NCBI GenBank assembly: GCA_027061805.1 | Contig: JAMOWA010000008.1 | Span: forward strand, 86-64,085 | Direction: 5' to 3' | Source of the DNA: Thermoanaerobaculia bacterium | GTDB taxonomy: Bacteria > Acidobacteriota > Thermoanaerobaculia > Thermoanaerobaculales > Sulfomarinibacteraceae | Length of the DNA stretch: 64,000 nt | Shown here: positions 1 to 64,000 of the stretch, piece by piece | How the letters are laid out: every line of letters starts with the position of its first letter | Numbering within the stretch: position 1 is the first letter of the stretch | Program-made: the position numbers and the translations under genes | Notes under the pieces: generated by a model | Seen by the model: only the letters and a program-made list of their open reading frames with translations | Databases searched by the model: none | Told to the model about the DNA's origin: nothing

Positions 1-100
1 GTCGGCGACAGGGAGCGGCGTCAGGGTCCGTGGCCGTGACAGCGCCCGCGTCCGTGAACCTGTCCGTGTCAGGGTCCGTGCCTGCGCCCCTGCCCTCCCC
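1..100. repeat. Window-edge partial copy of the composite intergenic repeat (degenerate 6-bp array followed by a C-run block)
   Basis: Read directly: cagggtccgtggccgtgacag...gtccgtgtcagggtccgtgcc, then tgcgcccctgccctcccctcaccccctc (C-runs 87-108). The same modules recur at 590-1150, 9693-10348, 16709-17110 and 51519-52272. Confidence 0.75.
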
Positions 101-364
101 TCACCCCCTCTGGATCATCCGCCACAGCATGGCGCGCACCTCGTCGAGGAGCGTCAGTGCCTGCCGCGTACGTACCGCATCCACGGAACCGGATGCGAGG
201 AGCAGCCGGAGGTGGACGTCCAGCTCCCTCGCCGAGCCGTACGCCACACGCCAGTGGTAGCGCCGGTCCTTCCCGGCGCGGCCCTCGCCCTCGGCGATGT
301 TGGCGGGAACCGACGCTGCGGCCCGGACCACCTGGTCGGCCAGGGATCGGAACGGCGCCTTCAC
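101..364 (-). CDS. Four-helix-bundle protein (23S rRNA intervening-sequence protein / Avd-like family), possibly N-terminally truncated
   Basis: 87 aa with family-typical VPANIAEGEGR and YGSARELDVHL segments. GTG start. The in-frame upstream codons still read like helix 1 (..IALALAAAV) but have no start codon. The gene is embedded in repeat DNA. Confidence 0.7.
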   Translation of the reverse strand: MKAPFRSLADQVVRAAASVPANIAEGEGRAGKDRRYHWRVAYGSARELDVHLRLLLASGSVDAVRTRQALTLLDEVRAMLWRMIQRG

Positions 365-423
365 CGCAGCGGCCAGTGCGAGCGCGATCCCGGGGGCCTC
401 GATCCGTGGAGCGCGTGGGGCAG

Positions 424-573
424 GGTTTCCTCCCGTTCGTTCATGACATCCAGAAAGCCCCCGGGCCGCCCGGAGTCAGGGGTCGTGCAGCGACCGGCCG
501 CAGGCCGGCGTGCCCTTGACGCCGGGTGGCTCCGGGGGCTACATCCCCATCACAGAACGAACGGGAGGAAACC
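424..573. repeat. 150-bp unit bounded by perfect 19-bp inverted repeats (MITE-like element or long hairpin)
   Basis: GGTTTCCTCCCGTTCGTTC at 424-442 and its exact reverse complement GAACGAACGGGAGGAAACC at 555-573, 112 bp apart. Confidence 0.8.
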
Positions 574-589
574 GGCAACGCGCGGGAAC

Positions 590-1150
590 GAGAGCAGCCA
601 CGATCGTGGCCGTGTCCGCGGCCGTGGCCGTGACAGTGTCCGTGTCGGTGTCCGTGCCTGTGACCGTGCCTGTGACCGTGTCCGGGTCATGGTCGGGGAC
701 GGCAGCGGCATCGGCGCCGGCGGGCGGCGACCGCGAACGGCAGCCGCGGCGGTGTCCGTGTCGGTGTCGGTGTCGGGGTCCGGGTCCGGGTCGATGACCC
801 CCACGTGTCATCCCGACCGAGCGAGCGGAGCGAGCGAGTGGAGGGATCTGCCCCGTCCATGGACGGTATCCAGGACCGGGAAGTGCCGGCTTCGTTCGGA
901 AGATCCCTCGACTCCGCGAGGCAGAGCCTCGCTCCGCTCGGGATGGCAGGGGAGGGCTGCGCACCGTCCGTGACGGTGGCCGTGTCCGTGTCCGTGTCGG
1001 TGTCGGTGTCGGTGTCCGTGTCCGTGTCCGGGTCAGGGCCAGGGTCAGGGCCAGGGCCACAGTCAGGGTCAGCGTCGGTGACCGGGTCCGTGACCGTGTC
1101 CGTGCCAGTGACCGCGACCGTGTCAGTGACCGGGACCGGGTCGGTGACGG
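590..1150. repeat. Composite repeat locus A: 6-bp arrays (GTGTCC/GTGACC/GTGTCG/GGGTCC/CAGGGC), interrupted by a hairpin element at 809-945
   Basis: Arrays at about 606-700, 751-800 and 966-1150. Open in all six frames, giving (TD)n, (VS)n and (RT/RV)n pseudo-translations in the ORF track. Confidence 0.85.
809..945. other. Imperfect long inverted repeat / multi-stem hairpin (candidate structured RNA or DNA cruciform)
   Basis: Pairings read directly: catcccg(809-815)/cgggatg(939-945); agcggagcgag(824-834)/ctcgctccgct(928-938); gagggatct(841-849)/agatccctc(901-909). Inner palindrome ccgtccatggacgg (853-866). Confidence 0.4.
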
Positions 1151-1222
1151 AACCGATGTACGGATGGGCCGGGATCCCTGCCGGCCGGTTCCGGCCGTGG
1201 AGGCGGCGCCGGTCCGGAGCGC

Positions 1223-1630
1223 TCAGGTTCCGAGGGACCGTGGAGTGAATGCCATGGGGAGGAGCTCCTCGCTGCCCGTCACGATTCGCGCTCCCTCGAG
1301 GTTGGCCAGGATCACCGCCATGGGCCCGAACTCGGTGATCACCTGGCGGCACGCCCCGCACGGCGAGGAGGGGGGGGTGGTGGAGGTGACCACGGCGAGA
1401 GCCACCAGCGACCGGTGACCGTTCCCCACGGCCGTACCGATGGCGTGGCGCTCCGCGCAGACGGAGAGCCCGTAGGAGGCGTTCTCCACGTTGGCTCCCG
1501 TGAAGATGGAGCCATCGTCCGTGAGGACGGCGGCACCGACGGCGAACCCCGAGTACGGGGCGTACGCCGCGGCCCGGGCCCTCGAGGCGGCCTCCACCAG
1601 CCGGTCGATCGTCGCGTCCGTGATCTCCAC
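1223..1630 (-). CDS. cdd: Cytidine deaminase
   Basis: 135 aa. Zinc-ligand motifs CAERHA and PCGACRQ. GTG start. Confidence 0.9.
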   Translation of the reverse strand: MEITDATIDRLVEAASRARAAAYAPYSGFAVGAAVLTDDGSIFTGANVENASYGLSVCAERHAIGTAVGNGHRSLVALAVVTSTTPPSSPCGACRQVITEFGPMAVILANLEGARIVTGSEELLPMAFTPRSLGT

Positions 1631-1695
1631 GGTGCGACTCTACATCATCCGGAACCGTGGTCTCCACGCACGGTTCTCCGGGGTCCGGCGCGGTA

Positions 1696-3939
1696 TCACC
1701 TTCTCGAGGACGAGGATGACGAGGGCTTCGAGGGCCGGGAGACAGTGGGTCTCGAGGGCCTCGAGGGCCTGGACCCCGACGAGCGCGAGGGCATCCTGAT
1801 TGACCGGGATGGCGTCCGCGAGGACCGGGAGGACCCCGTCGATCTCCGCGAGGGCCCGGAGGAGCCTCGGGACTGACCCGATGGAATCCGCGGCGACCAG
1901 GACCTCGAGCTTCCCGTGCCTCTCCGTGGCACCACCACCGGCCCCCGCGAGCCGGGCCGCGCGAGCGAGCCGCGGCCTCGCGACGAGGTGGAGGGCGACC
2001 TGGGCGTCCAGCGGGAGTGCCCGGTACTGCCGGGCCTCCAGCGACTGGAGGGGTTCGAAGGGGTGGTTCTCCTTCCACTGCTCTCGGGGGGCCTGGTGGA
2101 GTCTCCCGGGGTCCGGGTGGTGTTGCCGGGCGACCGGACGGTTCCGGTGGACCCGGAGCCGGAACGTCCCGGGAGCGTGCGGCGCGGGTCGGTCGCCGGC
2201 CGGCTGCCCGGGGGCAGGGCTCGCCGGTCCGAAGGAGAGCGGCCCGCCAGCCTGCCGTCCCTGGTCCGCCCCAGCGTGGGCCGGTAGATGTTCGGGAGCC
2301 CCCGTCCCGTGGCGGCCGATCCTCCCGACCTGGGATTCCCGGGGGAGCTGCCGGTCCGCGATGAGATCCGCGTGTCGATGCCGGTATCCCTGGAGGGGAG
2401 ACCCGAGCGCCCGAGCGCCTCCCGGGTGAGTCCGCCGGGGCTCGTCTCGCGGACCAGACCCCTTGCGGTCTCGGGATCGAGGGACCCGTTCCGCGCGAGA
2501 ATCGGTGTCACGTCCGGGAGAGATCGGCCACGGGCCTTCCGGAAGGGCTGCTCGATCACCTCGCCCACGGGCCGTCCGGCGGGGCGCCGGGTCAGCAGGG
2601 GCCCCGTGCGGACCACCGCCCGCACGTCACCGGGGATCTTCGGGAAGACCTCGCGTCCCGGCGACACGAGCCGCGGAAGGTGCGGGCTCGTGAAGTCGCC
2701 GGTCCGGACCACGTTCCACCCGCGGGGATCCACGTCGCGGACGCGGCCCTCGCCCTCGAAGCCCAGGGCGAACCGGTTCGGATCCACGGGGGGACGTGCC
2801 CCCACGCGGCTGACACCGTGGCCGGGAGATGGAACCGTGTCCCGTGCGGGTGGACGTGGCGCGGTGGGAGGACGCCCGCCCGGATGTCCCGGGTGCCCGG
2901 GACCGTGGCCGGGATGGCCCCGGTACGGTGGATAGGCACCCCAGTACCAGTAGTCGTAGTAACCGCGGGGACACCATCCCACGTGGCCGGGCCACCACAT
3001 CCAGTCCACCCAGGCCGGCCCCCAGCACGCCCCCCACGACCAGACCCAGCCGACCGAGACGCTGAAGTACCAGCTGCCGTAGTGGTACGGCAGCCAGCCC
3101 CACGGCTCGTAGGAGACCCAGCACCAGCCGGCGGGGGCCCAGTACCAGTGGCCATAGGTGTAGGGGGACCAGCCCACTCCCACGGAGGGCTGCCAGCCCC
3201 AGGTGTCGAGCTCGTCCACGTAGAGCCATCCGCCGTAGCTGTTGAGGATGGCCTCCTGGCGGGCGTAACGCGTCTCCAGCCGCATGCTGCCCACGTCGGC
3301 AGGAATTCCCCGGCGTTCCTCGACCCACCGGGCGAATGCGTCGTTCGTGGTGAGGATGTCCTCGATGCGCTCCACGGTGCCGGTGCTGACCTCGGCGGCG
3401 GTTCCCTCGAGGATCTGGGTGCCGCCCTCGGGCGTGGCGGCCTGGGCCATGCCCTGCCACACCTCCACCCGCAGGCCTCCGGTGCGAAGGGCCTCGAGTC
3501 GGTACACCCCGGGCCTGTTCAGGTACACGGTGGCACCGGAGGTGTCGACCCGGAGGGGTTCGGTCCCCAGGGCCGTGTCGGGAATCTCGAGGATGGTGAC
3601 GCCGTCCTGGAGGAACAGCACGGTCCGTGTGGACGCGGCGCCGCGGCTGTAGGCCACGGCATCGAAGGAGACCGAGGTGTACTCATCGAGCCACATGGTG
3701 GCGCCGTCGGCGAGCTGGATCTCCATGCGGGCCTGGCGCGCGGTGTCCACGCGGTCACCGGGCACGAGCGGCATGTTGATGACGGCCTCGACGGTCTCGT
3801 CCTGGGCCACCGAACGGATCGTGGCGTACCGCTCCATGTAGGAGATGTAGCTCAGCGAGGTCAGGTCGTCCTCGTCCGAGGCCAGGCCCGTGGTGGCCAT
3901 CAGGGCTCCGAGAGCGATGATGAGCAGCGTCTTCTTCAT
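1696..3939 (-). CDS. Secreted FecR-like domain protein with a Trp/Gly-rich (YxWxxW-type) region and a long Pro/Arg/Ser-rich tail
   Basis: Internal ATG at 3939 with GGAGG 7 nt upstream, followed by signal peptide MKKTLLIIALGALMATTGLA. The upstream part of the 1096-aa track ORF overlaps the next gene and is Arg/Pro junk. Confidence 0.65.
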   Translation of the reverse strand: MKKTLLIIALGALMATTGLASDEDDLTSLSYISYMERYATIRSVAQDETVEAVINMPLVPGDRVDTARQARMEIQLADGATMWLDEYTSVSFDAVAYSRGAASTRTVLFLQDGVTILEIPDTALGTEPLRVDTSGATVYLNRPGVYRLEALRTGGLRVEVWQGMAQAATPEGGTQILEGTAAEVSTGTVERIEDILTTNDAFARWVEERRGIPADVGSMRLETRYARQEAILNSYGGWLYVDELDTWGWQPSVGVGWSPYTYGHWYWAPAGWCWVSYEPWGWLPYHYGSWYFSVSVGWVWSWGACWGPAWVDWMWWPGHVGWCPRGYYDYWYWGAYPPYRGHPGHGPGHPGHPGGRPPTAPRPPARDTVPSPGHGVSRVGARPPVDPNRFALGFEGEGRVRDVDPRGWNVVRTGDFTSPHLPRLVSPGREVFPKIPGDVRAVVRTGPLLTRRPAGRPVGEVIEQPFRKARGRSLPDVTPILARNGSLDPETARGLVRETSPGGLTREALGRSGLPSRDTGIDTRISSRTGSSPGNPRSGGSAATGRGLPNIYRPTLGRTRDGRLAGRSPSDRRALPPGSRPATDPRRTLPGRSGSGSTGTVRSPGNTTRTPGDSTRPPESSGRRTTPSNPSSRWRPGSTGHSRWTPRSPSTSSRGRGSLARPGSRGPVVVPRRGTGSSRSWSPRIPSGQSRGSSGPSRRSTGSSRSSRTPSRSIRMPSRSSGSRPSRPSRPTVSRPSKPSSSSSSRR

Positions 3940-4019
3940 GATCGGCCTCCTGTCGGCCATGTTCCTCGCAAGAGCCGTGCCAGGTGGGACCGGACCGCAG
4001 GGCGCGTGCCGTCCTCCGG

Positions 4020-4739
4020 CTATGGGAGCTGGCCCTGGCTCTGGTCCCGCAGCCGGGTGAGCTCCACCATCTGCTGGGTCTGGCGGACCTTCACCAGGGT
4101 CCCCTCGGGGTAGAAGCCTCCCCTCAGGGAGGCGTTGGGGTAGGTGATGCATCCCCTGCCCATGAGCACACCGGGGTTGAGGACGGTGTTGCACCCCGTC
4201 TTGCAGCCGTCGCCGAGGACCGCGCCGAACTTCCGCAGGCCGGTGTGGATCACCTCGCCCCCATGGGGAAAGGTCACCTCCCGCCCCACGTTCTTCACGT
4301 TGGAGCAGATGGTCCCCGCTCCGAGGTTCACGCGACGGCCCAGGATGGAGTCCCCCACGTAGGCCTGGTGGGGCGCGTGGGCGCCGGGAAGCAGGATGGA
4401 GGCCTTGACCTCGCTGTGGGCACCCACCAGGGATCCCCGGCCCAGGATCACGTTCTGCCGGATGTAGGCTCCGGTCCGGACCTCCACCTCCCCTTCGAGG
4501 ATCGCGGGGCCGACGATCACGGCGCCCGGCTCGACCCGGCAGCCGGGGCCGATGTGGATCCGGTCCCCCAGGATGTGGACACCGGGGTGGAGCTCCCCGT
4601 GGATCGTCCAGTCGTTCCAGCCGTCCAGCCACGAGGCCAGGCGGCCCAGGACCTCCCAGACCGGCCGGCCGGATTCGAACAGCTCGGCGAGGGGCCAGTC
4701 CCCCAGATCGAAGAACGATGCCGGTGTGAACGTTGTCAC
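4020..4739 (-). CDS. Hexapeptide-repeat (left-handed beta-helix) transferase, GlmU C-terminal-like
   Basis: 239 aa with repeated [LIV]G-x4 hexapeptide pattern (IGPGCRVEPGAVIVGPAILEGEVEV...). GTG start overlaps the upstream gene's stop (GTGA). Confidence 0.7.
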   Translation of the reverse strand: MTTFTPASFFDLGDWPLAELFESGRPVWEVLGRLASWLDGWNDWTIHGELHPGVHILGDRIHIGPGCRVEPGAVIVGPAILEGEVEVRTGAYIRQNVILGRGSLVGAHSEVKASILLPGAHAPHQAYVGDSILGRRVNLGAGTICSNVKNVGREVTFPHGGEVIHTGLRKFGAVLGDGCKTGCNTVLNPGVLMGRGCITYPNASLRGGFYPEGTLVKVRQTQQMVELTRLRDQSQGQLP

Positions 4740-5977
4740 GGTGTTCCGCCTCCCTTCGCGTCAGGAAGGTCCCGCTTGAGGATGACCATGGTCTGATCGT
4801 CTGCCGGGTGCTCTCTTCCCGAGAACTCCCGGACGGTGTCGAACACGAGATCCACGAGCTCGTCGGGGGACAGGGTACGGTTCTCCCCGAGAAGGCGGGC
4901 CAGCCGGGAGACGGAGAACTCCTCCTCCTCGGCCCGGCCGCGGGCGGTCTCGGTGATCCCGTCCGTGTAGAGCGCCAGGATGTCACCGGGCTCCATGCGG
5001 ACCAGGTCGATGGAGTAGTGAGTGGTCCGCCGCGGCCCGAGGATCATGCCGCCGGTCCTGAGGTACTCCACAGTGCCGTCCAGCCGGATGAGGATGCCTG
5101 GAGGATGCCCCGCGTTGCAGTACATGACGGTGCCTCTTGTGTCCACCTCGGCCAGGATGAGTGACACGAACTTGGTGGCCAGGCGGCTCCGGTGGATGAT
5201 GCCGTTGAGCCGTTCCAGGGTCCGGGTGAGCTTGTAGTCCCGGGTGAGGCCCATGCGGAGGCCCATGAAGATGTCGCGGACCTGGAGTGCGGCGGGCAGC
5301 CCGTGCCCGGTGGCGTCGGCGACCACCACGTTGAAGGTCTCGTCCGTCAGCGTGATGAAGTCGTAGAAGTCCCCGCCGACGACCTCGGCAGGGATGGACC
5401 GGGCCGCGAGCCGGAAGTCCCCGTAGCTCGGTGTCCGCCGGGGAAGGATGGAGCCCTGGATGCGCCGGGCCTCCTCGAGGATCTCCATCATCTTCTCCTC
5501 GCGCAGCTTCTGGTTGATGGCGAAGCGCACGATGTTCAGCGCGGCGATCAGGTCCTCGGACATGCCGGTACCCGGCACCACGTCGAACGCCAGGGCGTAG
5601 GCGCCATCCGCCACCACGATGGCCGCGAACTGCTCCCCGGTACCCAGCTCGGCCTCCAGCTCCCGGTCCACGCCGGCATCGGAGAGGCTCATGACCACCG
5701 AGCCCTCGTCCAGGAGGCGTTCCATGGCCGGGTAGCTCCGGCCGATCCGCCGCCCGATGGCCTGCCTCCCGGTCCGGCCGAAGGTCGCCACCAGTACGTA
5801 ATTGCTGTCGTCGTCCCTCTCGTAGATCCGCCCTCCCACGAGCCCCAGGTCGGAGGAGAAGTTCTCCACGAGGTGCTCGGCGGTCTCGCGGATCGTCTCC
5901 AGGGGGGTGGAGCCCCTGGCGATGGTCTCGAGCGCCCCTTCGATACGGCGGAAAAGGGAGATGGCGCGGCGCGACAT
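4736..5977 (-). CDS. GAF-domain PP2C-type (SpoIIE/RsbU-like) serine phosphatase
   Basis: 413 aa. The C-terminal half has GGDFYDF ... VADATGHG ... LYTDGITE motifs typical of SpoIIE/PP2C phosphatases. Confidence 0.85.
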   Translation of the reverse strand: MSRRAISLFRRIEGALETIARGSTPLETIRETAEHLVENFSSDLGLVGGRIYERDDDSNYVLVATFGRTGRQAIGRRIGRSYPAMERLLDEGSVVMSLSDAGVDRELEAELGTGEQFAAIVVADGAYALAFDVVPGTGMSEDLIAALNIVRFAINQKLREEKMMEILEEARRIQGSILPRRTPSYGDFRLAARSIPAEVVGGDFYDFITLTDETFNVVVADATGHGLPAALQVRDIFMGLRMGLTRDYKLTRTLERLNGIIHRSRLATKFVSLILAEVDTRGTVMYCNAGHPPGILIRLDGTVEYLRTGGMILGPRRTTHYSIDLVRMEPGDILALYTDGITETARGRAEEEEFSVSRLARLLGENRTLSPDELVDLVFDTVREFSGREHPADDQTMVILKRDLPDAKGGGTP

Positions 5978-6102
5978 GGCCGGAATGATGTCATGGACGA
6001 CCGCGTTTCACAATGCGGGATGGGGGTCGCCGGATGGAAGGCTCATGTATGATGCGCCGCGGCGGGTGGGGGGATGGGGAAGCACACCATGTGGAGGATC
6101 AT

Positions 6103-6597
6103 GTGAAGCGGAGATGGAGATTGGGAACAGTGTTCGTGTCGGGTGCTGCGGTGCTCGTCCTGGCCGGGCTCGCGCCGGGCTGCGGGGGCGGGGGCCCGTC
6201 CGGCGAGCCGGCCGGGAGCGCGGTCCCGGCCGTCGTGTCTCACGACACCCTGGAGATCGACTGGGAGACCGACTGGGACGGGGCGTTCGAGCGTGCCCGG
6301 GGCGAGAAGAAGTTCATCGTGGTGGACTTCTACGCCGACTGGTGCGTCTGGTGCCGGCGGCTGGACACCACCACCTACCGGAACCCCGAGGTCGTGAAGT
6401 TCATGTCGGAGAAGGTGATTCCGGTGAAGATGGACGTGGAGGCGCGTCCGGGCAAGGCGCTGGCCAACAGGTACGGTGTGGACGGCCTGCCCACCATCGT
6501 GATCCTGAGCCCCGAGGGGGAGGAGATCGGGAGGATTCCGGGCTACCTCCGGGCCGACGACTTCCTGGCCACCGTCAGGAAATTCGTGGAGAGCTGA
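6103..6597 (+). CDS. Thioredoxin-fold lipoprotein (CxxC = WCVWC)
   Basis: GTG at 6103 with GGAGGA 6 nt upstream. Lipobox-like LAGLAPGC. Thioredoxin-like FYADWCVWCRRLD. The track ORF starts at 6013, but that extension lacks a signal peptide or RBS. Confidence 0.75.
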   Translation: MKRRWRLGTVFVSGAAVLVLAGLAPGCGGGGPSGEPAGSAVPAVVSHDTLEIDWETDWDGAFERARGEKKFIVVDFYADWCVWCRRLDTTTYRNPEVVKFMSEKVIPVKMDVEARPGKALANRYGVDGLPTIVILSPEGEEIGRIPGYLRADDFLATVRKFVES

Positions 6598-6712
6598 GGG
6601 TCCAGCGGTTCCGGGACGGGTCCGGACTGCCTCCCGGTGGCCTCCTTGCAGATGGTGCCGTGGTGGGAAAGGTGCGTCCGGAGCTCGTTTCCGGGGCCAT
6701 TCTGCCGACCGG

Positions 6713-9136
6713 TCACCGGCCGGTCGTCTCCCCGTGGTCCTTGCCCGTGAGGCGGTCGTCGGCCACGGCGATGGCCTCCGGGGTCGGCATGGGCTCACCG
6801 GGGCGTGGCGTGTAGAAGGGGAGCTGGAACGGCCAGGGCTCCTCGATGATCCGGTGCCACTCGTCGGAGCAGCCCTCGGTGGGCTCGGTCCCCTCCAGGA
6901 ACGACTCCAGGACCACCACGGGGCAGGACGGGATGGCCCGGAGGCCGGTCTTCCAGTCCACCGGCGAGAACACCACACCGGCCGGAACCGGGAAGTCCTC
7001 GTCGCGGGAGGCCTGGTCCAGTCCCTCCAGATACCCCTCCATGAAGCGGATCCAGATGGGCAGCGCCGCCCGGGCACCGGTCATCCTCTTGCCGATCGGC
7101 TGCTTGAGGTCCCGGCCCACCCAGACGCCGAGCGTGAGCCTGGGCGTGAAACCGATGAACCAGGCATCGGTGTAGTCGTCGGTGGTTCCCGTCTTGCCCG
7201 CAACGTGGGCCGGGAGCTTGCGGGCCGCGACCCCCGTGCCCCGCTGGATCACCCCCCGCAGCACGTGCACCATCAGGTAGGTCACGGCCGGCGGGAGCGC
7301 CGGATGGAGGGCAGGGTAGTGCCTCTCGAGGGTGGTGCCGTCCTGGTCCAGGACCTCGGTGACCATCAGGGGGGTGGGGCATTCTCCGAGGTTGGCGATG
7401 CCGGCATAGGCGCTCACCAGGTCCATGAGCCGGACCTCCAGGGCTCCCAGCGCCAGCGTGGCGTAGGGATGCAGCGGAGTGGTGATCCCCAGGTTCCGGG
7501 CGGTCTCCACCACGGCATCGCCGCCCACCAGCTGCTGGAGCTTGACCGCCGTGGCGTTGTAGCTGAGCTCCAGGGCCCGCCTCAGGGTCGTGATCCCGAA
7601 ATACTTCGGGTAGTAGTTCTTGGGACAGTACGTGAGGTTGCCCTCGGCGTCCGGCAGGAGGTAGGGGGCGTCGAAGAGAGTGTCCGCCGGGGTGAACCCC
7701 TGGGAAAAGGCCGTGAGGTACACGAAGGGCTTGAACGCCGAACCGCACTGGCGCTTGGCCTGGGTGGCGCGGTTGAACTCGCTGCGGTGGAAGTCGAAGC
7801 CGCCCACCAGGGCCCGGACGGCTCCCGTCCGGTTGTCCATGGCCACCAGGGCAGCCTCCAGGGCGGGCTCCTGGAGCAGGTCCACCGTGAGCTCGCCCTC
7901 CTCGGGCAGGGGGTCCGGAAGGCGTACCAGCACGAGGTCGCCGGGCCGGAGTATCCGTCGGAGCGAGGAGGTGCGGGTCCACTTCGCGCCCGAGAGGGGG
8001 AGGACCCCCTCGCGGTCGGGCAGCCGGATGCGGGCCGACCGGCGCTCCACCGCCGTGACCACGCCCATGACCATGCCGCCGGGTTCGAGGGTGACGTCGG
8101 CCCAGGAGGGGGGAACGTAGTCCTCGGGGGAGTCCCCGAGCTTCTCGTCCAGAAGGTTGCGCGGGCGGCGGTATCCCAGGGACATGTCCAGGGCCACGAG
8201 ACCCTCGCGGATCGCATTCTCGGCCAGCCGCTGGAGGCCGGGGTCCAGGGTCGTGTGGACCTGGAGCCCGGCGGAGTAGAGGGAGTCGGTTCCGTAGGCC
8301 TGCTCGATGCGCTGCCGGATGGTCTCCACGAAATAGGCCCCCTCCCGGATCTTCTGCCGGTGGAGGCTGACGCCCAGCGGTGCCTCGACGGCCGCGTCGT
8401 ACTGGTCCTTCGTGATGAACCCCAGGTCGAGCATCCGCCTGAGCACGTGGTTGCGCCGACGGAGGGCCCCCTCCGGGTTCCGGATCGGGGACCAGAGGCG
8501 CTCCGGGTTCTGGATCATGCCCGCCAGCAGGGCGGCCTCGGGGAGCGTCAGCTCGCGGGCCGGCTTGCCGAAGTAGAGGCGGGAGGCGGCCTCCACGCCG
8601 TAGGCGCCGTGGCCCAGGTAGATCAGGTTGGCGTAGAGCGTGAGGATCTGATCCTTGGAGAGACGCTTCTCGATGTCGATGGCGAGGAGCCATTCCCGGA
8701 TCTTGCGCTTGACGGTACGTTCCCGCATCTGGAAGAAGTTGCGGGCCAGCTGCTGCGTGAGGGTGGAGGCGCCTCCCCTCGCGCCCAGCTTGCCCTCCTT
8801 GATGCTGTAGAAGACGGCCCGCAGGATCGCCGCGGGGTCCACGCCTCCGTGGGTGTAGAAGTCCGCGTCCTCGATGGCCACGATGGCCAGCTTCAGGTTG
8901 TCCGGGATCTCCTCGGGCTTCAGGACGATGCGCCGCTCGATGGCGAAGCTCGCCAGCGTGGAGCCGTCGGCGGCCAGCACGCTGGTTGCGCTGGCCGGCC
9001 GGAAGGCCGTAAGCTGATCCACCTGTGGGATATGGAGAAACTGGGCGACGATCCATCCCAGGAGGGCACCGGCGATGCAGCCGATGACGACCGCCCAGAC
9101 AAGCCGCGTGAGGAGATGGAGGAGGCGCTCTCGCAT
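6713..9136 (-). CDS. mrcA: Penicillin-binding protein 1A (bifunctional transglycosylase/transpeptidase)
   Basis: Start at MRERLLHLL (ATG 9136) followed by a TM helix. Glycosyltransferase motifs IEDADFYTHGGVD and GASTLTQQ. Transpeptidase motifs SAFKPF and KTGTT. The longer track ORF overlaps folK on the other strand. Confidence 0.9.
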   Translation of the reverse strand: MRERLLHLLTRLVWAVVIGCIAGALLGWIVAQFLHIPQVDQLTAFRPASATSVLAADGSTLASFAIERRIVLKPEEIPDNLKLAIVAIEDADFYTHGGVDPAAILRAVFYSIKEGKLGARGGASTLTQQLARNFFQMRERTVKRKIREWLLAIDIEKRLSKDQILTLYANLIYLGHGAYGVEAASRLYFGKPARELTLPEAALLAGMIQNPERLWSPIRNPEGALRRRNHVLRRMLDLGFITKDQYDAAVEAPLGVSLHRQKIREGAYFVETIRQRIEQAYGTDSLYSAGLQVHTTLDPGLQRLAENAIREGLVALDMSLGYRRPRNLLDEKLGDSPEDYVPPSWADVTLEPGGMVMGVVTAVERRSARIRLPDREGVLPLSGAKWTRTSSLRRILRPGDLVLVRLPDPLPEEGELTVDLLQEPALEAALVAMDNRTGAVRALVGGFDFHRSEFNRATQAKRQCGSAFKPFVYLTAFSQGFTPADTLFDAPYLLPDAEGNLTYCPKNYYPKYFGITTLRRALELSYNATAVKLQQLVGGDAVVETARNLGITTPLHPYATLALGALEVRLMDLVSAYAGIANLGECPTPLMVTEVLDQDGTTLERHYPALHPALPPAVTYLMVHVLRGVIQRGTGVAARKLPAHVAGKTGTTDDYTDAWFIGFTPRLTLGVWVGRDLKQPIGKRMTGARAALPIWIRFMEGYLEGLDQASRDEDFPVPAGVVFSPVDWKTGLRAIPSCPVVVLESFLEGTEPTEGCSDEWHRIIEEPWPFQLPFYTPRPGEPMPTPEAIAVADDRLTGKDHGETTGR

Positions 9137-9187
9137 GATGTCCAGGGTAGCAGACGACGGGGCCGGGGCGGTCCGGCGGGGGGTGCC

Positions 9188-9697
9188 GTGAGGGTGCTCC
9201 TCGGCCTCGGCGGCAACACCGGGGAGGTGCGCCGGGCGTTTGCCCGCGCGCTGGGGGAGCTCGGCGCCTGGCCCGGGGTGGATCGGGTGGTGGGCGCCTC
9301 GGCACTCTACCGCACCAGGGCCGTCGGGCCGGAGCAACCGGATTTCCTGAACATGGCGGCACTGGTCGTCGTGAGCGGGAGTCTCCTGGGGTTCCTGGAG
9401 CTGTGCCAGGAGCTGGAGCGTGGGGCCGGGAGGGACCGGGGGGGCGAGAGCCGGTGGGGGCCGAGGCCGCTGGACCTGGATCTCCTGCTGGCGGAGGAGG
9501 CCGTCCATCGTGGACCCCGGCTCACGCTGCCCCACTCGCACTTCCACGAGCGTGCCTTCGCCCTGGTGCCTGCAGCGGAGCTGGTGCCCGGCTGGAGCCA
9601 CCCCCTCCTGGGCCGCACCGTGGGCGAGCTGGCCGCGGAGGCCCTCGCCCGGGACCCCGGGGCCGTCGAGCGCGCGGCCCGACCCGACCATCCGTGA
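9188..9697 (+). CDS. folK: 2-amino-4-hydroxy-6-hydroxymethyldihydropteridine diphosphokinase (HPPK)
   Basis: The C-terminal 169 codons of the 987-aa track ORF read VLLGLGGNTG ... YRTRAVGPEQPDFLN ... RPLDLDLL ... PHSHFHERAFAL. Start is GTG 9188 or 9194. Confidence 0.85.
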   Translation: MRVLLGLGGNTGEVRRAFARALGELGAWPGVDRVVGASALYRTRAVGPEQPDFLNMAALVVVSGSLLGFLELCQELERGAGRDRGGESRWGPRPLDLDLLLAEEAVHRGPRLTLPHSHFHERAFALVPAAELVPGWSHPLLGRTVGELAAEALARDPGAVERAARPDHP

Positions 9698-10348
9698 AAC
9701 GTGAAATGTGAAACGTGAAACGAATGAGGGTGGGGAGGTTAGGACGTTAGGAAGTTAGGACGTTTGGAGGTTGGGAAGTCAGGGGGCCAGAAGGTCCCTC
9801 CGCCAAACCGTGCGGAGGCGGAATGCGAGATGTGACAGTCCACCCGGACGACACCAACCCACCCGCTCGTGATTGGGATCGCGATTCTGCCCTTGACACC
9901 GACCCTGACCGTGACCGTGTCCGTGTCCGTGACCGTGTCCGTGTCCGTGACCGTGGCCCCGTCCCTGACCCCGCCACCGACACGGACACGGGCGCCGTCA
10001 AGGACGCGGACCCCGACCCTGGCAGCACCCTCGATCCTGATCCAGATCCTGATCCCGGCGTGGCCCGGGAGGGGCCGCGCCCCCTCGCCTCTGCGCCCCT
10101 GGTCCCCGTCCGGTGGGCGGCGGCCGGGTGTGGGAAAACGGTAGCGGCCGATGCCGGCCCCGACGCCGACCTTGACCGTGACCGTGTCAGGGTCCGTGAC
10201 CGTGTCCGTGACGGTGTGCAACGCTCCGCATGCCGGCTGCTGCGTTCTCCCCCTCGCCTCCGCGCCCCTGCGCCCCTGCTCTCCCGGGCGGGCGGGGGAC
10301 GCCTTCACCTCTTCACGCTTCACCTCTTCCCCGGGGGGGGGGGGGGGC
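9693..10348. repeat. Composite repeat locus B, filling the whole folK / response-regulator convergent spacer
   Basis: Left end: 7-bp array (CGTGAAA)x4 starting inside the folK stop codon, then an 8-bp array GTTAGGAC-like. Centre: 6-bp arrays and C-run blocks. Right end: junction motif ccgggcgggcgggggacgccttcac (10284-10308), then a CTTCACSN array and a G15 tract. Confidence 0.85.
10333..10347. repeat. Homopolymeric G15 tract
   Basis: Fifteen consecutive G (10333-10347), ending 1 nt from the response-regulator stop codon (10349-10351). Confidence 0.9.
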
Positions 10349-11083
10349 CTACCCCTCCGGCTCGCTGGTGAAGCGGTAGCCCACGCCGCGGACCGTGTGG
10401 AAGTGTCGCGGGTGGTGGGGGTCGTCCTCGAAGTGGCGGCGGAGGCGGTGGATGAAGGTGTCCAGGGTCCGGGTGGCCGTGTCGAAGGTGTAGCCCCAGA
10501 CCTGCTCCAGCAGCTCGCCCCGGCTCAGCACCCGCCCCTCGTTCTCTGCGAAGAACCGGACGAGCATGAGCTCCCGCTCGGTGAGGCCCACGGTGCCTGC
10601 GATGGTGGTGGCCCTCATGGCGGTGAGGTCCACGGTGTTCGTGCCGAAGCGGATCACGGGCCCGGACCGTGAGGCGCTGCGCGACCATGCGGATCGGCGG
10701 AGGATGCCGCGGATCCTCAGGGTGAGCTCCTCCACGAGGAACGGCTTGGTGAGGTAGTCATCGGCGCCGACCCTGAGACCGAGGATCCTGTCGGCGTCGC
10801 TGCCCCGCGCCGTGAGGAAGAGCACGGGCACGTTGTCGCCGCGTTCCCGGAGGCACCGGCAGACATCGAGGCCGTCCCGGCCGGGGAGCATGATGTCCAG
10901 CACCACCAGGTCCGCCGAGCCGGGGACCGCCTGCAGCAGCTCGAGGGCGTCCTCTCCGGTGGTCACGTGGCGGATGGAGAACCCCTCCAGCTCCAGGTTC
11001 CTGATGAGGCCCCTGGCCAGGAGCTCGTCGTCCTCCACCAGGAGGAGCCGTGGTCCGGGCGTCTTGCGGTCCGTGGTGTCCAT
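10349..11083 (-). CDS. OmpR/PhoB-family response regulator (receiver + winged-helix); no adjacent kinase
   Basis: Start MDTTDRK (ATG 11083). Receiver motifs LLLVEDD and VVLDIMLPGRDG. C-terminal LTERELMLV ... TVRGVGYRF. Confidence 0.9.
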   Translation of the reverse strand: MDTTDRKTPGPRLLLVEDDELLARGLIRNLELEGFSIRHVTTGEDALELLQAVPGSADLVVLDIMLPGRDGLDVCRCLRERGDNVPVLFLTARGSDADRILGLRVGADDYLTKPFLVEELTLRIRGILRRSAWSRSASRSGPVIRFGTNTVDLTAMRATTIAGTVGLTERELMLVRFFAENEGRVLSRGELLEQVWGYTFDTATRTLDTFIHRLRRHFEDDPHHPRHFHTVRGVGYRFTSEPEG

Positions 11084-11210
11084 CGGGTGCAGGTTCCGGA
11101 ACCATGATAGCCCGGATCGCGGCCGGCGGGCTCCGGGAGGGTTGCGGCGCCGCTTCGGGATCGTGGTGATACAATTCGCCGCCCGGGACGACCGGGTGGA
11201 GGACGAGACG

Positions 11211-11738
11211 ATGAGGATTTCCAGGAAGGTGATCGGTGGTGTGGTGGCCTCCCTCCTGCTTGCGGCGGGCCCGGCCCTTGCCGGCAAGGTGGGTTTCGTG
11301 GAGGTGGAACGGGCCGTGACCACGGTCAAGGAGGGGCAGCGGGCCCTCAAGAAGCTGGAGGGCTGGGCCAGGTCAGAGCGCCACGAGGTGACCCGGATCC
11401 AGCTGGAGGCGCAGAAGGCCATGGACCGGGTGAAGAAGGAGGCGTCCGTGGTGGACGAGGCCACCCTCAAGAAGCTCCGGGATCAGGCCATCGAGGCCCA
11501 GCGGCGGGCGCAGGACGCCACCCGCAACTTCAACCGGGACCTCGAAGAGCGGCAGACGAAGGTCATGGCCGAGCTCGCCCAGAAGATGAAGAAGGTGGTG
11601 GAGGAGTACGCCAGGGCCAACGACTTCGACGTGGTCTTCGTCTTCAAGCCGGCCACCGTCATCTACATGAAGGACTCGATCGACCTGACCGATGCGATCA
11701 TCAGGGAGTACGACCGGAGGTTCCCGGACACCCCCTGA
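11211..11738 (+). CDS. skp: OmpH/Skp-family periplasmic chaperone
   Basis: ATG 11211 with GGAGGA upstream. Signal peptide MRISRKVIGGVVASLLLAAGPALA. Charged coiled-coil body typical of Skp/OmpH. Confidence 0.8.
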   Translation: MRISRKVIGGVVASLLLAAGPALAGKVGFVEVERAVTTVKEGQRALKKLEGWARSERHEVTRIQLEAQKAMDRVKKEASVVDEATLKKLRDQAIEAQRRAQDATRNFNRDLEERQTKVMAELAQKMKKVVEEYARANDFDVVFVFKPATVIYMKDSIDLTDAIIREYDRRFPDTP

Positions 11739-11763
11739 TGGGCCGCGGAGGAGGGAACTGACC

Positions 11764-12246
11764 ATGGCAACATCAGTGCAGGAGGGAGATCCCGCGCCGG
11801 GCTTCGCCCTGCCCACGGACGACGGCCGGGAGATCCGCCTCGCCGACCTCCGGGGCCGGTGGGTTGTGGTGTTCTTCTACCCGAAGGCCATGACCCCCGG
11901 TTGTACCACCGAGGCCTGCGAGTTCGACACCGCCTACGGCGAGCTCCAGGAGATGGGGGCCGAGGTCCTTGGAATCAGCCACGACTCGCCGGAGCGGCTC
12001 CAGAGGTTCCGGGCGAAGCACGGGTTCCGCTTCCCCCTCCTGTCCGACCCGGAGCACCGGGTGACCACGGCGTGGGGGGTCTACGGGAAGAAGAAGATGG
12101 CGGGCCGGGAGTACATGGGGATCATCCGCTCCACCTTCCTGGTGGATCCCGGGGGCCGGATCGCCCGGGTGTGGTCGCCCGTGCGGGTGAAGGGTCACGT
12201 GGACCAGGTGGTGGCGGCCCTCCGGGAGCTCATGGAGGGGACGTAG
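11764..12246 (+). CDS. bcp: Thioredoxin-dependent thiol peroxidase (Bcp-type peroxiredoxin)
   Basis: 160 aa. FFYPKAMTPGCTTEAC peroxidatic-Cys motif. RBS GGAGGAGGG upstream of ATG 11764. Confidence 0.9.
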   Translation: MATSVQEGDPAPGFALPTDDGREIRLADLRGRWVVVFFYPKAMTPGCTTEACEFDTAYGELQEMGAEVLGISHDSPERLQRFRAKHGFRFPLLSDPEHRVTTAWGVYGKKKMAGREYMGIIRSTFLVDPGGRIARVWSPVRVKGHVDQVVAALRELMEGT

Positions 12247-12510
12247 GGAGCGGTCGGCGGCCCGCTCCGGCGCCTCGGAGCGTCTGGAGGAACGCGGCCA
12301 CGGCGGCGTTGAACTCCTCCGGGGCCTCCACGTTGGAGAGATGACCCACGCCGGGGATGCGGACGAGCCACGACGAGGCGAGGCAGGCGGCCATGGCCTC
12401 GGCCCGGGGCGCCCGGATCCTCCGGTCGAAGGGGAAGAGGGGTGCGGCAGGAGCACCACCGGTCTGGAGTCGTGGATCTCGTGGGCGGGCGCCGGTCTTG
12501 TGTCACACAT
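12230..12510 (-). pseudogene. C-terminal remnant of an alpha/beta-hydrolase, frameshifted and lacking its N-terminal two-thirds
   Basis: One minus frame reads ..HEIHDSRPVVLL. A second frame continues APLFPFDRRIRAPRAEAMAACLASSWLVRIPGVGHLSNVEAPEEFNAAVAAFLQTL (catalytic-His GH motif), with the stop at 12230-12232 inside the bcp 3' end. Upstream space is occupied by the opposite-strand LtaS-like gene. Confidence 0.55.
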
Positions 12511-12545
12511 GGGTTCCTCCCTGCCGGATACGGTACCCTTTCCCG

Positions 12546-15416
12546 GTGCAAGGGGCTTCTTTCGTACACCGGGTCATCGGTCCGTTCCTGGTGCTGGCGC
12601 TCCTCGCGGGAGGAGCCGGCGCGGAACCGGCGGCCTCTTCCGGGGAGTGCGCCTTCGAGCTGATCCGATCCGGGCTGCCGGAGCACCTGGGTACCGGAGA
12701 GCAGCGCCGTGTGCCCGTGGTCCTGCGGAACACCGGTACCGTCACCTGGGACTCCGGGGAGGGATTCCACCTCTCGTACCACTGGCTGGAGCCCGGGGGA
12801 TCGCCGTTGGTCTGGGACGGGCTGCGCACCACCCTGCCCCGGCCGGTGTCGCCCGGTGAGGAGGTGGAGATCCAGGCTCGCCTGAACGCTCCCACGGTGC
12901 CGGGGCGGTTCCTGCTGCAGTGGGACATGGTCCACGAGAACGTGTGCTGGTTTTCCCGGCGCATGGCGGCCCCGCCACCGGTCCGGGAGGTCGCGGTGGA
13001 GCCGTCCGTGCCCGAGCATGCGTTCTCCATCACCGTGGGGGAGCTCCCCCGTGTGGTGGTGGCCGGCCGTGTCCGCGTGGTCCGGCTGCGCGTGCGGAAT
13101 GACGGCACACTCACCTGGAGACCCGATGACCGCATCAGTGCCGCCTCCCTCTGGGTGCGTCCGGACGGCCGGGTCCTCAAGGAGGGGAAGAGGACCCGGA
13201 TCCCCTGCGAGGTGGGGCCGGGGGGGACGGTGGACGTGGAGCTGTCCATCGTGCCGCCGGTGTGGCCCGGTCTCGCCCGCCTCCAGGTGGATCTGGTCCA
13301 CGATGGGGTGGTCTGGTTCCGGAGGCAGGACCCCACTCCGGAGCCCGCAGTCCTGGTCCTGGTCCTGCCCCACCCCCTCGCCACGCCGTCCTTTCCACTG
13401 GGCCTGGCTGTCGTGCTCGGGCTGGCCGTGTGGATCGCCCGGCGACGTGGTGGTGCGGGTGGGTCGGTGTGGCGGGCACTGCTCTCGCTGTCGGACCTCC
13501 TGTGGCTGCTGGTCTCACTGGAGGTCAAGCAGGGGGCGGTGCTCCGGGCCGCAGGCTCCGTGCCCGCACCGGGCAGCAAGGCCGTGGTGCTCTCGGGTGT
13601 CGCGCTGCTGGCGTTGCTCCTCCTGTGGCTGCCGCGGCGCCTCCGCCCCTGGCTCTCCTGGGCCGTGGTGGCTGCGGGCTCCTTCGTCATCGCGGCGGAT
13701 GTGGTCTACGCCCGGTACTTCGACGACGTGATCTCCGTGGCGGTGCTCGTGGCCGGGCGCCAGGCGGGTCAGGTGGGGGACAGCATACTCTCGCTGTTGC
13801 ACAGGGAGGACCTCTGGCTCGCCGTGGACCTCCTGCCGGGACTCTGGCTGGTTCATGGCTGCTCGCGTCTCGAGGGAGCCCGTCTCCGGCTGGCCAGGGG
13901 GATCGCTGCGGTCCTGTTGTGCGTGGCCCTGGTTCCCGGCCTCCGGATGGGATGGTCGATGGCCCATGCCCGGAAGGGGAAGTTCGTCCAGACCTTCCGG
14001 AACGTCTTCGTGGTCCGGGAGGTGGGGATCCTCAACTTCCACGCCCTGGATCTCTGGAGATCGTTCCGGGCGAGGTTCCTCCGTCCTCCCCTGGGTGCCG
14101 ACGGGTACCACGAGGTGGCGCGGTGGTTCGAGGAGCGGAGGCCGCTCCGGCGGGGGACGGGCCCGTGGTCCGGCGCCGGCCGCGGCATGAACCTGCTCAT
14201 GATCCAGGTGGAGTCCATGCAGGGATGGGTCCCGGGGCTCCGGATCGGCGGGCAGGAGGTCACGCCCAACCTGGATTCCTTCGCCAGGGCCTTCCTCCGC
14301 TTCGAGCGGTGCACCGACCAGACGAGCCTCGGCCGGACCTCCGATGGTGAGCTGACGACCCAGGTGTCCCTGCTTCCGATGGAGGGTGGCGTGGCGGTCT
14401 TCTCGTACGCGGGGAATTCCTGGGTGGGCCTGGCCGATGTCCTCTCGGGGGTGGGGTACCGGACGCTGTCGGCCATTCCCTACGACTCGGCGTTCTGGAA
14501 CCGGAGGATCACGCATCCTGCATTCGGATACGCGGAGAACCTCTTCACGGCCGACTTCCGCCCCGGGGAGAGGATCGGGTGGGGCCTCAACGACCGGGAC
14601 TTCCTGCTCCAGATGGCGGACCGGCTGGCTGGCCTGCCGCGACCATTCTGTGCCTGGCTGATCACCCTGGGTCTCCACCATCCCTTCGAGGGGTTCCCCG
14701 ATCACCTCGAGGAGCTGGACGTGGGAGAGTGGGAGGGTACACCCCTCGGCAACTACATCCACTCCATGCATTTCTTCGACCGGGCCTTCGGGGACATGGT
14801 GGCCCGCCTGGGTGGTGCGGGGCTGCTGGAGAACACGGTGATCGCACTGTGGGGTGACCACGACTCGGGCCTGAAATGGTCGCCGGAGCTGGCGGCGGCC
14901 ATCGGGATCCCCAGTACCACCTCCCACTGGACGCTGGCCGACCGCGTGCCCTTCTGGGTCCACGTGCCCGGGAAGGTGGGACGGCGGATGACCCTGGCCG
15001 CGGGCCAGACGGACGTGGCGCCGACCCTGGCGGCCATCATGGGCGTGGACCCCGGGGACCTGCCGTGGCTGGGACGGAACCTCCTGGGCGAGCCCGGCCC
15101 GGGCCCCGTGGTCCGGCCTCACGGGAGCTGGCTCAGTGACCGGTTCCTCTACGTGAACCGCGGGCCGGAGCTCGAACAGGGTGAGTGCTTCGACGCGCGG
15201 ACGCTCGGGAGGGTGTCCACCGAGGCGTGCCGCGAGGGGAACGAACGGGCCCTGCTCCAGATGGACGTGGCGCGGAAGGTGTTGGTGTACGACCTTCAGG
15301 AGAGGCTGCGGCGCGACCTCGCGGGGGGGCCGCCGGCAGGGCCGATCCCGGGCGGCCCGGAACCGGAGGTGCCTGCAATGGGCTCTTGCGGGCTCTCCCG
15401 GAAGAGGGAGGACTGA
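12546..15416 (+). CDS. LtaS/sulfatase-family phosphoglycerol(-like) transferase with two N-terminal extracytoplasmic beta-sandwich-like repeats and a multi-TM segment
   Basis: GTG 12546 gives signal peptide VQGASFVHRVIGPFLVLALLAGGAGA. Two similar about 110-aa repeats (RNTGTVTWDSGEGFHLSYHW / RNDGTLTWRPDDRISAASLW). TM block. C-terminal sulfatase-like domain (LLMIQVESMQ ... GDHDSG). The start is uncertain. Confidence 0.7.
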   Translation: MQGASFVHRVIGPFLVLALLAGGAGAEPAASSGECAFELIRSGLPEHLGTGEQRRVPVVLRNTGTVTWDSGEGFHLSYHWLEPGGSPLVWDGLRTTLPRPVSPGEEVEIQARLNAPTVPGRFLLQWDMVHENVCWFSRRMAAPPPVREVAVEPSVPEHAFSITVGELPRVVVAGRVRVVRLRVRNDGTLTWRPDDRISAASLWVRPDGRVLKEGKRTRIPCEVGPGGTVDVELSIVPPVWPGLARLQVDLVHDGVVWFRRQDPTPEPAVLVLVLPHPLATPSFPLGLAVVLGLAVWIARRRGGAGGSVWRALLSLSDLLWLLVSLEVKQGAVLRAAGSVPAPGSKAVVLSGVALLALLLLWLPRRLRPWLSWAVVAAGSFVIAADVVYARYFDDVISVAVLVAGRQAGQVGDSILSLLHREDLWLAVDLLPGLWLVHGCSRLEGARLRLARGIAAVLLCVALVPGLRMGWSMAHARKGKFVQTFRNVFVVREVGILNFHALDLWRSFRARFLRPPLGADGYHEVARWFEERRPLRRGTGPWSGAGRGMNLLMIQVESMQGWVPGLRIGGQEVTPNLDSFARAFLRFERCTDQTSLGRTSDGELTTQVSLLPMEGGVAVFSYAGNSWVGLADVLSGVGYRTLSAIPYDSAFWNRRITHPAFGYAENLFTADFRPGERIGWGLNDRDFLLQMADRLAGLPRPFCAWLITLGLHHPFEGFPDHLEELDVGEWEGTPLGNYIHSMHFFDRAFGDMVARLGGAGLLENTVIALWGDHDSGLKWSPELAAAIGIPSTTSHWTLADRVPFWVHVPGKVGRRMTLAAGQTDVAPTLAAIMGVDPGDLPWLGRNLLGEPGPGPVVRPHGSWLSDRFLYVNRGPELEQGECFDARTLGRVSTEACREGNERALLQMDVARKVLVYDLQERLRRDLAGGPPAGPIPGGPEPEVPAMGSCGLSRKRED

Positions 15417-15417
15417 A

Positions 15418-15558
15418 ATGAGTGCCGGCCGACCATTGCCGGGATCCTTCAGTGTGGACCTGGTGGCCGGAGACTGGATCCGGGTTGCCGTCACCATGGT
15501 GACCTCCATCGGGACCCTGATGGTCCTCACGGGACTCGGGATCGGCGCCGCCGGGTGA
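15418..15558 (+). CDS. Possible small membrane protein (46 aa)
   Basis: ATG 2 nt after the LtaS-like stop, preceded by GAGGGAGGA. One predicted TM helix (VAVTMVTSIGTLMVLTGLGIGAA). Mostly G/C at third codon positions. No recognisable family. Confidence 0.3.
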   Translation: MSAGRPLPGSFSVDLVAGDWIRVAVTMVTSIGTLMVLTGLGIGAAG

Positions 15559-15606
15559 CGCCACGGGGGCCGGATCGCGGGTCTGGGATCCGCCAGGCCG
15601 TTCTCC

Positions 15607-15635
15607 TTGACGGGGGAGGGTGCCGGGCCTAGGAT
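15607..15635 (+). promoter_or_regulatory. Candidate sigma70 promoter of recA
   Basis: TTGACG (15607-15612), 17-bp spacer, TAGGAT (15630-15635), 45 bp upstream of the recA ATG. Confidence 0.45.
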
Positions 15636-15679
15636 GGGAGAGCCCACCACGCTGCGGATCTCGCAGAAGGAGAGAACTC

Positions 15680-16708
<1,029 letters not shown>

Positions 16709-17110
16709 CGGCGGGTCCGGCCGCGGAACCCGACGCCGCCACCGTCGCGGACACGGGCGCGGACAGGGTCGGGGGAGCTGAGGCGCAGGGGAGCAGGGGC
16801 GCAGGGGCGAAGGGGGGCATCGGCACGGACACGGTCACGGACACGGTCACGGTCGCGGACGCGGTCACGGACCCCGACCCTGACGCTGATCCCCGCCCTG
16901 TCCCGGACCCCGACGCGGCCGCCGTTCGCCGACGCCGACGCTGCCGCTGCCGCGGTCACTGGCACTGTCACGGACAGGGGTGCAGACACGGACACGGATA
17001 CAGGTACCGTCGCGGGAGCAGGGGAGCAGGGGAGCAGGGGAGCAGGGGAGCGGGGGCGAGGGGGAGCATCGGCACGGTCACGGTCACGGATACAGGGGAG
17101 GTCCCCGACG
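16709..17110. repeat. Composite repeat locus C (two tandem units of G-run block + CATCGG + 6-bp array)
   Basis: G-run blocks at 16771-16817 and 17014-17064 (GGGGAGCA x4-5), each followed by catcggcacggacacggtcacgg-type hexamer arrays. Lies between the recA stop and the dsbA-like start. Confidence 0.85.
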
Positions 17111-17205
17111 CCGTGCCCGGTCGCTGTCCTCCGCCGCCCGCGATCTCCGGGCCCGGTCTCCGGGGACGGGTACTGCTAGACTGTCCGCTGGAGGTTCGAT
17201 CGGGG

Positions 17206-18345
17206 ATGAGACTCAGCCGCTTCATTGCAGTTCTCCCGTTGCTGATGGCCACGTTCGCCGGCGCCCGGGGGGCCGGTCCGGTACCCCGGCCCGAACCGTC
17301 GCCGGTGCCGGACCAGGACCTCAAGATGCTCCGGTTCATCGAGAGGGCGCTTCCCTGGTACCCGGACTCCACCTTCGCGATCGTGGGTGACGACCGGTAC
17401 CAGACACCCTCGGGTGCGTACCGTGTGATCAACGTCAGGCGGGAGTGCGACAGCCGCTTCCTCAGCGGAATCACCACCTGGGTGGTGGACGAGGCGGCCA
17501 GGGTGGTCTGGCAGGGCGCCGTGGGCAGCCTGCCCGGCGAGAAGGTGGCCGCATCGGGGAGCCTGGAGGCGTTCCTCAAGGACTTCCTGCCGCCGGCGCT
17601 GCTCCGGGCCATGCGGTTGAAGACCACGGTGGTGTGGGACGCCGGGAGTGATCCCACGGGGGCGCTCATACCGTTCGGGCTGGAGGTCCGGACGGGGTAC
17701 GGGACCTACCGCATGCCGGCCGCCGTGACCTCGGATGGCGCACGGATGGTGCTGGGGCCCACCCTTCCCCTCGATCAGGACCCCGTGGAGTGGCGGCGCG
17801 CGCTGCTCGCAAGGAGCGACCTGGTGATGTGGGACCATCCCGGTTCCCAGGCGAGGGTGACCATCGTGGAGTTCTCAGACTTCGAGTGCCCCGGATGCAA
17901 GACCAAGTGGCCCGTTGTGGCCTCGGTGCTCGAGGAGCTCTCCACGAAGGTCCGTCACGGCATGGTGAACTTCCCCCTCACCAACATTCACCCCTGGGCC
18001 TTCCGGGCGGCCTCGGCGGCCTGGTGCGTCACGCGTCAGGATCCCACGGCGCTGATTCCCCTCAAGGAGCTGTTCTACTCCATGCAGCGGGACATGGAGA
18101 CCTCCCTGGTGGGTCCCACGGCGAGGGATTTCGTGGCGGGTCGGGGCCTGGACGAGGCGGCCTTCGACGCGTGTTTCCTGGGGAAGGATTCCATTGCCGC
18201 CGTCCACCGGCAGATCGAGCTGGCCCAGCGTCTCCGTGTGGACGCGACCCCCACCTACTTCGTCAACGGCTGGAAGGTCCAGGCGCCGAAGAAGGAGTGG
18301 TTCGGCGACCTCGTCAGGCGACTGGTCTCCGGACAGGAGCCGTAG
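17206..18345 (+). CDS. DsbA-family thiol:disulfide oxidoreductase with an N-terminal extra domain
   Basis: Start MRLSRFIAVLPLLMATFAGARG (signal peptide). Thioredoxin-fold FSDFECPGCK. The upstream part of the 700-aa track ORF is repeat DNA. Confidence 0.8.
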   Translation: MRLSRFIAVLPLLMATFAGARGAGPVPRPEPSPVPDQDLKMLRFIERALPWYPDSTFAIVGDDRYQTPSGAYRVINVRRECDSRFLSGITTWVVDEAARVVWQGAVGSLPGEKVAASGSLEAFLKDFLPPALLRAMRLKTTVVWDAGSDPTGALIPFGLEVRTGYGTYRMPAAVTSDGARMVLGPTLPLDQDPVEWRRALLARSDLVMWDHPGSQARVTIVEFSDFECPGCKTKWPVVASVLEELSTKVRHGMVNFPLTNIHPWAFRAASAAWCVTRQDPTALIPLKELFYSMQRDMETSLVGPTARDFVAGRGLDEAAFDACFLGKDSIAAVHRQIELAQRLRVDATPTYFVNGWKVQAPKKEWFGDLVRRLVSGQEP

Positions 18346-18405
18346 GCCGGGACGGCAGTCCGTGCGGGCTCGTCCTGAGGGGCCGGCGGCCCGGGCCCCC
18401 ATCCC

Positions 18406-18640
18406 GTGGTGGTGCTCGGGGACGACCACGCCTGGATCCTGTGCCGGCCAGGCTTTCCAGCCGGAGTCGCGGTGGACCCGGGGGAGGCAGGACCCGTGGT
18501 GGAGGTCCTGGGGCGCCTCGGCCTCGGTGCGGCCGGAATCCTGCTGACGCACCATCACGCGGACCACATCGTGGGGGCCGGCTCCGTGGCCGGGACCTTC
18601 CGGTGCCCGGTCCGTGGTCCGCCGGGCACAGCGATTGCAA
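18406..18640 (+). pseudogene. N-terminal remnant of hydroxyacylglutathione hydrolase (GloB, MBL fold), about 75 codons only
   Basis: VVVLGDDHAWIL..AVDPGEAGPVVEVLGRLGLGAAGILLTHHHADHIVG..CPVRGPPGT matches the first third of GloB, including THHHxDH. Similarity stops where the sigma54 promoter begins, and the remaining about 170 codons are absent. Confidence 0.6.
18624..18639 (+). promoter_or_regulatory. Candidate sigma54 (-24/-12) promoter P1
   Basis: GGGCACagcgaTTGCA: GG and GC at canonical spacing versus TGGCACG-N4-TTGCW. 25 bp upstream of ATG 18664. Confidence 0.55.
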
Positions 18641-18663
18641 GGAGCCGGACCGGGTGGTGCGAC

Positions 18664-18921
18664 ATGAAGCGATTTGCCAACAACGGCCGTTCCGGTGTTC
18701 CGACCTGCTCCTCGTGCCGGCACTTCTGTGACGATCCCCAGCGGTTGGAGAAGATGTTTGCGGGCATTCTGGTTCTCTCCTCCACCTACGGCTCCACGAG
18801 GGGAAGGGCCGGGGTCTGCGGCATCCACCAGAGGTTCCACGATCCCGAGCCGGCATGTTCCGATTTCGTACCACGAACCGGGTGTTTCCAGGAGGTGGCT
18901 CAGGATGTTACTGATCAGTAA
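18664..18921 (+). CDS. Small Cys-rich protein of unknown function (85 aa, six Cys)
   Basis: MKRFANNGRSGVPTCSSCRHFCDDPQRLEKMF...LSSTYGSTRGRAGVCGIHQRFHDPEPACSDF. First ORF after P1. In frame with the gloB remnant but unrelated to it. Confidence 0.5.
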   Translation: MKRFANNGRSGVPTCSSCRHFCDDPQRLEKMFAGILVLSSTYGSTRGRAGVCGIHQRFHDPEPACSDFVPRTGCFQEVAQDVTDQ

Positions 18922-18922
18922 C
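18907..18922. promoter_or_regulatory. GTTAC-N6-GTAAC palindrome (copy 1)
   Basis: GTTACtgatcaGTAAC. Overlaps the stop codon of the small Cys-rich ORF, 53 bp upstream of ATG 18975. Confidence 0.6.
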
Positions 18923-18974
18923 GTTGGGAACCCCGTGAAACCGTCCTTGTGCCCCGATTCACGAGGAGGACGCC

Positions 18975-21107
18975 ATGGCTGAACCCGCCGTGCGGCCGGT
19001 TTCGCCCGTCGAGTGGCACCCCCTGGGTCTTCCGGAGGGGCGGGAGCGCCCCGTGGAACGCCTCGCCCGGGAGATCCTCGAACGGTGCCGGGGTGAGGGT
19101 CCGGCCAACTGTGTCGCGCGCTGTCCGCTCCACGTGGACGCTCGGGGCTACGTCCAGCTGACGGCACAGGGGAAGTACCGGGAGGCCCTGCAGCTGGTCC
19201 GGGAGAGGCTGCCCTTTCCCGGCGTGCTGGGCTATGTCTGCGCCCATCCCTGTGAGGCCCACTGCAAGCGGATCGACGAGGACGAGCCTGTCAGGATCCG
19301 TGACATCAAGCGGTTTCTCGCCGAATGGGAGCCGGGCGAGCCGCAGCACCTCGTGGACTGCGAGCCCGACCGGGGACGCAGCGTGGCCGTGGTGGGGGCC
19401 GGTCCCGCCGGGCTCCTGGCGGCCCACGACCTCCGCCGGAGGGGATATGCGGTCACGGTGTTCGAACGGACCGACCGGATCGGTGGATGCCTCGTGTGGA
19501 AGATTCCGCCCTACCGTCTCCCCAGGAAGGTCGTGGAGCGGGACCTCTCGGTGATCGCGGCCCTGGGGATCCCCGTGGAGACGGGGGTCGAGGTGGGGGC
19601 AGACGTGGCGCTGGAGGAGCTCAGGGAACGCTTCGATGCGGTGCTCCTCCTGGTGGGGCGGGAGGGAGCCGTCCGGATCCTGTCCCACACCGACCCCGGA
19701 CTGGTGACGCCCGAGGGCCGTCTCCGCGTGGATCCCCTCACCTGTTCCACGGCGCTGGAGGGCGTGTTCGCGGGCGGTGACGCGGTGAGTGGCCCCGGGA
19801 CCGTGATCTCCGCGCTGGCGCTGGGCCGCAGGGCGGCCGGGTCCGCCATGAGGTTCCTCGAGGGGCGAGACCTCCAGGAGGATCGCGAGCCTCTGCTGCC
19901 CCCGAGACTGCTCTGGACGCTGGAGATCCCCGAGAGCGAACGGAAGCGCCGCCAGCGGACTCCGGTGATGCTCACGCCACCGCCACCTCCGCTCGACGAG
20001 GCTGCGGCGCGGGAGGAGGCGGAACGGTGCCTGGACTGCACCTGTGGCCTCTGCGTCCGGGACTGCGAGTTCCTCGAGGACCACTGCGACTCGCCGAAGG
20101 ACATCGCTCGGCGGGTGCTGGAGGATCCCGACGATCCCGGGGTGCTCAGGACCACCTATTCGTGCAACATCTGCTCGCTGTGCGCCGCGGTGTGTCCCGA
20201 GGGACTCGACACCGGGGCGCTCCTGCTGGAGGCCCGCCGGGAGGCCGTCCGCAGGGGCACGGGCCCCCTCCCGGTGCACAAGGGGATCGTGAGCTACTGG
20301 AAGGCCGGTGTGGGGAACACCTTCACCACCGTCATGCCGGAGCCCGGCCGCAGGACCAGCCGGCGGCTCTTCTTCACCGGGTGCGCGCTCCCCGCGGTCT
20401 CGCCGGCGAACACGCTCCGGATCTACGACGAGCTCAGGAAGCACTACCCGGGGACCGGCGTGATGATGTACTGCTGCGGGGCTCCGGTGGAGCTCCTGGG
20501 CATGGATGCGGAGTTCGACCGGACCCGCGAGGACATCCTCAGGCTTGCGGACCAGGTGGGTGCCGACGAGCTGGTGGCGGCATGCCCCGACTGTGCCCAC
20601 ACGCTGAAGGAGGCGGTCCCGGAGCTCACCATCACCACGGCATGGGAGCTGCTGGCTGGAAGGTGGCAGCCGCCGCGGCGCGAGGGTTCTCCGGCCGTCG
20701 CCATCCACGACTCGTGCAAGGCGCGGCACGCCCCGGAGATCACCAGCTCCGTCCGGAGGATCCTCCAGGACGGTGGCGCGGCCATCGAGGAGATCGAGTA
20801 CAACGGCGAGCTCGCGCGGTGCTGCGGCTTCGGCGGCATGATCTACCCGGTGGATCCCGAGCTCTCCCGGAGGGTCAGCCGCCGGAGGGCCGGGGAGACT
20901 CCCCTGCCCCAGGTGACCTACTGTGCGGGCTGCCGGATGGCCATCGCCGGGGTCGGGAAGCCGGCGGTCCACATCCTGGACTTCCTGATGAGCGATGACT
21001 GGGAGAAGGCGGCGGCGAAGAAGGCGCCGGGCTCCGTGACGCGGTATGCCAACCGTCTGAGAACCAAGTGGGCGTTCAGGCGGCTGAAGCCCCTCGCGAC
21101 GGACTGA
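18975..21107 (+). CDS. Fusion protein: GltD-like FAD oxidoreductase lacking the second (NAD(P)H) Rossmann domain + HdrC-like 2x[4Fe-4S] + HdrB/HdrD-like CCG domains
   Basis: N-terminus CVARCP..VCAHPCEAHC and VAVVGAGPAGL...GVFAGGDA. Centre CLDCTCGLCVRDC and CNICSLCAAVCP. C-terminus has CCG motifs MMYCCGAP and LARCCGFGG. Confidence 0.8.
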   Translation: MAEPAVRPVSPVEWHPLGLPEGRERPVERLAREILERCRGEGPANCVARCPLHVDARGYVQLTAQGKYREALQLVRERLPFPGVLGYVCAHPCEAHCKRIDEDEPVRIRDIKRFLAEWEPGEPQHLVDCEPDRGRSVAVVGAGPAGLLAAHDLRRRGYAVTVFERTDRIGGCLVWKIPPYRLPRKVVERDLSVIAALGIPVETGVEVGADVALEELRERFDAVLLLVGREGAVRILSHTDPGLVTPEGRLRVDPLTCSTALEGVFAGGDAVSGPGTVISALALGRRAAGSAMRFLEGRDLQEDREPLLPPRLLWTLEIPESERKRRQRTPVMLTPPPPPLDEAAAREEAERCLDCTCGLCVRDCEFLEDHCDSPKDIARRVLEDPDDPGVLRTTYSCNICSLCAAVCPEGLDTGALLLEARREAVRRGTGPLPVHKGIVSYWKAGVGNTFTTVMPEPGRRTSRRLFFTGCALPAVSPANTLRIYDELRKHYPGTGVMMYCCGAPVELLGMDAEFDRTREDILRLADQVGADELVAACPDCAHTLKEAVPELTITTAWELLAGRWQPPRREGSPAVAIHDSCKARHAPEITSSVRRILQDGGAAIEEIEYNGELARCCGFGGMIYPVDPELSRRVSRRRAGETPLPQVTYCAGCRMAIAGVGKPAVHILDFLMSDDWEKAAAKKAPGSVTRYANRLRTKWAFRRLKPLATD

Positions 21108-21118
21108 GGGAGGCGGGA

Positions 21119-23566
21119 ATGGGAGGTACGGTGACCATCACGGTGGACGGGCGGGAGGTGGAGGTGACACCGGGCAGGCTCCTGCTCGACGTCCTGAGGG
21201 AGCAGGGCATCCGGGTCCCGACACTCTGCCACGACGACCGCCTCAAACCCTACGGGGGATGCCGGCTCTGTGTGGTGGAGCGCAGGGACGGGCGTCCGGG
21301 GCTCGTGACGGCGTGCTCCACACCGGTCCAGCGGGGCATGATCATCGAGACATCGACCCCCGCCATCGACGAGGCGCGCCGACGCCAGCTCCAGCTGCTG
21401 GTGCTGGATCACCGCATGGAGTGCCCCACCTGCGAGCGGACGGGGGACTGCCGCTTCCAGGAGCTGATCTACGAGTACGGGATCCCGGAAGAACGCCTGC
21501 CCTTCGAGCGCCGGACCAGGCCGCGGGACGAGGGCTCCGCCGTGATCATCCGCGATCCGGAGAAGTGCATTCTCTGCGGCCGGTGCGTCCGGCTCTGCGA
21601 GGAGGTGCAGGGAGTGGCGGAGATCGGCATGGTGGGACGGGGCCTCGAGGCCCGGGTGGCCACGCTCCTCGACAGTCCGCTGGACTGCGAGTTCTGCGGC
21701 CAGTGCGTGAACGCCTGCCCCGTGGGGGCCCTGGTGGCCAGGCCCCACGCCACCGAGGTGCCCGCGTGGCTCCGCACGAGGGCCACCACCACCTGCTCCT
21801 TCTGCAGCTCGGGCTGCCAGGTGGAGGTGGAGACCTGGGATGGCCGGCTCCAGAACGTCACCGCCGACCCGGCGGCCGAGCCCAACCGGGGCAAGCTCTG
21901 CGCCAGGGGCTGGCTCGGATGGGACATCCTGGAACATCCCGAGAGGCTGACGACACCCCTGGTGCGCCGTGAAGGGCGCCTCGAGGAGGCCACCTGGGAG
22001 GAGGCGCTCGAGAGGGTCGCGGAGGCCCTCGGGGCGGCCCGTGACGGCGGCGGTGCGATCGCGGGCGTGGGGACGGCCCGCATGACCTGCGAGGACGCCG
22101 CCCTCTTCGGGCGGCTGCTGGCCGGGGAGCTGGGCGCCGCCACGGTGGAGGTGGGACCAACGGGTGGTGCGACGGCTCTGGCGGCCGGCATGGGGGCCGC
22201 CGTGGGTGCCGCGGCCTCCACCGCCACCTTCGAGGATCTTCGGGAGGCCGACCTGGTGCTGGTGCTGCGGGCCGACCCGGGCCGCACCCACCCCCTCGTC
22301 AAGACCGAGCTGGTCCAGGGGGCCGTCCAGAGGGGCCGTCCCTTCGTCCTGGCCCACTGTCTCTCGGGAGGTCTGGAGCGCCATGCGGCCGTTCACCTGT
22401 GCCTCCAGCCGGGGACCGACCACGTGCTTCTCCACGGAATGGCGCGTCTTGTGCTGGATCATCTCGACCGGACCCCCTCCGAGGGCACCGATGGCTTCGG
22501 GGCCTGGAGCGAGGCTCTCGGGGCCTACACACCCGATGTGATCGAACGGGTGACCGGGGTTGTCGAGGATGACCTCCGGGAGCTCGTGGACCGTCTTCTC
22601 GGGGCGGAACGCCCCCTGGTGGTGGTTCCCACCGGCCTCGGCATCCCCGGTGACGAGGCCCGGGTGGCCCGGGCCGCGGCGGAGCTCATGGGCCTGCTGG
22701 GCTGGAACGGAGCGCCCGGGGGCCGTGTGCTCGTGCTGGGGGAGAAGGCCAACCTGCAGGGCGTCCTGGCCTCCGGCCTGGGTCCCTCCCTCGGGGATGG
22801 GGAGCGCCGTCACCTCGAGGAGACCATGGCGGCGGCGGGCCTCGGACAGGTCCAGGTCCTCTACCTGGTGGGGGAGGACCCCGTGGGATCCTGGCCCCGG
22901 CGGTTCGCAGGGCGGGCCGCGGTCCGCGGAGCGCGTTTCGTGGTGGTGCAGGACGCCTTCGCCACGGCCACCACCCGCCTGGCGGACGTGGTGCTCCCCG
23001 TGGCGATCCTCGGGGAGCGCCGGGGGACGGTCGTGGGAGCGGACGGGGTCCCCAGGCGCCTCGAGAGGGTCCTGGAGCCGCCCGAGGGGCTGCCGCAGGA
23101 CGGCGAGCTCCTGGCCGCGCTGGCCGGGCGCCTGGGTGTGGATGTGGGGGACTGGCGGACCGCCGGGGCACCCGCGGCGACGGGGACCGATGCCCGCCCC
23201 GTGATCCGGTTCACACCGCCCGATCCGCCGGAGGAGATGCCACGCCACTCGGGCATGCTGCTGGACGCCTCCCCGCAACTGTTCCACTCGGGCCTGGTGA
23301 CGGCGTTCAGCGAGAGACTCCAGGAGCTGGCGCCCACCGTGGCCGCCCGCCTGGCGCCACGGGACGGACGGGAGGCCGGCATCTCCAACGGGGAGCAGGT
23401 CCGCGTGGCGGTGGACGGCAGGGAGCTCCTGCTCCGGGCCCGGTACGACCGGCGCGTCCGCCCCGGAACGGTGCTGGTGTCCTGGTCCGGTCTCGAAGAC
23501 GGTGCGGCCGGCGTCATGGACCACGATGCCGCTGCCACGCCTGCAGCCATCCGGAGGATGTCATGA
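21119..23566 (+). CDS. NuoG-like / HydA-FdhA-scaffold Fe-S subunit (2Fe-2S + 4Fe-4S clusters + degenerate molybdopterin-oxidoreductase fold)
   Basis: ATG 21119 (RBS GAGGGAGG). N-terminus ITVDGREV..CHDDRL..GGCRLC. Also HRMECPTCERTGDC, CILCGRCVRLC and CEFCGQCVNACP. Mo-domain cluster CSFCSSGC..KLCARG, but no recognisable Cys/Sec-His catalytic dyad. Confidence 0.8.
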   Translation: MGGTVTITVDGREVEVTPGRLLLDVLREQGIRVPTLCHDDRLKPYGGCRLCVVERRDGRPGLVTACSTPVQRGMIIETSTPAIDEARRRQLQLLVLDHRMECPTCERTGDCRFQELIYEYGIPEERLPFERRTRPRDEGSAVIIRDPEKCILCGRCVRLCEEVQGVAEIGMVGRGLEARVATLLDSPLDCEFCGQCVNACPVGALVARPHATEVPAWLRTRATTTCSFCSSGCQVEVETWDGRLQNVTADPAAEPNRGKLCARGWLGWDILEHPERLTTPLVRREGRLEEATWEEALERVAEALGAARDGGGAIAGVGTARMTCEDAALFGRLLAGELGAATVEVGPTGGATALAAGMGAAVGAAASTATFEDLREADLVLVLRADPGRTHPLVKTELVQGAVQRGRPFVLAHCLSGGLERHAAVHLCLQPGTDHVLLHGMARLVLDHLDRTPSEGTDGFGAWSEALGAYTPDVIERVTGVVEDDLRELVDRLLGAERPLVVVPTGLGIPGDEARVARAAAELMGLLGWNGAPGGRVLVLGEKANLQGVLASGLGPSLGDGERRHLEETMAAAGLGQVQVLYLVGEDPVGSWPRRFAGRAAVRGARFVVVQDAFATATTRLADVVLPVAILGERRGTVVGADGVPRRLERVLEPPEGLPQDGELLAALAGRLGVDVGDWRTAGAPAATGTDARPVIRFTPPDPPEEMPRHSGMLLDASPQLFHSGLVTAFSERLQELAPTVAARLAPRDGREAGISNGEQVRVAVDGRELLLRARYDRRVRPGTVLVSWSGLEDGAAGVMDHDAAATPAAIRRMS

Positions 23567-24174
23567 GCGAGCAGGTTCTGGAGCGGGCTCCGGCCCCGGC
23601 GGATCTCCCGGGCTTCTTCGGGGCCCACGAGCCGCTGCCCCGTGAGGATGTGGATCCGGCCATCTGGCCCTTCATCGACCGGTGGGTCGCGACCCATCGG
23701 GGTGGTCGGGAGCGCCTCATCCCGCTGCTTCACGCCATCCAGGAGCAGCTGGGATACCTGCCGTTCCCCGTCCAGGAGTACGTGGCGGAGAAGCTGGGCC
23801 TCTCGCCCATCCAGGTCTACGGGGTGGTGAGCTTCTACCACTTCTTCACCACCACGCCGCGGGGGAGGTACCAGCTCAAGGTGTGCATGGGAACGGCCTG
23901 CTTCGTCCGGCATGCCCAGAGCATCGTGGAGACCCTGAACGACGTGCTGGGGATCGGTGTGGGAGAGGTGACGGAGGACCGGATGTTCAGCCTGGAACAG
24001 GTGCGGTGCATCGGGGCCTGCGGCCTGGCACCCGCCATGATGGTCAACGACGAGGTGCACGGCAACCTGACGAGGAACGACGTGAGGCGGCTGGTCCGCC
24101 GCCTCCGGGCGAAGGAGCGCAAGGCGGCTGCGAAGGCTGCCGGGGAGGCCGACGGTGGCACGGACGAGCAGTGA
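23563..24174 (+). CDS. nuoE: NuoE/HydC-like thioredoxin-fold [2Fe-2S] subunit
   Basis: 203 aa. YQLKVCMGTACFVRH ... VRCIGACGLAPAMMVND, typical of the NuoE/HoxE/HydC family. Family-level call only. Confidence 0.85.
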   Translation: MSEQVLERAPAPADLPGFFGAHEPLPREDVDPAIWPFIDRWVATHRGGRERLIPLLHAIQEQLGYLPFPVQEYVAEKLGLSPIQVYGVVSFYHFFTTTPRGRYQLKVCMGTACFVRHAQSIVETLNDVLGIGVGEVTEDRMFSLEQVRCIGACGLAPAMMVNDEVHGNLTRNDVRRLVRRLRAKERKAAAKAAGEADGGTDEQ

Positions 24175-26065
24175 TCCGGCGGTGGCTCCGCGGCTGACAC
24201 CGGGGGACCTGGGACGGCTCCGGGAACGGATCCGGCCGGCGGTCCAGGAACGGCTGAGGTCGGAGCGCGGTGCCGTGCCCGCACGGCGGGAGGTGCTCGT
24301 CTGTGCCGGTGGGGCCTGTCTCTCCTGCCGGTCGGGGACGGTGGCCGAGGCCTTTGCCGCCGCCATCTGCGAGCGTGGCCTCGGCGAGCGGGTCCGCGTG
24401 GTGAACGTGGGGTGCATGGGCCTGTGCGAGGCGGGTCCCCTGGTGCTGGTCTCGCCGGACGGGGTCTACTACCCCAGGCTCGAGCCGGAGCAGGTGCCGC
24501 GCGTCGTCGAGGAGCACCTGGAGGGGAACACCCCCGTGGAGGAGCTGGAGCTGACATGGGAGGGGCCCGACGGGGAGGTCCTCCGGAGCCGGGACGTGCC
24601 CTTCTTCGCACGTCAGCTCAAGATCGCCCTGAGGAACTGCGGTGTCATCGATCCGGGGAGCCTGGAGGAGTACATCGCCATGGACGGCTACGCCGCGCTG
24701 GCGAGGGTGCTCCACGAGATGGAGCCGCAGGAGGTCCTGGACACGCTCAAGCGCTCGGGGCTCCGGGGCCGTGGCGGGGCCGGGTTCCCCGCCGGGCTGA
24801 AGTGGCAGTTCGTCCGCGACGCTCCCGGTGGCGTGAAGTACGTGGTGTGCAACGCCGACGAGGGGGACCCCGGCGCCTTCATGGACCGCAGCATCCTGGA
24901 GGGTGACCCGCACTCGGTCATCGAGGCCATGGCCATCGCGGGCCGCGTGGTGGGTTCGCGGAACGGCTACGTCTACGTGCGGGCCGAGTACCCCCTGGCC
25001 ATCGAGCGCCTGGAGAACGCGCTGGAGGCGGCCCGATCGGCCGGCCTGCTGGGCGAGGACATCCTGGGGTCGGGCTTCGGCTTCGACCTGGAGATCCGGA
25101 TCGGGGCGGGGGCGTTCGTCTGCGGGGAGGAGACGGCGCTGATGCACTCCATCGAGGGGCGCCGGGGCATGCCGAGGCCGCGCCCCCCGTTTCCGGCGCA
25201 GCAGGGGCTGTGGGGCAAGCCCACCCTGCTGAACAACGTGGAGACCTGGGCCAACGTCCCACCGATCCTCCTCCGGGGGGCCGAGTGGTACGCCGCCATC
25301 GGAACCCGCAGGAGCACGGGAACGAAGGTCTTCGCCCTGGCCGGAGACATCCGGAACACGGGGCTCGTCGAGGTCCCCATGGGCATCACCCTCAACGAGG
25401 TGGTGCACGAGATCGGCGGCGGAATCCGGACCGGCCTCCCGTTCAAGGCGGCCCAGAGCGGCGGACCGTCTGGGGGGTGCATCCCCTCGGACAGGGCCGA
25501 TGTCCCCATCGACTACGAGTCGCTCCAGGAGCTGGGCTCCATCATGGGTTCGGGCGGGCTGATCATCATGGACTCCACCACGTGCATGGTGGAGCTCTCG
25601 CGGTTCTTCCTGGACTTCCTGGTGGACGAGTCGTGCGGCAAGTGCCCACCCTGCCGGATCGGGACGCGGGTGATGCTGAACATCCTGGAGCGCATCACCC
25701 GGGGCGAGGCCTCGGAGGATGACCTGGATACCCTGGAGTCGCTGGGGCACCACATCCGGACCAGCTCGCTCTGCGGCCTGGGCCAGACGGCTCCCAACGC
25801 CGTGCTCTCCACGCTCACCCACTACCGGGAGGAGTACCTGGCCCACATCAGGGATGGGAAGTGCCCGGCCGGCAAGTGCAAGGCGCTGCTGACCTACACT
25901 ATCCTGGAAGAGGTGTGCAACGGCTGTGGTCTGTGCGCCAGGGCGTGCCCTGCGTCGGCGATCACGGGTGAGATCAAGCACGTCCACGTGATCGACCAGG
26001 ATCTCTGCATCCACTGCGGCGCGTGCCTCGGGGCCTGTCCCAGCGATGCCATCCTTGCGGAGTAG
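24155..26065 (+). CDS. nuoF: NuoF/HydB-like FMN/NADH-binding subunit with N-terminal [2Fe-2S] thioredoxin-like domain and C-terminal 2x[4Fe-4S] ferredoxin domain
   Basis: GLRGRGGAGFP, NADEGDPGAF, ESCGKCPPCR and SLCGLG core motifs. N-terminal VLVCAGGACLSC..VGCMGLCEAGP. C-terminal CNGCGLCARACP and CIHCGACLGACP. Exact start (GTG 24155) is uncertain. Confidence 0.85.
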   Translation: MARTSSDPAVAPRLTPGDLGRLRERIRPAVQERLRSERGAVPARREVLVCAGGACLSCRSGTVAEAFAAAICERGLGERVRVVNVGCMGLCEAGPLVLVSPDGVYYPRLEPEQVPRVVEEHLEGNTPVEELELTWEGPDGEVLRSRDVPFFARQLKIALRNCGVIDPGSLEEYIAMDGYAALARVLHEMEPQEVLDTLKRSGLRGRGGAGFPAGLKWQFVRDAPGGVKYVVCNADEGDPGAFMDRSILEGDPHSVIEAMAIAGRVVGSRNGYVYVRAEYPLAIERLENALEAARSAGLLGEDILGSGFGFDLEIRIGAGAFVCGEETALMHSIEGRRGMPRPRPPFPAQQGLWGKPTLLNNVETWANVPPILLRGAEWYAAIGTRRSTGTKVFALAGDIRNTGLVEVPMGITLNEVVHEIGGGIRTGLPFKAAQSGGPSGGCIPSDRADVPIDYESLQELGSIMGSGGLIIMDSTTCMVELSRFFLDFLVDESCGKCPPCRIGTRVMLNILERITRGEASEDDLDTLESLGHHIRTSSLCGLGQTAPNAVLSTLTHYREEYLAHIRDGKCPAGKCKALLTYTILEEVCNGCGLCARACPASAITGEIKHVHVIDQDLCIHCGACLGACPSDAILAE

Positions 26066-26074
26066 GGGGGGACC

Positions 26075-26455
26075 ATGGCGACCAAGACGATCCTGCTGGT
26101 GGACGACGACGAGATCTTCGTGGAGGCCGTCTCGGCGGTTCTCGAGGGACGGTACCGCGTGATCACGGCGGCAAACGGGACCGAGGGCCTGGCGAGGGTG
26201 CGGGAGGACCGTCCCGACCTCATCGTGCTCGACGTGATGATGGATCACCTCTCCGAGGGGTTCGACGTGGCGCGGAGCCTCAGGAACGACCCGGACCTGG
26301 CCGGGATTCCCATCATCATGCTGACGGGCGTGGACCAGGTGTACAACGTCCGCATGGAGGTGGACGAGTCCTGGGTGCCGTGCGAGAAGTATCTGGAGAA
26401 GCCCATCGCCCCCGATGAGCTCCTGGCGCACGTGGCCGAGCTGATCGGGGAGTGA
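26075..26455 (+). CDS. Stand-alone CheY-like receiver protein (no output domain)
   Basis: 126 aa. ILLVDDDE ... LIVLDVMM ... KP motifs. Confidence 0.85.
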   Translation: MATKTILLVDDDEIFVEAVSAVLEGRYRVITAANGTEGLARVREDRPDLIVLDVMMDHLSEGFDVARSLRNDPDLAGIPIIMLTGVDQVYNVRMEVDESWVPCEKYLEKPIAPDELLAHVAELIGE

Positions 26456-27903
26456 CAGTGGCCGCGGACGACCACTTCGCCTACATCTTTGCGGCCGAGC
26501 TCCACGAGCGCCTCCGCTGGTTCATCACGCTGCGCTGGATGGCCGTGGCCGGTCTGGCGGTGGGCTCGCTGGTCGGTCCCCGGATGGGTCTGGAGTCGGT
26601 CTGGCCGAGCCTCTTCGTGGTGGCCCTCTTCGTGGCGGCCTACAACCTGTACTTCAGCTGGCGCCTGGGGGGGCGGTCGGGCCAGGAGCGTCCGCTCGGG
26701 GGCCTGAGGCACTGCGCCATCCGGCAGATGGTGATGGACCTGGCGGCGCTGATCGTGGGCGTCCACTTCACCGGGGGCCTCCAGAGCCCCCTGCTGCCGT
26801 TCTTCGCCTTCCACATGGCCATCGGGACCATCGTGCTGTCCACGCGCCTCATGTACCTCATCGCGGGGTGCACCTCGCTGGCCATGCTCCTGCTCTACAT
26901 TCTCGAAGAGAACGGGGTCCTCCGGTACCATCCGCTCGATCCCCTCCACGGCATCTGCAGCCGGGCCTGCTACCTCAACATGGTCAGCTTCGTCATGGCG
27001 CTCTTCGGGATCGTCTATCTCACGGATTCGGTCACCGGCCGGTTCAAGGAGCGGAACATCAAGCTCCACGAGGCCAAGGCGGCGCTCCAGGAACGGACCG
27101 AGGAGCTCCAGCAGCTGCTGGACGAGATCGCGGAGGTGGAGGAGCGGAAGTCCCACTACATGAGGATCTCCGCCCACCAGCTGCGTTCCCCCCTGGGTAC
27201 GGTGAAGACCTCCCTCATGGTCCTGACCCAGGGTTACGTGGACCCGGGATCGGAGCGGGGCCGCAAGCTCCTGGAGGGTGCCATCGAGCGCGTGGACGGG
27301 CTCCTGCGGATCGTCAACGATCTGCTGGAGCTCGCCAAGATCCGGGAGGGGCGGAACCGGGCACCGTGGGCACGCGGCGTCAACCTGAACCAGCTCGTGG
27401 CGGACATCTTCGACGCGGTATCGCCCCTGGCCGACGAGCGGGAAATCCGGCTGGTCCCCCTGGTGGAGGGGGTGGCCGTCCTGGACTGGGGGATCCCTCC
27501 CGACCTGGTCTTCGCCCTCGAGAACCTGGTCCAGAACGCCATCAAGTACTCGCTCCCCGGCGGACAGGTGACGGTGGGGCTCCGGGTGACCGGGGGCGGG
27601 GAGGCCGTGCTCACCGTGGAGGACCAGGGAATTGGCATTCCCGAAGAGTTCGTGGAGCAGGTGATGGACGAGTTCGTCCGGGCCCCCAATGCGAAGGCCC
27701 ACGCCGCAGAGGGGACCGGACTCGGGCTCTCCATCGTGCGGGAGGTGGTGGAGGCCCACGGGGGGCGGATCACCGTCCGGAGCGTGGAAGGCGAGGGCAG
27801 CACCTTCACTGTTACGCTGCCGTTGCATCACCGTCCCCCGGAGGTGGAAGCCTTGTTACACGACGGTAACGATGGCGGTTACCAGACACCTACGGGGTCG
27901 TGA
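26452..27903 (+). CDS. Membrane sensor histidine kinase (multi-TM N-terminus, HisKA + HATPase_c)
   Basis: H-box ISAHQLRSPLG. N/G boxes NLVQNAIKYS, DQGIGIP and GTGLGLSIV. About 5-6 TM helices at the N-terminus. GTGA overlap with the receiver gene. Confidence 0.85.
   Translation: MTVAADDHFAYIFAAELHERLRWFITLRWMAVAGLAVGSLVGPRMGLESVWPSLFVVALFVAAYNLYFSWRLGGRSGQERPLGGLRHCAIRQMVMDLAALIVGVHFTGGLQSPLLPFFAFHMAIGTIVLSTRLMYLIAGCTSLAMLLLYILEENGVLRYHPLDPLHGICSRACYLNMVSFVMALFGIVYLTDSVTGRFKERNIKLHEAKAALQERTEELQQLLDEIAEVEERKSHYMRISAHQLRSPLGTVKTSLMVLTQGYVDPGSERGRKLLEGAIERVDGLLRIVNDLLELAKIREGRNRAPWARGVNLNQLVADIFDAVSPLADEREIRLVPLVEGVAVLDWGIPPDLVFALENLVQNAIKYSLPGGQVTVGLRVTGGGEAVLTVEDQGIGIPEEFVEQVMDEFVRAPNAKAHAAEGTGLGLSIVREVVEAHGGRITVRSVEGEGSTFTVTLPLHHRPPEVEALLHDGNDGGYQTPTGS
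27855..27882. promoter_or_regulatory. GTTAC-N6-GTAAC palindrome (copy 2) plus an extra GTTAC half-site
   Basis: GTTACacgacgGTAAC (27855-27870), then gatggcgGTTAC (to 27882). Inside the 3' end of the kinase gene, about 106 bp upstream of P2. Confidence 0.6.
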
Positions 27904-27975
27904 GGCGCCCGCCAGCATTCACTCCTGGATACTCCTAATCCATTGAGGATCAGTTGGTTGCCGCTGCGAATGGAG

Positions 27976-27991
27976 TGGTATGTCCCTTGCA
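27976..27991 (+). promoter_or_regulatory. Candidate sigma54 promoter P2
   Basis: TGGTATGtcccTTGCA, canonical GG-N10-GC spacing, 62 bp upstream of the rhodanese ATG. Confidence 0.65.
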
Positions 27992-28052
27992 ACCGGGTGG
28001 AACAAGCGGAGGGTTCCTCCGCCGTGTGGGAAACCAGCAAAGGAGGACGGAC

Positions 28053-29033
28053 ATGAAGCATGGATCGAGTTCGAGGTTGGTGACGGTCGTGGCACTGCTG
28101 CTCGTGGTCGGGCTTGCGATGCCGGCCCTGGCGGGCAACGGCTACAAGGGGTTTGCCAGGGGCGAGGCCCTGATCACGGTCAAGGAGCTGAAGTCACTCA
28201 TGGACGCCAAGGATCCGAAGCTCGTGATCCTGGCGGTGGCGAAGACCACGGACTACCGGCTGGGCCACATCCCCGGGGCGTTCCAGATCTGGCGGCCGGA
28301 CTACGAGCCCAAGGAGGGGGTGGAGTTCCCCTACGAGGGCATGGCCCTGGACCGCGAGGACTTCCAGGCCTTCGTGCGGAAGTTCGGGATCGACAACGAC
28401 TCCAAGGTCGTGATCTACGACCACAAGTACGACGCCACGCGCGTGTGGTGGATGTTCTACCTCTACGGGAAGACCGACTGCCGGGTCCTCGACGGTGGCT
28501 ACCAGGCCTGGAAGAAGGCGGGCTACGACACCGACATCCTGGCGCCGGATCTCCCCAAGGAGCCCGGCACCTTCACGGCCTCCGCCGCTCTCCCGGGCTG
28601 GTCCGTCAGCGTCACCACCATCTGGCGCTGCAAGACCTCGGACGACTACCAGCTCTGGGACACCCGGGGCACGAAGGAGTGGACGGGCGAGAAGCTCAAG
28701 AAGGGGGCCTATGCCAAGGGCCGTATCCCCTGGGCCAAGCACTGCAACTGGCCCAACTTCAAGAAGCCCGTCACCGAGGGCGGCAAGGCCACCGAGTTCA
28801 AGACCGCCGCGGAGATCCAGAAGGTCATCGAGAAGTTCGGCATGGACAAGAACAAGCACCAGGTCTTCTACTGCCAGTCGGGCGTGCGGACCACCACCGA
28901 GATGTTCGCTCTCTACCTGATGGGCTGGGATCCGGCCCAGCTCCACAACTACGACGGGTCCTGGATCGAGTGGAGCTACTACCACAAGAACCTGCCGGAC
29001 TCCGGTGCGATCCTGTGCGAGGCCTGCAAGTGA
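28053..29033 (+). CDS. Secreted tandem-rhodanese sulfurtransferase (thiosulfate/3-mercaptopyruvate sulfurtransferase family) with C-terminal CEAC tail
   Basis: ATG 28053 after AGGAGG. Signal peptide MKHGSSSRLVTVVALLLVVGLAMPALA. Two rhodanese repeats. Active-site loop YCQSGVRT. Ends ..AILCEACK. Confidence 0.85.
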   Translation: MKHGSSSRLVTVVALLLVVGLAMPALAGNGYKGFARGEALITVKELKSLMDAKDPKLVILAVAKTTDYRLGHIPGAFQIWRPDYEPKEGVEFPYEGMALDREDFQAFVRKFGIDNDSKVVIYDHKYDATRVWWMFYLYGKTDCRVLDGGYQAWKKAGYDTDILAPDLPKEPGTFTASAALPGWSVSVTTIWRCKTSDDYQLWDTRGTKEWTGEKLKKGAYAKGRIPWAKHCNWPNFKKPVTEGGKATEFKTAAEIQKVIEKFGMDKNKHQVFYCQSGVRTTTEMFALYLMGWDPAQLHNYDGSWIEWSYYHKNLPDSGAILCEACK

Positions 29034-29123
29034 CCACATGATCTCCGATCCCCCGGGGCCCGGCCGGGTCCCGGGGGGCCGTGCCTCCCGGCCGCCGGGG
29101 GGCGGATTTCGAGGGGGCGAAGC

Positions 29124-29882
29124 ATGAACAACGACGAAGTCACCGGGACAACTCCATCCAAGGGCAGGCCCTGGGTGAAGCTTGTGGTGGTCGTGGCGGC
29201 CATCGTGGTGCTGATCCTTCTGGCCAACCATTTCGGCGTGTTCGACATGCTCAAGGAGGGCACGCTCAAGGAGCGGGTGGAACGGCTGGACGCCTTCTTC
29301 CAGGGGATGGGGCCGTGGGCACCCGTGGCGTTCATCCTCATCTGGATCGTGGCCTGCGTCCTGCTGCTGCCGGGATTGCCCATCTCCATCGTCGGCGGCC
29401 TGATCTTCGGTGCCCTGTGGGGGTCCGTCTGGACCACGGTCGGGGCGAACCTCGGAGCCGCCGCGGCGTTTCTCATCGGGAGGTACGCGGCCAGGGACAT
29501 GGTGGCAGGATGGGTTCGGAAGAACCCGACCCTGAGGAAGATCGACGAGGGGGTGAAGAAGCAGGGCTGGCGGATGCTCATGATCACCCGGCTGGTGCCC
29601 ATCTTCCCCTTCAACATCCAGAACTACGTCTACGGGCTCACGGACATCCCCTTCAGGACCTACGTCCTGGTGACCTTTCCCTGCATGATTCCGGCCACCA
29701 TCGCCTTCAACTTCGCGGCGGGGTCGGCCCGGGAGGTGATCCTCTCGGGAGGGCAGCCGGACGCGGTCAAGAAGACCATGATCTACCTGGCCATTGCGGC
29801 CGTCTTCTTCGTCCTGCTGTCCCTCATCCCCAACTGGGTGAAGAAGCGGTACGCCAAGGAGGACCTGCTCCAGGAGCAGTAG
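29124..29882 (+). CDS. TVP38/TMEM64 (DedA-related) family membrane protein
   Basis: 252 aa, multi-TM. GANLGAAAAFLIGRY and RLVPIFPFNIQNY segments, typical of the TVP38/SNARE-associated family. Confidence 0.75.
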   Translation: MNNDEVTGTTPSKGRPWVKLVVVVAAIVVLILLANHFGVFDMLKEGTLKERVERLDAFFQGMGPWAPVAFILIWIVACVLLLPGLPISIVGGLIFGALWGSVWTTVGANLGAAAAFLIGRYAARDMVAGWVRKNPTLRKIDEGVKKQGWRMLMITRLVPIFPFNIQNYVYGLTDIPFRTYVLVTFPCMIPATIAFNFAAGSAREVILSGGQPDAVKKTMIYLAIAAVFFVLLSLIPNWVKKRYAKEDLLQEQ

Positions 29883-29910
29883 GCCGGCGAACAACGTGGA
29901 GAGGCCATCC

Positions 29911-29942
29911 GGGGGGACGCCGAGGCGTCCCCCCCTTGTTGT
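29911..29942 (+). terminator. Rho-independent terminator after the rhodanese/TVP38 unit
   Basis: 10-bp perfect stem ggggggacgc/gcgtcccccc, loop cgag, followed by cTTGTTGT. Confidence 0.7.
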
Positions 29943-29976
29943 CCGGGTCGCGCCGGTGGTCCTGGGATCATGCCGG

Positions 29977-29992
29977 GTTACGATCCGGTAAC
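29977..29992. promoter_or_regulatory. GTTAC-N6-GTAAC palindrome (copy 3)
   Basis: GTTACgatccgGTAAC, within a direct repeat ACGATCCGGT x2, about 129 bp upstream of P3. Confidence 0.6.
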
Positions 29993-30120
29993 GATCCGGT
30001 GGACGGGTGGTGTTGCCGGCGTGGCCTCGCCGACGTGTGAACGTCGCTCAACCCCCTGACATCACGCGGGATCCGCCACCGGGTCGATCTCGTGATACGG
30101 GAACCGGTCCGGTGTCGTGA

Positions 30121-30136
30121 CGGCACGAATCTTGCT
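30121..30136 (+). promoter_or_regulatory. Candidate sigma54 promoter P3
   Basis: CGGCACGaatcTTGCT, 54 bp upstream of ATG 30190. Confidence 0.65.
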
Positions 30137-30189
30137 CAAGTGTTCTGTGGAGCACTGGAACAAGACCCGTATCGGGCGAGGGAGGTGCG

Positions 30190-31089
30190 ATGACGAGCAC
30201 GCTGGTACTCCCATGGGTGGCGCTGGTCCTGGTGGTCTTCGTGGCCGGGTCGATCTGGCGGGCCTGGCGGTACGCTCGGGCCCCCATGCACCTCAGGTGG
30301 GACCTCTATCCGGTGGCCCACGAGCCGGCTCCCCGGAGGGACCACGGGGGCTCCTACCTCGAGGAGAGGGAATGGTGGACCAGGCCCCGTGAGAGAAGCC
30401 TCCTGGGAGAGGCCGTCTTCATGGCCGAGGAGATCCTCTTCCTGAAGGGGGTCCGGGCCAACAACCGCCGCCTCTGGTGGGGCTCGTTTCCATTCCACTG
30501 GGGGCTCTACCTCCTGGTGCTCACCACGGTGGGGATCTTCCTGGGTGTGGCCGGCTGGCGGCTGCCCCTGGATTCGGGCCTCCTCTCCCTCGGGGCGCTC
30601 ACGGGTGGCGGCCTGGTGCTGGCGGGGTCGGTGATCCTGCTCGTCCTCAGGAGCACCGATCCGAAGCTCAGGCCCTACACCGCACCGGTGGACCGGCTCA
30701 ACCTGCTGTTCCTCGCCCTCTTCGGGGCCCTGTGCGTCGGGGTGGCCGTCCGGTACGGCCTGGGGCACGTGGTGACCGTCCTGTCGGGGGTCCTGCGGGG
30801 TCACGAGGTCCGGGTGGGCCGGCTGCTGGCGGCCCAGATGGCGGTGGGTGGCCTGTTCCTCATGTACATGCCGTTCACGCGGATGGTGCACTTCTTCGCC
30901 AAGTACTTCACCTATCACGATGTCCGGTGGGACGACACGCCCATGGAGCCGGGGAGCCCGCTGGCCGACCGGCTCGCCGCGGCCCTGAACTACGGCGTCG
31001 ACTGGTCCGCCGGGCACGTGAGGACCGGGAAGACCTGGGCCGAGGTGGCGACCACGCTGCCCGATGAGGAGAAGGGGGGGAAGGCCTGA
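30190..31089 (+). CDS. DsrM-like (NarI/HdrE-type) membrane heme-b subunit, module 1
   Basis: 299 aa, multi-TM. NarI-like pattern with conserved His in TM helices (FPFHWGLY, MVHFFAKY). TGATG overlap with the following DsrK-like gene. Confidence 0.75.
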   Translation: MTSTLVLPWVALVLVVFVAGSIWRAWRYARAPMHLRWDLYPVAHEPAPRRDHGGSYLEEREWWTRPRERSLLGEAVFMAEEILFLKGVRANNRRLWWGSFPFHWGLYLLVLTTVGIFLGVAGWRLPLDSGLLSLGALTGGGLVLAGSVILLVLRSTDPKLRPYTAPVDRLNLLFLALFGALCVGVAVRYGLGHVVTVLSGVLRGHEVRVGRLLAAQMAVGGLFLMYMPFTRMVHFFAKYFTYHDVRWDDTPMEPGSPLADRLAAALNYGVDWSAGHVRTGKTWAEVATTLPDEEKGGKA

Positions 31090-32702
31090 TGGAGAACGCT
31101 CCGAGACCTGCGAGCCGGGAGGAGCTCAACCGTTTCCTGACCGAGCACGAGGGCGTGGACCCGAGGCGGCTGGTGCCGTTGCCCTTTCCCTACGAGGACT
31201 GGGAGGACGCTCCCATTCCCGAGCTGAGCGAGGACAAGCGGAGCCGCATCGAGGTGGGGCCGGACGGGGTCGCGGCGGCCCAGATCAAGGTGCCCGCGGA
31301 CGACGAGGAGAGGGACCGGCGGGTGGCGGCGTTCCTGGAGGGGCTGGCCAAGCTCTTCACGAAGGAGAACAACTGGACCTTCCTCCAGCCGCTCATGCTC
31401 TCCATGGAGAACTGCGTCAAGTGCCAGACCTGCGCCGAGGCCTGTCCCATCTACACGGGGTCCGGCAGGATGGAGGCCTATCGCCCCACCTTCAGGGCGG
31501 AGGTGCTCCGCAAGATCGTCAACCGGTACCTGAAGCCCGGCGGCCGGATCCTTCCCGGGCTCCGCGGCAACGACGTGGAGCTCAGCTGGGACGTGCTGGT
31601 CAGCCTGGCCGAGCTGTCCTACCGCTGCACCCTGTGCCGGCGCTGTGCCCAGACCTGTCCCGTGGGAGTGGACAACGCCCTCATCACGCGGGAGATCCGC
31701 AAGCTGTTCAGCCAGGAGCTCGGCATCGCCATGCCGGAGCTCCACGAGACCGGGACCATCAAGCAGCTCACCGTGGGTTCCTCCACCGGGCTCAACCCGG
31801 CGGGCCTGGCCGACATCATGGAGTTCGCCGAGGAGGACATCCAGGAGAAGACCGGCCTGGACATCACCATGCCCTTCGACGTGGAGGGTGCCGAGTACCT
31901 GGTGATGCACAATGCCGGCGAGTTCCTGTCCTGGCCCGAGAACCTCCAGGCCTTCGCCATCATCCTGGAGCTCGCGGGGGTGAGCTGGACCCTCTCCTCC
32001 GAGCTGGTGGGCTACGACTCGGTGAACTACGGCCTGTTCTACGACGACGTGCAGTACTCCCGCATCGCGCTGAAGCACTACGAGGTGGCCAGGAAGCTGG
32101 GGGTCAGGAAGATGATGGTGGGCGAGTGCGGCCACGCCCACAAGGCGCTGATGCCCATCGCCGACCGGCTGATTCCCGAGCAGCTCAGGGTCCGGACGGA
32201 GAGCTGCCTGGTGGTGCTCGAGGACATCGTGGTCAACGAGAAGATCCTGCTCGACCCCTCGCGGAACGACTTCCCGGTGACCCTCCACGATCCCTGCAAC
32301 ATCACCCGGTCCATGGGGATCGTCGAGCCCCAGAGGAAGATCCTCCGCAAGATCGCCCCGAGGTTCCGGGAGATGGAGCCGCACGGGGTCCACAACTACT
32401 GCTGCGGCGGGGGCTCGGGATTCGCCATCTGCCAGTCGATGAACTTCCCGGACTGGAGGACGAGGGTCTCGGGCCGCCTCAAGTTCCGCCAGATCCTCGA
32501 GGCGTTCTCGGACTGCATCGAGCCGGAGACGCCCAAGTACGTGTGCGCACCGTGCTCCAACTGCAAGGGGCAGATGCGGGATCTCCTCAACTACTACGAG
32601 GCCTGGGACCGCTGCGGGATCCTCTACGGCGGCCTGGTGGAGCTCATCGTCAACGCCATGGTGGACGTGCGCGAGGGCTTCGTGGAATGGGAGATGCACT
32701 GA
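31089..32702 (+). CDS. DsrK-like (HdrD-type) Fe-S/CCG-domain subunit, module 1
   Basis: CVKCQTCAEACP and CTLCRRCAQTCP ferredoxin motifs. CCG domain HNYCCGGGSG. About 95-aa N-terminal extension. Confidence 0.8.
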   Translation: MENAPRPASREELNRFLTEHEGVDPRRLVPLPFPYEDWEDAPIPELSEDKRSRIEVGPDGVAAAQIKVPADDEERDRRVAAFLEGLAKLFTKENNWTFLQPLMLSMENCVKCQTCAEACPIYTGSGRMEAYRPTFRAEVLRKIVNRYLKPGGRILPGLRGNDVELSWDVLVSLAELSYRCTLCRRCAQTCPVGVDNALITREIRKLFSQELGIAMPELHETGTIKQLTVGSSTGLNPAGLADIMEFAEEDIQEKTGLDITMPFDVEGAEYLVMHNAGEFLSWPENLQAFAIILELAGVSWTLSSELVGYDSVNYGLFYDDVQYSRIALKHYEVARKLGVRKMMVGECGHAHKALMPIADRLIPEQLRVRTESCLVVLEDIVVNEKILLDPSRNDFPVTLHDPCNITRSMGIVEPQRKILRKIAPRFREMEPHGVHNYCCGGGSGFAICQSMNFPDWRTRVSGRLKFRQILEAFSDCIEPETPKYVCAPCSNCKGQMRDLLNYYEAWDRCGILYGGLVELIVNAMVDVREGFVEWEMH

Positions 32703-32715
32703 GAAGGGGGTTGCC

Positions 32716-33558
32716 ATGGGCCTGGCCGACCTGTTGAAGCGACGTCGTGGGGGGGAGCGCCCCACGAGCCGGCGGGCGCCGGAGAGGGTGCGGGGTGAGG
32801 AGGAGCTCGTCCGGATCGCCATGGAGGACCCCGAGCTGGAGCACCGCCTCCTCGCGGTGGACCGCCTGGGGAGCCAGGACGCCCTCGAGCGGGTGGCGCT
32901 CGACGGTTCCCACCTGGACGCGAGGCTCAAGGCGGTCCGCAGGATCACGGACCAGCGGGTGCTGGCCCGCATCATGCGGGAGCGGAAGCAGCCGGACCTG
33001 ATGATGGCGTGCTTCGAGGGAATCCGCGATCCCGCGGTGCTGGAGGAGGTGGCCAGGGACACCCGGCAGAGCCTCACCGCGCGGAGGATCGCCATCGACA
33101 TGTTCGCCGACCGGGACGCGCTCCTGGACATCCTCAGGTCGGTGAACGCTCCGGTGCTCAGGAGGGCGGCGGTGGAGAGGATCGGGGACCAGGACCTCCG
33201 GGCGCAGCTGGAGGCCGAGCTCGCGGCGCACCGGCCCGACGAGAACCTGGACAGGATCCTCGAGACCTACGACGCGGACGTGCTCGTGGAGTTCCTGGGG
33301 GCCTTCCGGGACTCGCCCTCCGCGGTCCGTGCGCTGGGACGGCTCGCCGGGCGTGGCGGGGAGGCCGGCGAGCACGCGGCGGTGATCCTCACCCGCCTCC
33401 TCAAGCACGCCCGTGCGGAGATCCGCAGGATCGCACTCGAGGGGCTCGCCGACACGGAGGCGTTCCCCGCGGACGTGGTGGAAGAGATGGCCGGGTCCGA
33501 TCCGGACCCCGAGGTGAGACGGCTCGCGCAGGCGGCCCTGGAGAAGGCCGACGCCTGA
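32716..33558 (+). CDS. HEAT-repeat protein
   Basis: 280 aa of repeated about 30-aa helical units (..RLLAVDRLG.., ..RRAAVERIGD.., ..RRIALEGLAD.., DPEVRRLAQAAL). Confidence 0.65.
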   Translation: MGLADLLKRRRGGERPTSRRAPERVRGEEELVRIAMEDPELEHRLLAVDRLGSQDALERVALDGSHLDARLKAVRRITDQRVLARIMRERKQPDLMMACFEGIRDPAVLEEVARDTRQSLTARRIAIDMFADRDALLDILRSVNAPVLRRAAVERIGDQDLRAQLEAELAAHRPDENLDRILETYDADVLVEFLGAFRDSPSAVRALGRLAGRGGEAGEHAAVILTRLLKHARAEIRRIALEGLADTEAFPADVVEEMAGSDPDPEVRRLAQAALEKADA

Positions 33559-33580
33559 GCGCAGGGAACAGGGAGGCACC

Positions 33581-33970
33581 ATGGGCGCCACGATTCTGGT
33601 TGTGGACGACGAGCAGGATGTCAGGACCTATCTGAGGACGCTCCTGACCAAACAGGGGTACGAGGTGGTCGCGGCCGCCGACGGGGAGGAGGGCCTGGAG
33701 GTGGCAAGAGCCCGGCGCCCGGACCTCGTCTTCCTGGACATCATGATGCCCAGGAAGACCGGGATCATGCTCTACCGGCGCCTGAAGAAGGACCCCGATC
33801 TCGGAGGGGTGCCCGTGGTGATCCTCACGGGGCTCTCCCAGTACCGGACCTTCTTCGCCCAGGACTTCGAGGAGGTTCCCCGGCCGGAGGCGTTCGTGGA
33901 GAAGCCGCCCAACCGGGAGGAGCTGCTCCGGCTGGTGGAGGAGCTGGTCTCCACCCCGGCCGGCGGCTGA
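33581..33970 (+). CDS. Stand-alone CheY-like receiver protein (no output domain)
   Basis: 129 aa. ILVVDDEQD ... LVFLDIMMP ... KP motifs. Confidence 0.85.
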   Translation: MGATILVVDDEQDVRTYLRTLLTKQGYEVVAAADGEEGLEVARARRPDLVFLDIMMPRKTGIMLYRRLKKDPDLGGVPVVILTGLSQYRTFFAQDFEEVPRPEAFVEKPPNREELLRLVEELVSTPAGG

Positions 33971-33991
33971 TCCGGCTCCGAGGGGGGAGGC

Positions 33992-35122
33992 ATGGACAGG
34001 GCCGGGGACGACGGGACCACCGTCCGGTGGAACGGACCCACGGGGGGTGAGCTGAGGGTCCAGGCCGACCGGCTCTTCGACCTGGTGCCGAGCGCCATCT
34101 CGATCCAGGACAGGAACTACAGGATCCGGAAGGTCAACGCCGCCTTCCGGCGGATGTTCGGCGAGGGCGTGGGCGAGTACTGCTACTCGGCCTACAAGGG
34201 GAGGTCCAGGGTGTGCCTGGACTGCCCCATGGCGCGCACCTTCGCCGACGGCGGCGTGCACTCCTCGGAGGAGGTGGTCCAGACCGCCGCCGGGGAGGTG
34301 CTCCACGTGACCGTCCAGACCTCGCCGATCCTGGGGCCGGACGGGAGCGTGGTGGGGGGGATGGAGGTGATGACCGACCTCTCGGGGTCCACGGCGGTGC
34401 GGCAGGAGCTGGTCCTCCTGGGTCAGGCCATGGCCGGCATGGCGCACTACATCAAGAACCTGCTCACCGGGCTCGAGGGCGGGGTCTACGTGGTGGAGGA
34501 GGCCCTCGAGGACGGTGACGAGGGGCTTCTCCAGGAGGGATGGGAGATGGTGCGCCGGAATGTGGAGCGCGTCGCCCGCCTTTCCAGGGACCAGCTGTAC
34601 TGTTCGCGCGACCGGATGCCGGAGATCCAGCTCGTGGAGGTGAACCGGCTGGTCTGCCAGTCCGCCGAGCTCTACCGGGCCCGGGCGGAGCGGGAGGGCA
34701 TCGGGCTCCACGTGGAGCTGGACGAACGGATCGGGGCGGGGTGGCTGGACCCGGAGGGCTTCGACAACCTTCTCACCAACCTGCTGTCCAACGCCCTGGA
34801 TGCCTGCCGCTTCGACACCTCGAAGGAGCGTCACTGGGTCTCGGTGAAGACCCTCCTCGAGAGTGGCGGCCAGCTCCACCTGGAGGTGGCGGACAACGGC
34901 CAGGGGATCCCCGAGAAGCTCTGCGGCGCCGTCTTCTCCGAGATGTTCACCACGAAGGGGGGCGGAGGGACCGGCCTGGGGCTCCTGGTGGTCTACAGGG
35001 TGGTCTGTGCCCACAATGGCCGGATCACCGTGATGTCCGAGGATGGCGTGGGGACGGTGTTCACCGTGATCCTCCCCCTGGCGCCCCCGGGCGAGCGGTC
35101 GATGAATGTTACCGTGGAGTAA
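33992..35122 (+). CDS. Cytoplasmic PAS-domain sensor histidine kinase
   Basis: N-terminal PAS-like region (IQDRNYRIRKVNAAF..). H-box GMAHYIKNLL. ATPase boxes NLLSNALDA, DNGQGIP and GTGLGLLVV. Confidence 0.8.
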   Translation: MDRAGDDGTTVRWNGPTGGELRVQADRLFDLVPSAISIQDRNYRIRKVNAAFRRMFGEGVGEYCYSAYKGRSRVCLDCPMARTFADGGVHSSEEVVQTAAGEVLHVTVQTSPILGPDGSVVGGMEVMTDLSGSTAVRQELVLLGQAMAGMAHYIKNLLTGLEGGVYVVEEALEDGDEGLLQEGWEMVRRNVERVARLSRDQLYCSRDRMPEIQLVEVNRLVCQSAELYRARAEREGIGLHVELDERIGAGWLDPEGFDNLLTNLLSNALDACRFDTSKERHWVSVKTLLESGGQLHLEVADNGQGIPEKLCGAVFSEMFTTKGGGGTGLGLLVVYRVVCAHNGRITVMSEDGVGTVFTVILPLAPPGERSMNVTVE

Positions 35123-35123
35123 C
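35108..35123. promoter_or_regulatory. GTTAC-N6-GTAAC palindrome (copy 4)
   Basis: GTTACcgtggaGTAAC, overlapping the kinase stop codon, about 82 bp upstream of P4. Followed by an AT-rich stretch with overlapping palindromes caatcgattg/ttgaaattcaa (35147-35164). Confidence 0.6.
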
Positions 35124-35204
35124 GCTCGATCGTTGTATTGTCTGCGCAATCGATTGAAATTCAATGGTTTTCAGGGCTTGGGCGGGGTCCGTGATCCGTG
35201 GAGA

Positions 35205-35220
35205 TGGCACGGACATTGCT
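35205..35220 (+). promoter_or_regulatory. Candidate sigma54 promoter P4
   Basis: TGGCACGgacaTTGCT, an exact match to the TGGCACG-N4-TTGCW consensus, 44 bp upstream of ATG 35264. Confidence 0.75.
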
Positions 35221-35263
35221 GATTTCTTCACCGGCGGTCCCCTGTGGGACCGGGGGAGGGAGC

Positions 35264-36697
35264 ATGGAGGCGGAGATCCGTACCTTGCCGGAGGTTTCCC
35301 AGGATGTGCTGGCGTCTCTTCGGCCGCCGAGCCTGACACCGGAGAAGATCCAGGAGCGCCTCAGCTACATCATCGAGAAGGACCGCGTGGTGGGGGATCT
35401 GCCCCGGCGGTTCCTCGAGGCGTTCGCGGCGGTGCTCAAGCACACCAACTACCGCCAGGTGATCGACAACTATGCCAGGATACCGGCCCGCTGCGCCAAC
35501 TGCGCCTGTGCGTGCCAGATCTACCAGCAGACCCACGATCCGAAGGACGTGCCGTGCTACCGGTCGAACCTCCTCCTGGAGGTGTACCGGCGCCACTTCA
35601 CGCTCCGTGGGATCGTGGAGGGTCACCTGAGCGGGGCGCCGTTCCTGACGGACGACCTCATCCTGGAGATGGCCGAGACCTACTACCACTGTACGGCCTG
35701 CCGCCGGTGCACTCTCGAGTGCCCCCTGGGGATCGATCACGGCCTGGTCACCCACCTCGCCCGGTACGTGCTCTCGGAGATCGGGCTGGTTCCACGGGCC
35801 CTCGTGATCTCCACCAGGGAGCAGCTGGAGGGCCAGACCCGGAACACCTCGGCGATCCCGTGGCCGGCCATCGCCGACACCCTGGAGTTCCTGGAGGAGG
35901 AGATCAAGGACGACAAGGGTGTGGACGTGAAGTTCCCGGTGGACCAGCCGGGCCGGGAGTTCATCTTCTTCGCCCCCGTGTCCGACTACCTCATGGAGGC
36001 CGAGACGCTCATGGGGATCGCCGTGGTGTTCTACGCCACGGGGGCGATGGACTCCTGGACCATCTCCACCGAGTTCCTCGACGGCATCAACTACGGGCTC
36101 TTCTACAGCGACTGGATCCTGGAACGGTGCCTCAGGGAGGAGCTCGAGCAGCTCAGGAGACTCGAGGCCAGGAAGATCCTCATCGGGGAGTGCGGCCACG
36201 CCTCGCGGTCCGCCAAGGCGTTCATGCGGACCTTCGGCGGAGGGGAGAAGGCACCTCCGGTGGTGAACATCATGGAGTACACCTACCGGGCGCTCAAGGA
36301 GGGGAAGCTCAGGCTCGATCCCGACGTGATCAGCGAGCGGGTCACCTACCACGACCCCTGCAACCTGGCCCGGACGGGCTGGATCATCGACGAACCCCGG
36401 GAGATCCTGCGGTCCTTCTGCAGGGACTACGTGGAGATGGAGCCGCGGGGACAGTGGAACCTGTGCTGCGGCGGTGGTGGCGGGACCGTCTCGGTGGACG
36501 AGATCCGCCCCTACCGGACGGGGGTGACAGGCGTGAAGAAGGCGGAGCAGATCCGGGCCACGGGGGCCCACTACGTGGTGGCACCCTGTGCGAACTGCAA
36601 GAAGCAGCTCCGCGAGGTGTGCGAGGACAACGGCCTGGACGACGTGGAGGTGGTGGGCCTCCACGACCTCATCTACAAGGCCATCGTCCTGGAATGA
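35264..36697 (+). CDS. DsrK/HmcF-like (HdrD-type) Fe-S/CCG-domain subunit, module 2
   Basis: ATG 35264 (RBS GGGAGGGAG); the track ATG 35198 lies upstream of the predicted promoter elements (-24 element starts at 35205). CANCACACQ and CTACRRCTLECP motifs. CCG motif NLCCGGGGG. Confidence 0.8.
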   Translation: MEAEIRTLPEVSQDVLASLRPPSLTPEKIQERLSYIIEKDRVVGDLPRRFLEAFAAVLKHTNYRQVIDNYARIPARCANCACACQIYQQTHDPKDVPCYRSNLLLEVYRRHFTLRGIVEGHLSGAPFLTDDLILEMAETYYHCTACRRCTLECPLGIDHGLVTHLARYVLSEIGLVPRALVISTREQLEGQTRNTSAIPWPAIADTLEFLEEEIKDDKGVDVKFPVDQPGREFIFFAPVSDYLMEAETLMGIAVVFYATGAMDSWTISTEFLDGINYGLFYSDWILERCLREELEQLRRLEARKILIGECGHASRSAKAFMRTFGGGEKAPPVVNIMEYTYRALKEGKLRLDPDVISERVTYHDPCNLARTGWIIDEPREILRSFCRDYVEMEPRGQWNLCCGGGGGTVSVDEIRPYRTGVTGVKKAEQIRATGAHYVVAPCANCKKQLREVCEDNGLDDVEVVGLHDLIYKAIVLE

Positions 36698-36707
36698 GGA
36701 GGGCGTG

Positions 36708-37418
36708 ATGCTTGAGAGCTGGATCGAGCTGGCCCGCGGCCCCCTGCTGAGACTGGCCCTGCTGGCCATGGCGGTGGGACTGCTGCGTCAGGTGCTGCTC
36801 CAGGTCTGGGAGATCTCCTGGGCCTTCCACAGGGCGGGGGATCAGGTGGTGCCGTGGAGGGTGGCCCTCAGGAGAAACCTGGAGTGGCTGCTTCCCTGGC
36901 GCTATCTCCAGAGGAAGGAGCGGCGTGCCTACAACTTCACCTCCTTCCTGTTTCACGTCGGGGTGATCGCCGTTCCCCTGTTCCTGGCCGGGCACGTGGC
37001 CATCTGGAACCAGGAGCTGGGCCTGTCCTGGTGGACGCTGCCTCCCGCGGTGGCCGACTGGCTGACGGCGATCACCGTGGTGGCGGCGCTGGGGCTCCTG
37101 CTGGGGCGGATGGTGAACTCCGCCTCCAGGGTCATCAGCAAGTTCCAGGACTGGGCGCTTCCCGTGCTGTGCATCCTGCCGTTCGTGACGGGGTTCTGGG
37201 TGGCCCACCCCCTCTGGAGCCCCTTCGACGCGCAGGTGGTCTACCTGGTCCACCTGCTGTCCGCCGAGCTGCTCCTGATCCTGGTGCCGTTCTCCAAGCT
37301 CGTCCACATGGTCCTGTTCTGGGTGAGCCAGACCTCCAGCGAGCTCGGGTGGAGGTTCCCACCCGGCTCCGGTGAGCGGGTCAGGGTCACGCTCGGGAAG
37401 GAGACGGAGGGGATATGA
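36708..37418 (+). CDS. DsrM/HmcE-like (NarI-type) membrane heme-b subunit, module 2
   Basis: ATG 36708 (RBS GAGGAGGG). 236 aa, about 5 TM, with His in helices (FLFHVG, AGHVAIW, YLVHLL, KLVHMV). Confidence 0.7.
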   Translation: MLESWIELARGPLLRLALLAMAVGLLRQVLLQVWEISWAFHRAGDQVVPWRVALRRNLEWLLPWRYLQRKERRAYNFTSFLFHVGVIAVPLFLAGHVAIWNQELGLSWWTLPPAVADWLTAITVVAALGLLLGRMVNSASRVISKFQDWALPVLCILPFVTGFWVAHPLWSPFDAQVVYLVHLLSAELLLILVPFSKLVHMVLFWVSQTSSELGWRFPPGSGERVRVTLGKETEGI

Positions 37419-38245
37419 TCACGGATCCCTGCATCCTCAACGATGTCACCCGGTGTATCGGCTGCGAGGAGTGTGTGGCGGCGTGCAAGCGGATCAACGG
37501 ACTTCCGGAAGAGGACCCGCCGCCCAGGGTCGGCCAGTCGAAGGACGGCCTGTCCTCCACGAGGTGGACGAGCATCCTCCGGAGGACCGGGGGGGTCAAC
37601 GTTCGCAAGCAGTGCCGCCACTGCCTGGAGCCCGCCTGTGTCTCCGTGTGCCCCGTGGGCGCCCTGAAGAAGACGCCCGAGGGCCCGGTGGTCTACGACA
37701 AGAGCGTCTGCATGGGGTGCCGCTACTGCATGATGGGCTGCCCGTACGGCATCCCGCACTACGAGTGGAACACCGTCAATCCCTCCATCCGGAAGTGCAT
37801 CCTCTGCCACGAGAAGCTGAAGTCCGGGGAGATCGACCGTCCCGCGTGCGTGACGGCCTGCCCGAAGGAGGCCACGGTCTTCGGAAGCCGAGACGAGATG
37901 CTGGCCGAGGCCCGCCGCCGACTCGAGGCGGAGCCGGGCACGTACCTCCAGCACATCTGGGGGGAGCACGAGGTGGGCGGCACCTCGGTGCTGTACATCT
38001 CCCACGTGGACCTCGGTTTCCTGGCCTGGCAGGATCCGAAGTTCCTGGGGGTGGAACCCCTGCCCGAGCGGACGTGGAGCGCCCTGAAGAAGGTCCCCTT
38101 CGAGTTCGTGGGCATGGCCACCTTCATGACCGCGGCCTGGTGGATCATCGACCGCAGGATGCGGCTCCAGGGAGAGGAAGGTGCCGGTGGGGACCGTGAC
38201 CACGACGAGCCCGGCGGCTCCGCAGACGAGGGAGGCGAACAATGA
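37415..38245 (+). CDS. DsrO/HybA/FdnH-like 4x[4Fe-4S] ferredoxin subunit with C-terminal TM anchor and no N-terminal signal peptide
   Basis: The first cluster motif CIGCEECVAAC begins at residue 14. Further motifs CRHCLEPACVSVCP, CMGCRYCMMGCP and CILCHEK..ACVTACP. C-terminal helix FEFVGMATFMTAAWWII. ATGA overlaps on both sides. Confidence 0.8.
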   Translation: MITDPCILNDVTRCIGCEECVAACKRINGLPEEDPPPRVGQSKDGLSSTRWTSILRRTGGVNVRKQCRHCLEPACVSVCPVGALKKTPEGPVVYDKSVCMGCRYCMMGCPYGIPHYEWNTVNPSIRKCILCHEKLKSGEIDRPACVTACPKEATVFGSRDEMLAEARRRLEAEPGTYLQHIWGEHEVGGTSVLYISHVDLGFLAWQDPKFLGVEPLPERTWSALKKVPFEFVGMATFMTAAWWIIDRRMRLQGEEGAGGDRDHDEPGGSADEGGEQ

Positions 38246-40083
38246 CCCGGCGGGTCCAGATCACCAAGGGGATCCTGTGGTTCATCTCGGGGCTGGCGGC
38301 GGCCGTGACCATCGTCCGGTTCACCCGGGGCCTCGGTACCACCACCGCGCTCTCGGACACCACGCCGTGGGGACTCTGGGTCGGTTTCGACGTGATGGGC
38401 GGCGTGGCCCTGGCGGCGGGCGGATTCGTCATCGGCGCCATCGCCCACGTCTTTCAGAGGGAGCGCTACCACCACGCGGTGCGGCCGGCGATCCTCACCG
38501 CGCTGCTGGGCTATGCTGCGGTGGCGGTGGGGCTGATCTACGATCTCGGTCTCCCGTGGAACATCTGGCATCCGCTGATCTTCTGGAACCCCCACTCGCC
38601 GCTCTTCGAGGTGGCCTGGTGCGTGATGACCTACCTGGGGATCCTGTTCCTGGAGTTCCTGCCGGTGTTCCTGGAGAGGACCCGTTTCCAGGCGCTGTAC
38701 CGGACCCTGCTGCGCCTCCAGCTGCCGCTGATCATCCTGGGAATCTCGGTATCCACGCTCCACCAGTCGAGCCTGGGGACCCTCCTGCTCATCATGCCCT
38801 TCCGGCTGCACCCGCTCTGGTACACGCCCCACCTGCCGGAGCTGTTCTTCGTCTCCGCCATCTGCCTGGGGCTGGTGATGGTGATCTTCGAGTCCTCGGT
38901 GACGGCCTGGCTGTACGAGCGGGAGCCCCACACCGACATGCTCGCGGGGCTCTCCCGCTTTGCGGCGGGTGCCCTGGCCTTCTACCTGGCCTTCCGGTTC
39001 TTCGACCTGTGGCACCACGGCAAGCTGGGCCTGGCCTTCGAGAACACCTTCGAGGTGCGCCTCTTCTGGTTCGAGATCGCCATCAGCGCGGTGATCCCGC
39101 TGGTCCTGTTCCTGATTCCCCGCGTTCGCAGGAGCCACACGGGGGTGTTCATCGCGGCAGCCCTCGGCGTGATGGGCTTCCTGCTCAACCGCATCGACGC
39201 CTCGGGTCTGGCCCAGGTGTGGGCCACCGGCGCCGACTACTTCCCCGAGTGGACCGAGTTCGTGGTCAGCTTCGGGATCGTGTCGTTCTTCGCACTGATC
39301 TACCTCTTCATCCAGGAACACTTCCCGGTGGAGAAGGAGATCGTGGACGAGGAGGAGAGGTGGCTGCAACGCCAGCTCTTCGTGCTGCCCCGTTTCGACA
39401 GGGGCTCCCAGGTCTGGCTCGGTGATGCGACCTTCGCCTCCCGCAGGGTGTACTCGGCTCTCTTCGTGGTGGCGCTGGTGGTGGGGCTGGCGCTCACGCC
39501 GTGGCAGCCGCTCGTGAAGGCCTCGCCGGTGCAGCGGGCCCGGGGCGGCGAGATGCTCCGTGTGGGCTACCCCCTCGGCACCGTCATGTTCCCCCACGGG
39601 GAGCACATCACGCGGCTGGGGAAGGAGGCCTGCGGGACCTGCCACCACCTCCACAAGCCCGGCGACGTGGGGACCCCGTGCTCCGAGTGCCACGCGGACC
39701 TCTACCTGGACACCACGATCTTCGATCACGTGCGGCACGTGGCGGTCCTGGAGGGCAACGCCTCCTGTGCGAAGTGCCACCCGGAGGGGCAACCCAAGGT
39801 CCGTGCCACGGCCAGGAAGTGCTCCTCGTGCCACGAGAAGGACATGATGGCCGCCAACACCGTGGCGACCCGGTTCGAGAGCCTCGCGGCCCCGGGCCTG
39901 CGGCGGGCGGCCCACGGGATCTGCATCGAGTGCCACCGGAGGGAGGCGGCCAACCCCGAGTGGAAGAAGCCGGACCTCTTCCGCTGCGCCACCTGCCACA
40001 AGACCCCCGTGCCCCACGTGCAGGAGCTCCGGCTCCTCCGGGCGGAGGGCGGGGAGACCGCTCCGGTCGCAGCGGGTTCGTGA
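38242..40083 (+). CDS. Fusion: DsrP/HmcC-like NrfD-family membrane subunit (about 10 TM) + linker TM + C-terminal hexaheme cytochrome c domain
   Basis: 613 aa. NrfD/PsrC-like N-terminal 400 aa. Extra TM VYSALFVVALVVGLALTPW. Six CxxCH motifs: CGTCH, CSECH, CAKCH, CSSCH, CIECH and CATCH. Confidence 0.8.
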   Translation: MTRRVQITKGILWFISGLAAAVTIVRFTRGLGTTTALSDTTPWGLWVGFDVMGGVALAAGGFVIGAIAHVFQRERYHHAVRPAILTALLGYAAVAVGLIYDLGLPWNIWHPLIFWNPHSPLFEVAWCVMTYLGILFLEFLPVFLERTRFQALYRTLLRLQLPLIILGISVSTLHQSSLGTLLLIMPFRLHPLWYTPHLPELFFVSAICLGLVMVIFESSVTAWLYEREPHTDMLAGLSRFAAGALAFYLAFRFFDLWHHGKLGLAFENTFEVRLFWFEIAISAVIPLVLFLIPRVRRSHTGVFIAAALGVMGFLLNRIDASGLAQVWATGADYFPEWTEFVVSFGIVSFFALIYLFIQEHFPVEKEIVDEEERWLQRQLFVLPRFDRGSQVWLGDATFASRRVYSALFVVALVVGLALTPWQPLVKASPVQRARGGEMLRVGYPLGTVMFPHGEHITRLGKEACGTCHHLHKPGDVGTPCSECHADLYLDTTIFDHVRHVAVLEGNASCAKCHPEGQPKVRATARKCSSCHEKDMMAANTVATRFESLAAPGLRRAAHGICIECHRREAANPEWKKPDLFRCATCHKTPVPHVQELRLLRAEGGETAPVAAGS

Positions 40084-40165
40084 CACCTCCGGTGGCTGCC
40101 GTCCCCGGGTCCGCCGGGGACGGCTCCGCGGACCCGGGGACGGTGGGGAGCCGGCCACTCCGGGT

Positions 40166-40181
40166 GTTACGTATCGGTAAC
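40166..40181. promoter_or_regulatory. GTTAC-N6-GTAAC palindrome (copy 5)
   Basis: GTTACgtatcgGTAAC, about 204 bp upstream of P5. Confidence 0.6.
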
Positions 40182-40274
40182 CATGCCGGGAGAATCGGCG
40201 TCCCGGGGCGGACCCCCGAAGCCAGAGGAGCCTGTGTCAACAACTCACCTGTTTTGAGATAGTTGGACTTCACT

Positions 40275-40290
40275 GTTCCGATCTCGTAAC
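40275..40290. promoter_or_regulatory. Degenerate copy of the palindrome (GTTCC-N6-GTAAC)
   Basis: GTTCCgatctcGTAAC, one mismatch, about 95 bp upstream of P5. Confidence 0.4.
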
Positions 40291-40384
40291 ACCCTGCGGT
40301 GAGCCCACTTTCCCCGTCCGGAACATGTCAGCTCAAATCTTGCTCTGTCAACCATATAGGAGTGCATATCCGGGGCCGGGGCAC

Positions 40385-40400
40385 TGGCACATGGGTTGCA
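40385..40400 (+). promoter_or_regulatory. Candidate sigma54 promoter P5 (YeiH-like/dsrABD unit)
   Basis: TGGCACatgggTTGCA, exact TGGCAC-N5-TTGC, 50 bp upstream of ATG 40450. The track ATG 40396 lies inside the promoter. Confidence 0.75.
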
Positions 40401-40449
40401 CCTCTCCCGGGCCGGGAGAGCTGGGACCAGGGGGGAGAAGGAGGACGCG

Positions 40450-42096
40450 ATGGGCGAAGGAATCAAGCAACTGTGGAAGAAGGAAGACTGGTGGGCCGTG
40501 TGGCTCGGGCTCGGCATCGTCGTGATGGCGCTGTCCGTCTACCTGAGCGGCGGCACGATCAAGGGCTGGGCCGTGACGCCCGGGAAGTGGTCGAGCCTCT
40601 CGCAGCTCGGCGCCGACCTGGCGAAGCACGGCATGGGGTACCTGACGATCTTTCTGCTGTTCGGGATCGTCTTCACCGTCTCCATTGCCATCATGGGCCG
40701 GAAGGTCAAGGAGTACATCCCGGGCTACACGATGCTCTTCGTGGGCTCCCTGATCATCTTCTATCTGGCCTCCAACAAGTTTGTGAAGGGGACGCTTCAT
40801 CTGGGTGCCCCGCTGCTCGCCCTGATCATCGGGCTCATCATCGGAAACATCAAGAAGATGCCGGAGTGGTTCCAGACGAGCCTGCGGACCGAGTACTACA
40901 TCAAGACCGGAATCGTGCTGCTGGGCGCCACCCTGCCCCTGACGCTGATCTTCTCGGCGGGACCGGTGGCCTTCATCCAGGCGACGATCGTCTCGGTCTG
41001 CACCTGGCTGACGATCTTCCTGGCCGCCACCAAGATCTTCAAGCTCGAGCCGCAGTTCGGGGCGGTCCTGGGTGCCGGCGGGGCGGTCTGCGGCGTCTCG
41101 GCCTCCATCGCAGTGGGCGGTGCGGTCAAGGCCCACAAGGACCACATCGCCATCGGCATCGCCATCGTCTCGGTGTGGGCGATCGTCATGATCCTGATCC
41201 TGAGCGTGGTGGTGAAGTTCATGGTGCCCGCAGCCATCTCTCCCGGTGAGGCGGGGGCCTGGGTGGGGACCTCGGAGTTCGCCGACGCGGCGGGGTTCGC
41301 CGTGGTGGCAGAGCTGGCCGACGTGATCGAGTCCGGTGCGCTCACCGGCCCCGGTGGCGCCCCCCTCAACCCGGACGATCCCATCAACACCTTCACCCTC
41401 ATGAAGGTGATCGGTCGGGACATCTGGATCGGCATCTGGTGCCTGATCCTGGCCATCGTCTCGGTGGTCTTCTGGGAGAAGAAGGACGCGTCACAGAGGG
41501 CAGTGGGAGCCGGGATCATCTGGGAGCGGTTTCCCAAGTTCGTGCTGGGGTTCTTCGCCGCGTCCATCATCATGACCGCCGTCACCGCCAACCCGCCCGG
41601 GGACTGGGTGGGGAAGGCCAAGCTGAAGGGGACCTTCAAGTCCAAGGCCGAGAAGATCGTCTACGCGGCCGACTTCTCCAACTACGTGGTGCCGCAGGAG
41701 CTCGCGGACAAGTTCGCCATCGAGGGTGACACCATCACCTTCAAGGGCAAGATGAGCATCCACGAGTTCGAGATCCTCAAGGCGGCGATCCCGCAGGACG
41801 ATCCGAACCGCAAGGACAAGATCGGCGCGCTCAAGCAGCTGCGGCATTCTTCGGACTGGTTCTTCTCCGATCTGAAGCCGAAGCTGATCAACCCGATCAA
41901 GAAACTCAGGTCGTGGGCCTTCGTCCTGTGCTTCCTCTGCATCGGGCTGTCCACGCGCTTCGCCGACCTGCTGACCTTCGGCCTGAAGCCGTTCTGGGCG
42001 TTCACCATCGGTGTGCTGGTCAATGTGCCCCTCGGGTACTTCCTGTCCACCGTGGTGTTCTCGAAGTTCTGGTCGAACATTTCGAGCCTCATGTGA
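40450..42096 (+). CDS. YeiH/UPF0324 (putative sulfate-exporter, PSE) family transporter with large hydrophilic insertions
   Basis: ATG 40450 after AGGAGG. 548 aa. Multi-TM core typical of YeiH ([15 protein letters not shown]). About 110-aa soluble insert ([19 protein letters not shown]...KLRSWAF) before the last TM helices. Confidence 0.65.
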
Positions 42097-42151
42097 GGCA
42101 CGGGGGGAAAACAGGACCTGCGGGTCTGGGGAGACAAGGAAAGGAGTTGCC

Positions 42152-43345
42152 ATGAGTGAGAAGAATCGAGCAACACCGCTGCTTGACGAGCTCGAGAAGG
42201 GGCCGTGGCCGAGCTTCGTCAAGGAGATCAAGAAGGAGTCCGAACGGCCCATGGTCAGGGACCTGCTCGGGTTGCTGGAGCGGTCCTACGAGGAGCACAT
42301 CGGACACTGGAAGCACGGCGGCCTCGTGGGCGTCATGGGGTACGGCGGCGGTGTCATCGGGCGGTACTCCGACCTGCCCGAGGAGTTCCCGGAGATCGCG
42401 GAGTTCCACACCTACCGCGTGAACCAGCCCTCCGCCTGGTTCTACACCTCCGACGCACTCAGGACCCTGTGCGACATCTGGGACAGGCACGGGTCGGGCC
42501 TGACGAACATGCACGGGTCCACGGGTGACATCATCTTCCTCGGGTCCAAGACCGAGGCGCTCGAGCCCTGCTTCGCCGACCTGACCGAGGCGGGCTTCGA
42601 CCTGGGCGGCTCGGGTTCCGACGTGCGGACGCCGAGCTGCTGCGTGGGACCCGCCCGGTGCGAGTGGGCCTGCTACGACACGCTGGAGGCCTGCTACGAC
42701 ATCACGCAGACCTACCAGGACGAGCTGCACCGGCCGGCCTTCCCCTACAAGTACAAGTTCAAGTTCGCCGGGTGCCCCAACGACTGCGTGGCCTCCATTG
42801 CACGGTCGGACATGTCGGTGATCGGCACATGGAAGGACAACATCCAGATCGACCAGGAGCAGGTCCGCGAGTATGCGGCGGGCGGCACGGACATCGAGGC
42901 CGAGATCTGCGAGATGTGCCCCACCGGCTGCATCACCTGGAACGGCGAGCAGCTGGTCATCGACAACTCGGAGTGCGTCAAGTGCATGCACTGCATCAAC
43001 GTGATGCCCAGGGCGCTCAAGCCGGGCAAGGAACGCGGCGCGACGATCCTCATCGGCGCCAAGGCGCCCATCATCGGAGGGGCGCTGCTGTCCTCCGTCT
43101 TCGTTCCGTTCCTCGAGATGGAGCCCCCGTACGAGGACCTCAAGGAGCTGGCCGAGGCCATCTGGGACTTCTGGGGCGAGTACGGCAAGAACCGCGAGCG
43201 CGTGGGCGAGTTCATCCAGCGCGTCGGTCTGGGCAACTTCCTGGAGGAGATCGGCCTGGATCCCGTTCCCGAGATGGTGGCCCATCCCAGGACGAACCCG
43301 TACATCTTCTTCGACGAAGAGCTCGAAGAGGACGAGGACGAGTAG
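42152..43345 (+). CDS. dsrA: Dissimilatory sulfite reductase alpha subunit
   Basis: N-terminus [20 protein letters not shown]. Siroheme/cluster Cys [12 protein letters not shown]. Ferredoxin insert [14 protein letters not shown] and CPTGC..CVKCMHC. Confidence 0.95.
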
Positions 43346-43354
43346 GAGGTATCC

Positions 43355-44431
43355 ATGGCTGTGGCAACCAGAAAGACGGACATCGGACCGCCGAATTACA
43401 AGCAGTTCCTTCCGCCCATCATCCAGAAGAACTACGGCAAGTGGGCGTACCACGAGATCCCCGAGCCGGGCGTCATGGTGCACGTGGCCGAGTCGGGCGA
43501 CAAGCTCTACACGGTCCGGGCGGGCACGCCTCGCCTGCTGGCCATCACCACCATCCGGGCGTTCGCGGACCTGGCGGACAGGTACTGTGACGGGTACATC
43601 CGCTGGACCAGCCGGCACAACGTGGAGTTCCTCCTGACCGATCCCTCGAAGATTCCGGCGCTCAAGAAGGACCTGGAGGAGCTGGGATTCCCGGTGGGCG
43701 GTACGGGCAACGCCATCTCCTCCATCGTCCACACCCAGGGGTGGGTCCACTGCCACTCCGCGGCCACGGACGCCTCCGGGGTGGTGAAGAGCCTCATGGA
43801 CGAGCTCTTCCCTCACTTCGTCAACATGGACCTGCCCGCCAAGCTCCGGGTGGCCTTTGCCTGCTGCCTGAACATGTGCGGCGCGGTGCACTGCTCCGAC
43901 ATCGCGGTCCTGGGCGTCCACACCAGGGCACCCACCATCGACCACGACGAGCTGCCCAAGGTCTGCGAGGTGCCGACCCTGGTCTCCTCCTGCCCCACCG
44001 GCGCCATCCGGCCGGCCACCGTGGACGGCAACGCCTCGGTGGAGATCGAGGAGGAGCAGTGCATGTACTGCGGCAACTGCTACACTGTCTGCCCCTCGGT
44101 GAAGATCAACAACGCCGAGACCGACGGCATCTCCATCTGGGTGGGCGGCAAGGTCTCCAACGCCCGCTCGGAGCCCAAGTTCTCCAAGCTCGCCATCCCG
44201 TACCTCCCCAACAATCCGCCGCGCTGGCCGGAGGTTGTGGAGGCGGTGGTCAACATCGTCAACGTCTACGCCCAGAACGCCCGGAAGCACGAGCGCCTGG
44301 GAGAGTGGATCGACCGCATCGGCTGGCCGCGCTTCTTCGAGCTCACCGGCATTCCGTTCACCAAGTACCACATCGACGACTTCAAGCACGCCGGCGAGAC
44401 CTACAAGCGGTCCGTCCAGCTGAAGCACTAG
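43355..44431 (+). CDS. dsrB: Dissimilatory sulfite reductase beta subunit
   Basis: [43 protein letters not shown], and ferredoxin domain [18 protein letters not shown]. Confidence 0.95.
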
Positions 44432-44440
44432 GAGGCGATC

Positions 44441-44689
44441 ATGAGTCAACCCACCGTGGAAGAGGTCGCCGACGCCATGTATGACCTGGTGAAGGCCACC
44501 CATGGCAAGAAGAACCTCAAGGCCATGGACCTCACCAAGGCCATGATCGAGAAGTTCGGCGACGACGCCGTGGACAAGAAACTGTGCAAGCTCGCGATCC
44601 GCCAGCTCATCGACTCGGGCCGGTGCATCTACAGCTACTTCGGTGGGTCGTTCATCACCCTGCCACCGGACGAGGATTCCGGGGGCTGA
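44441..44689 (+). CDS. dsrD: DsrD (small winged-helix protein of reductive-type dsr operons)
   Basis: 82 aa directly after dsrB. Lys-rich N-terminal part and a C-terminal ..LIDSGRCIYSYFGGSFITL segment comparable to the DsrD ..LEYWSSGSTTMYGL region. Call rests on size, position and pattern. Confidence 0.7.
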   Translation: MSQPTVEEVADAMYDLVKATHGKKNLKAMDLTKAMIEKFGDDAVDKKLCKLAIRQLIDSGRCIYSYFGGSFITLPPDEDSGG

Positions 44690-44698
44690 TGTCGAACC

Positions 44699-44733
44699 GT
44701 ACGGGGGCCGGGGTGCCCGGCCCCCGTACTTTT
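44699..44733 (+). terminator. Very strong hairpin + T-tract after dsrD (terminator/attenuator or mRNA-stabilising element)
   Basis: 14-bp perfect GC-rich stem gtacgggggccggg/cccggcccccgtac, 3-nt loop, then TTTTCC. Only 18 nt before the next ATG. Confidence 0.7.
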
Positions 44734-44751
44734 CCTACCAGGAGGCACAGC

Positions 44752-45195
44752 ATGGCCAAGGACAAGATGAGCGGTCCGGAACGCGTGGAACATACGATCC
44801 AGGTGCTTCGCGACTGGCAGAAGCTGGAGCGGGAAGCCATCGAGAACACCGCCGAGATCATGGAGAAGACCGGCAACCCGCTGATCCGGCAGTTCATGGA
44901 GATCATCCGCAACGACTCGGTGCAGCACCACCGGGTGCAGCAGTTCATCATCGACAGTCTCACCACCACGCCGGTGAAGCTGACGCCCGACGATCTCGCC
45001 GAGGTCTGGGACGCCATCGCGGCCCATGACGAGGTGGAGCGCAGGACCATCGAGATCGCCAAGGAGCTCAAGGAGGAGTGCCGCTTCTTCGTGCAGAAGG
45101 CCCTCCTGGAGTACCTGATCATCGACGAGGAGAAGCACGACCACCTCCTCGGCATGCTCGAGGAGTTCAAGAAGAAACTGTATCCCTACGGCTGA
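44752..45195 (+). CDS. Ferritin-like/rubrerythrin-like four-helix protein of unknown function
   Basis: 147 aa, all-helical. AGGAGG RBS. Paired acidic/His segments (EAIENTAE, VQHH, DEVE, EEKHDH). Family assignment is tentative. Confidence 0.5.
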   Translation: MAKDKMSGPERVEHTIQVLRDWQKLEREAIENTAEIMEKTGNPLIRQFMEIIRNDSVQHHRVQQFIIDSLTTTPVKLTPDDLAEVWDAIAAHDEVERRTIEIAKELKEECRFFVQKALLEYLIIDEEKHDHLLGMLEEFKKKLYPYG

Positions 45196-45232
45196 CCGTT
45201 CCGGCAGGGAGTGGGACGGGGGAGGCGTTCAG

Positions 45233-46975
45233 ATGGGTCTGTTGAAGAAGAAGGACACGAAGAAATCCAAGAGCCGCATGGCCCGGCTGGCGGGCGGCGG
45301 GGGTGGTTCGGGATCCGAGATCTCGCCGCTGAGGCCACAGTACGTGGAGAAGCTGCCCCCCTGCGTGGGGCACTGCCCCTCGGGGAACGACATCCGTGGC
45401 TGGCTGACCATCGTCGCCCAGCGTGACAAGCTCGGGCTCTCCATGGAGGAGGCCTGGGACCGCGCCTGGAGGATCGAGGTGGAGACCAACCCGTTCCCCG
45501 CCGTGATGGGGCGGGTGTGTCCCCATCCCTGCGAGGGCGAGTGCAACCGCAAGGTCAAGGACGGCGCGGTGGCCATCAACTCGGTGGAGCGCCTTGTGGG
45601 GGACTGGGGCCTCGAGCGGGGCCTCGCGCTTCCCACGCTGGACGTGGGAGGGCCCTTCGCCGAGAAGATCGCCGTGATCGGCGCCGGCCCCTCGGGGCTC
45701 TCGGTGGCGTACCAGCTGGCCCGCCGCGGCTACGGCGTGACCGTCTTCGAGGCCCTGCCCCATCCCGGCGGCATGCTCCGGTACGGGATCCCGGTCTACC
45801 GGCTGCCCCGGGAGGTCCTGGACGCCGAGATCCAGAAGATCCTCGACCTCGGCGTGGAGCTCCGCTGCGGTGTCAGGGTGGGTGAGGACATTCCCCTGGA
45901 CGAGCTGCGCAAGGAGTTCTCGGCCATCTACCTGGGCATCGGCGCCCACCAGGGCCGGAAGATGGGCATCCCGGGCGAGGACGGCGAGGGCGTCTACACC
46001 GGGACCGAGTTCCTCAGGCGGGCCAACGCCGGGGAACCTGTGACCGCGGGTGAGCGGGTGGTCATCATCGGTGGCGGCGACACGGCCGTGGATGCCGCCC
46101 GCGTCTCCAAGCGCCTCACCGCCGACTCGGCGGCCGTCTCGAAGCGGGCGGGCGCCCAGGTGACGATCCTGTACCGCCGGACCCGGGCCGAGATGCCGGC
46201 CATCGAACGCGAGATCGAGGAAGCCCTGGAGGAGGGAATTGAGATCGAGTTCCTTGCGGCACCCATCAAGATCGAGCGGGACGCCGACGGGAAGGTGACG
46301 AAGATGATCGTCCAGCGGATGGAGCTCGGGGAACCCGACGAGTCGGGCCGCCGGCGCCCGGTTCCCGTGGAGGGCGACACCTTCGAGCTGGAATGCGACA
46401 CGGTGATCATGGCCGTCAGCCAGCAGCCCGAGCTGGCACCGCTGGCCAGGGCCCTCGGCGTGGAGGGTTCCTGGCTGGACTCCGACGAGTGGGGCCGCAC
46501 CGGCATCGACGGCATCTGGGCCGGTGGCGATGCCCTGGGCCTGGGCCTGGCCACCATCTCCATCGGCCAGGGCCGCAAGGCGGCCGAGTCCATCCACGCC
46601 ACGCTCCGCGGGGAGGAGCTGCCCGAGGGCGACACGCGGCCGCCCATCGGGCCCGACGGCCTCAAGATCGACTGGTACCCGCCCCTCGAGCGGAACGAGA
46701 GGACCGTGCTCTCCCCCGAGGAGAGGCTGGCCCGGCCGCTCGACGAGATCGATCTGGGGATCACCAGGGAGCAGGGCCTGGACGAGGTGATGCGCTGCTT
46801 CTCCTGCGGCCTGTGCTTCAACTGCGAGAACTGCTGGATGTACTGCCAGAACTCGTGCTTCAAGAAGGTGCCCGATCCCAGCCCCGGCAACTACTACACC
46901 ATCAGCCTCGGCACCTGTGACGGGTGCAAGAAGTGCTGGGAGGAGTGCCCCTGCGGGTACCTCGAGGGGCACTAG
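45233..46975 (+). CDS. dsrL: DsrL (GltD-like NAD(P)H:acceptor oxidoreductase with C-terminal ferredoxin domain)
   Basis: CVGHCP..VCPHPCEGEC. Two Rossmann motifs, VIGAGPSG and VVIIGGGDTAVDAA. C-terminal CFSCGLCFNCENC and CDGCKKCWEECP. Confidence 0.85.
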   Translation: MGLLKKKDTKKSKSRMARLAGGGGGSGSEISPLRPQYVEKLPPCVGHCPSGNDIRGWLTIVAQRDKLGLSMEEAWDRAWRIEVETNPFPAVMGRVCPHPCEGECNRKVKDGAVAINSVERLVGDWGLERGLALPTLDVGGPFAEKIAVIGAGPSGLSVAYQLARRGYGVTVFEALPHPGGMLRYGIPVYRLPREVLDAEIQKILDLGVELRCGVRVGEDIPLDELRKEFSAIYLGIGAHQGRKMGIPGEDGEGVYTGTEFLRRANAGEPVTAGERVVIIGGGDTAVDAARVSKRLTADSAAVSKRAGAQVTILYRRTRAEMPAIEREIEEALEEGIEIEFLAAPIKIERDADGKVTKMIVQRMELGEPDESGRRRPVPVEGDTFELECDTVIMAVSQQPELAPLARALGVEGSWLDSDEWGRTGIDGIWAGGDALGLGLATISIGQGRKAAESIHATLRGEELPEGDTRPPIGPDGLKIDWYPPLERNERTVLSPEERLARPLDEIDLGITREQGLDEVMRCFSCGLCFNCENCWMYCQNSCFKKVPDPSPGNYYTISLGTCDGCKKCWEECPCGYLEGH

Positions 46976-46996
46976 GGCAGGGTCCGGGGGAAGGCG

Positions 46997-48400
46997 ATGC
47001 AACTCGAGACACCCCGCGTGGTGGTGGCCGGTCTGGCCGGGGACAGCGGCAAGACGCTGGTGACCCTCGGCCTGGCCCGGGCCCTCACCGTGAGGGGTGT
47101 CCGTGTTGCACCGTTCAAGAAGGGGCCCGACTTCATCGACACGGGCTGGCTTTCCGCCGCTGCGGGAACCGTGGCCCGGAACCTGGACACCTTCCTGATG
47201 CCGCCGGAGGGGATCGGCGAGGCCGTGGCCCGGTCGCTGCCCGCCGACCTGGTCCTCGTGGAGGGCAACCGCGGGCTCTACGACGGCATGGATGCTGCGG
47301 GCAGCTGCTCCACGGCCGAGCTGGCGGTGCTCCTGGGGGCGCCGGTGCTCCTGGTGGTCGATGTCACCAAGAGCACACGGACCGTGGCGGCCCTGGTGAA
47401 GGGGTGCCAGGTGCTGGATCCCCGGGTGGACCTGGCCGGCGTGATCCTCAACCGGGTGGGGACCGCCCGCCAGGAGCGTGTGATCCGCGACGCCATCGCC
47501 GCCGCGGGCGGTCCGCCGGTGGTGGGCGCCATCCCCCGGATGCGGGGAGAGGATCCCCTGCCGGGACGGCACCTGGGTCTCGTCACGGCCGTGGAGCGAC
47601 CGGACAGCGAGGCGGCCGTGGAACGGGCCGCTGCCGTGGTGGCGGAGCACGTGGACCTGGAGGCCGTGCTGGCCGTCGCCCGCACCGCGGGGCGGGTGGA
47701 GCTTCCGGAGATGTCCATGACCACCGGACGGAGGGCCACCCGCGTGGCGGTCTTCAGGGACGAGACCTTCAGCTTCTTCTACCCCGAGAACCTGGAGGCC
47801 CTGGAGGCGGGGGGGGCGGAGCTGCTCTGGGTCTCGCCCCGGCAGGACCGGCCGCTGCCCCCGGACGTGGATGCCGTCTACATCGGTGGAGGCTTCCCCG
47901 AGCTGGCGGTGCGGGAGCTGTCCGCGACCTCCGAGCTCAGGGACTCCCTGGCCGGGGCGTGTTCACGGGGGCTGCCGGTCTTCGCCGAGTGCGGCGGCCT
48001 GATGCTCCTCGCCCGCGAGCTGGTGGTGGACGGGACCGCCTGGCCCATGCTCGGGGTCCTGGACCTGGTGGTGGAGCACACGGACAGGCCCCGGGGACAC
48101 GGGTACGTCCTGGGGACGGTGGACCGCCCCAACCCCTTCTTCCCCGTCGGACAGGAGATCAGGGGCCACGAGTTCCACTACTCTCGGGTGGTGGGCGGGA
48201 GTGACCGGAACACCACGGTGATGACGCTCCAGCGCGGGACCGGTGTGGAGGCGGGACGTGACGGTGTGGTGCGGGGCAACATCTGGGCCTCCTACACCCA
48301 CCTCCACGCCCTGGGAACGGTCATCTGGGCCGGAGGCTTCCTCGAGGCCGCGGTGTCGTGGCACAACGACGGGCCGGGGACGGCCGTGGCATGGGCCTGA
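46997..48400 (+). CDS. dsrN: DsrN (cobyrinate a,c-diamide synthase family; siroheme amidase in dsr context)
   Basis: 467 aa. CbiA-type N-terminus VVVAGLAGDSGKT and a C-terminal glutamine amidotransferase domain (ECGGLM). Confidence 0.85.
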   Translation: MQLETPRVVVAGLAGDSGKTLVTLGLARALTVRGVRVAPFKKGPDFIDTGWLSAAAGTVARNLDTFLMPPEGIGEAVARSLPADLVLVEGNRGLYDGMDAAGSCSTAELAVLLGAPVLLVVDVTKSTRTVAALVKGCQVLDPRVDLAGVILNRVGTARQERVIRDAIAAAGGPPVVGAIPRMRGEDPLPGRHLGLVTAVERPDSEAAVERAAAVVAEHVDLEAVLAVARTAGRVELPEMSMTTGRRATRVAVFRDETFSFFYPENLEALEAGGAELLWVSPRQDRPLPPDVDAVYIGGGFPELAVRELSATSELRDSLAGACSRGLPVFAECGGLMLLARELVVDGTAWPMLGVLDLVVEHTDRPRGHGYVLGTVDRPNPFFPVGQEIRGHEFHYSRVVGGSDRNTTVMTLQRGTGVEAGRDGVVRGNIWASYTHLHALGTVIWAGGFLEAAVSWHNDGPGTAVAWA

Positions 48401-48909
48401 AGGAGCAGGTCATGGAGCTTCTCGCGGCAGGGCGCCAGGACGAGCTCGCCGGGCTTGCCGCCGGGAACCGGAGGGTGGTCCGTCACCTGGTGGGACGCCT
48501 GTGGGATCCGGACCCCGTGGTCCGGCGGGCGGCGGCCCGGGCCCTTGGCGAGGCGGCGGCCCTCCATCCGGACCTGGGCCGCGACGTGGTGCGGCGCCTG
48601 CTGTGGGCGCTCAACGACGAGTCCGGGGCGGACGGCAGGGATGGCCTGCTGGGCCTGGGCTGGATCGGCCGCGCCGCACCGGGGCTGCTGGCCCCGCACG
48701 TGGGTGCCCTGGTGGAGATGGCCTGGGACGACGGGCTCAGGGTCCGCCTCCTGGAGGCCCTGTGCGTGGCGGCGGAGGGTGCACCGGAGCTGCTCGAGCC
48801 GCACGTGGATCGGCTCGGGGAATGGATCGACGAATCCAATGACGACGAGGTCCGCCTGTGGCAGCGGCTCAGGGCCCTCGTCGAAGGGGGGGGCACACAT
48901 GCCAGCTGA
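48391..48909 (+). CDS. HEAT-repeat protein
   Basis: ATG 48391 overlaps the dsrN stop. DPDPVVRRAAARALGEAA-type repeats. Confidence 0.6.
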   Translation: MGLKEQVMELLAAGRQDELAGLAAGNRRVVRHLVGRLWDPDPVVRRAAARALGEAAALHPDLGRDVVRRLLWALNDESGADGRDGLLGLGWIGRAAPGLLAPHVGALVEMAWDDGLRVRLLEALCVAAEGAPELLEPHVDRLGEWIDESNDDEVRLWQRLRALVEGGGTHAS

Positions 48910-49489
48910 GAGCCTGAAGGAACGGATCGAACGGTGCCGGGCCCGGGTGGAGGAGAAACCGGACTCCGCCGTGGCCCACTACAACCTGGGTCTTGCCTAC
49001 ACCCAGCGGGGCTACGTGGACCGGGCGGAGGCCGAGTACCTCAGGGCCGTGGAGCTGGACCCGTCGCTGGGGGAGGCCTGGATCAACCTCGGGGGCGCCC
49101 GGCTGCTCAAGTGGGACTTCGAGGGGGCGCTGGAGGCCGTGAAGCGGGGCGTGGAGCTCCGGGACGACCACCCCGTGGCCCACTACAACCTCGGGCAGGC
49201 GTGCCTCTACCTGGGCGATGCCGAGGGCCTCGTGGCGGCCAACCGGCGGGTCATCGAGCTGGAGCCGGAGAACGGCGCCGCCCACTACTTCCTGGCAGTG
49301 GGGCTCCTGGCCCTGGAACGCCGGCAGGAGGCCGAGGCCGCGCTGTCCCGGGCCATGGCCCTGGGGCACCGGCCGTCACCCGAGTTTCTGAAGAAGCTCA
49401 ACCGGCCTCCCGCGCAGGGGCCGGCAACCCTGACTCTGAACGAACAATCGGGAGCCGCCGAGGCCCCAGGAACAGAAAAGGAGGTTTGA
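48899..49489 (+). CDS. TPR-repeat protein
   Basis: ATG 48899. Repeated AHYNLGLAY / AWINLGGA / AHYNLGQA / AHYFLAVG TPR signatures. Confidence 0.75.
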   Translation: MPAESLKERIERCRARVEEKPDSAVAHYNLGLAYTQRGYVDRAEAEYLRAVELDPSLGEAWINLGGARLLKWDFEGALEAVKRGVELRDDHPVAHYNLGQACLYLGDAEGLVAANRRVIELEPENGAAHYFLAVGLLALERRQEAEAALSRAMALGHRPSPEFLKKLNRPPAQGPATLTLNEQSGAAEAPGTEKEV

Positions 49490-49490
49490 G

Positions 49491-49808
49491 ATGCCCACAT
49501 TCACGTACGGAGATCTCTCGATCGAGGTGGACGAGGACGGCTTCATGCAGGAGCCGGAGCAGTGGAACGAGGAGGTGGCCAAGGCACTGGCGACGACGGA
49601 AGGTGTCGATGAGCTCACCGACGAGCACTGGAAGGTCGTCAACTACCTTCGGGAATACTACCTCCAGTTTGGCGTGGCTCCCATGATCCGCAAGCTCTGC
49701 AAGGAGACCGGCTTCAACCTGAAGAAGATCTACGAGCTCTTCCCCTCCGGTCCGGCCAAGGGCGCCTGCAAGGTGGCGGGGCTGCCCAAGCCCACCGGCT
49801 GCGTCTGA
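49491..49808 (+). CDS. dsrC: DsrC (TusE/DsrC/DsvC family) with both conserved C-terminal cysteines
   Basis: 105 aa. Ends CKVAGLPKPTGCV (Cys-x10-Cys-Val). Strong RBS AAAGGAGG. Confidence 0.95.
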   Translation: MPTFTYGDLSIEVDEDGFMQEPEQWNEEVAKALATTEGVDELTDEHWKVVNYLREYYLQFGVAPMIRKLCKETGFNLKKIYELFPSGPAKGACKVAGLPKPTGCV

Positions 49809-49833
49809 CGGCCACGCATTCGCCGAACGGGAG

Positions 49834-49860
49834 CCGCGGCCTCCGGGCCGCGGTTTTCTT
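49834..49860 (+). terminator. Rho-independent terminator after dsrC
   Basis: Stem ccgcggcc/ggccgcgg, loop tccg, followed by TTTTCTT. Confidence 0.75.
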
Positions 49861-49939
49861 GGTGAAGAGGTGAGGCTGTGAAGGACGAGACGGCCTCAAC
49901 CTCGCTGCTGCTTCGTGTCCGATCGGAGGTGTGGGAGCC

Positions 49940-50135
49940 ACTCCGGCGGCGGCCGTACAGGAGGTCGTCCATCCAGAGGGCGGCGTGCGGCAAGAGGGCC
50001 GAGTTGCGGATCCCCGCCCGCACCAGGTTGTGGAGCAGCGAGTCCGGGTGGGAGTAGGGGCAGGCGCGGACGCACTGGCCGCAGTTGGTACCCGGCGAGC
50101 TCCCTTCCGGTGGAACGGTCCACCGCCTCCACGGT
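49940..50135 (-). pseudogene. C-terminal remnant of a reductive-dehalogenase-family (RdhA-like) Fe-S protein
   Basis: The minus frame reads WTVPPEGSSPGTNCGQCVRACPYSHPDSLLHNLVRAGIRNSALLPHAALWMDDLLYGRR. This is a CxxCxxxCP second-cluster motif plus a MDD..YG tail. No upstream first-cluster or catalytic domain. Bounded by the dsrC terminator and the next plus-strand gene. Confidence 0.45.
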
Positions 50136-50264
50136 AGCGGTATCGAGCCATGGTCGGCAAGGGAACACGAGCGCTGAGTGGCCCTTCGGGGGATCGCCCT
50201 GTGATGGCGGTACACTCGTGGTGGGGTGGACGACGGAGGGTATCTGATCTCTGGAGGAGCTCTC

Positions 50265-50786
50265 ATGAACAGGATCGTGACCGTGGCGGCAGCTGGGGCG
50301 GTGGTGGCGATCCTTCTGGCGTGTGGCGGCGGAGCGGGAAGAGGCCCGGAAGGCGAGGTGGTAGAGGTGCTGCCTGCGGAGGGTTTCGCTCCGGGCTGGA
50401 GTTGCAGCGGGCAACCCGAGGTGGTCGGTCCGGAGGAGCTCTACCAGCGGATCGACGGCGGGGCCGAGGTCTTCCTCCAGGAGGGTTTCAGGAGGCTCGT
50501 CGTGGCCACCTACACCGGCGGTTCCAGCGAGCTGGAGGCCTCGCTCTACATCATGGACGACGCGGAGGCGGCCCGGAGGGTATGGGAACGCCAGCGGCGG
50601 GGCGACGGGATCGTGGAGGGACTTCCCGGGCCGGCCAGCGTGGACCGCTGGCAGCTCGCGGTCCTCCTGGACTGTGCCATCCTGGTGGTGGACAGCCTCT
50701 CGGCCAGCGAGGACGCCGTTGGCGCCATGAAATCCCTGGCCCGGACCGTCGCCGAGGGCGTCTCCGGCCCTTGCGGGGGTGCATGA
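50265..50786 (+). CDS. Lipoprotein of unknown function
   Basis: ATG 50265 after GGAGGAG. Lipobox AILLACGGG. 173 aa. Confidence 0.6.
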   Translation: MNRIVTVAAAGAVVAILLACGGGAGRGPEGEVVEVLPAEGFAPGWSCSGQPEVVGPEELYQRIDGGAEVFLQEGFRRLVVATYTGGSSELEASLYIMDDAEAARRVWERQRRGDGIVEGLPGPASVDRWQLAVLLDCAILVVDSLSASEDAVGAMKSLARTVAEGVSGPCGGA

Positions 50787-50792
50787 GGGGGA

Positions 50793-51500
50793 TCAGAGCC
50801 CCAGGAAGATCATGGCCAGGCCGGAGGCGGCGATGACGGCGCCGGCCATGGCGTGGGCCCAGCGTTCGAGGCCGCCGAGGGGGAGGCGCCTGAGCCCCTC
50901 CGTTCCCAGCAGAACCAGGGCAACCATGATGGCGATGGTGACCACCCCGAACAGCCCGCCCGTGAGGGCGGCGAGGCCCCATCGTCCCCGGGCTGCCGGG
51001 AGCATGAACAGCGGGATCAGGGGCTCGCAGGGGCCGAGCACGAAGACGATGAACAGGGTCCAGAAGGTGGTGTCCGCGGTCACGCGGTGGTCGTGCCCGT
51101 GGGCGTGGCTGCCATGGGCGTGCACGTGGACAGCTCCGTCATGGGCATGGAGCGCGAGGTCCCGCTGCTGGCGAAGGGCCCGCCGTGTGCCCCACACCAG
51201 GTAGGCCAGGCCGAAGCCCACGAGGAGCCAGGCCGCGATCCCACCGCGGACGCCCTCGAAGGCCTCCACCCTCGCCAGGGCCACGCCGGCCGCCACACCC
51301 ACCAGCCCCAGGAGGATGGAGCTGGCCACGTGCCCCACGCCGCAGGCGGCGGTGATGGCAGCGGTCCGTGTCCGGCTCCATCCGCGGACCCGGGCCAGCA
51401 TGATGAAAGGCAGGTAGTGGTCGGGGCCCATGGCGGTGTGGGCCACCGCGATTCCCACCGTGGCGATGAGCACGTCCAGGGAAAAGGTGTCGAGGCTCAT
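50793..51500 (-). CDS. NicO/RcnA-like nickel/cobalt transporter-family membrane protein with a His-rich loop
   Basis: Start MSLDTFSL (ATG 51500). AHTAMGPDH motif. Loop HAHDGAVHVHAHGSHAHGHDH. 6 TM. The upstream part of the track ORF is repeat DNA. Confidence 0.55.
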   Translation of the reverse strand: MSLDTFSLDVLIATVGIAVAHTAMGPDHYLPFIMLARVRGWSRTRTAAITAACGVGHVASSILLGLVGVAAGVALARVEAFEGVRGGIAAWLLVGFGLAYLVWGTRRALRQQRDLALHAHDGAVHVHAHGSHAHGHDHRVTADTTFWTLFIVFVLGPCEPLIPLFMLPAARGRWGLAALTGGLFGVVTIAIMVALVLLGTEGLRRLPLGGLERWAHAMAGAVIAASGLAMIFLGL

Positions 51501-51518
51501 GGCATGCTCATGGTAGCA

Positions 51519-52272
51519 GGGGAGGGACGGGAGGTGAGGCGGTGAGGGTGTGAGGGCGTGAGGGCGGGAAGTGGAGGGGACATGGGCGGGAGCGCAGGGG
51601 CGAGGGGGAGCAGGGGAGCAGGGGAGCAGGGGAGCAGGGGGGTCGATCGCCGTCGGGGTCACGGACACGGACACGGATACGGACACGGCCACGGTCACGG
51701 CCACGGTCACGGCCACGGACACGGCCACGGTCACGGCCACGGACCCGAACCCGGACACGGGCACGGACGGGGGCGCAGGGGAGCCGATCCCGGACACGGG
51801 CACGGACCCCGACACGAACACAGGCACGGACATCGTCACCGACAGGGACACCGATACGGACACGGTCACGGACACGGACGCGGACACGGACGCGGACACG
51901 GACGCGGACACGGTCACGGGCACGGACGGGGGCGCAGGGGAGTCGATCACGGACACGGTCGCCGACCCGGATCCCGACGCGGGCGCCGTTCCCGATCACC
52001 GCCCACGGCCGCCGCTCCCGTCCGCCGTCCACCGCCCCGGCTGTCCTTGACCCTGTCCCTGATCCCGGCCCCGACCCTGACGCCGACACCGACACGGACA
52101 CCGCCACGGGCACGGCCACGGGCACGGACACGGGCACGGCCACGGGCACGGTCACGGTCACGGACACGGGCAGGGTCACCGTCACGGACACGGGTCCTTC
52201 TCCGGGTGGGCGGGGGACGCCTTCACGTCTTCACGCCCTCACGCCCTCACGCCCTCACGTCCTGACCTCCCC
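51519..52272. repeat. Composite repeat locus D with inverted terminal 8-bp arrays
   Basis: Left GTGAGGNN array (51531-51568). G-run block (51597-51642). Three hexamer arrays separated by gggggcgcaggggagNcgatc junctions. Junction motif ccgggtgggcgggggacgccttcac (52202-52226). Right array CTTCACGT/CCTCACGC (52221-52265), the reverse complement of the left array. Confidence 0.85.
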
Positions 52273-52312
52273 ACCGGGCGGTGCTGTACCCTGACGGGCG
52301 CGGGAGGTGTCC

Positions 52313-53080
52313 ATGGTGCGAAGGGCGCTGCTCATGGCCTCGGGTGCGAACCGCGGGGCATACTATGCGGGGTTCATGGGTCCGATCCGGGAGGCGGGCC
52401 TGGACTTCGGGATCCTGGCCGGGGTGTCGGCGGGGGGCATCGCCGCGGCCTGGTTCGCTGCGGGGAGCGAGGAGGCGTTGCTGGCCTCCTGGCGGGAGGC
52501 CGGAAGGTGGCGCATCGCGCTCCACCCCTGGCTCCAGGCCGGGCGTTTCCGCACGGTGGACCGGCTGATCCAGGAGATCACCCTGAAGATCATGGATCTC
52601 GAGGCCGTCCTCGGGTCCCCTGCCGAGGTGCGGCTGGTGGCGTCGAGGATCGCAGGGCCGGGTTTCCCACTGCCACGGCTCGAACGGCGTGTCTTCTCCA
52701 GCCGGGAGATCGGAGACACGACGGAGCTGGGCCTTGTGCTGCGGGCCACGGCCTTCGTGCCGTGGATCAACGGTTTCAGGGCCTCCGTCCGGATCGGCGG
52801 GGAACGCTACCTGGATGGCGGGCTCACGGGAAGGGTGCCGCTCGAGCTGATCCGTCCGGGAGAGGTGGACGAGATCTGGGTGGCCGCGTGCTCGCCCAAC
52901 GGCCGGAGGGAGCTCGACAGCGAGCTCGAGCGGTTCTCGGGCCGGCCGGAGCGCCTGGTGGTGATCACCCCCTCACGGCCTCTGCCGGTGGAACGCTGGA
53001 CCACGGAGGAGAGCAAGATCTTCGAGGCCATCGAACTGGGACGGAGGGACATGGAGGAGGCCATCGCCAGAGCTTCATGA
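52313..53080 (+). CDS. Patatin-like phospholipase
   Basis: Oxyanion region ASGANRGAYYAG, GxSxG motif GVSAGG, catalytic Asp in YLDGGL. ATG 52313 is 6 nt after GGGAGG. Confidence 0.8.
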   Translation: MVRRALLMASGANRGAYYAGFMGPIREAGLDFGILAGVSAGGIAAAWFAAGSEEALLASWREAGRWRIALHPWLQAGRFRTVDRLIQEITLKIMDLEAVLGSPAEVRLVASRIAGPGFPLPRLERRVFSSREIGDTTELGLVLRATAFVPWINGFRASVRIGGERYLDGGLTGRVPLELIRPGEVDEIWVAACSPNGRRELDSELERFSGRPERLVVITPSRPLPVERWTTEESKIFEAIELGRRDMEEAIARAS

Positions 53081-53087
53081 GCGGGAG

Positions 53088-54203
53088 TCAACTCCCGTGG
53101 GAGACCAGGAAATTTCTGTAGGCCTCCAGGGTGCCCTCCACCATGGCGTCGGCCGAGAAGTGCTTCAGGGCCCGGCGCCGGCCGGCTGCAGCGAGACGGG
53201 TGCGGAGCCCCCCGTCCTCCAGCATCCGGAAGAGGCGCCCGGCAAGCCCGGCGGGGTCCCGGGGTTCGGCCAGGAGCCCGGTCTCGCCGTCGAGGACGAT
53301 CTCGGGGATGCCGCCGGCCCGTGTGGCCACCACGGGGAGGCCCGCCATCTGGGCGTCCACGATGGCCGTGCCCAGCCCCTCCATGTGGGAGGGAAGGACG
53401 AAGAGATCCAGGCTGCCGAGAATGGAGGGGACATCCTCCCGGTGGCCCAGGAAGCGGAGGTGCTCCGGACCGAGGCCCAGGGTGCGTGCCCGCGCCTCCA
53501 GGTCGCCGCGAAGCTCCCCGTCCCCCACCAGGAGGAAGAGCGCTTCCGGGTGGCGCTCCACCACGGCCGGGATGGCCTCCAGGAGGTAGCGGTGGCCCTT
53601 GTGATCGGTGAGGGCGGCCACCGTTCCCACGAGGACGCGGTCTCCGGCCACACCCAGCTCCTCCCGAAACCTCTCCCGGCCACCGGACGGGATCTCCGGG
53701 GGCTCCACGCCGGAATGGACCACATGGATCCGCTGGCGGGGGAGCCCGGCATCCACGAGCACGCGAGCCACGGCCTCCGAGATGGCGATGACCCCACCGG
53801 CTGCGCGCCGGTACTTCCACCGGCTGAATGGATCGCGGCCGGGGGCGAAGTCCACCCGGCGCGTGGGCACCAGGAGCGTCCGCCAGCTGCCCGGGAGCAG
53901 ACCCGCCAGAGCCCCCAGCCCGTGGGAACGGGCCGAGTGGAGGCCCACCACGGCGGGGCGGCGCTCCCTCATGAGGCGGGCCAGTGCCAGGACGGTCGCC
54001 GGGTCCGCCTCGCCCCGTCCCGGTACCTCCACGATGGGGACGTCCGCCTCCACCAGCCGGCGGGCCAGCTCCCCATCCCTCCGGACCACGGCGGTGACGG
54101 GGTGTCCCCGCCGCGCCAGGCCGGTGCAGAGCAGGAAGACCTGGCGCTGCCCGCCGCGCCATCCGGGCTCCACGTCCACCTGGAGTGTGGGGAGGGGCTC
54201 CAT
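53088..54203 (-). CDS. Glycosyltransferase family 4 (GT-B fold)
   Basis: 371 aa. N-terminal GGQRQVFLLCTGLARRGH. C-terminal EGLGTAIVDAQMAGLPVVATRAGGIPE motif. Confidence 0.85.
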   Translation of the reverse strand: MEPLPTLQVDVEPGWRGGQRQVFLLCTGLARRGHPVTAVVRRDGELARRLVEADVPIVEVPGRGEADPATVLALARLMRERRPAVVGLHSARSHGLGALAGLLPGSWRTLLVPTRRVDFAPGRDPFSRWKYRRAAGGVIAISEAVARVLVDAGLPRQRIHVVHSGVEPPEIPSGGRERFREELGVAGDRVLVGTVAALTDHKGHRYLLEAIPAVVERHPEALFLLVGDGELRGDLEARARTLGLGPEHLRFLGHREDVPSILGSLDLFVLPSHMEGLGTAIVDAQMAGLPVVATRAGGIPEIVLDGETGLLAEPRDPAGLAGRLFRMLEDGGLRTRLAAAGRRRALKHFSADAMVEGTLEAYRNFLVSHGS

Positions 54204-54437
54204 GGCTGGAGTGTATCCGGCGATGGCGTGGCCGGTCCACCGTGATTCCGGGCCGGAGACCCCTTGGCCACCGCTCCCGGACCCGGTGCCACCCTGTCAG
54301 GTGGTCCCCGGCATTGCCGGTGGGCATCGGGGAGCCGCTTCCCCCAGCCAGACGGGCGGCCCTGGGGTCCACGGTTTCGTGAATGTGGGGCGGAGATACC
54401 GCCGGCCACGGGCTCCGGGCACCTCCCTGCCAGGGCG

Positions 54438-55244
54438 TCACTGTGTCCGCGAAGTTGCAGAACCCGGCCGGGACGGCGTCAGGGCCAGGTGCCTGACGAT
54501 GGGTCGCCGCAGGAACGGGAACAGCCAGAAGGTGAACACCAGGGCGTGCGTCAGGAAGTGGATCCTCCAGTGGAGCCTGTGGCGGTGCGCCGCCTTCCAC
54601 ACCAGGGCTGCGACCTGTTCCGGGACCAGGTTGATGCCGGTCTTCTGGACGCTGTAGGCCTGGCGCCCGGCCTCGGTGACGAGGGGCGTCCTGACGTACG
54701 GCGCCAGAATGTCGCTGACCGCGATCCCGTGGGGCTCGAGCTCGAGGTCGAGAGCCTCCGTGAAGCTGCAGATGGCGTGCTTCGTGGCCGAGTAGACCGC
54801 CAGCTCCGGGACACCGTAGACCGCCGAGGTGGAGGCCATGGAGATGATGCGTGAGCCCGGTGTGGCCTTCAACAGGGGCAGTGCGGTGTAGGTCACCGTG
54901 ACCACGCCCTTGAGGTTCACATCGACGATCCCGAGCTGGTCCCCGAGCGCGATCTCGTCGAAGGGGCCCATCCGTGCGATCCCGGCGTTGTTGAAGAGGA
55001 CGTCGAGGCGTCCTTCCGTGCGTCCGGCAAAACCGTCCAGGGCCCTCCGGACCGTCTCCGGCCGCGTGACATCCATGACGGCGGTGAAACACCGGTCCTC
55101 CCCGATCTCCCCGGCGAGCGTGGCCAGGCCACCCTCGTTGACATCCGTGGCACCGACGAACCAGCCCTTCTGCGCGAAGAGCCGTGCGGTCTCGAGGCCG
55201 ATCCCCGACGCCGCACCGGTGATGAAGATCGTGTTCCGGTTCAT
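54438..55244 (-). CDS. SDR-family oxidoreductase
   Basis: Start MNRNTIFITGAASGIG (ATG 55244). NNAG, and the YSATK catalytic motif. Confidence 0.85.
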   Translation of the reverse strand: MNRNTIFITGAASGIGLETARLFAQKGWFVGATDVNEGGLATLAGEIGEDRCFTAVMDVTRPETVRRALDGFAGRTEGRLDVLFNNAGIARMGPFDEIALGDQLGIVDVNLKGVVTVTYTALPLLKATPGSRIISMASTSAVYGVPELAVYSATKHAICSFTEALDLELEPHGIAVSDILAPYVRTPLVTEAGRQAYSVQKTGINLVPEQVAALVWKAAHRHRLHWRIHFLTHALVFTFWLFPFLRRPIVRHLALTPSRPGSATSRTQ

Positions 55245-55428
55245 GGTTTCTCCCGTGCGTTCGTGATGGTTCGCGTCATCCGGGGCCATCGTGGCGATCG
55301 ATGGAGTTTCGTGTGGTCGCGGGTCGGACCACCAGGGACGCAGATCATTGGGGGCGACCCCCTCGGTGGCGATGTTGCCGCCGCCCACTCCCGCGGAGGC
55401 AGGGCCGGGGAGCCCATCCGGTGTGGCC

Positions 55429-56265
55429 TCAGGACTCCAACCGGGCCCTGTCACGCCACGTGGCGAAGTCCTTGCGCGCCAGTGTCATCATGAGCGTCGG
55501 GCTGATGCGGGCGATCCACCACATGATCCTGGCCAGGCCCGTCACCGTGATGATCCGCTTCTTCCGGGCCACGCCGCGGAGCATCACGCGGGCGCACTCC
55601 TCCGGCGAGACGCCAAGACGGATCCACAGCCTGACGGCCTTGAGGACGCAATCGCGGTCCATGTTGACGAACCTGGCGCCCGTGACGATGTTGGTCCTGA
55701 TCCATCCGGGACAGACGACGCTGACATCGACCCCGAGATCCTTGCCCTCGACCCACAGACCCTCGGAGAGTCCCACGACGCCGAACTTCGTCGTGACGTA
55801 GGACACGGTGGCGGGGAAGGGTATGAGTCCCTCCACCGAGGCGACGTTGACGATGTGGCCGTGGCCCTGCCTCACCATCTGCTTGTAGGCCAGCAGCGAA
55901 CCGTGAACGACCCCGTCCAGGTTCACCGAGAGGACCTTCCGCCAGTCCTCGATCTCCGTGTCGCGGACCTCGCCGACGATGGCGAGACCGGCGTTGTTGA
56001 AGATGTAGTCCAGTCGTCCGTGGTGGGCGACGGTCCCGTCCACGACCTGTTTGAATGCGTCGTGGTCGCTGACGTCCAGCTTCATGGTGGTCACGGCCCT
56101 GCCCTGCTCCACGAGGGGCGCCATGGCCTCCTCGAGCAGGGTTTCGTTGATGTCGGTGGCGACGACACGGGCGCCGAATCCGGCCAGCTGTTCGGACACG
56201 GCCCTGCCGATGCCGGACGCCGCCCCCGTGATGAGGCAGACCTTGTCGCGGTACACGTTCTTCAT
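55429..56265 (-). CDS. SDR-family oxidoreductase
   Basis: CLITGAASGIG, NNAG, and YVTTK catalytic motif. 278 aa with a C-terminal extension. Confidence 0.85.
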   Translation of the reverse strand: MKNVYRDKVCLITGAASGIGRAVSEQLAGFGARVVATDINETLLEEAMAPLVEQGRAVTTMKLDVSDHDAFKQVVDGTVAHHGRLDYIFNNAGLAIVGEVRDTEIEDWRKVLSVNLDGVVHGSLLAYKQMVRQGHGHIVNVASVEGLIPFPATVSYVTTKFGVVGLSEGLWVEGKDLGVDVSVVCPGWIRTNIVTGARFVNMDRDCVLKAVRLWIRLGVSPEECARVMLRGVARKKRIITVTGLARIMWWIARISPTLMMTLARKDFATWRDRARLES

Positions 56266-56278
56266 GCGCGTCCTTCCC

Positions 56279-57544
56279 TCACCGTTCCAGGATGTGGATC
56301 ACCAGGGTGGCCTCCTCGTTGCCGATGTTGCCCCCGCCGTTCTCGGCCAGGGCCAGCCGGGCGCCCTCCACCTGGCGTGATCCGGCCTCGCCGCGGAGCT
56401 GCAGCACGAGCTCGTGGATCTGGGCCAGTCCCGAGGCGCCGATGGGGTGCCCACGGCACTCCAGGCCACCCGACGTGTTGATGGGGAGCCTCCCCCCGAT
56501 GGTGGAGTGGCCCTCCATGGCGAAGACGCCGCCCTCGCCGGGGGGGGCGAAGCCCAGGGCCTCCGCCTGGTGCAGCTCCCCGAAGGCCGTGGCGTCATGG
56601 ATCTCCGCCACGTGAAGATCGTCCGGTCCCAGGCCGGCGGCCTCATAGGCCGCCCTGGCCGTCCGGACGGCGATGTCGCCCTCGAAATCGTCGATCCCCC
56701 GGTTGGTCCCGGTCCGGAGCTCCGAGGCCCGGATCCTCACGGCCCTGGAGTTTCCGGAGCGGCGGACCACCTGGTCGGGCACGACGATGGCCGCGGCGGC
56801 CCCGTCCCCGATGGGCGCACACATGGATCGTGTCAGGGGCCAGGAGACGAGACGGTCTTCCAGGACCTCCTCCGGCGTCATGGGGATGCGGATCTGGGCC
56901 CTGGGGTTGTCGACGGCGTGGTTGTGGTTCTTGGCGGCGATGACGGCGAGCTGCTCGGGCGTGGAGCCGAGCTCGGCCATGTGCCACAGGGCGAAGGCCG
57001 CATAGACGTCCATGAACACCGTGCGCTGGCCGCCGTCGTCGGCCGGCATGCGGGAGGCCAGCTCGGGGCGTTGCTCCCGGAGCCGGGCAACGGCTCCCTG
57101 GCGCAGACCGATCAGGCGGCCCAGGTGCTCCTCGGCGTGGGCCACGTCCAGGGCCGTGAGGAAGGCGCCGAACATCTTGCCCGTGTCCGCGTTGAAGATC
57201 TTCTCGGCACCCAGGGCGAGGACGATGCCGTACTGGCCCGCCGCCACGGCGGTCCGGGCCAGGTGCAGCGCCGTGGAGGCGCCGGAGCAGGCATTCTCCA
57301 CGTTGACCATGGGCCTGCCGGCAAGCGGTGTTCCCTGGAGGGCCACCTGAGCACGGATGCAGTGCTGGTCGTCGAAGTAGCCCCAGGTGGAGTTGGAGAA
57401 GAAGACGGCGTCGATGGCGTCCAGGGAGAACCCGGCGTCCCCGGCGGCCTCCGTGGCCGCCTCCATCGCCAGGTCGGCGAGACTCCGTTCGGGGTGCCGG
57501 GCGAAGACCGTCTGCCCGACGCCGGCGATCCACGCGTCGTGCAT
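56279..57544 (-). CDS. Thiolase-family protein (SCP-x/lipid-transfer-type 3-ketoacyl-CoA thiolase-like)
   Basis: Start MHDAWIAGVG (ATG 57544). Active-site Cys in VENACSGAS. C-terminal NTSGGLECRGHPIGASG. Confidence 0.8.
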   Translation of the reverse strand: MHDAWIAGVGQTVFARHPERSLADLAMEAATEAAGDAGFSLDAIDAVFFSNSTWGYFDDQHCIRAQVALQGTPLAGRPMVNVENACSGASTALHLARTAVAAGQYGIVLALGAEKIFNADTGKMFGAFLTALDVAHAEEHLGRLIGLRQGAVARLREQRPELASRMPADDGGQRTVFMDVYAAFALWHMAELGSTPEQLAVIAAKNHNHAVDNPRAQIRIPMTPEEVLEDRLVSWPLTRSMCAPIGDGAAAAIVVPDQVVRRSGNSRAVRIRASELRTGTNRGIDDFEGDIAVRTARAAYEAAGLGPDDLHVAEIHDATAFGELHQAEALGFAPPGEGGVFAMEGHSTIGGRLPINTSGGLECRGHPIGASGLAQIHELVLQLRGEAGSRQVEGARLALAENGGGNIGNEEATLVIHILER

Positions 57545-58407
57545 CACGAGTCTCCGTCGCCCGCGGCACGCTCCTGGAGCCACTGCTCGTACTCCAGGGT
57601 GACCTCGCCGGCCTTCTCCAGGATCTGGGGAAGGATCTCCACGGCTTCCGGCATGGGGCCGGTTCCGGCCTTGAAGGGTTCCCAGAACCAGTCGTCGGTG
57701 TTCTTGATCATGGGGATACCGTCGCCGGAGAACGCACCGAAGTGGTAGGCGAAGGTGGCGATCAGCATCTCGTAGATCTTGTCCATGCTGAACGAGCCCT
57801 TCATCTCCGGGCGGTTGTACCACTCCTGGAAGATGCCCCGGTTCAGGGGGCCGACGGAGTTGGCGATGATGGCATCCATGCCCGGCATCATCCCGAGAAT
57901 CAGGGCTGCCGCACCGTAGGAGCCCTGCTGGCGGGAGTCGACGTTCTTGGCGTAGATGGCCGCCGAGGCCTGTGCCAGGGCGATGCCGAAGTCCATCATC
58001 AGCCAGTTGCAGGCCGGACCGTAGCCGAACATCCCGGCCGACTTGTTCTCGTTGGCGAAGCGGTTGAACTCGCCGCAGGTGGGGAAGCCGCAGGCCCCGC
58101 AGTCCCAGGCCAGGGGCGAGGGCGAGGTCTTGGCGCCGATCAACAGGATGGCGTAGGGCTGGTTCTGTTCGAGGAACCGCTTGCCCATGAGGTAGTCGCC
58201 GTAGATGAACTGGGAGTAGGCTCCCTCGGGACCGGCGAAGATCTCCAGGAGGCGGACCATGAAACCGATCTCCTCGCCATGGACGATCCGGGTCTCCAGC
58301 TCGAGGCTGGGGGTCAGCCGGGGTGCGCCGAGGGCCGCCGCGGCACCATCCTTGGCAGCCTGCAGGATCAGTTCGAACGTGTAGTCCTTCTCAGTGAGAA
58401 TCGGCAT
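57544..58407 (-). CDS. DUF2148-like ferredoxin-domain protein (paralog B)
   Basis: 287 aa. LAWDCGACGFPTCGEF motif and GPACNWLMMDFGIALAQA segment, matching the DUF2148/COG4739 pattern as I recall it. TGATG overlap with the thiolase gene. Confidence 0.55.
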   Translation of the reverse strand: MPILTEKDYTFELILQAAKDGAAAALGAPRLTPSLELETRIVHGEEIGFMVRLLEIFAGPEGAYSQFIYGDYLMGKRFLEQNQPYAILLIGAKTSPSPLAWDCGACGFPTCGEFNRFANENKSAGMFGYGPACNWLMMDFGIALAQASAAIYAKNVDSRQQGSYGAAALILGMMPGMDAIIANSVGPLNRGIFQEWYNRPEMKGSFSMDKIYEMLIATFAYHFGAFSGDGIPMIKNTDDWFWEPFKAGTGPMPEAVEILPQILEKAGEVTLEYEQWLQERAAGDGDS

Positions 58408-58410
58408 GGC

Positions 58411-59190
58411 TCACTCCTTCTCCGGGTCGTCGCCGGACCCCTTGGTCCACCTGGGATACCAGGTCTTGTAGTCGTACCAGTAGACCCCGCGAAGCGTGAC
58501 GAACATCTTGCGGAGGTCGTCCTCCATGGTGGCCAGGTTGTGGAGGTGGTAGTCCGGCAGGACATCGACGTAGGGGTTCTTCTGACGGGACGACATCAGG
58601 ATGGCGACCTTGATCCAGGAACGGGGCAGGATGCCCATCCGCTGGGCGGCCACGGAGACCGTGTAGAAGGGCATGGCGTCCACCAGGAGCCGCTGGGTGA
58701 TGACCATGGCCGACCCGACGGCGATCCCGAGGTCGAGGTTTCTCGGCACGCACATGGGCCCGTGGAAGGGGACCTTCGCCCGCTCCTCCGGGGAGACGGC
58801 GGTCAGGTCGATCACGCCGTGCTCGGTCTTCCTGGCGTTGTAGACGAAGGAGCAGTCCATCCGGCCGGCGCAGAAGCCGCACCCCGCGTCCAGGGGTGTC
58901 CCGGCCGACCGGTAGTGGCCGATGACCAGGCAGACGTCGGACTCGCGGGCCATGACGGTCTCGTAGAGGAAACGGCGCTTGACGTGGCCGGAGAACTTGT
59001 GGGACTCGCGCTCCATGACGTCGGCCAGCGCCAGGAGATCGTCCCCCGTCAGGATCTCGCACTCGACGCCGTCCACACCGCCGGCCTTGGGCGCCGTCAG
59101 GGCGGCGTTGGCCGCGAGCCGGGCCACCTCGAGGGTGTGATTCTTCTGCGCCCGGTTGTAGGGCTCGAACTCGTAGATCTTTTCTCTCAT
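58411..59190 (-). CDS. DUF2148-like ferredoxin-domain protein (paralog A)
   Basis: 259 aa. AALTAPKAGGVD, DAGCGFCAGRMDC, GPMCVPRNLDLGIAVGSA and SRQKNPYVD segments, typical of DUF2148. Confidence 0.6.
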   Translation of the reverse strand: MREKIYEFEPYNRAQKNHTLEVARLAANAALTAPKAGGVDGVECEILTGDDLLALADVMERESHKFSGHVKRRFLYETVMARESDVCLVIGHYRSAGTPLDAGCGFCAGRMDCSFVYNARKTEHGVIDLTAVSPEERAKVPFHGPMCVPRNLDLGIAVGSAMVITQRLLVDAMPFYTVSVAAQRMGILPRSWIKVAILMSSRQKNPYVDVLPDYHLHNLATMEDDLRKMFVTLRGVYWYDYKTWYPRWTKGSGDDPEKE

Positions 59191-60749
59191 GGTGTGTTCC
59201 TCGCGATGTCTGCGACGTTGATCTTGACGGCGCCCTCGGTCAGGTCACCCCCGGCCTTGAGCACCGCCTTCTTCACCCGTCCCGTCGGTGTGGTCGGCAG
59301 CTCCTCCACGAAGCGGTACCACTCGGGCACCTTGAAGGCCGCCAGCCGTTCCAGGCAGTAGGCGGCGAGCTCCTCGGGATCCACGGGTGCCAGGGGGACG
59401 ATGAAGGCCAGGACCTCCTCCTCGCCGAGCTCGGACGGAACGCCCAGGACGGCCGCCAGGGCCACCTTGGGGTGACTGAGGAGGACGTGCTCCACCTGCT
59501 GGGAGGCGATGTTCTCGCCCCGGCGCCGGATGACGTCCTTCTTGCGGTCGAGGAAGGTGAAGAAGCCCTCCTCGTCCATGACGCCCTCGTCCCCGGTGTG
59601 GAGCCAGCCGCCGCGCCACAGCCTGGCCGTGGCCTCGGGATCGCCGATGTACTCGATCCGCTGCATCAGCCCGTCGGAGAGTTCCGTGGGCCGCACGCAG
59701 ATCTCGCCCGGTTGCCCCGGCGGGAGCTCCTGGAGGTCATCGTCCAGGATCGCCACCTCGTTGTAGGGCAGGGCCAGCCCGATGCTGCCCACCTTCCGCC
59801 GGGCTGGATCGAGCGGGTTTGCCGTGTTGATGCCGGTCTCGGTCAGACCGTAGGCCTCCACCACCGTCAGGCCGAAACGTCGCTCGAAGGCCTCGTGGAT
59901 CGGGGCCGGGGTCGCCGCGGAGAAGGCCACGCGGATGGGGTTGTCGGCGTCGTCTTCCGAGGGCGGCTGGTTGTGGAGCATGGTGACCAGGGGGCCGAGG
60001 AAGTTGACCTCCGTGGCGCCCCCCTGCCGTACGGTCTCCCAGAACTGGGAGGTGGAGAATCGTGGCACGAGCAGCATGGAGCCGCCGCACATGATGGTCA
60101 TGGCCGTGCTCAGCTGGGCGTTGCCGTGGAAGAGGGGCAGGACCACCATGAGACGGTCCGTGGCATCCAGGCCCAGGTGCTTGGCCAGGACCTCCGCGAT
60201 CATGGACATCAGGCCAAAGCGCCAGACCACGCCCTTGGGCCGGCTGGTGGTGCCCGAGGTGTAGATGATCTCCATGATCTCCCCGTCCCGGAGCCGATCG
60301 CTGAGGCTCCCCGGCTCCGACGAGGCCACCTCGGCCCACGGTGTCGTGCCGACGGGCGCCTCGCCCCCCACCGCCACCACCCTCAGGTTCCCGCGTCCCT
60401 GGAGGACGCCGGCCGCTGCCGGGAGGAGGGCGGATTCGATGAAGAGAACCTCGGTCTTCGAGTGGTGGAGCTGGTAGTCGAGGTCGTCACCCCTCAGGGC
60501 GGCGTTGTAGGGCACCAGGGTCATGCCGGCCGCGTTGGCGCCGAACCAGGCGGCCAGGAACTCGGGCCGGTTCATCAGCATGGCGCCGATCCTCGCGCCC
60601 TCTTCGAGCCCGAGGCCACGGAGGAAGCCCGCGACCCTGAGGGCGGCCGTGGCCAGTGCACCGCGGCTCAGCTCGTTTCCTTCGAAGAGGAGGAAGACCT
60701 CCTCCGGCCGGTCGTCCGCCATCTCGAAGAATCGTCGTGGCAGCGGCAC
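59187..60749 (-). CDS. AMP-dependent acyl-CoA synthetase/ligase
   Basis: 520 aa. AMP-binding motif IIYTSGTTSRPKGV. TGDEG..DRKKD and PTTPTGRVKK. Confidence 0.9.
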   Translation of the reverse strand: MPLPRRFFEMADDRPEEVFLLFEGNELSRGALATAALRVAGFLRGLGLEEGARIGAMLMNRPEFLAAWFGANAAGMTLVPYNAALRGDDLDYQLHHSKTEVLFIESALLPAAAGVLQGRGNLRVVAVGGEAPVGTTPWAEVASSEPGSLSDRLRDGEIMEIIYTSGTTSRPKGVVWRFGLMSMIAEVLAKHLGLDATDRLMVVLPLFHGNAQLSTAMTIMCGGSMLLVPRFSTSQFWETVRQGGATEVNFLGPLVTMLHNQPPSEDDADNPIRVAFSAATPAPIHEAFERRFGLTVVEAYGLTETGINTANPLDPARRKVGSIGLALPYNEVAILDDDLQELPPGQPGEICVRPTELSDGLMQRIEYIGDPEATARLWRGGWLHTGDEGVMDEEGFFTFLDRKKDVIRRRGENIASQQVEHVLLSHPKVALAAVLGVPSELGEEEVLAFIVPLAPVDPEELAAYCLERLAAFKVPEWYRFVEELPTTPTGRVKKAVLKAGGDLTEGAVKINVADIARNTP

Positions 60750-60752
60750 GGC

Positions 60753-61994
60753 CTACTCTCCTTCCATGGATCGCAGCAGGTGCCCGGCGGTGAGTGCGAG
60801 GGACTCGTTGACACCGTCCTCCACCTGGGCCATGCGGGCATCGCGAAAGATCATCTCGATGTCCGATTCCTTGCTGAGGCCCATCCCGCCGAGGATCTGG
60901 ATTGCCATGTGGGAGACCTTGACCGCCGCATCGGTGCAGAACACCTTGGCGGCGATGGCGTGCTGGAGGCTCGGCGTGATGGTCTGGTAGTTGTACAGCA
61001 TCACCCTGCGGGAGAGCGCCCGGGCGGCCTCGACCAGCTTGAACATCTCGAAGAGGTTGACCTGGATCGTCGGGTGCTCGATGAGAAGACGTCCACCCTG
61101 AACCCGCTCCTTCGCGTACCGCATGGCCTCGTCGAAGGCCGCCTGGGCGACGCCGGTGAAGAGGGCGCTCATGGCCGTGTTGGCGATGGACAGCGTGGCG
61201 TCGATGGCGAAGGGGTACAGCTCGGTGTCCGAGATCAGGTTGTTGTCCGGCACGAAGACGTCGTCGAAGTAGATCTCGCCCTGGGGCAGTGCACGCTGGC
61301 CCATCTTCTCCCAGGCCTTCCCGCGGCTGATGCCCTTGGAGGACAGGTCCACCAGGGCGATACCGTTGCCCCGCAGGCCCTGGGCGGGATCGAGGTTGAG
61401 GAAGAGGTAGGCGTGGTGGGCCACGGGGGCGTTGGAGACCCATGCGGCCTTCTGGCCGTTGAGGAGCCACCCGCCATCGACCTTCCTGGCCCTGAGGTTT
61501 GGCACGATCTTCTCCGCCCCCGCCATGTCCGGCTGCATGAGCCAGTCGGAGCCGTGGTCCGGCTCGGTGATGGCCCAGCAGCCGATGAGGGAGGCGTCAC
61601 GGTTTTCCACGAAGGGCGTGGTGAACTCGCCGATCAGCTCGTCGTTGTCGGTGGCCAGCAGGCAGGCGCCGAAGGCCGGGAACTGGGAGACGGCGATGGA
61701 GATGGCGAAGCCCGCCGAGCCCCAGGCGAGCTCCTCCAGCACGATGTGGGTGGCCAGCGGGTCGAGGCCCATGCCGCCGAAGCCCTCCGGAACGAGGATC
61801 GTGTGGAGGTTGAGCTCGTAGGCCTGCTGCATGGCCTCCCTGTACGCCGGATGCGTGCCAACCTCGTCGGCCGGAAGAGCGTCCAGTATCTTCGCATTGG
61901 GCCGCAGGACGTCCCGGGCAAAGGAATGCACCATGGACCTGATCTGTTCGTGCTCGTCACTGATGTCCGGAGTGAGTTCGAAGTACATGGTCAC
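60753..61994 (-). CDS. Acyl-CoA dehydrogenase family protein
   Basis: 413 aa with the three-domain ACAD pattern (ITEPDHGSD, GQKAWVSNA, IQILGGMG). Confidence 0.85.
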   Translation of the reverse strand: MTMYFELTPDISDEHEQIRSMVHSFARDVLRPNAKILDALPADEVGTHPAYREAMQQAYELNLHTILVPEGFGGMGLDPLATHIVLEELAWGSAGFAISIAVSQFPAFGACLLATDNDELIGEFTTPFVENRDASLIGCWAITEPDHGSDWLMQPDMAGAEKIVPNLRARKVDGGWLLNGQKAAWVSNAPVAHHAYLFLNLDPAQGLRGNGIALVDLSSKGISRGKAWEKMGQRALPQGEIYFDDVFVPDNNLISDTELYPFAIDATLSIANTAMSALFTGVAQAAFDEAMRYAKERVQGGRLLIEHPTIQVNLFEMFKLVEAARALSRRVMLYNYQTITPSLQHAIAAKVFCTDAAVKVSHMAIQILGGMGLSKESDIEMIFRDARMAQVEDGVNESLALTAGHLLRSMEGE

Positions 61995-61998
61995 CCCC

Positions 61999-62406
61999 CT
62001 AGACCTCGAGATTCACGCCGTTGGCCCTGGCGATCTCGGGGTAGTACTTCTTGGCGGGCTTGATGACGGGAAGCAGGCTGAAGATCTTGGAGACCGGTCC
62101 CTTGGCCTTGATGTCACCCTTGGCGGTGGCCATGGGGACGTTGAGCCTGTCCATCCAGAACTTGTGGGCGATGTCGGCCTTCATCTCCATGCGGACCTCC
62201 GGCCTGTCCGGCGTGCCGTCCCAGGCCCCCTCGTGGACCGTGGCGTCCGGCATCAGCCACAGCTCACCCTCGGGCTCGTGGACGATGAAATGGACGTAGA
62301 TCCCCAGGGACTTGAACTTCCTGGCGATGTCCTCCTGCTCGAAGGCCTTCCTCCAGGTGTTTCCCAGGACGGCGTACAACTGTTCGGTGCTCTCATACTT
62401 AGGCAT
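61999..62406 (-). CDS. SCP2 sterol-carrier domain protein
   Basis: Start MPKYESTEQLY (ATG 62406, RBS GGAAAGGGGGA). 135 aa. C-terminal ..ATAKGDIKAKGPVSKIFSL, typical of the SCP2 fold. Confidence 0.7.
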   Translation of the reverse strand: MPKYESTEQLYAVLGNTWRKAFEQEDIARKFKSLGIYVHFIVHEPEGELWLMPDATVHEGAWDGTPDRPEVRMEMKADIAHKFWMDRLNVPMATAKGDIKAKGPVSKIFSLLPVIKPAKKYYPEIARANGVNLEV

Positions 62407-62449
62407 CAGGCGATCCCCCTTTCCTTTCGAAGTCTGTCGGGAGGTCGAG

Positions 62450-62465
62450 AGCAAGAAGCGTTCCA
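62450..62465 (-). promoter_or_regulatory. Candidate sigma54 promoter P6 of the SCP2-ACAD-ligase-DUF2148-thiolase operon
   Basis: The minus strand reads TGGAACGcttcTTGCT with canonical spacing, 44 bp upstream of ATG 62406, facing away from the divergent sigma54 activator gene. Confidence 0.65.
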
Positions 62466-62612
62466 CGGTCCCTCGCTTCACCGGGCTCTGGCTAAGGTCC
62501 CTTTTCTATGGAACTTGTGGAAGGGGACGATCCGAAGGGGGCACGCCGGGCAAGGGGTTCTGTTTGCACGATTGCGATCAATGGCCACGAAATCTGTGGT
62601 AGATTCTTTTTC

Positions 62613-63959
62613 ATGAGTAAGTTGCAGGAACGCAATCGAATTGCAGCATTGCAACTCGTGGAGCGGCGCCTCTTCGAGTCGTTGCCGTTGGGCATCTTCG
62701 TCCTCGACCATCGGGGCGTGGTACTGGCGATCAACGGCCAGCAGGAGATCAACTCGGGGATCACCCGCGAGGAGGTGGAGGGCCGGTCCATCACCGAGCT
62801 CTTCGGCAGCGTGTTGCAGAAGTACGGACTCGTGGAACCCCTGGAGCGGCTCCTGGCGGACGGGACGCCCTTCCAGACCGAGATCGAACGGTACGAACCG
62901 CAGTTCCTCCGCACGATGGTGCGGTTCCGTCTCTGGGGCTACAGCCTGGTCCCGGATGAGCTGTACGTGGTCCTGACGGACGGCGTCGACACGGAACACC
63001 CTGGTGTGCCGGAAATCGTCGGCGAGAGCGATGCCATGGAACGGGTCTTCTGGCTCATCGAGCGGGCGGCGCGGGTGGATGCCACCGCCCTGATCCTCGG
63101 CGAGACCGGCACCGGCAAGGAGCTCGTCGCCCGCGCCATCCACAGCCGGAGCGCACGGCGCAGGGGGCCCTTCCTGGCGGTCAACTGCGGTGCGCTGCCC
63201 GAACAGCTCCTGGAATCCGCACTCTTCGGCCATGAGCGGGGCGCCTTCACGGGGGCGGAGCGGCGGGTCAAGGGCTATTTCGAGGCCGCCCACGGGGGGA
63301 CGCTCCTGCTGGACGAGATCGGCGAGACGAGCCCGGCCTTCCAGGTCAAGCTCCTGCGCGTGCTCGAATCGGGGAGGGTGACCCGGCTGGGGGGCACGGT
63401 GCCCATCGAGACGGACGTCCGGGTGCTCTGCGCCACCAACAGGGAGCTCGGAGACGAGGTCCAAACGGGGCGGTTTCGCAAGGACCTCTACTACCGGATC
63501 AACGTTCTCCAGATCCGCCTTCCGGCACTCCGGGAGCGGATCGAGGACCTGCCCCTCCTGGTGACCCGCTTCCTGCAGGAGGCGATCCAGAAGCATGGAC
63601 TTGGGGAGAAGACCATCTCACAGCCCGCACTGGAGCGTCTCCGGACCCATGCATGGCCGGGCAACGTGCGGGAGCTGGCCAACGTCATCGAATCGGCCTA
63701 CATCGTGGCGCCCGGCAGGGTCCTTCAGGAGCACCACCTCCCCCGGCGGATCCTGGAGGCCACGGAGGCTGGCGAGGCCTCGGGTGGGGGAACGGGGGTG
63801 CCCACCCCCTACGAGGAGGCCCGGCGCCGTTTCCAGCGGGAGTACCTGGAGCAGGTCCTGCGGCTCGCTGGTGGCGACATGAAGGCCGCCGCCCGCCTGG
63901 CCGGCGTGCACCCCTCCACGCTCTACAGGATCCAGATGAGGTCGGCACGGAAGGGGTAG
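62613..63959 (+). CDS. Sigma54-dependent transcriptional activator (PAS sensor + AAA+ + Fis-type HTH)
   Basis: ATG 62613. Walker A GETGTGKE. Sigma54-contact loop ESALFGHERGAFTGA. C-terminal HTH AAARLAGVHPSTLYRI. Confidence 0.9.
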   Translation: MSKLQERNRIAALQLVERRLFESLPLGIFVLDHRGVVLAINGQQEINSGITREEVEGRSITELFGSVLQKYGLVEPLERLLADGTPFQTEIERYEPQFLRTMVRFRLWGYSLVPDELYVVLTDGVDTEHPGVPEIVGESDAMERVFWLIERAARVDATALILGETGTGKELVARAIHSRSARRRGPFLAVNCGALPEQLLESALFGHERGAFTGAERRVKGYFEAAHGGTLLLDEIGETSPAFQVKLLRVLESGRVTRLGGTVPIETDVRVLCATNRELGDEVQTGRFRKDLYYRINVLQIRLPALRERIEDLPLLVTRFLQEAIQKHGLGEKTISQPALERLRTHAWPGNVRELANVIESAYIVAPGRVLQEHHLPRRILEATEAGEASGGGTGVPTPYEEARRRFQREYLEQVLRLAGGDMKAAARLAGVHPSTLYRIQMRSARKG

Positions 63960-64000
63960 CCAGGGTGAGGACGTGAGGATGGCCCCCGCCCGCCCGGGGG
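63960..64000. repeat. Window-edge start of another composite repeat copy (inverted orientation)
   Basis: gtgaggacgtgaggatggcccccgcccgcccggggg is an 8-bp GTGAGGNN array plus the reverse complement of the junction motif seen at 10284-10308 and 52202-52226. Confidence 0.7.

Follow-up and report, generated by a model that had tools for sequence, protein, structure and literature searches.

Recurrent GTTAC-N6-GTAAC palindromes as putative enhancers of sigma-54 promoters in an acidobacterial dsr island

Genes and promoters of the dsr island

The dsr island lies within a 64 kb stretch of DNA from an uncultured, Thermoanaerobaculia-like acidobacterium (the whole stretch that was analysed, referred to here as the window). 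Its genes, sigma-54 promoters (P1 to P5) and palindromic sites (S1 to S5b, given without a strand) are as follows.

18624..18639 (+): P1, sigma-54-like -24/-12 element GGGCACAGCGATTGCA, ahead of the 85-aa ORF and the GltD/Hdr-Nuo-like operon (weighted scan, 18.5/19.5)
18664..18921 (+): conserved 85-aa Cys-rich ORF (translation), TAA stop within the right half-site of S1
18857..18872: weak second site GTTCCGATTTCGTACC, two mismatches, 50 bp before S1
18907..18922: S1, palindrome GTTACTGATCAGTAAC, exact (pattern search)
18975..27903 (+): operon 1, encoding GltD/Hdr fusion, NuoG/Fdh-like, NuoE, NuoF, REC1 and HK1 (Pfam)
26075-26455: REC1, receiver-only protein of operon 1
26452-27903: HK1, PilS-like kinase of operon 1
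27855..27870: S2, palindrome GTTACACGACGGTAAC, exact, in the 3' end of HK1
27954-29033: rhodanese, downstream of P2
27976..27990 (+): P2, sigma-54 promoter TGGTATGTCCCTTGC, for rhodanese and DedA/VTT
29124-29882: DedA/VTT, downstream of P2
29977..29992: S3, palindrome GTTACGATCCGGTAAC, exact
30121..30135 (+): P3, sigma-54 promoter CGGCACGAATCTTGC, for dsrM2K2-HEAT-REC2-HK2
32716-33558: HEAT protein of the dsrM2K2 operon (Pfam)
33581-33970: REC2 of the dsrM2K2 operon (Pfam)
33992-35122: HK2, PAS kinase of the dsrM2K2 operon (Pfam)
35108..35123: S4, palindrome GTTACCGTGGAGTAAC, exact, at the HK2 stop codon
35147..35159 (-): IHF-like sequence TTTCAATCGATTG, one mismatch to WATCAANNNNTTR, between S4 and P4
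35205..35219 (+): P4, sigma-54 promoter TGGCACGGACATTGC, for dsrK-M-O-P/J
35264-40083: dsrK-M-O-P/J operon, served by P4
40166..40181: S5a, distal palindrome GTTACGTATCGGTAAC, exact
40275..40290: S5b, proximal palindrome GTTCCGATCTCGTAAC, one mismatch
40385..40399 (+): P5, sigma-54 promoter TGGCACATGGGTTGC, for yeiH-like-dsrA-dsrB...dsrC
40450-49808: yeiH-like, dsrA, dsrB, an 82-aa ORF at the dsrD position, orf147, dsrL, dsrN, HEAT/TPR and dsrC

The 85-aa ORF is without a Pfam family; its sequence is kept in the related loci L205 and L206, and in L206 the gene calls include an 85-aa orthologue. The MAEPA start of the GltD/Hdr fusion is also kept in orthologues. Pfam detects no DNA-binding domain in any island protein, in agreement with the original prediction. 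Outside the island, the window encodes a PAS-AAA-HTH_8 bEBP (62613-63959) and an OmpR-type regulator (10349-11065, minus strand). No aio genes are found in the window, and the genes served by the palindrome are dsr, hdr-like and rhodanese genes.

Number and distribution of the palindromes

A pattern search of the window for GTTAC-N6-GTAAC returns five exact copies, at 18907, 27855, 29977, 35108 and 40166, all with the spacers originally reported. Allowing one mismatch adds a single copy, that at 40275, and the extra GTTAC half-site that had been noted at 27878-27882 is likewise present. Chance recurrence had been judged unlikely, and dinucleotide-preserving shuffles of the window (n = 100) bear this out, with means of 0.00 exact and 0.07 one-mismatch matches and no shuffle (0/100) reaching the observed count. 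The five exact copies and the near-exact one are all confined to the dsr island, as had been supposed from a partial scan: the palindrome is found neither in the remainder of the window nor in the 8.8 kb past its left end, nor in the 4 kb past the bEBP gene near its right end. The exact palindrome is also missing from 58 more distant dsr loci (about 1.3 Mb).

Conservation in related genomes

Related MAGs, whose DsrK and GltD/Hdr fusion proteins are 67-84% and 71-86% identical, respectively, to those of the window, have the palindromes at the same five intergenic locations. The phylogenetic footprinting that the original prediction had proposed thus finds the sites kept at orthologous promoters, with half-sites invariant and spacers unrelated. 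The footprint extends to another acidobacterial clade, one with divergent transcription of dsrA and dsrK. Sites orthologous to S2 are exact in L206 (18959) and carry one mismatch each in L003 (1961) and L006 (3071), and TGGTAC-type elements stand in the place of P2 in L003 and L006. S3 has exact counterparts in L002 (4763) and L206 (21204), the latter with CGGCACGATACTTGC in the place of P3. Ahead of dsrK, the S4 site is exact in L002, L003, L004, L005 and L010 and has one mismatch in L006, L008 and L009; P4 is kept in every close orthologue. Distal sites orthologous to S5a occur in L003 and L004, about 108 bp from the proximal site as in the window, while at more than 20 yeiH/dsrA promoters the position of S5b is occupied by an exact palindrome. 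Start to start, palindrome and -24 element are 109-111 bp apart at these promoters (over 20 loci). The P5 element TGGCACAnGGGTTGC is nearly invariant across loci.

Several sites lie at or just past the end of the upstream gene, a location that would suit RNA hairpins for terminating or processing the transcripts of the preceding operons at their 3' ends. Three copies had been described as overlapping stop codons. This is correct for S1, which overlaps the TAA (18919-21) of the 85-aa ORF, and for S4, which overlaps the TAA (35120-22) of HK2, but S2 falls inside the HK1 ORF (26452-27903), among its final ~16 codons, and the stop that it overlaps is in a different frame. Short hairpins of -9 to -12 kcal/mol, flanks included, are possible. 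However, the stem has five base pairs, half of them A/T, there is no U-tract, and the z-scores are weak (-0.9 to -2.4, and +0.2 for 40275). The stem is also invariant, not covarying, across orthologues, and most one-mismatch variants (GTTCC, GTTTC or GTCAC in one arm) are uncompensated and so would break a stem pair. Since, moreover, the clade with divergent dsrA and dsrK has its sites between two promoters and not behind a gene, a role as RNA hairpins is scarcely credible.

Position of the palindromes relative to sigma-54 promoters

In four of the five operons, a same-strand -24/-12 element (GG-N10-GC; TGGCAC-N5-TTGC) follows the palindrome and is kept in orthologues. The elements of P1 and P3 (GGGCAC and CGGCAC) and of P2 (TGGTAT) depart from the consensus. 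Measured from the end of the motif to the start of the -24 element, the gap is 105 bp for S2 and P2, 128 bp for S3 and P3, and 81 bp for S4 and P4; P5 is preceded by S5a at 203 bp and by S5b at 94 bp. These gaps of 81-203 bp match the 82-204 bp that had been given for P2 to P5. Across the window and its relatives, and with the exception of S1, the spacing from site to TGGCAC-N5-TTGC is 72-128 bp. IHF-like sequences (two mismatches or fewer) occur in all four spacers (4/4), with eight in 408 bp as compared with 0.66 per kb over the window.

The palindromes very probably are upstream activating sequences, or enhancers, for a sigma-54 bEBP. This reading, which was that of the original prediction, is supported by their confinement to the island, their conservation in orthologues and their fixed distance to the -24/-12 elements, and sites of this class are recognized as dyads ~70-200 bp from the promoter that are conserved orthologously while the flanks drift, as is found here. 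A 5-N6-5 dyad also suits many HTH dimers, and the palindrome might instead be the operator of a conventional dimeric factor (of the CRP/FNR type, or a repressor) that works independently of sigma-54; a roadblock repressor could act at 18907, which is within a transcribed region. The geometry is that of TGTGA-N6-TCACA, but the half-sites differ and the sites lie ~100-230 bp upstream of sigma-54 elements. The fixed distance of ~70-130 bp is to conserved -24/-12 elements and not to -35/-10 hexamers, binding of a bEBP is proven for the identical palindrome (PMC5335332), and in the ~200 loci inspected the linked regulator genes are those of bEBPs, none being of the conventional kind. A conventional operator is therefore very unlikely, and a CRP/FNR or HcpR-type site in particular was rejected on the fixed -24/-12 spacing and the AioR literature.

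The site at the first operon

S1 is placed differently from the other sites. It ends 53 bp ahead of the GltD/Hdr ATG at 18975 and sits about 282 bp downstream of P1 (281-283 bp across the window, L205 and L206). The original prediction had given about 270 bp and 53 bp; in the window, 283 bp and 53 bp are measured. P1 is kept in relatives as AGGCACACCGATTGCA in L205 and GGGCATACCAATTGCA in L206, and of the sites orthologous to S1, that of L205 (GTTACCAGGAAGTAAC) matches exactly and that of L206 (GTTACGAATCGGTGAC) differs at one position. The weak site at 18857 is identical in L205; as it is part of a coding sequence, selection on the protein may account for this identity. No conserved site with two mismatches or fewer is found upstream of P1, and no sigma-54 promoter downstream of 18907. 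A concealed promoter was considered at TGGCAC (19013, 90 bp from the site) and rejected, as its -12 region reads GGGT and the sequence is not conserved; the conserved MAEPA start codon lies upstream of it.

S1 may thus act as a downstream enhancer for P1, a placement that would be unusual. The FlbD ftr enhancers are located downstream of flagellar sigma-54 promoters in Caulobacter. They resemble the arrangement suggested for 18907 and P1 in that a bEBP site lies downstream of the sigma-54 promoter it serves, but protein, motif and regulon are others, and in the island the site, whose function is putative, stands ~282 bp past the promoter, where a small ORF ends.

Relation to known enhancer sites

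Literature searches for the literal motif string gave no match, and the link to AioR emerged from metagenome loci. The AioR motif, GT[TC][AC][CG]-N-[GCT][GTA]AAC, was validated by EMSA at aioBA and mcp and by DNase I footprinting at the mcp promoter (PMC5335332), and the same motif is predicted at aioBA sigma-54 promoters (PMC5335332; PMC3834237). The AioR site lies ~100-200 nt ahead of the gene, before the -24/-12 promoter, and often occurs in two copies (PMC3834237). All five exact window sites (5/5) fit the AioR half-sites at positions 1-5 and 12-16, and the A-rich center is not kept. Judged by its half-sites, the island palindrome is the same as the AioR site and is not new in itself; this refines the original prediction, as the motif equals a published one (PMC5335332).

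A metagenome scan for the palindrome together with the promoter retrieves at least 21 dsr loci, at least 15 loci with a first gene matching an aioB probe (one of which passes TIGR02694) and seven nrfH-like loci (one of which passes TIGR03153). The recovery of aioB loci is one likeness to the AioR enhancers of aioBA in Agrobacterium, Herminiimonas and Rhizobium NT-26. Unlike these, the sites here serve dsr, hdr-like and rhodanese genes and not aioBA, aioXSR is missing, the host belongs to the Acidobacteriota and not the Pseudomonadota, and the spacers are GC-rich whereas those of AioR are A-rich. The CbrB sites of Pseudomonas (crcZ, crcY and PP2810; TGTTAC/GTAACA) have identical hexamer half-sites, are bound by an NtrC-family bEBP and are followed by an IHF site and a sigma-54 promoter. 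In the CbrB consensus, the subsites are separated by N14. They are about two helical turns apart, in relaxed arrangements (F1/R1/R2) with no strict consensus, in contrast to the strict 5-N6-5 of the island.

Candidate activators

The original prediction left the regulator unnamed. For the source genome the binder is still a matter of inference, but in sister islands of Thermoanaerobaculales an OrpR-like bEBP gene adjoins the palindrome: a PAS-AAA+-HTH bEBP gene lies directly upstream of the yeiH-dsrAB palindrome in L124, L126, L153, L158, L167, L174, L178, L203 and L204. Precomputed Pfam matches give PAS, sigma-54 AAA+ and HTH_8 domains for this protein, no bEBP reaches an NCBIfam equivalog cutoff, and the family includes a protein named by NCBI as from Thermoanaerobaculales. 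The PAS domain carries C-x8-C-x3-C in 120 of the 120 listed homologues of bEBP P0001, and also in L126, L153 and L158. A relative that is 60% identical is flanked by other palindromes in the Zixibacteria locus L061.

OrpR of Desulfovibrio vulgaris has a PAS [4Fe-4S] sensor (C52/D54/C61/C65), binds GGGCGYRTTTTGCGCCC and controls only two orp operons (PMC8359166). The candidate family shares with OrpR the PAS-AAA+-HTH architecture and the C-x8-C-x3-C triad, in which the first Cys is followed two positions later by an acidic residue. Regulator gene and promoter are likewise co-localized in relatives, and the spacer has an IHF-like site, the sigma-54 promoters of OrpR being IHF-assisted. The two systems differ in that the site here is GTTAC-N6-GTAAC at five operons, and Fe-S binding by the acidobacterial protein is only predicted. 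An unlinked orthologue of the sister-island PAS-Cys bEBP is the best candidate for the activator in the source genome. Neither the 64 kb window nor the ~13 kb of sequence by which it was extended contains the gene; that the genome has it is an assumption. The Thermoanaerobaculales class-1 bEBP P0010 is on a 2-kb fragment from a MAG other than those of the window-type loci that were fetched. Beside the motif-bearing loci L002, L019 and L020, a search for regulator genes met only antiporter, 2-oxoglutarate dehydrogenase, transporter and channel genes.

The main rival is an AioR-like response regulator. The sites would again be sigma-54 enhancers, but the binder would be an off-island REC-AAA+-HTH protein with a LGISRKNLWEKMK-type helix, phosphorylated by HK1 and HK2, for which the receiver-only proteins would serve as phosphate sinks or connectors. 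AioR-like proteins are the only ones with experimental binding to the palindrome (PMC5335332), they are encoded near it in two independent metagenome regulons (aioBA and nrfH), and a PilS-like kinase is found in the same operon at L109, L111, L122 and L128; the island's own kinases, PilS-like HK1 and the PAS kinase HK2, lack a DNA-binding partner. However, no dsr-context palindrome has an AioR-like gene beside it, whether in the genome loci or in the metagenome loci (at least 21); the window encodes no such regulator, and the sole bEBP that repeatedly adjoins dsr palindromes is of the PAS-Cys type, with a PAS-Cys sensor in place of the receiver of AioR. On balance, this rival is rather unlikely. 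The recognition helix is LGIHPSTLFRKI in the PAS-Cys bEBP and LGISRKNLWEKMK in the AioR-like proteins at aio and nrf palindromes, which means either that two HTH types read one palindrome or that the PAS-Cys candidate is wrong. A comparison of recognition helices across bEBP classes tied no single class to the palindrome.

Two regulators of the window were considered as binders and set aside. The bEBP at 62613-63959 is unsupported in this role, being without the Cys triad and without a palindrome nearby; it faces its own sigma-54-like promoter at 62465 (minus strand), before an acyl-CoA operon. The orphan OmpR-type regulator at 10349-11065 (minus strand) lies in a conserved housekeeping neighborhood with the same synteny in L205. 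The OmpR-type family usually binds direct repeats and is not known to activate sigma-54 promoters.

Proposed mechanism and the dsr regulon

If the palindromes are bEBP enhancers, a dimeric Fis-type HTH module would bind both half-sites, whose centers, being 11 bp apart, share a helix face. The active oligomer would then form through the AAA+ domains and be carried, by an IHF-like bend of the ~70-130 bp spacer, to the sigma-54 RNA polymerase at TGGCAC-N5-TTGC, where ATP hydrolysis would open the promoter. A site common to five operons points to one regulon, whose putative members are the GltD/Hdr-Nuo-like, rhodanese-DedA, dsrM2K2-HEAT-REC-HK, dsrKMOP(J) and yeiH-dsrAB...dsrC operons. A more far-reaching scheme is possible but tentative, in which one redox-sensing, OrpR-like Fe-S PAS bEBP, encoded off the island and without a receiver domain, drives the entire dsr regulon of these Thermoanaerobaculia. 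This protein would now read the palindrome of AioR, whose sensor is unrelated, and at the first operon would use an intra-transcript enhancer ~282 bp past the promoter. The receiver-only proteins, the HEAT protein and the two kinases would modulate it by protein-protein contact and not via a DNA-binding response regulator.

What is newly described is a predicted dsr regulon of Acidobacteriota under a known type of bEBP enhancer. Acidobacteriota with dsr genes abound in peat, permafrost and marine sediment, and the dsr-cluster literature examined makes no mention of sigma-54 or of a regulator of these genes. One enhancer motif with sigma-54 promoters defines a concrete regulon of five operons and offers a first testable picture of how the pathway is controlled. 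The motif is shared by dsrAB, dsrMKJOP, the second dsrMK, rhodanese/DedA and the Hdr/Nuo-like electron-input module, which argues that they function jointly. Activation by the PAS-Cys bEBP, if confirmed, would make dsr expression responsive to redox state or anoxia, and an activator family with a probable Fe-S redox sensor would explain how sulfite respiration is switched on under anoxia in facultative organisms. Motif and promoter together are specific enough for finding regulon members in metagenomes, and since the same search recovers aioBA and nrfH operons, this one palindrome may underlie a wider family of respiratory sigma-54 regulons.

Palindrome copies and promoter geometry

An exhaustive search of the 64 kb window returned five exact copies of GTTAC-N6-GTAAC, and tolerance of one mismatch added a sole extra site. 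Dinucleotide-preserving shuffles gave means of 0.00 exact and 0.07 one-mismatch matches, and at the window's G+C content of 64-73%, the chance of two A/T-containing pentamers falling in register is lower still. The search bears out the copy numbers of the original prediction and its claim that the copies are confined to the dsr island: no palindrome occurs in the window outside 18.9-40.3 kb, in 8.8 kb past its left end or in 4 kb retrieved past a gene for a sigma-54 enhancer-binding protein (bEBP) near its right end. P1-P5 are the island's top plus-strand matches to sigma-54-type -24/-12 elements.

Palindromes and sigma-54-type promoters of the island (gaps from palindrome end to -24/-12 element)
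18907: exact palindrome; P1 at 18624 (+)
27855: exact palindrome; 105 bp to P2 at 27976 (+)
29977: exact palindrome; 128 bp to P3 at 30121 (+)
35108: exact palindrome; 81 bp to P4 at 35205 (+)
40166 and 40275: exact and one-mismatch palindromes; 203 and 94 bp to P5 at 40385 (+)

The measured gaps of 81-203 bp agree with the 82-204 bp upstream of P2-P5 first proposed. In all close relatives, TGGCAC-N5-TTGC follows the proximal palindrome after 72-107 bp. More than 20 independent loci have the palindrome of the yeiH/dsrA promoter start 109-111 bp ahead of the element start; the -24/-12 element there is nearly invariant (TGGCACAnGGGTTGC), and a tCAAc-N3-4-TT block is conserved ~35-40 bp before it. 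IHF-consensus-like sequences (two mismatches at most) are found in all four window spacers, with 8 in 408 bp compared to 0.66 per kb overall, a count helped by the reduced G+C content of these spacers. A palindrome, then a bend site, then a -24/-12 element is how bEBP-dependent promoters are classically laid out.

Third-position GC and Pfam matches place the island genes all in one direction.

Operons of the island
Operon 1, with the 85-aa Cys-rich ORF ahead of it: GltD/Hdr fusion, NuoG/Fdh-like protein, NuoE, NuoF, receiver-only protein, PilS-like kinase
Operon 2: rhodanese, DedA
Operon 3: dsrM2, dsrK2, HEAT protein, receiver-only protein, PAS kinase
Operon 4: dsrK, dsrM, dsrO, dsrP fused to cytochrome
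Operon 5: YeiH-family membrane protein, dsrA, dsrB, 82-aa ORF (at the dsrD position, with no family match), orf147, dsrL, dsrN, HEAT/TPR proteins, dsrC

Conservation in related dsr loci

A DsrK-based search limited to one genome per species yielded 80 loci, the nearest of which are from metagenome-assembled genomes (MAGs) of Acidobacteriota, Thermoanaerobaculia, Thermoanaerobaculales (DsrK identity 70-84%). Loci for footprinting were picked by protein similarity and not by motif, and the palindrome recurs at matching positions across the dsr loci of relatives.

Palindromes in dsr loci of relatives (L-numbers are the genome or metagenome loci compared)
Upstream of dsrK: exact in L002, L003, L004, L005 and L010; one mismatch in L006, L008 and L009
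Upstream of yeiH/dsrA: exact in L002, L003, L004, L007 and L010; one mismatch in L006; second, proximal copy in L003 and L004
Upstream of the rhodanese gene: L003 and L006
Upstream of dsrM2K2: L002

At these orthologous positions, genomes retain the ten bases of the two half-sites, which upholds the expected conservation, while the spacers are unrelated and the flanks cannot be aligned. In a second clade (L019-L023; DsrK identity 67%), dsrAB and dsrKMOP are divergent and their shared intergenic region contains one exact and two one-mismatch palindromes. The exact palindrome is absent from 58 more distant dsr loci (~1.3 Mb). The copy at 18907 is also conserved. Loci retrieved by protein look-up contain the same module at GltD/Hdr orthologues: a sigma-54-like promoter (GGGCACAGCGATTGCA, AGGCACACCGATTGCA or GGGCATACCAATTGCA), the 85-aa ORF and, 281-283 bp past the promoter, a palindrome over the ORF stop codon that is exact in L205 and has one mismatch in L206.

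The alternative is that the palindromes act as RNA hairpins rather than as DNA recognized by a protein. The stems they can form are only 5 bp and no T-run follows them; folding with flanks included gives energies of -5 to -12 kcal/mol and z-scores of +0.2 to -2.4. Nor do the arms covary across orthologues, where GTTCC, GTTTC or GTCAC on one arm faces GTAAC on the other. Since the arms are invariant or carry single uncompensated changes, the pattern fits protein recognition of DNA and not RNA structure.

Six loci (L092, L121, L130, L184, L203 from 21050 and L204 from 19594) have an extra palindrome and sigma-54 promoter after dsrC, where the window has no site. The extra site precedes a gene whose product is ~190 aa long (RsbRD_N type in L203 and L204), and downstream of this gene is a second dsrMK-like pair in L204 and a dsrK-like gene in L092.

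The palindrome in other systems

A scan of a metagenome collection for GTTACN6GTAAC-N(70-100)-TGGCAYN5TTGC found at least 118 loci, in which the first genes downstream belong to recurrent families.

First genes downstream of palindrome and promoter
yeiH, dsrA or dsrK: at least 21 loci, by similarity to the proteins of the window
TAT-signal Rieske protein (arsenite oxidase small subunit): at least 15 loci; 186 bits against a TIGR02694 cutoff of 96
NrfH: 7 among the matches listed; passes TIGR03153
DsrO/ArrB-like Fe-S protein: 5 among the matches listed; 220.5 bits to the DsrO model NF045797, above its cutoff of 200, and 180 bits to ArrB

The regulators encoded at the aio and nrf loci are REC-AAA+-HTH proteins whose helix reads LGISRK(N/T/S)LWEKMK. 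Binding of AioR to aioBA and mcp fragments is supported by EMSA, and DNase I footprinting was carried out at the mcp promoter (PMC5335332). A pair of such palindromes, 100-200 nt ahead of aioB, has been proposed as a sigma-54 upstream activating sequence (PMC3834237). TGTTAC and GTAACA also serve as subsites for Pseudomonas CbrB, but arranged more loosely (PMC6296734). Because aio loci were recovered and the AioR literature agrees, the palindrome itself already counts as a known site for bEBPs; the novelty lies in its use by dsr islands. The footprint, the sigma-54 promoter geometry and the match to the AioR site support the original view of the palindromes as bEBP enhancers, here as those of a putative dsr regulon in Acidobacteriota.

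The palindrome and a sigma-54 promoter precede nrfH (cytochrome c nitrite reductase small subunit) in L109, L111, L161, L173, L180, L186 and L195. In L109 and L111, nrfH is followed by genes for a PilS-like kinase and for a REC-AAA-HTH regulator whose helix is of the AioR type. No description of an nrfH regulon on this palindrome was found.

Candidate activator

Pfam recognizes no DNA-binding domain in the island proteins, as had been noted from the sequence. Two regulators are encoded in the window outside the island.

Regulators outside the island
62613-63959: bEBP, PAS-AAA+-HTH_8
10349-11065, minus strand: OmpR-type regulator (REC and Trans_reg_C), unrelated to OrpR

In nine dsr-context loci (L124, L126, L153, L158, L167, L174, L178, L203 and L204), a bEBP gene ends ~75-150 bp before the yeiH-dsrAB palindrome. 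The longer of these have the order dsrMKJOP, REC, HEAT, REC, kinase (minus strand), bEBP, palindrome and yeiH-dsrAB...dsrC; the accessory genes are those of the window, with the candidate activator gene added. In L203 and L204, no strict sigma-54 promoter other than that of yeiH-dsrAB lies on the gene strand across 21 kb, and no conserved dyad except the palindrome precedes this promoter. L204 has one further strict match, on the minus strand inside the bEBP gene. More than 120 homologues of this dsr-adjacent bEBP are listed at 74% identity or more, one of which NCBI assigns to Thermoanaerobaculales; no member of the family reaches an NCBIfam equivalog cutoff. The PAS domain contains C-x8-C-x3-C with an acidic residue two positions past the first Cys in 120 of 120 listed homologues, a spacing that is the same as that of C52/D54/C61/C65 in OrpR of Desulfovibrio vulgaris.

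Because this gene adjoins the palindrome in relatives and its product has OrpR-like Cys spacing, we propose an unlinked PAS-Cys bEBP orthologue as the candidate activator in this genome, its gene being outside the sequence at hand. Encoded elsewhere in the genome, the orthologue would bind the palindromes and would switch the regulon on under reducing conditions. The two kinases of the island, otherwise partnered only by receiver-only proteins, would instead feed an AioR-like response regulator if that protein, the main rival for the role, is the palindrome binder. The recognition helix of the candidate PAS-Cys bEBP (LGIHPSTLFRKI) is unlike that of AioR, and a 60%-identical Zixibacteria relative adjoins different palindromes.

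bEBP genes at more distant dsr loci

A bEBP gene also lies closely upstream of dsrK in many distant dsr loci (other Acidobacteriota, Zixibacteria and Ignavibacteria). In L011-L017 and L026, a sister PAS-Cys bEBP gene is divergent from dsrK, and the region between them contains a conserved dyad of another sequence, TGCAACA...TGTCGCA, along with sigma-54-like promoters. Given these genes and promoters, sigma-54 control seems to be widespread among dsrMK-type operons and to rely on enhancers that differ by lineage. Neither sigma-54 nor such regulators are mentioned in the main papers on acidobacterial dsr clusters. In the same eight loci, the ~145-aa gene directly before dsrK encodes an HTH_17 (MerR/excisionase-like) domain and a Cys-rich tail.

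Other features of the window

The window matches an ENA metagenome contig, k141_683705 (104,760 bp), and extends beyond its end; the mapping offsets at the two ends tested differ by 18 bp, and the right-hand portion matches another contig of 8.9 kb, k141_5780. The window therefore derives from a distinct and longer assembly of the same organism.

The window bEBP gene diverges from an operon that consists of a 135-aa ORF (61999-62406; no family match) and genes for an acyl-CoA dehydrogenase, an AMP-ligase and two DUF2148 proteins. This operon is preceded at 62465 (minus) by a sigma-54-like element (TGGAACGCTTCTTGCT), and the GTTAC palindrome is absent from the intervening 62406-62613. The orphan OmpR-family gene lies between HPPK and OmpH genes with no neighboring kinase, a position kept in an 86%-related MAG (L205 580-1314). 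A strong sigma-54 element (TGGCACGGCTCTTGC) at 3982 (minus), also present in L082 at 7649, precedes a 747-aa FecR/DUF6600 gene (~1696-3939, minus).

The conserved 85-aa Cys-rich ORF (CSSCRHFCDD...C...C...C; window 18664-18921; L206 9646-9903) is located between the sigma-54-like promoter and the GltD/Hdr-Nuo-like operon in three lineages. It belongs to no Pfam family. The frame entering it (18406-18663) encodes a metallo-beta-lactamase-fold protein only as far as its N-terminal ~75 residues (LLTHHHADHIVGAG); the corresponding place in L205 is occupied by an intact 269-aa Lactamase_B/HAGH_C gene (8790-9599). The segment at 18406-18663 seems to be a deletion remnant of such a gene, ending just before P1.

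Follow-up and report, generated by a model that had tools for sequence, protein, structure and literature searches.

A HydABC/NfnABC-family gene module next to a GltD-HdrCB fusion protein without an NAD(P)H subdomain in a sulfite-reducing acidobacterium

The locus raises the question of how a GltD-like flavoprotein that has no NAD(P)H subdomain of its own, and that is fused to heterodisulfide-reductase-like domains, would receive electrons and where it would send them. It lies in a window of 64,000 nucleotides (the whole stretch of DNA that was analysed) from a Thermoanaerobaculia bacterium. The host is a sulfite-reducing acidobacterium with a Dsr system of the reductive type (DsrD present), and dsrABD, dsrL, dsrN and dsrC with both Cys also lie within the window. 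As the initial annotation had described, the four genes concerned are co-oriented and closely packed:

18975-21107, + strand: P1, 710 aa, GltD-HdrCB fusion, with an AGGAGG Shine-Dalgarno site
21119-23566, + strand: P2, 815 aa, BfuA/NuoG/FdhA-like scaffold
23563-24174, + strand: P3, 203 aa, HydC/NuoE/BfuC-like thioredoxin-like [2Fe-2S] subunit
24155-26065, + strand: P4, 636 aa (start codon uncertain), HydB/BfuB-like subunit

Domains of P1 and the missing NAD(P)H subdomain

Pfam, NCBIfam and alignments resolved P1 into a GltD/NfnL-like Fe-S flavoprotein that lacks the NAD(P)H subdomain, an HdrC-like part and two HdrB-type CCG domains, and Pfam thus bore out the HdrC-like clusters and the two CCG motifs first read from the letters. 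P1 scored 527 bits with the NCBIfam profile NF045663, just under its cutoff of 530. Foldseek placed the N-terminal half with NfnA/StnC and the C-terminal half with EtfD. The AF2 model (pLDDT 92.3, pTM 0.83) ends in a basic amphipathic helix, and no transmembrane or haem domain is present. The parts of P1 are as follows:

19077-19331, + strand: Fer4_20 domain (Pfam, aa 35-119), with two [4Fe-4S] clusters that correspond to A6/A7 of NfnA
19380-19661, + strand: N-terminal part of the FAD-binding domain (Pfam and alignment, aa 136-229), GxGxxG (VGAGPAG) at residue 139
19662-19748, + strand: stretch of about 29-30 residues (alignments, aa 230-258) replacing the NAD(P)H subdomain
19749-19862, + strand: C-terminal part of the FAD-binding domain, GVFAGGD at residue 262, motif kept across the clade
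20016-20210, + strand: HdrC-like 2x[4Fe-4S] (Pfam Fer4_17, aa 351-412; profile match to HdrC)
20370-20609, + strand: CCG domain 1 (Pfam), C470, C500-C501-G and C537-P-D-C540, HdrB-type 5-Cys motif
20703-20945, + strand: CCG domain 2 (Pfam), C581, C616-C617-G and C650-x-x-C653

Alignment and mapping against the ligands in PMC11829005 assigned C38, C46, C50, C89, C93 and C97 as Fer4_20 ligands, and K112 as the counterpart of NfnA Lys170, a ligand of cluster A7; conservation of these residues was at least 0.99 across 121 clade members. The HdrC-like ligands (C352/355/357/360/364 and C397/400/403/407) are all invariant in the clade, and both CCG domains are complete, with the CC pair kept in each. 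By profile, the C-terminal half is closer to M. smegmatis EtfD (E 1.3e-16) than to HdrB (about 1e-5). However, where EtfD has CTG and CPHC, P1 carries CCG and CPDC at the same positions. The non-catalytic state of EtfD depends on CTG in place of CCG and on a His that completes the coordination (PMC13083937). The CCG site of P1 is predicted to be of the HdrB (5-Cys, catalytic) type and not of the electron-wire type of EtfD.

The initial annotation had counted about 19 residues in the fusion against about 190 in the DsrL encoded in the window. This was right in kind, but BLASTP gave other lengths: P1 46-228 aligned with DsrL 82-275 and P1 from 259 onward with DsrL from 461 onward, which sets about 30 residues (229-258) against about 185 in DsrL, GGGDTAVDAA being among those missing. 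The same gap appeared in pairwise comparisons with NfnA, StnC, NfnL and GltD and in the multiple alignment, where no intact domain was found in P1; the subdomain occupies 150-185 residues in DsrL, NfnA and GltD. In the AF2 model the pLDDT falls to 78-84 over aa 230-258. The conserved FAD of P1 is left without a hydride donor site.

The truncation is common to the whole P1 family, sampled here as 90%-identity clusters, at least 120 in number and nearly all of about 705-720 aa. A sister family whose members have about 840 aa retains the NAD(P)H domain in the multiple alignment, and no homologue of P2, P3 or P4 was found beside it across 26 loci. This supports the idea of a lost domain and a recruited module, and a loss of the NAD(P)H domain in the ancestry of P1, in one event or in two, is plausible. 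Other truncated lineages adjoin other electron-input modules, namely a xanthine-dehydrogenase-family Mo enzyme or a TrxR-Trx fusion.

The P2 scaffold and the P3/P4 subunits

Translation of P2 was assigned to the ATG at 21119, and not to 21068 or 21116, with GGGAGG at 21108-21113 and a gap of 11 nt from P1. P2 has an N-terminal [2Fe-2S], a His-ligated [4Fe-4S], a 2x[4Fe-4S] and a CxxCxxGC [4Fe-4S] cluster, and also a molybdopterin-like domain. In the alignment, U140/H141 of E. coli FdhH correspond to Gly/Gly and R333 to Gly, in line with the missing catalytic dyad reported earlier for this NuoG-like protein. Twelve clade members likewise lack Sec/Cys-His-Arg and keep the CxxCxxGC motif; the formate-dehydrogenase-like domain is predicted to be catalytically dead.

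The closest match of the N-terminal half of P1, in sequence and in fold, is the NfnL-like domain found in Nfn-BfuA (9n5u_A, 9bov_A) and in StnC (8oh5_C), and P2 matches the remainder of the same NfnA chains (9bov_A 564-866; 9n5u_A 10-104). A single NfnA/StnC subunit of the solved complexes thus resembles the N-terminal half of P1 plus P2, including the Lys ligand of A7. Because of this resemblance the complex looks like an Nfn-type Bfu enzyme in which an Hdr-type site replaces the NADP(H) site.

P3, which overlaps P2 by ATGA, has HydC, NiFe-Bfu C and NfnC as its nearest solved relatives, as expected of the NuoE-like subunit first proposed. P4 carries an N-terminal [2Fe-2S] domain, an FMN/NADH site, [4Fe-4S] cluster B1, a His/Cys (Zn, B2) site and a C-terminal 2x[4Fe-4S] domain, with all ligands conserved, and the HydB-type extra domains noticed at both ends are therefore real. 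Together the two proteins are closest to bifurcating HydB/HydC, NiFe-Bfu B/C and NfnB/C. Schut et al. (PMC9304861) report that non-bifurcating homologues lack the B2 site, the [2Fe-2S] domain at the N terminus and the B3/B4 ferredoxin domain at the C terminus, and P4 has all of these features. We infer that a P3/P4-type module may bifurcate electrons.

Gene order and sulfur-metabolism context

Downstream of P4 the following features were mapped:

26075-26455, + strand: single-domain response regulator, 9 nt 3′ of P4, position conserved in related loci
26452-27903, + strand: membrane histidine kinase (PilS-like 6TM, HisKA, HATPase_c), 4-nt overlap with the response regulator stop, conserved
27954-29033, + strand: two-domain rhodanese, probable start ATG 28050, signal peptide, active-site loop CQSGVRT
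29124-29882, + strand: membrane protein with a DedA/VTT domain, a conserved companion of both the rhodanese and the GltD-HdrCB family
29911-29934, + strand: terminator-like GC hairpin with a T-rich tail, directly 3′ of the VTT gene
30121-31089 and 31068-32702, + strand: DsrM-like and DsrK-like pair

No terminator was found between P1 and the VTT gene, and the transcription unit probably reaches 29882 and comprises eight genes. Gaps of 0-11 nt, with translational coupling, separate the genes from P1 to P4 in the window and in related loci. P2 comes next after P1 in 17/17 informative loci (16 in the synteny comparison plus L093), P3 follows in 14 of 15 and P4 in 11 of 13. The cluster of L007 has no NuoF-like gene, that of L093 has neither P3 nor P4, and in L015/16 a full GltD-like domain takes the place of the ferredoxin-type C-terminus of P4; these departures make an obligatory ferredoxin-coupled mechanism doubtful. 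The possible bifurcation first suggested thus keeps the BfuB/BfuC sequence features in its favour and has these loci against it. The P1-P2 order, the translational coupling and the absence of NuoEFG-like neighbours from the sister family agree with the earlier view that a NuoEF/HydBC-type module would stand in for the lost NAD(P)H domain within one complex.

DsrMK-like genes lie downstream of the cluster in the window and in L006, L007, L013 and L018, and the order in L093 is P1-P2-DsrM-like-DsrK-like-YeiH-DsrA-DsrB, the one locus with dsrAB next to the cluster. This synteny would fit the initial proposal of a DsrC reductase, but the cluster is linked equally to the rhodanese and the DedA/VTT protein, an association inherited from the intact sister family, which retains it. 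The rhodanese is predicted to be exported because it has a signal peptide, and direct contact with P1 would then be impossible. About 7 kb upstream, the window also contains an AhpC gene.

Proposed electron path and alternative readings

With a probability of roughly 55%, P1-P4 assemble into a single Fe-S flavoprotein complex, soluble or membrane-associated, that belongs to the Bfu (HydABC/NfnABC) family and in which a sulfur-sulfur bond at the CCG site exchanges electrons with NADH, probably jointly with ferredoxin. By homology, P4 (FMN, B1, B3, B4 and the N-terminal [2Fe-2S]) and P3 ([2Fe-2S] C1) would be the NAD(H)- and ferredoxin-reactive BfuBC core, P2 would be the BfuA-type cluster wire A1-A5, and P1 would dock onto P2 as the NfnL-like domain does within NfnA/StnC. 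The chain in NfnABC runs FAD-A7-A6-A3-A2-A1-[B1-FMN-C1]; here, with the NADP(H) site deleted, the A6/A7 equivalents and the FAD of P1 would lead to the two HdrC-like [4Fe-4S] clusters and on to a pair of HdrB-type noncubane clusters. Since Dsr is of the reductive type here, the likely direction would be reduction. Candidate substrates are DsrC trisulfide or disulfide, and a persulfide, polysulfide or thiosulfate-derived sulfane sulfur supplied via the co-transcribed rhodanese and DedA/VTT protein. Disulfide couples typically lie at more positive potentials than NAD+/NADH, so that confurcation would be thermodynamically unnecessary unless the substrate potential is very low. The complex probably gives the cell a new way to reduce a sulfur-sulfur bond in the cytoplasm, beside the Dsr pathway. 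No description of this subunit combination was found in the literature searched, as the initial annotation had surmised; it would be a Bfu-family variant, kept as a conserved operon, in which an NADH/ferredoxin module is wired to a flavin- and Hdr-like subunit.

A simple non-bifurcating reductase, in which the NuoEF-like pair gives NADH electrons only, in the manner of Hox, FdsABG or complex I, is somewhat unlikely. NADH alone usually suffices to reduce disulfide or persulfide acceptors, one NAD(P)H site is enough for the intact sister family, and P4 is dispensable or altered in L007, L093 and L015/16; against this stand the full set of bifurcation-linked features in P4 and its match of 812 bits, near-full to full length, to HydB of a bifurcating HydABC hydrogenase (7q4v_B). 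We regard as unlikely a peripheral NADH/ferredoxin dehydrogenase whose CCG domains serve as an electron wire, in the style of EtfD or HdrDE, and feed a DsrM-like cytochrome b, the menaquinone pool or DedA, as an alternative input to DsrMK. In support, profile and fold both put EtfD first among the solved relatives of the P1 C-terminal half, DsrM/DsrK-like genes are repeatedly found just downstream, a VTT membrane domain is fused to some members of the sister family, and P1 closes with a basic amphipathic helix. However, both domains of P1 are CCG, with Asp replacing the His of EtfD as in HdrB, P1 itself has no membrane or haem part, and the DsrM-like protein already has a cytoplasmic partner in the neighbouring DsrK-like protein.

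A third substrate outside dissimilatory sulfur metabolism is very unlikely; here the enzyme would act with DedA and the rhodanese in thiol redox homeostasis or detoxification, for example on a low-molecular-weight disulfide, peroxide, selenite or tellurite. DedA/VTT proteins and rhodaneses are generic stress or transport partners, the truncated relative at L064 is flanked by AhpC, a TrxR-Trx fusion and a VTT gene, the upstream AhpC gene would fit, and the intact family is spread over many lineages that may or may not carry dsr genes. Yet the DsrMK-like adjacency recurs, P1-P2 are close to dsrAB in L093, and YeeE/TusA sulfur-import genes adjoin intact relatives. Finally, FdsA-type formate dehydrogenases are the top solved matches of P2, and P1, P3 and P4 each match NfnABC/StnABC chains, as they would if an NAD-dependent formate dehydrogenase (FdsABG-like) or an NfnABC/Stn transhydrogenase had been misread. 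The clade-wide lack of the Sec/Cys-His dyad and catalytic Arg in P2, and the absence from P1 of the defining part of the Nfn site, its NADP(H)-binding subdomain, in effect rule out both identities.

Domain architecture of the four encoded proteins

Domain searches and alignments bore out all four sequence claims of the initial annotation, one for each of the co-oriented genes P1 to P4. These genes and those that follow them in the window are:

18975-21107, P1, GltD-HdrCB fusion
21119-23566, P2, NuoG/FdhA-like scaffold, starting at ATG 21119
23563-24174, P3, HydC-like protein
24155-26065, P4, HydB-like protein
26075-27903, stand-alone receiver response regulator and PilS-like histidine kinase with six transmembrane segments
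27954-29033, rhodanese with a signal peptide and the active loop CQSGVRT
29124-29882, DedA/VTT membrane protein, correct frame

The alternative frames 27980-29030 and 29081-29882 gave no matches or nonsense and were rejected.

P1 (710 aa) comprises a Fer4_20 double-cluster domain, a GxGxxG FAD motif, a GVFAGGD motif, an HdrC-like dicluster domain and two CCG domains, and its AF2 model is confident (pLDDT 92.3, pTM 0.83). The initial annotation had described its GltD-like half as shortened relative to DsrL, and alignment with the DsrL of the same window located the truncation: P1 residue 228 corresponds to DsrL 275 and P1 259 to DsrL 461, leaving about 30 residues in P1 against about 185 in DsrL, a stretch that includes the second Rossmann motif. 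The gap recurred against NfnA, StnC, NfnL and GltD and in the multiple alignment. Altogether, some 150-185 residues of the NADP(H)-binding Rossmann subdomain are missing, and a second dinucleotide motif (GxGxxA/G), sought by alignment in the NfnL-like domain of P1, was not present. A reading as an Nfn transhydrogenase was rejected because of this missing subdomain. The FAD site is kept (GxGxxG, GGD), as are the six Cys corresponding to the A6/A7 cluster ligands of NfnABC together with K112, which is 99% conserved among 121 members of the truncated family to which P1 belongs (hereafter the clade). The closest solved relatives of this half were the NfnL-like domains of Nfn-BfuA (9n5u_A, 9bov_A) and StnC (8oh5_C), rather than free GltD or free NfnL. 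In Csac NfnABC, electrons follow the path FAD-A7-A6-A3-A2-A1-[B1-FMN-C1]-B3-B4, and a Lys serves as a ligand of cluster A7 (PMC11829005).

P2 aligns with the rest of the same Nfn-BfuA/StnC chains. It carries five BfuA/NuoG-type cluster motifs (A1-A4 and A5), found as Fer2_4, NADH-G_4Fe-4S_3 (H-x3-C-x2-C-x5-C), Fer4_Nqo3 and Molybdop_Fe4S4 motifs. Its proposed lack of a catalytic dyad was evident in the alignment with FdhH, in which Gly occupies all three positions U140/H141/R333; the Sec/Cys-His dyad and the catalytic Arg were likewise missing at these positions in 11 clade relatives. A formate dehydrogenase reading of P2 was rejected because the dyad and the Arg are missing. Since the N-half of P1 and P2 match parts of the same chains and the A7 Lys is kept, P1 and P2 are together a putative split NfnA, with the NADP(H) subdomain replaced by an HdrCB module.

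P3, annotated as NuoE-like, is indeed a HydC/NuoE-like protein (PF01257, E 6e-51), that is, a BfuC with the [2Fe-2S] C1 site; its closest PDB matches were HydC, NiFe-Bfu C and NfnC. For P4, a HydB-type subunit had been proposed, and the protein matched bifurcating HydB over almost its full length, with the N-terminal [2Fe-2S] and C-terminal 2x[4Fe-4S] domains intact (aa 44-633; 812 bits to 7q4v_B and 804 bits to 7t2r_B, all Cys/His ligands present). Complex1_51K and NADH_4Fe-4S domains supply the FMN/NADH site and the [4Fe-4S] B1 site. Residue-by-residue alignment to HydB, NiFe-Bfu B and NfnB showed that sites B5 (C50/C55/C87/C91), B2 (stretch HIRDGKCPAGKC) and B3/B4 (two CxxCxxCxxxCP motifs) are kept and align with HydB. 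The N-terminal [2Fe-2S]/Zn site (B5), the His/Cys site B2 and the C-terminal 2x[4Fe-4S] are absent in non-bifurcating NuoF/FdsB/HoxF (PMC9304861, PMC11829005).

The CCG half of P1 is remote in sequence from solved proteins. Its relatives were obtained by a profile search against the PDB, as Foldseek with the full-length model returned mostly N-half matches. EtfD was best in the profile search (1.3e-16), followed by HdrB (about 1e-5) and HdrC, and it was the sole C-half match to surface in Foldseek. Each of the two CCG motifs has the HdrB-type form Cx(n)CCGx(m)CxxC with five Cys, and all ten Cys (C470/500/501/537/540 and C581/616/617/650/653) were invariant in 85-121 sequences. The closest solved relative of this half, EtfD of M. 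smegmatis (9ojn)/HdrDE, differs from P1 in that EtfD is membrane-anchored with haem b and has CTG and CPHC motifs. In EtfD, the CTG motif leads to a linear [3Fe-4S] cluster and in the other, shielded cluster His583 fills the remaining ligand position, so that the clusters are non-catalytic (PMC13083937). With CTG and the His of CxHC taken from that work as marks of non-catalytic clusters, alignment of the family profile to 9ojn_A revealed neither substitution in P1. Because CCG is present in both domains, CPDC stands in place of CPHC and the ten Cys are invariant, the CCG site of P1 is, at the sequence level, Hdr-like and not EtfD-like.

Gene order and the dsr island

The P1 clade is large: the best 120 clusters at 90% identity share 59-96% identity, and nearly all of these have about 705-720 aa. 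The nearest relatives of the window proteins came from Acidobacteriota/Thermoanaerobaculia metagenome-assembled genomes, and a search of genome contigs with P1 alone gave three close loci. We surveyed synteny in 93 fetched loci (prefixed L; 92 obtained by tblastn and L093 separately) and in gene tables. P2 lies directly after P1 in all 17 informative clade loci. For P3 as the next gene the count is 14 of 15 informative loci, and for P4 it is 11 of 13. Nine loci continue beyond P4 with genes for a single-domain response regulator and a PilS-like histidine kinase, and in seven a rhodanese and a DedA/VTT gene come after the kinase; DsrM/K-like genes then follow in the window, L006, L007, L013 and L018. 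Nearly all rhodaneses in the related clusters have a signal peptide or a lipobox. The gaps between the window genes from P1 to the VTT gene are 11, -4, -20, 9, -4, 50 and about 90 nt, and the sole terminator-like hairpin (29911-29934) lies 3′ of the VTT gene. These short or overlapping gaps and the single hairpin suggest that P1 through VTT form an eight-gene unit. A promoter scan found none, a result that carries no information in an acidobacterium with 70% GC; the window itself has about 70% GC.

Several loci depart from this order. L093 (GCA_975961275.1, 8836-20305) encodes P0121, the truncated relative that diverges most (49% identity); here, P1-P2 are directly followed by DsrM-like, DsrK-like, YeiH-like, DsrA and DsrB genes; no P3, P4, response regulator, kinase, rhodanese or VTT gene was found at this locus. 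In L007 (GCA_015657895.1, 13398-14450), the NuoF-like P4 is missing and the response regulator starts about 100 nt after NuoE. In L015 (14009-17383; the same in L016), P4 is a 1124-aa NuoF-GltD fusion with, in order, an N-terminal [2Fe-2S], the FMN domain, NADH_4Fe-4S and a complete GltD-like module (Fer4_20 and Pyr_redox_2 with the NAD(P)H domain), which replaces the C-terminal 2x[4Fe-4S] ferredoxin domain. The absence or alteration of P4 in L007, L093 and L015/16 calls for caution regarding a coupled NAD(H)/ferredoxin/third-substrate reaction.

On the 5′ side of P1, the gene calls at window positions 16243-18921 are doubtful. A 700-aa ORF overlapping recA ends in a DsbA-like thioredoxin domain, and a second ORF, of 171 aa, has a weak metallo-beta-lactamase match. 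The corresponding position in L006 is occupied by ADH, DsbA-like and 93-aa ORFs.

A reductive-type dsr island shares the window with P1-P4 and contains:

30121-32702, DsrM-like/DsrK-like pair
35195-40083, second DsrK-M-O-P set
YeiH-like gene, dsrA, dsrB and dsrD, the last at 44441-44689
45119-46975, dsrL
dsrN, and dsrC with both C-terminal Cys, elsewhere in the window

A second response regulator/PAS-kinase pair (33518-35122) separates the two DsrMK-like sets, the latter of which (35195-37418) comes with DsrO. The DsrP homologue at 38200-40083 has a C-terminal multihaem cytochrome c3/c7-like domain and is possibly a DsrP-DsrJ-type fusion. A putative ORF between dsrD and dsrL (44584-45195) is listed as about 200 aa, helical and His/Glu-rich.

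Relatives of the GltD-HdrCB fusion

Exhaustive representative searches and alignments sorted the relatives of P1 into three groups that have the overall fusion in common. The window clade is truncated and keeps the FAD motifs. The very large intact family, found in Chloroflexota, Desulfobacterota and Firmicutes (for example P0362 of Desulfitibacter alkalitolerans), has about 840 aa and a full NAD(P)H subdomain. Members of NF045663 (diclust_near_Sec) have about 760 aa and are truncated, with a mostly degenerate FAD GD motif and a C-terminal extension of about 100 aa. The window clade shares about 38% identity with the intact family and about 33% with NF045663. P1 does not belong to NF045663: it scored 527.2 bits against a cutoff of 530 and covered only positions 6-659 of 759, without the extension and the Mo-enzyme neighbour of that family. 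We found no characterisation of the intact family or of NF045663 in the literature searched.

The neighbourhoods of the groups also differed. No P2, P3 or P4 homologues were found beside intact members in 26 loci; instead, these members adjoin rhodanese and/or VTT genes, the partners they share with the window clade, in 14 of the 26, several adjoin YeeE-TusA, and in some organisms they are fused to a VTT domain. NF045663 members lie directly 3′ of a xanthine-dehydrogenase-family Mo enzyme, a pairing that appears to be an uncharacterised partnership. Since intact members stand alone and NF045663 and the L064 protein described below adjoin other modules, truncation correlates with an adjoining electron-input module (Bfu, Mo enzyme or TrxR-Trx), which supports the lost-domain logic of the initial annotation. 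On the number of losses of the NAD(P)H subdomain, one or two, two results appear to disagree: by pairwise identity, the window clade is nearest to the intact family whichever domain is compared, but in an outgroup-rooted NJ tree of the N-half the two truncated groups come together (77/100). The family would represent natural module swapping, in which GltD-HdrCB either keeps its NAD(P)H domain or, lacking it, is joined to a partner, be it a Bfu module, a molybdenum hydroxylase or a protein resembling thioredoxin reductase.

Further arrangements were observed in single loci. Intact proteins of about 840 aa in L008 (8001-16968; Desulfitibacter alkalitolerans KK211100), L041 and L049 are followed by YeeE-TusA-YeeE, with a lipoprotein rhodanese and a VTT/DedA gene nearby; P0344 and P0354 are listed under the same triad of intact reductase, rhodanese and VTT protein. 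In L011 (5188-10603; Desulfofarcimen acetoxidans CP001720) and L012 (5203-10546), genes for a DUF7479 protein and a radical SAM protein come after the NF045663 member, and the NF045663 proteins P0401 and P0402 are fused to MoCoBD domains. L064 (200-9113) encodes a 680-aa truncated GltD-HdrCB lineage in the order AhpC, TrxR-Trx fusion, GltD-HdrCB, VTT, ABC transporter, an arrangement that hints at a thiol-relay input.

Proposed electron path and comparison with known systems

The domain, ligand and synteny comparisons support the architecture read by the initial annotation, and the feature is, judged from these comparisons, a real addition to the Bfu family. NfnABC/StnABC (9bov, 9n5u, 8oh5) were the closest sequence and fold matches for all four proteins. 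The likeness extends to the BfuB and BfuC subunits (P4, P3), the cluster wire with a dead Fdh-like domain (P2) and the NfnL-like Fer4_20 and FAD domain with a Lys-ligated A7 (N-half of P1). In contrast to NfnABC, where the NfnL-like domain is an insert in BfuA, it is here a separate polypeptide, and it carries HdrC-like and two CCG domains that Nfn lacks; because its NADP(H)-binding subdomain is deleted, the third substrate cannot be NADP(H). P4, P3 and the N-terminal region of P2 also resemble HydB, HydC and HydA of HydABC/NiFe-HydABCSL, but an H-cluster and a NiFe module are lacking, and the extra subunit is a flavin and CCG protein. In the scheme of Schut et al., P1-P4 would be a Type 3 Bfu enzyme, having both an extra subunit and the A3 cluster. 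None of the types catalogued there (FeFe, NiFe, Nfn, Fdh, F420, Wor, FdhFeFe, Bam, Codh, Por, Mbh, Nuo and Rub) matches P1-P4 (PMC9304861). The combination was also undescribed in the literature searched (Bfu classification, dsr-carrying Acidobacteriota), which left out most subscription journals, so that this absence is not proof.

The CCG half brings in Hdr-type systems. P1 shares with the HdrBC part of methanogen HdrABC two HdrC-type [4Fe-4S] clusters and two five-Cys CCG motifs, the signature of the catalytic noncubane pair. Unlike in HdrABC, one polypeptide unites the HdrC and HdrB parts with a GltD-like domain, and the donor module is Bfu-type. The sequence similarity is remote (E about 1e-5, profile); no gene for an HdrA-like bifurcating flavoprotein was found in 18975-29882, and there is no MvhD. 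FlxABCD-HdrABC and DsrMK(JOP), with NADH or menaquinol as donors, are routes proposed or shown for electrons to DsrC via a CCG-type site. P1 likewise has such a site, and a DsrK-like gene adjoins the cluster. DsrK, however, has one CCG domain and a membrane partner, and FlxA is PyrK-like, not NuoF-like, so the NADH module of Flx is unlike P3/P4. Geobacter SfrAB pairs a Mo-less FdhA/NuoG-like SfrA with a GltD-like, NADPH-oxidising SfrB, a two-gene pairing that resembles the P1-P2 core present alone in L093. SfrB, described as an NADPH oxidoreductase subunit (PMC3543383), differs from P1 in keeping the NADPH domain and in having no HdrCB part.

We propose that the P4/P3 core draws electrons from NADH, probably together with reduced ferredoxin. 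These would pass through the P2 clusters to the A6/A7-equivalent clusters of P1, and then through the HdrC-like clusters to the noncubane pair, where an S-S bond would be reduced. The conserved FAD of P1, now without a hydride partner, may buffer electrons on a side branch or serve some second purpose. DsrC trisulfide is a candidate substrate on the strength of synteny with DsrMK and dsrAB. Another is sulfane sulfur delivered via DedA and the exported rhodanese, partners that were already associated with the intact family.

A stronger reading makes P1-P4 genuinely bifurcating or confurcating in the Bfu manner, with a sulfur-sulfur bond as the mid-potential third substrate. We consider this unlikely. 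Ordinary disulfides need no confurcation. Under such coupling, the most attractive candidate would be thiosulfate-derived sulfane sulfur, because the thiosulfate/(HS- + sulfite) couple (E0′ ~-402 mV) falls in the range of the known Bfu substrates H+/H2, CO2/formate and NADP+. The exported rhodanese would then capture sulfane sulfur outside the cell and DedA/VTT would hand it across the membrane. If true, Dsr-type sulfur metabolism would gain a cytoplasmic, ferredoxin-coupled energy-coupling step.

The link of cytoplasmic NADH/ferredoxin to the last steps of dissimilatory sulfite reduction, namely DsrC trisulfide reduction and sulfane sulfur handling, is debated, and to our knowledge it is essentially unexplored in the recently recognised dsr-carrying Acidobacteriota. 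The proposed path would make the operon a concrete, widely conserved and purifiable candidate for this link, of interest to research on both sulfur metabolism and electron bifurcation. It would bring the Bfu family a new class of third substrate, an S-S bond at an Hdr-type site, and it draws attention to an unstudied triad widespread in anaerobes: exported rhodanese, DedA/VTT membrane protein and cytoplasmic CCG reductase.

A BfuABC module also occurs with Hdr-like subunits in one gene cluster in Bam-Bfu (BamBCDEFGHI, class II benzoyl-CoA reductase; PMC9304861), and the same holds for a different Bfu-plus-Hdr cluster at L073 (452-11119; also L045, L048 and L070-L075). Both have an HdrA-type flavoprotein, MvhD and a separate catalytic enzyme, whereas here the CCG domains are fused to the truncated GltD-like domain. 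The L073 genes encode NuoE-like and HydB-like proteins, a 1141-aa BfuA-HdrA-like fusion, MvhD, an FrhB-like protein, a polyferredoxin, a FlxA/PyrK-like protein and an HdrD-like CCG protein.

Follow-up and report, generated by a model that had tools for sequence, protein, structure and literature searches.

The last gene of a four-gene operon in the analysed stretch of DNA (the window, 64,000 nt) encodes an NrfD-family membrane protein that continues, in the same reading frame, into a multihaem cytochrome c domain. The operon comprises, in this order, a DsrK/HmcF-like gene (F-like), an HmcE-like gene (E-like), an HmcB-like gene (B-like), and the HmcC::hexahaem fusion gene. The following features were assigned.

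33581 to 35122, + strand: response regulator of the single-domain DVU0259/DivK type, plus a PAS histidine kinase, by family matches
35205 to 35220, + strand: exact sigma-54 −24/−12 promoter consensus, TGGCACGGACATTGCT, intergenic, 44 nt upstream of the first operon gene
35264 to 36697, + strand: F-like, DsrK/HmcF/TmcB-like cytoplasmic Fe-S protein containing a single CCG domain, by NCBIfam, Pfam (CCG and Fer4_8) and GC3
36708 to 37418, + strand: E-like, HmcE/TmcC-like NarI-family membrane cytochrome b, by NCBIfam and Pfam (Nitrate_red_gam)
37415 to 38245, + strand: B-like, HmcB/HybA-like protein with four [4Fe-4S] clusters and a C-terminal tail helix, without a signal peptide, by NCBIfam and alignment
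38242 to 39324, + strand: fusion protein, NrfD/HmcC-type 10-helix quinone-interacting core, aa 1–361, by Pfam, NCBIfam, AF2 and fold search
39325 to 39426, + strand: fusion protein, charged cytoplasmic linker, aa 362–395, with a short helix (365–377) and the conserved motif LPxF....VWLG, by alignment, AF2 and charge
39427 to 39495, + strand: fusion protein, 11th transmembrane (TM) helix, aa 396–418, which takes the chain to the periplasm, by hydropathy and AF2
39559 to 40017, + strand: fusion protein, predicted periplasmic hexahaem class III cytochrome c domain, aa 440–592, HmcA-like, by Pfam, motifs and profile search
40099 to 40143, + strand: perfect 16-nt GC-rich inverted repeat, 16 nt past the stop codon, without a T tract, by repeat scan

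The sigma-54 consensus has two exact matches in the window, compared with 0.05 expected, and none of 100 shuffled sequences reached two. Together with a ribosome-binding site (GGGAGG precedes the ATG at 35264), it was used to set the start of the F-like gene. An open reading frame (ORF) at 35164–36708 had been considered as the first operon gene and was rejected; it has no family match because it is in the wrong frame, and GC3 favours 35198–36697. Downstream of the fusion gene, the scan revealed neither a sigma-70 promoter nor an intrinsic terminator, only the GC-rich hairpin, and this inverted repeat probably marks the end of the transcript. The response regulator and the PAS histidine kinase adjoin the operon here and in most relatives, and a response regulator/PAS histidine kinase/response regulator set borders it in more than 40 loci.

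The region from 38242 to 40083 (+ strand) is a single ORF of 613 codons whose translation contains no internal stop, corresponding to an apoprotein of about 67 kDa, plus six haems. GC3 is at least 0.88 in each 40-codon block at the junction of the two parts, and both other forward frames contain stops there. A preliminary description of this DNA had proposed one polypeptide made of an NrfD protein and a hexahaem cytochrome c, and the uninterrupted frame, the uniform coding signal, and the recurrence across loci bear this out. That two genes were merged by a frameshift or a missed stop, or that the CxxCH region is untranslated, is scarcely conceivable, because the same length and architecture recur in more than 100 independent clusters (90% identity), the gene is found at 80 genomic loci, and the haem motifs are invariant, even though splits or tails in another frame occur in a small number of database homologues (P0099 and P0121 on one contig; P0077). 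These few entries resemble frameshifted copies. Thus, the fusion gene is real and widely conserved.

The search for the same architecture that the preliminary description had suggested turned up full-length copies that are common in sequence databases. They were found in at least 80 species-level genomes, all uncultured, with record titles naming about 10 phyla, and at least 64 of the 150 listed representatives at 50% identity are fusions. A word-indexed search with the haem domain alone had returned 10 short proteins and no full-length one; an exhaustive search of representatives was needed to reveal the family. Source databases that name the fusion protein call it "Ni/Fe-hydrogenase cytochrome b subunit" or "NrfD/PsrC molybdoenzyme anchor". 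In nature there is also a two-gene form (loci L081–L083), which shares the F-E-B operon, the hexahaem domain with six CxxCH motifs, and the signal-less B subunit. It differs in having two separate genes, 6 nt apart, one for NrfD (375 aa) and one for a cytochrome of 245 aa that starts with a TM anchor, the cytochrome gene being preceded by its own AAGGAGG ribosome-binding site. This form shows which genes were joined in the fusion.

The assignment of the membrane part to the DsrP/HmcC/PsrC-like NrfD family, also anticipated, held up. Pfam NrfD (PF03916) matches aa 37–318 with 61 bits (gathering score 25.8), NCBIfam yields HmcC (292 bits) and HybB (280 bits), each under its cut-off, and the best PDB matches of the core in a Foldseek search were ActC and ActF of alternative complex III (ACIII; E between 1e-8 and 1e-5, target TM-score 0.6). 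Hydropathy indicates 11 TM segments in the protein. The AF2 model of the membrane core is confident and places the ten core helices at aa 3–28, 43–70, 74–101, 120–144, 150–183, 198–224, 231–258, 270–291, 299–329, and 337–360, followed by a cytoplasmic helix (365–377) and TM11 (396–418), so that the two methods agree with the earlier count of about ten helices, a charged loop, and an eleventh helix. Lys and Arg are enriched in the predicted cytoplasmic loops of 38 out of 38 homologues (mean 11.7 vs. 3.6), which indicates a cytoplasmic N-terminus and a haem domain on the periplasmic side, the orientation that had been proposed and that the AF2 helices likewise support. With a family-model match, ten TM helices, and both core termini on the cytoplasmic side according to AF2 and charge bias, the core has the characteristics of 10-helix NrfD/PsrC proteins. 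In such proteins, which consist of two four-helix bundles and two flanking helices, the N- and C-terminus both lie on the cytoplasmic side (PMC8076601). Therefore, an 11th helix is required for the export of a C-terminal domain. Three loops on the periplasmic side of the core are strongly conserved (PWGLW, GLPWNIWHP, and STLHQSSLG), and a putative quinone/quinol pocket is placed near this face by analogy.

In the linker, P383 is invariant and W392 and G394 are conserved in at least 90% of the sequences. The full linker motif is present in the close cytochrome-only proteins P0126 and P0127, whose status as split or truncated is unproven, and it is degenerate (HFDPVTNVW) in the verified split cytochrome P0129. 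TM11 is the counterpart of the N-terminal anchor of a stand-alone cytochrome, as seen in L081, where the cytochrome gene starts with such an anchor.

The six CxxCH motifs that had been noted after TM11 are located at aa 464, 480, 509, 527, 561, and 582, and all 18 of their Cys and His residues are invariant among 38 homologues with 47–87% identity, which reflects selection rather than chance. In the same set, the candidate distal ligands H452, H469, H496, H499, and H558 are invariant, and H455 is conserved in at least 90%. Pfam Cytochrom_CIII (PF02085) matches the domain with 46 bits (cut-off 22.9). A profile of the domain, searched against PDB sequences, retrieved the 16-haem HmcA at the top (1z1n, E = 2.5e-25; 2e84, E = 3e-20) and also matched c3 and the nine-haem NhcA, with ActA as a distant, weak match; the domain is most similar to the repeat units of HmcA. 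CxxCH motifs, conserved candidate bis-His ligands, and the family-model match together characterize it as a class III cytochrome c. The AF2 model has low confidence in this part (pLDDT 40–75). From the placement of the domain outside, covalent attachment of the haems in the periplasm is predicted.

The other three products have relatives in the same group of complexes. The F-like protein matches DsrK best (278 bits, cut-off 400), followed by HmcF (200, cut-off 750) and TmcB (194). The E-like protein has several TM helices with conserved His residues and matches TmcC (143 bits) and HmcE (141 bits, cut-off 275), both under the cut-off. The B-like protein begins with MITDPCILNDVTRCIGC, its start codon overlapping the upstream stop codon as ATGA, and it aligns with HmcB from model position 38 onwards (244 bits, cut-off 420). 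In NCBIfam, all four products of the operon stay below every equivalog cut-off for an Hmc, Tmc, or Dsr subunit, so that function can be assigned by analogy only. The gene order F-E-B-C::cyt is conserved in 66–78 of 80 loci labelled as about 10 phyla: the F-like gene is found upstream of the fusion in 66 loci, the E-like gene in 75, and the B-like gene in 78. Clustering of all neighbouring ORFs of the 80 loci yielded only these three genes, the fusion, the regulators, and a Nitro_FeMo-Co protein; an additional conserved small operon gene of the HmcD type was not found among them.

From these results we propose, with somewhat more confidence than doubt, that the four co-transcribed genes encode a compact transmembrane redox complex of the Hmc type, in which HmcC is fused to an HmcA-like hexahaem domain and for which DsrC is the likely substrate. 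The assembly of the subunits, the electron path, the substrate, and the direction are all modelled on characterized complexes. An NrfD gene would have been joined to the neighbouring gene for a membrane-anchored hexahaem cytochrome, the N-terminal anchor of which would have become helix 11, so that the chain, leaving helix 10 on the cytoplasmic side, would cross to the periplasm, where six bis-His haems c would be attached. Judging from homology with DsrMKJOP and Hmc, menaquinol/menaquinone would react in a pocket on the periplasmic side of the NrfD core. The B-like subunit, with its four Fe-S clusters, would relay electrons to the tethered haem chain, and from there they would cross the membrane, via the haems of the E-like subunit (a dihaem cytochrome b), to a non-cubane cluster of the F-like subunit; they may also leave for soluble periplasmic partners. 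The substrate of the F-like subunit would then be the trisulfide or disulfide of a cytoplasmic protein, most likely DsrC, and the direction of electron flow could also be reversed. The preliminary description had concluded that the fusion hard-wires periplasmic electron input to the membrane subunit; the fusion itself stands, but periplasmic input is only one possibility, as the fused cytochrome may instead serve as an internal bridge between the Fe-S and haem-b subunits, as in DsrMKJOP.

The genomic context is consistent with DsrC as a partner, since the window, from a probable acidobacterium, carries dsrAB, a dsrL-like gene, dsrN, and a dsrC with both redox cysteines. Among the 80 related loci, about 20 have dsr genes within 10 kb, and this linkage recurs in several phyla. 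Many loci, for example planctomycete ones, have no dsr gene within this distance, and six planctomycete loci have no F-like gene, so that the link to DsrC may not be general. The same observations would fit a complex confined to the periplasmic side, i.e., a quinol:cytochrome c (or cytochrome c:quinone) oxidoreductase like Qrc, ACIII, or the Geobacter Cbc complexes, which would feed or drain periplasmic or extracellular acceptors and have no direct role for DsrC. ACIII and Qrc indeed have this architecture, in which an NrfD core is combined with an Fe-S subunit and with a multihaem cytochrome tethered by a TM helix, the fold of the core is nearest to ActC, and ActA is among the distant matches of the haem profile. 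However, in 66–75 of the 80 loci the genes for the DsrK-like and HmcE-like proteins have the same orientation and are closely linked, with stop/start overlaps, which speaks for a connection across the membrane to a thiol/disulfide site in the cytoplasm; moreover, a molybdopterin-like ActB1/QrcB subunit is absent, and the dsr linkage repeats in several phyla. We therefore regard the purely periplasmic function as unlikely, albeit as the most serious competitor of the transmembrane complex.

The transmembrane model requires the B-like subunit to be in the periplasm, and here the data are less straightforward. A signal peptide is absent in about 65 of about 76 B-like ORFs with a clean upstream boundary, including the split variant, and clustering of all ORFs of the 80 loci revealed no conserved Tat-tagged partner gene in the neighbourhood. 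The N-terminus of the fusion protein (MTRRVQITKG) was considered as a twin-arginine signal on which the Fe-S protein might hitchhike and was rejected, because only one Arg is found in many homologues (SRVQRLK, NSRVF) and the NrfD protein of the split form begins with MKKLHTLK. With no Tat or Sec signal in any member of the family and no conserved Tat partner nearby, the periplasmic location needed by the model is unexplained. One might thus place the B-like subunit in the cytoplasm, with the periplasmic haems on the NrfD protein and the Fe-S clusters on the cytoplasmic face together with the DsrK-like protein, a topology undescribed for NrfD modules. This is doubtful, more so than the purely periplasmic function, for three reasons. 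Basic residues accumulate behind the conserved tail helix (mean K+R 3.9 after the helix vs. 1.3 before it, n = 78), which, by the positive-inside rule, puts the tail inside and leaves the Fe-S domain on the outer side, an arrangement shared by HybA and HmcB (PMC10924467); the conserved NrfD loops to which the Fe-S partner binds in homologues of solved structure share the side of the haem domain; and there is precedent for signal-less, C-tail-anchored Fe-S proteins hitchhiking on a Tat-tagged partner. Tentatively, and with low expectation of being right, we consider that the Fe-S subunit, whose tail and charges resemble those of a Tat-inserted protein facing the periplasm, is exported by an undescribed route (by hitchhiking on an unlinked partner or in a C-tail-dependent manner), or else that an unprecedented split topology with cytoplasmic Fe-S clusters exists; either way, the operon would specify a distinct, widespread, and unnamed complex of the Hmc/Dsr/Tmc group in non-classical sulfite/sulfate reducers.

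A further possibility is that the operon is the lineage's own DsrMKJOP in a new gene order and with a DsrP-DsrJ fusion. It adjoins dsrAB, dsrC, and dsrN, the top score of the F-like protein is DsrK, canonical dsrJOP genes are absent inside the window, and the subunit types correspond one to one to K, M, O, P, and J. But two genomes (L021 and L032) have a complete canonical dsrMKJOP directly upstream of the F-E-B-C::cyt operon, with all NCBIfam scores above the cut-offs (DsrM 504/387, DsrK 730/722, DsrJ 126/137, DsrO 295/287, and DsrP 425/473 bits, respectively), so that the operon encodes a paralogous complex and orthology with DsrMKJOP was rejected. In addition, the existing DsrP model gave no match to the fusion protein at E < 0.01, the B-like protein scores 244 bits for HmcB versus 103 for DsrO (cut-off 200), the E-like protein 141 for HmcE versus 17 for DsrM (cut-off 300), and the six bis-His-type haems are HmcA-like, whereas DsrJ is a trihaem protein. 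Such an identity is thus largely refuted and very improbable.

The fusion operon is apparently undescribed: the searchable full-text literature, which excludes most subscription journals, so that absence is not proof, describes neither an NrfD-cytochrome c fusion nor the F-E-B-C::cyt operon. For Acidobacteriota, Zixibacteria, Ignavibacteria/Kapabacteria, and Gemmatimonadota, dsr genes have been recognised only recently (PMC6018796, PMC10591310), and energy conservation in these phyla is inferred from Desulfovibrio models. A sulfate-reducing enrichment of Acidobacteriota has been described (PMC10564751), and for mats with Ca. Thermonerobacter "dsrP elsewhere" and "dsrM-2/K-2" have been reported (PMC6338057). 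The operon would represent a conserved respiratory complex, often dsr-linked, and the gene fusion is direct genetic evidence that an NrfD subunit and a multihaem cytochrome act as one unit with fixed stoichiometry. It offers a simplified system of four polypeptides for the structure and mechanism of transmembrane electron transfer of the Hmc/Dsr type, and its signal-less Fe-S subunit poses a concrete question of protein export.

Several known systems resemble the proposed complex in part. CbcL of Geobacter sulfurreducens also unites a membrane domain that reacts with the quinone pool and a periplasmic multihaem c domain in one polypeptide; its membrane domain is a dihaem cytochrome b of the HydC/FdnI type, not a cofactor-less NrfD, and CbcL is not known to belong to an operon of the Hmc or Dsr type. 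ACIII (ActABCDEF) and QrcABCD share with the fusion operon a 10-helix NrfD protein with cytoplasmic termini, an Fe-S subunit next to it, and a cytochrome with five or six haems that is anchored through one TM helix. In these complexes, a molybdopterin-like subunit bears the Tat signal for the Fe-S module. The fusion operon lacks a second NrfD subunit, and no molybdopterin-like ActB1/QrcB subunit was found in the clustered neighbours of the 80 loci; it contains DsrK-like and HmcE-like genes, its fusion protein scores 109 bits for QrcD (cut-off 570), and the ACIII/Qrc cytochrome is a polypeptide of its own.

DsrMKJOP has the same module logic and probably the same electron path, from quinol at the NrfD subunit through Fe-S clusters, haems c, and haems b to a CCG catalytic subunit; a cryo-EM preprint describes the path DsrP, DsrO, DsrJ, DsrM, DsrK, in which the cytochrome c bridges the Fe-S and haem-b subunits internally (10.64898/2026.08.25.746951). 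DsrJ is membrane-anchored, too, and the fusion operon is linked to dsrAB and dsrC, yet the fusion operon encodes a paralogue with a hexahaem HmcA-like domain instead of a trihaem DsrJ. As had been stated in the preliminary description, the cytochromes of the described complexes are separate from the membrane subunit, which is the case for both HmcA and DsrJ (PMC6303296, PMC10924467).

HmcABCDEF of Desulfovibrio/Nitratidesulfovibrio vulgaris differs from the fusion operon in several respects. It has 16 haems rather than six, on a separate HmcA, whereas here the cytochrome is fused to the C-terminus of NrfD via an extra helix; its small hydrophobic HmcD was not found in the fusion operon; its gene order is A-B-C-D-E-F rather than F-E-B-C(A); HmcB has an N-terminal export signal as well as the C-tail anchor, of which the Fe-S subunit of the fusion operon has only the latter; and the CCG subunit here scores higher on DsrK. 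The remaining scores against Hmc models are likewise below the equivalog level (HmcC 292 vs. 550 and HmcA 27 vs. 400 bits). Hmc consists of a class III multihaem cytochrome c, a C-tail-anchored protein with four [4Fe-4S] clusters, a 10-helix NrfD/HybB-like protein, a cytochrome b resembling NarI, and a CCG Fe-S protein in the cytoplasm (PMC10924467), and this is the same set of module types as in the fusion operon, for which HmcC, HmcB, and HmcE rank first or joint first among the NCBIfam matches and HmcA is the best PDB match of the haem profile.

With a G+C content of 68.7%, the window contains, as a consequence, long spurious open reading frames (ORFs) in every frame. Nevertheless, the ORF at positions 38242–40083 of the forward strand is a genuine gene: it can be translated without a stop over 613 residues, its codon-position G+C pattern is that of the real genes of the window, the G+C content at third codon positions (GC3) is 0.88–1.0 in all 40-codon blocks, including the blocks 361–440 that span the fusion junction, and both alternative forward frames have stops at the junction. 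The six CxxCH motifs of the product are found at residues 464, 480, 509, 527, 561, and 582, and all of their Cys and His residues are invariant in an alignment of 38 homologues. In the same alignment five other His residues (H452, H469, H496, H499, H558) never vary and H455 is conserved to at least 90%, yielding six candidate distal ligands for six bis-His haems. Thus, the motifs and the helices discussed below are present at the coordinates given in a preliminary description of this sequence, which had proposed an NrfD-type membrane subunit and a hexahaem cytochrome c in one polypeptide. The fusion gene and its surroundings are organized as follows.

Features of the window, based on GC3 analysis and family scans (strand in brackets)
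18975–26065, HdrA/GltD-like protein with CCG part, then NuoG-, NuoE-, and NuoF-like genes
26075–27903, response regulator and histidine kinase
27954–29033, rhodanese
30190–32702, DsrM/DsrK paralogues (DsrK 344 bits, cut-off 400)
32716–33558, HEAT-repeat protein
33581–33970, single-domain response regulator, DVU0259 type
33992–35122, PAS histidine kinase
35205–35220 (+), exact sigma-54 promoter consensus
35264–36697, F-like: DsrK/HmcF/TmcB-like CCG protein
36708–37418, E-like: HmcE/TmcC-like cytochrome b
37415–38245, B-like: HmcB/HybA-like 4x[4Fe-4S] protein
38242–40083 (+), fusion protein
40099–40143, GC-rich hairpin
40385–40400 (+), second exact sigma-54 consensus
about 40450–42096, YeiH-family membrane protein
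42149–43345, dsrA, well above the equivalog cut-off
43355–44431, dsrB, well above the equivalog cut-off
45233–46975, DsrL-like NAD(P)-binding Fe-S flavoprotein
46997–48400, DsrN-like amidase
49491–49808, DsrC, C-terminus ...C-x10-CV
62508–63959, PAS-sigma-54 activator

The hairpin, a perfect 16 nt inverted repeat that begins 16 nt past the fusion stop codon and lacks a T tract, likely marks a transcript end or stabilises the mRNA. The DsrM/DsrK pair, which had no match to the DsrM model, resembles the "dsrM2K2" paralogues, which in peatland Acidobacteria were reported to lie upstream of dsrAB (PMC6018796); canonical dsrJOP genes were not found in the window. The HdrA/GltD-like flavoprotein has a C-terminal part of the CCG type (527 versus 530 bits with the "diclust_near_Sec" model), and, as a soluble NAD(P)H-linked module, the HdrA/GltD-Nuo cluster may feed electrons into the dsr system. 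The DsrL-like gene sits between dsrB and dsrN, a position reported for dsrL-like genes of Acidobacteriota (PMC6018796, PMC7596348). Between dsrB and this gene, the ORF 44584–45195 (probable start MAKDKMSGPER, about 147 aa) had no Pfam or NCBIfam match; it occupies a frequent dsrD position, but exceeds the typical DsrD length.

To assess how common the fusion is, about 5.8 billion proteins were searched. More than 100 clusters (90% identity) share the NrfD plus Cytochrom_CIII/C7 Pfam architecture, with lengths of 600–640 residues and 46–98% identity. Where names are given, they read "Ni/Fe-hydrogenase cytochrome b subunit", "HybB-like", or "NrfD/PsrC family molybdoenzyme membrane anchor subunit"; the named sources are Acidobacteriota or Vicinamibacterales, and the closest named relatives are MAGs of these groups. 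A GTDB scan with one genome per species yielded at least 80 fusion loci, all in uncultured genomes. In nearly all of the 80 listed loci the match extends from residue 1–9 to about residue 587 or beyond and therefore includes all six haem sites; in two, the contig ends before the haem domain. The taxa in the record titles are Acidobacteriota (Vicinamibacterales, Bryobacterales, Holophagae), Zixibacteria, Ignavibacteria/Kapabacteria/Melioribacteraceae/Bacteroidota, Kryptoniota, Planctomycetota, Gemmatimonadota, Latescibacterota, Thermodesulfobacteriota, Chloroflexia, and others. When the haem domain alone was used in an exhaustive HMMER search of 1.84 billion representatives, 250 matched at E <= 1e-10, and at least 64 of the 150 listed carry NrfD sequence upstream of it (19 full length, 45 cut by contig ends). 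The database search thus bears out the fusion architecture, and its recurrence across databases and genomes excludes a frameshift artefact as its origin. Frameshifts probably account for two or three split-looking entries (P0099 and P0121 on one contig; P0077 with an out-of-frame tail). The closest genomic relative among the loci listed is on a 3 kb contig of a MAG labelled Lentisphaeria (JAGLDW010000497.1), with 79–89% protein identity over F, E, B, and the NrfD part; all other close relatives are from Acidobacteriota, and this contig may be mis-binned.

Clustering of all ORFs from the 80 listed loci, several of which end at contig ends, revealed only four near-universal co-oriented genes, that is, the fusion gene and the B-like (78/80), E-like (75/80), and F-like (66/80) genes. 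In the window, stop and start codons overlap for the E-like/B-like and the B-like/fusion gene pairs, an arrangement that fits translational coupling. A response-regulator/PAS-kinase/response-regulator set is near the operon in more than 40 loci, a PAS-sigma-54 activator in 29, and dsrAB, dsrC, dsrL, dsrN, or dsrMK are within 10 kb in about 20. In 23 loci, mostly from Zixibacteria and Ignavibacteria, a Nitro_FeMo-Co-domain protein is encoded directly upstream of the F-like gene (for example, 254 aa with a NifX/NifB-like domain at 6277–7044 of locus L008); the window lacks this gene. Six planctomycete loci with enough upstream sequence (L060, L062, L063, L068, L072, L076) have the E-like, B-like, and fusion genes, but no F-like (DsrK-like) gene was detected upstream, and they may represent a truncated version of the complex; in a seventh, L027, the contig ends before this position.

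The promoter consensus TGGCAC-N5-TTGCW has exactly two copies in the 64 kb (0.05 expected; none of 100 shuffles gave two), both intergenic and on the forward strand. The F-like start codon follows 44 nt after the first copy, and the second stands ahead of yeiH-dsrAB. Sites with one mismatch are found before the dsrMK paralogues (30121–30136) and before the gene at 18975 (18624–18639). These sites and the PAS-sigma-54 activators encoded in the window and in the 29 related loci suggest that the Hmc-like operon and yeiH-dsrAB are under sigma-54-dependent control, and the dsr island may be RpoN-dependent.

The hydropathy profile of the fusion protein has eleven hydrophobic segments. An AlphaFold2 model built on 38 homologues contains ten confident membrane helices (residues 3–360), a short cytoplasmic helix (365–377), an eleventh membrane helix (396–418), and a less confident C-terminal domain. 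Reviews place both termini of NrfD-like subunits with ten helices (ActC, ActF, HybB, DsrP, QrcD, NhcC) on the cytoplasmic (N) side (PMC8076601). Among the homologues of the fusion, all 38 have more Lys and Arg in the predicted cytoplasmic than in the periplasmic loops (mean 11.7 versus 3.6). Therefore, an eleventh helix is needed to export the C-terminal domain, in agreement with the earlier reasoning that the odd number of helices places the haems in the periplasm. The outer side has long, conserved, nearly uncharged loops (PWGLW..GFDV, GLPWNIWHP..FWNPHSPLFE, STLHQSSLG); in solved NrfD relatives, the quinone pocket and the Fe-S partner are on this side. Foldseek placed the model closest to ActC and ActF, both from alternative complex III (E = 1e-8 to 1e-5).

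A natural split form points to the origin of the eleventh helix. The cytochrome-only protein P0129 is found on 16 contigs, and three split loci from three JGI samples (L081–L083) were read. Their three upstream genes are those of the fusion loci, and next come a separate NrfD gene of 375 aa (4868–5995) and, 6 nt further, a 245-aa cytochrome gene (6001–6738) with its own AAGGAGG ribosome-binding site, the product of which has a cytoplasmic N-terminal stretch, one transmembrane helix, and the six-CxxCH domain. Thus, the gene in the window corresponds to a merger of an NrfD gene with its neighbour, which encoded a membrane-anchored hexahaem cytochrome; by this comparison, helix 11 is the former anchor of the separate cytochrome. 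The cytoplasmic motif LPxF....VWLG just before helix 11 is conserved in the fusion family, complete in the close cytochrome-only proteins P0126 and P0127 (possibly split, possibly truncated), and degenerate (HFDPVTNVW) in the verified split cytochrome P0129. From its conservation, a structural contact seems more likely than a passive linker. Six proteins of about 290 aa (P0233, P0246, P0263, P0269, P0271, P0244) have the same hexahaem domain with a different N-terminus, which appears to form two hydrophobic helices and may be an alternative way to anchor the module.

In a cryo-EM preprint on DsrMKJOP (2026), DsrP binds menadiol close to the periplasmic face, at under 8 Å from a DsrO cluster, and DsrJ touches the periplasmic face of DsrM; the authors propose the path DsrP, DsrO, DsrJ, DsrM, DsrK, followed by DsrC-trisulfide reduction (10.64898/2026.08.25.746951). 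By homology, we propose that the complex of the window is wired in the same way. Electrons from quinol at the NrfD core of the fusion would first enter the four B-like clusters, then run through the six tethered haems and the E-like haems, and end at the single CCG/non-cubane site of the F-like subunit. The fusion would set a 1:1 stoichiometry and hold the haem chain at the membrane surface. Six haems are a longer wire than three, and the chain may also reach soluble periplasmic partners, which would match the periplasmic input of the preliminary description and the role usually given to HmcA. From the analogy we infer the direction of electron flow and the substrate.

The main weakness of this model is the presumed periplasmic location of the B-like subunit, which it needs and which is unexplained. 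HmcB, HybA, and DsrO are Tat-exported, and a C-terminal tail helix holds the first two in place (PMC10924467). The B-like protein of the window starts MITDPCILNDVTRCIGCEEC, five residues ahead of the first cluster motif, and its alignment to the HmcB model begins only at model position 38. Of about 76 B-like ORFs examined, the roughly 65 whose upstream boundary is clean lack an N-terminal signal peptide, as does the split variant. A basic stretch (RRRMKL-like; mean K+R 3.9 after versus 1.3 before the helix, n = 78) follows the conserved C-tail helix (VPFAFVGMG..M.GLNWII), so that the tail is predicted to be cytoplasmic and the Fe-S domain external. The Arg-Arg pair at the N-terminus of the fusion was rejected as a Tat signal because homologues do not conserve it as a pair. 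In a described case, a signal-less C-tail Fe-S protein and a HybB-like protein have an adjacent Tat-tagged [FeFe] hydrogenase as the proposed carrier, whereas clustering of the 80 loci revealed no conserved Tat-tagged gene near the operon. This puzzle is the most interesting lead of the model.

Neither an NrfD-cytochrome c fusion nor this four-gene operon is described in reviews and phylogenies of NrfD (PMC8076601, PMC6303296), a survey of Tat tail anchors (PMC10924467), papers on acidobacterial and Kapabacteria dsr genes (PMC6018796, PMC10564751, PMC8528874, PMC6338057), or papers on dsr evolution and diversity (PMC10504309, PMC10591310), and targeted full-text searches, with most subscription journals outside their scope, also yielded no description. 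The "dsrM-2, dsrK-2" and a dsrP "located elsewhere" of Thiel et al. (PMC6338057) may be genes of this operon type, annotated piecemeal. Altogether, the newly recognised dsr-carrying phyla have an unnamed Hmc-like complex that is defined by a clean, widespread gene fusion and whose operon poses a concrete export question in the signal-less B-like subunit.

As judged by sequence, the building blocks all come from known families, and each part indicates the Hmc branch. With HmcC the NrfD core reaches 292 bits, compared with 280 for HybB and 109 for QrcD, and it has no match to the DsrP model; the B-like protein scores 244 bits with HmcB versus 103 with DsrO, the E-like cytochrome b 141–143 bits with HmcE/TmcC versus 17 with DsrM, and the F-like protein 278 bits with DsrK, 200 with HmcF, and 194 with TmcB. 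The top matches of the haem-domain profile are 16-haem HmcA structures (1z1n, E = 2.5e-25; 2e84, 1gws, and 1h29, E = 1e-17 to 1e-20), followed by cytochromes c3, nine-haem NhcA, and NrfB, and weakly ActA. That the operon is the DsrMKJOP of its lineage was rejected, because a complete dsrMKJOP, with all five products above the NCBIfam cut-offs, is directly upstream of it in two loci (L021, Acidobacteria, 1697–6801; L032, Bryobacterales, 88–4787); thus, some Acidobacteriota carry both complexes side by side. All Hmc, Tmc, and Dsr subunit scores of the operon are far below the curated equivalog cut-offs, and the described Hmc complex differs in having HmcD, which is missing here, a cytochrome with 16 instead of six haems, and another gene order. 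Therefore, the operon is not an orthologue of the described Hmc complex; it is a distinct relative.
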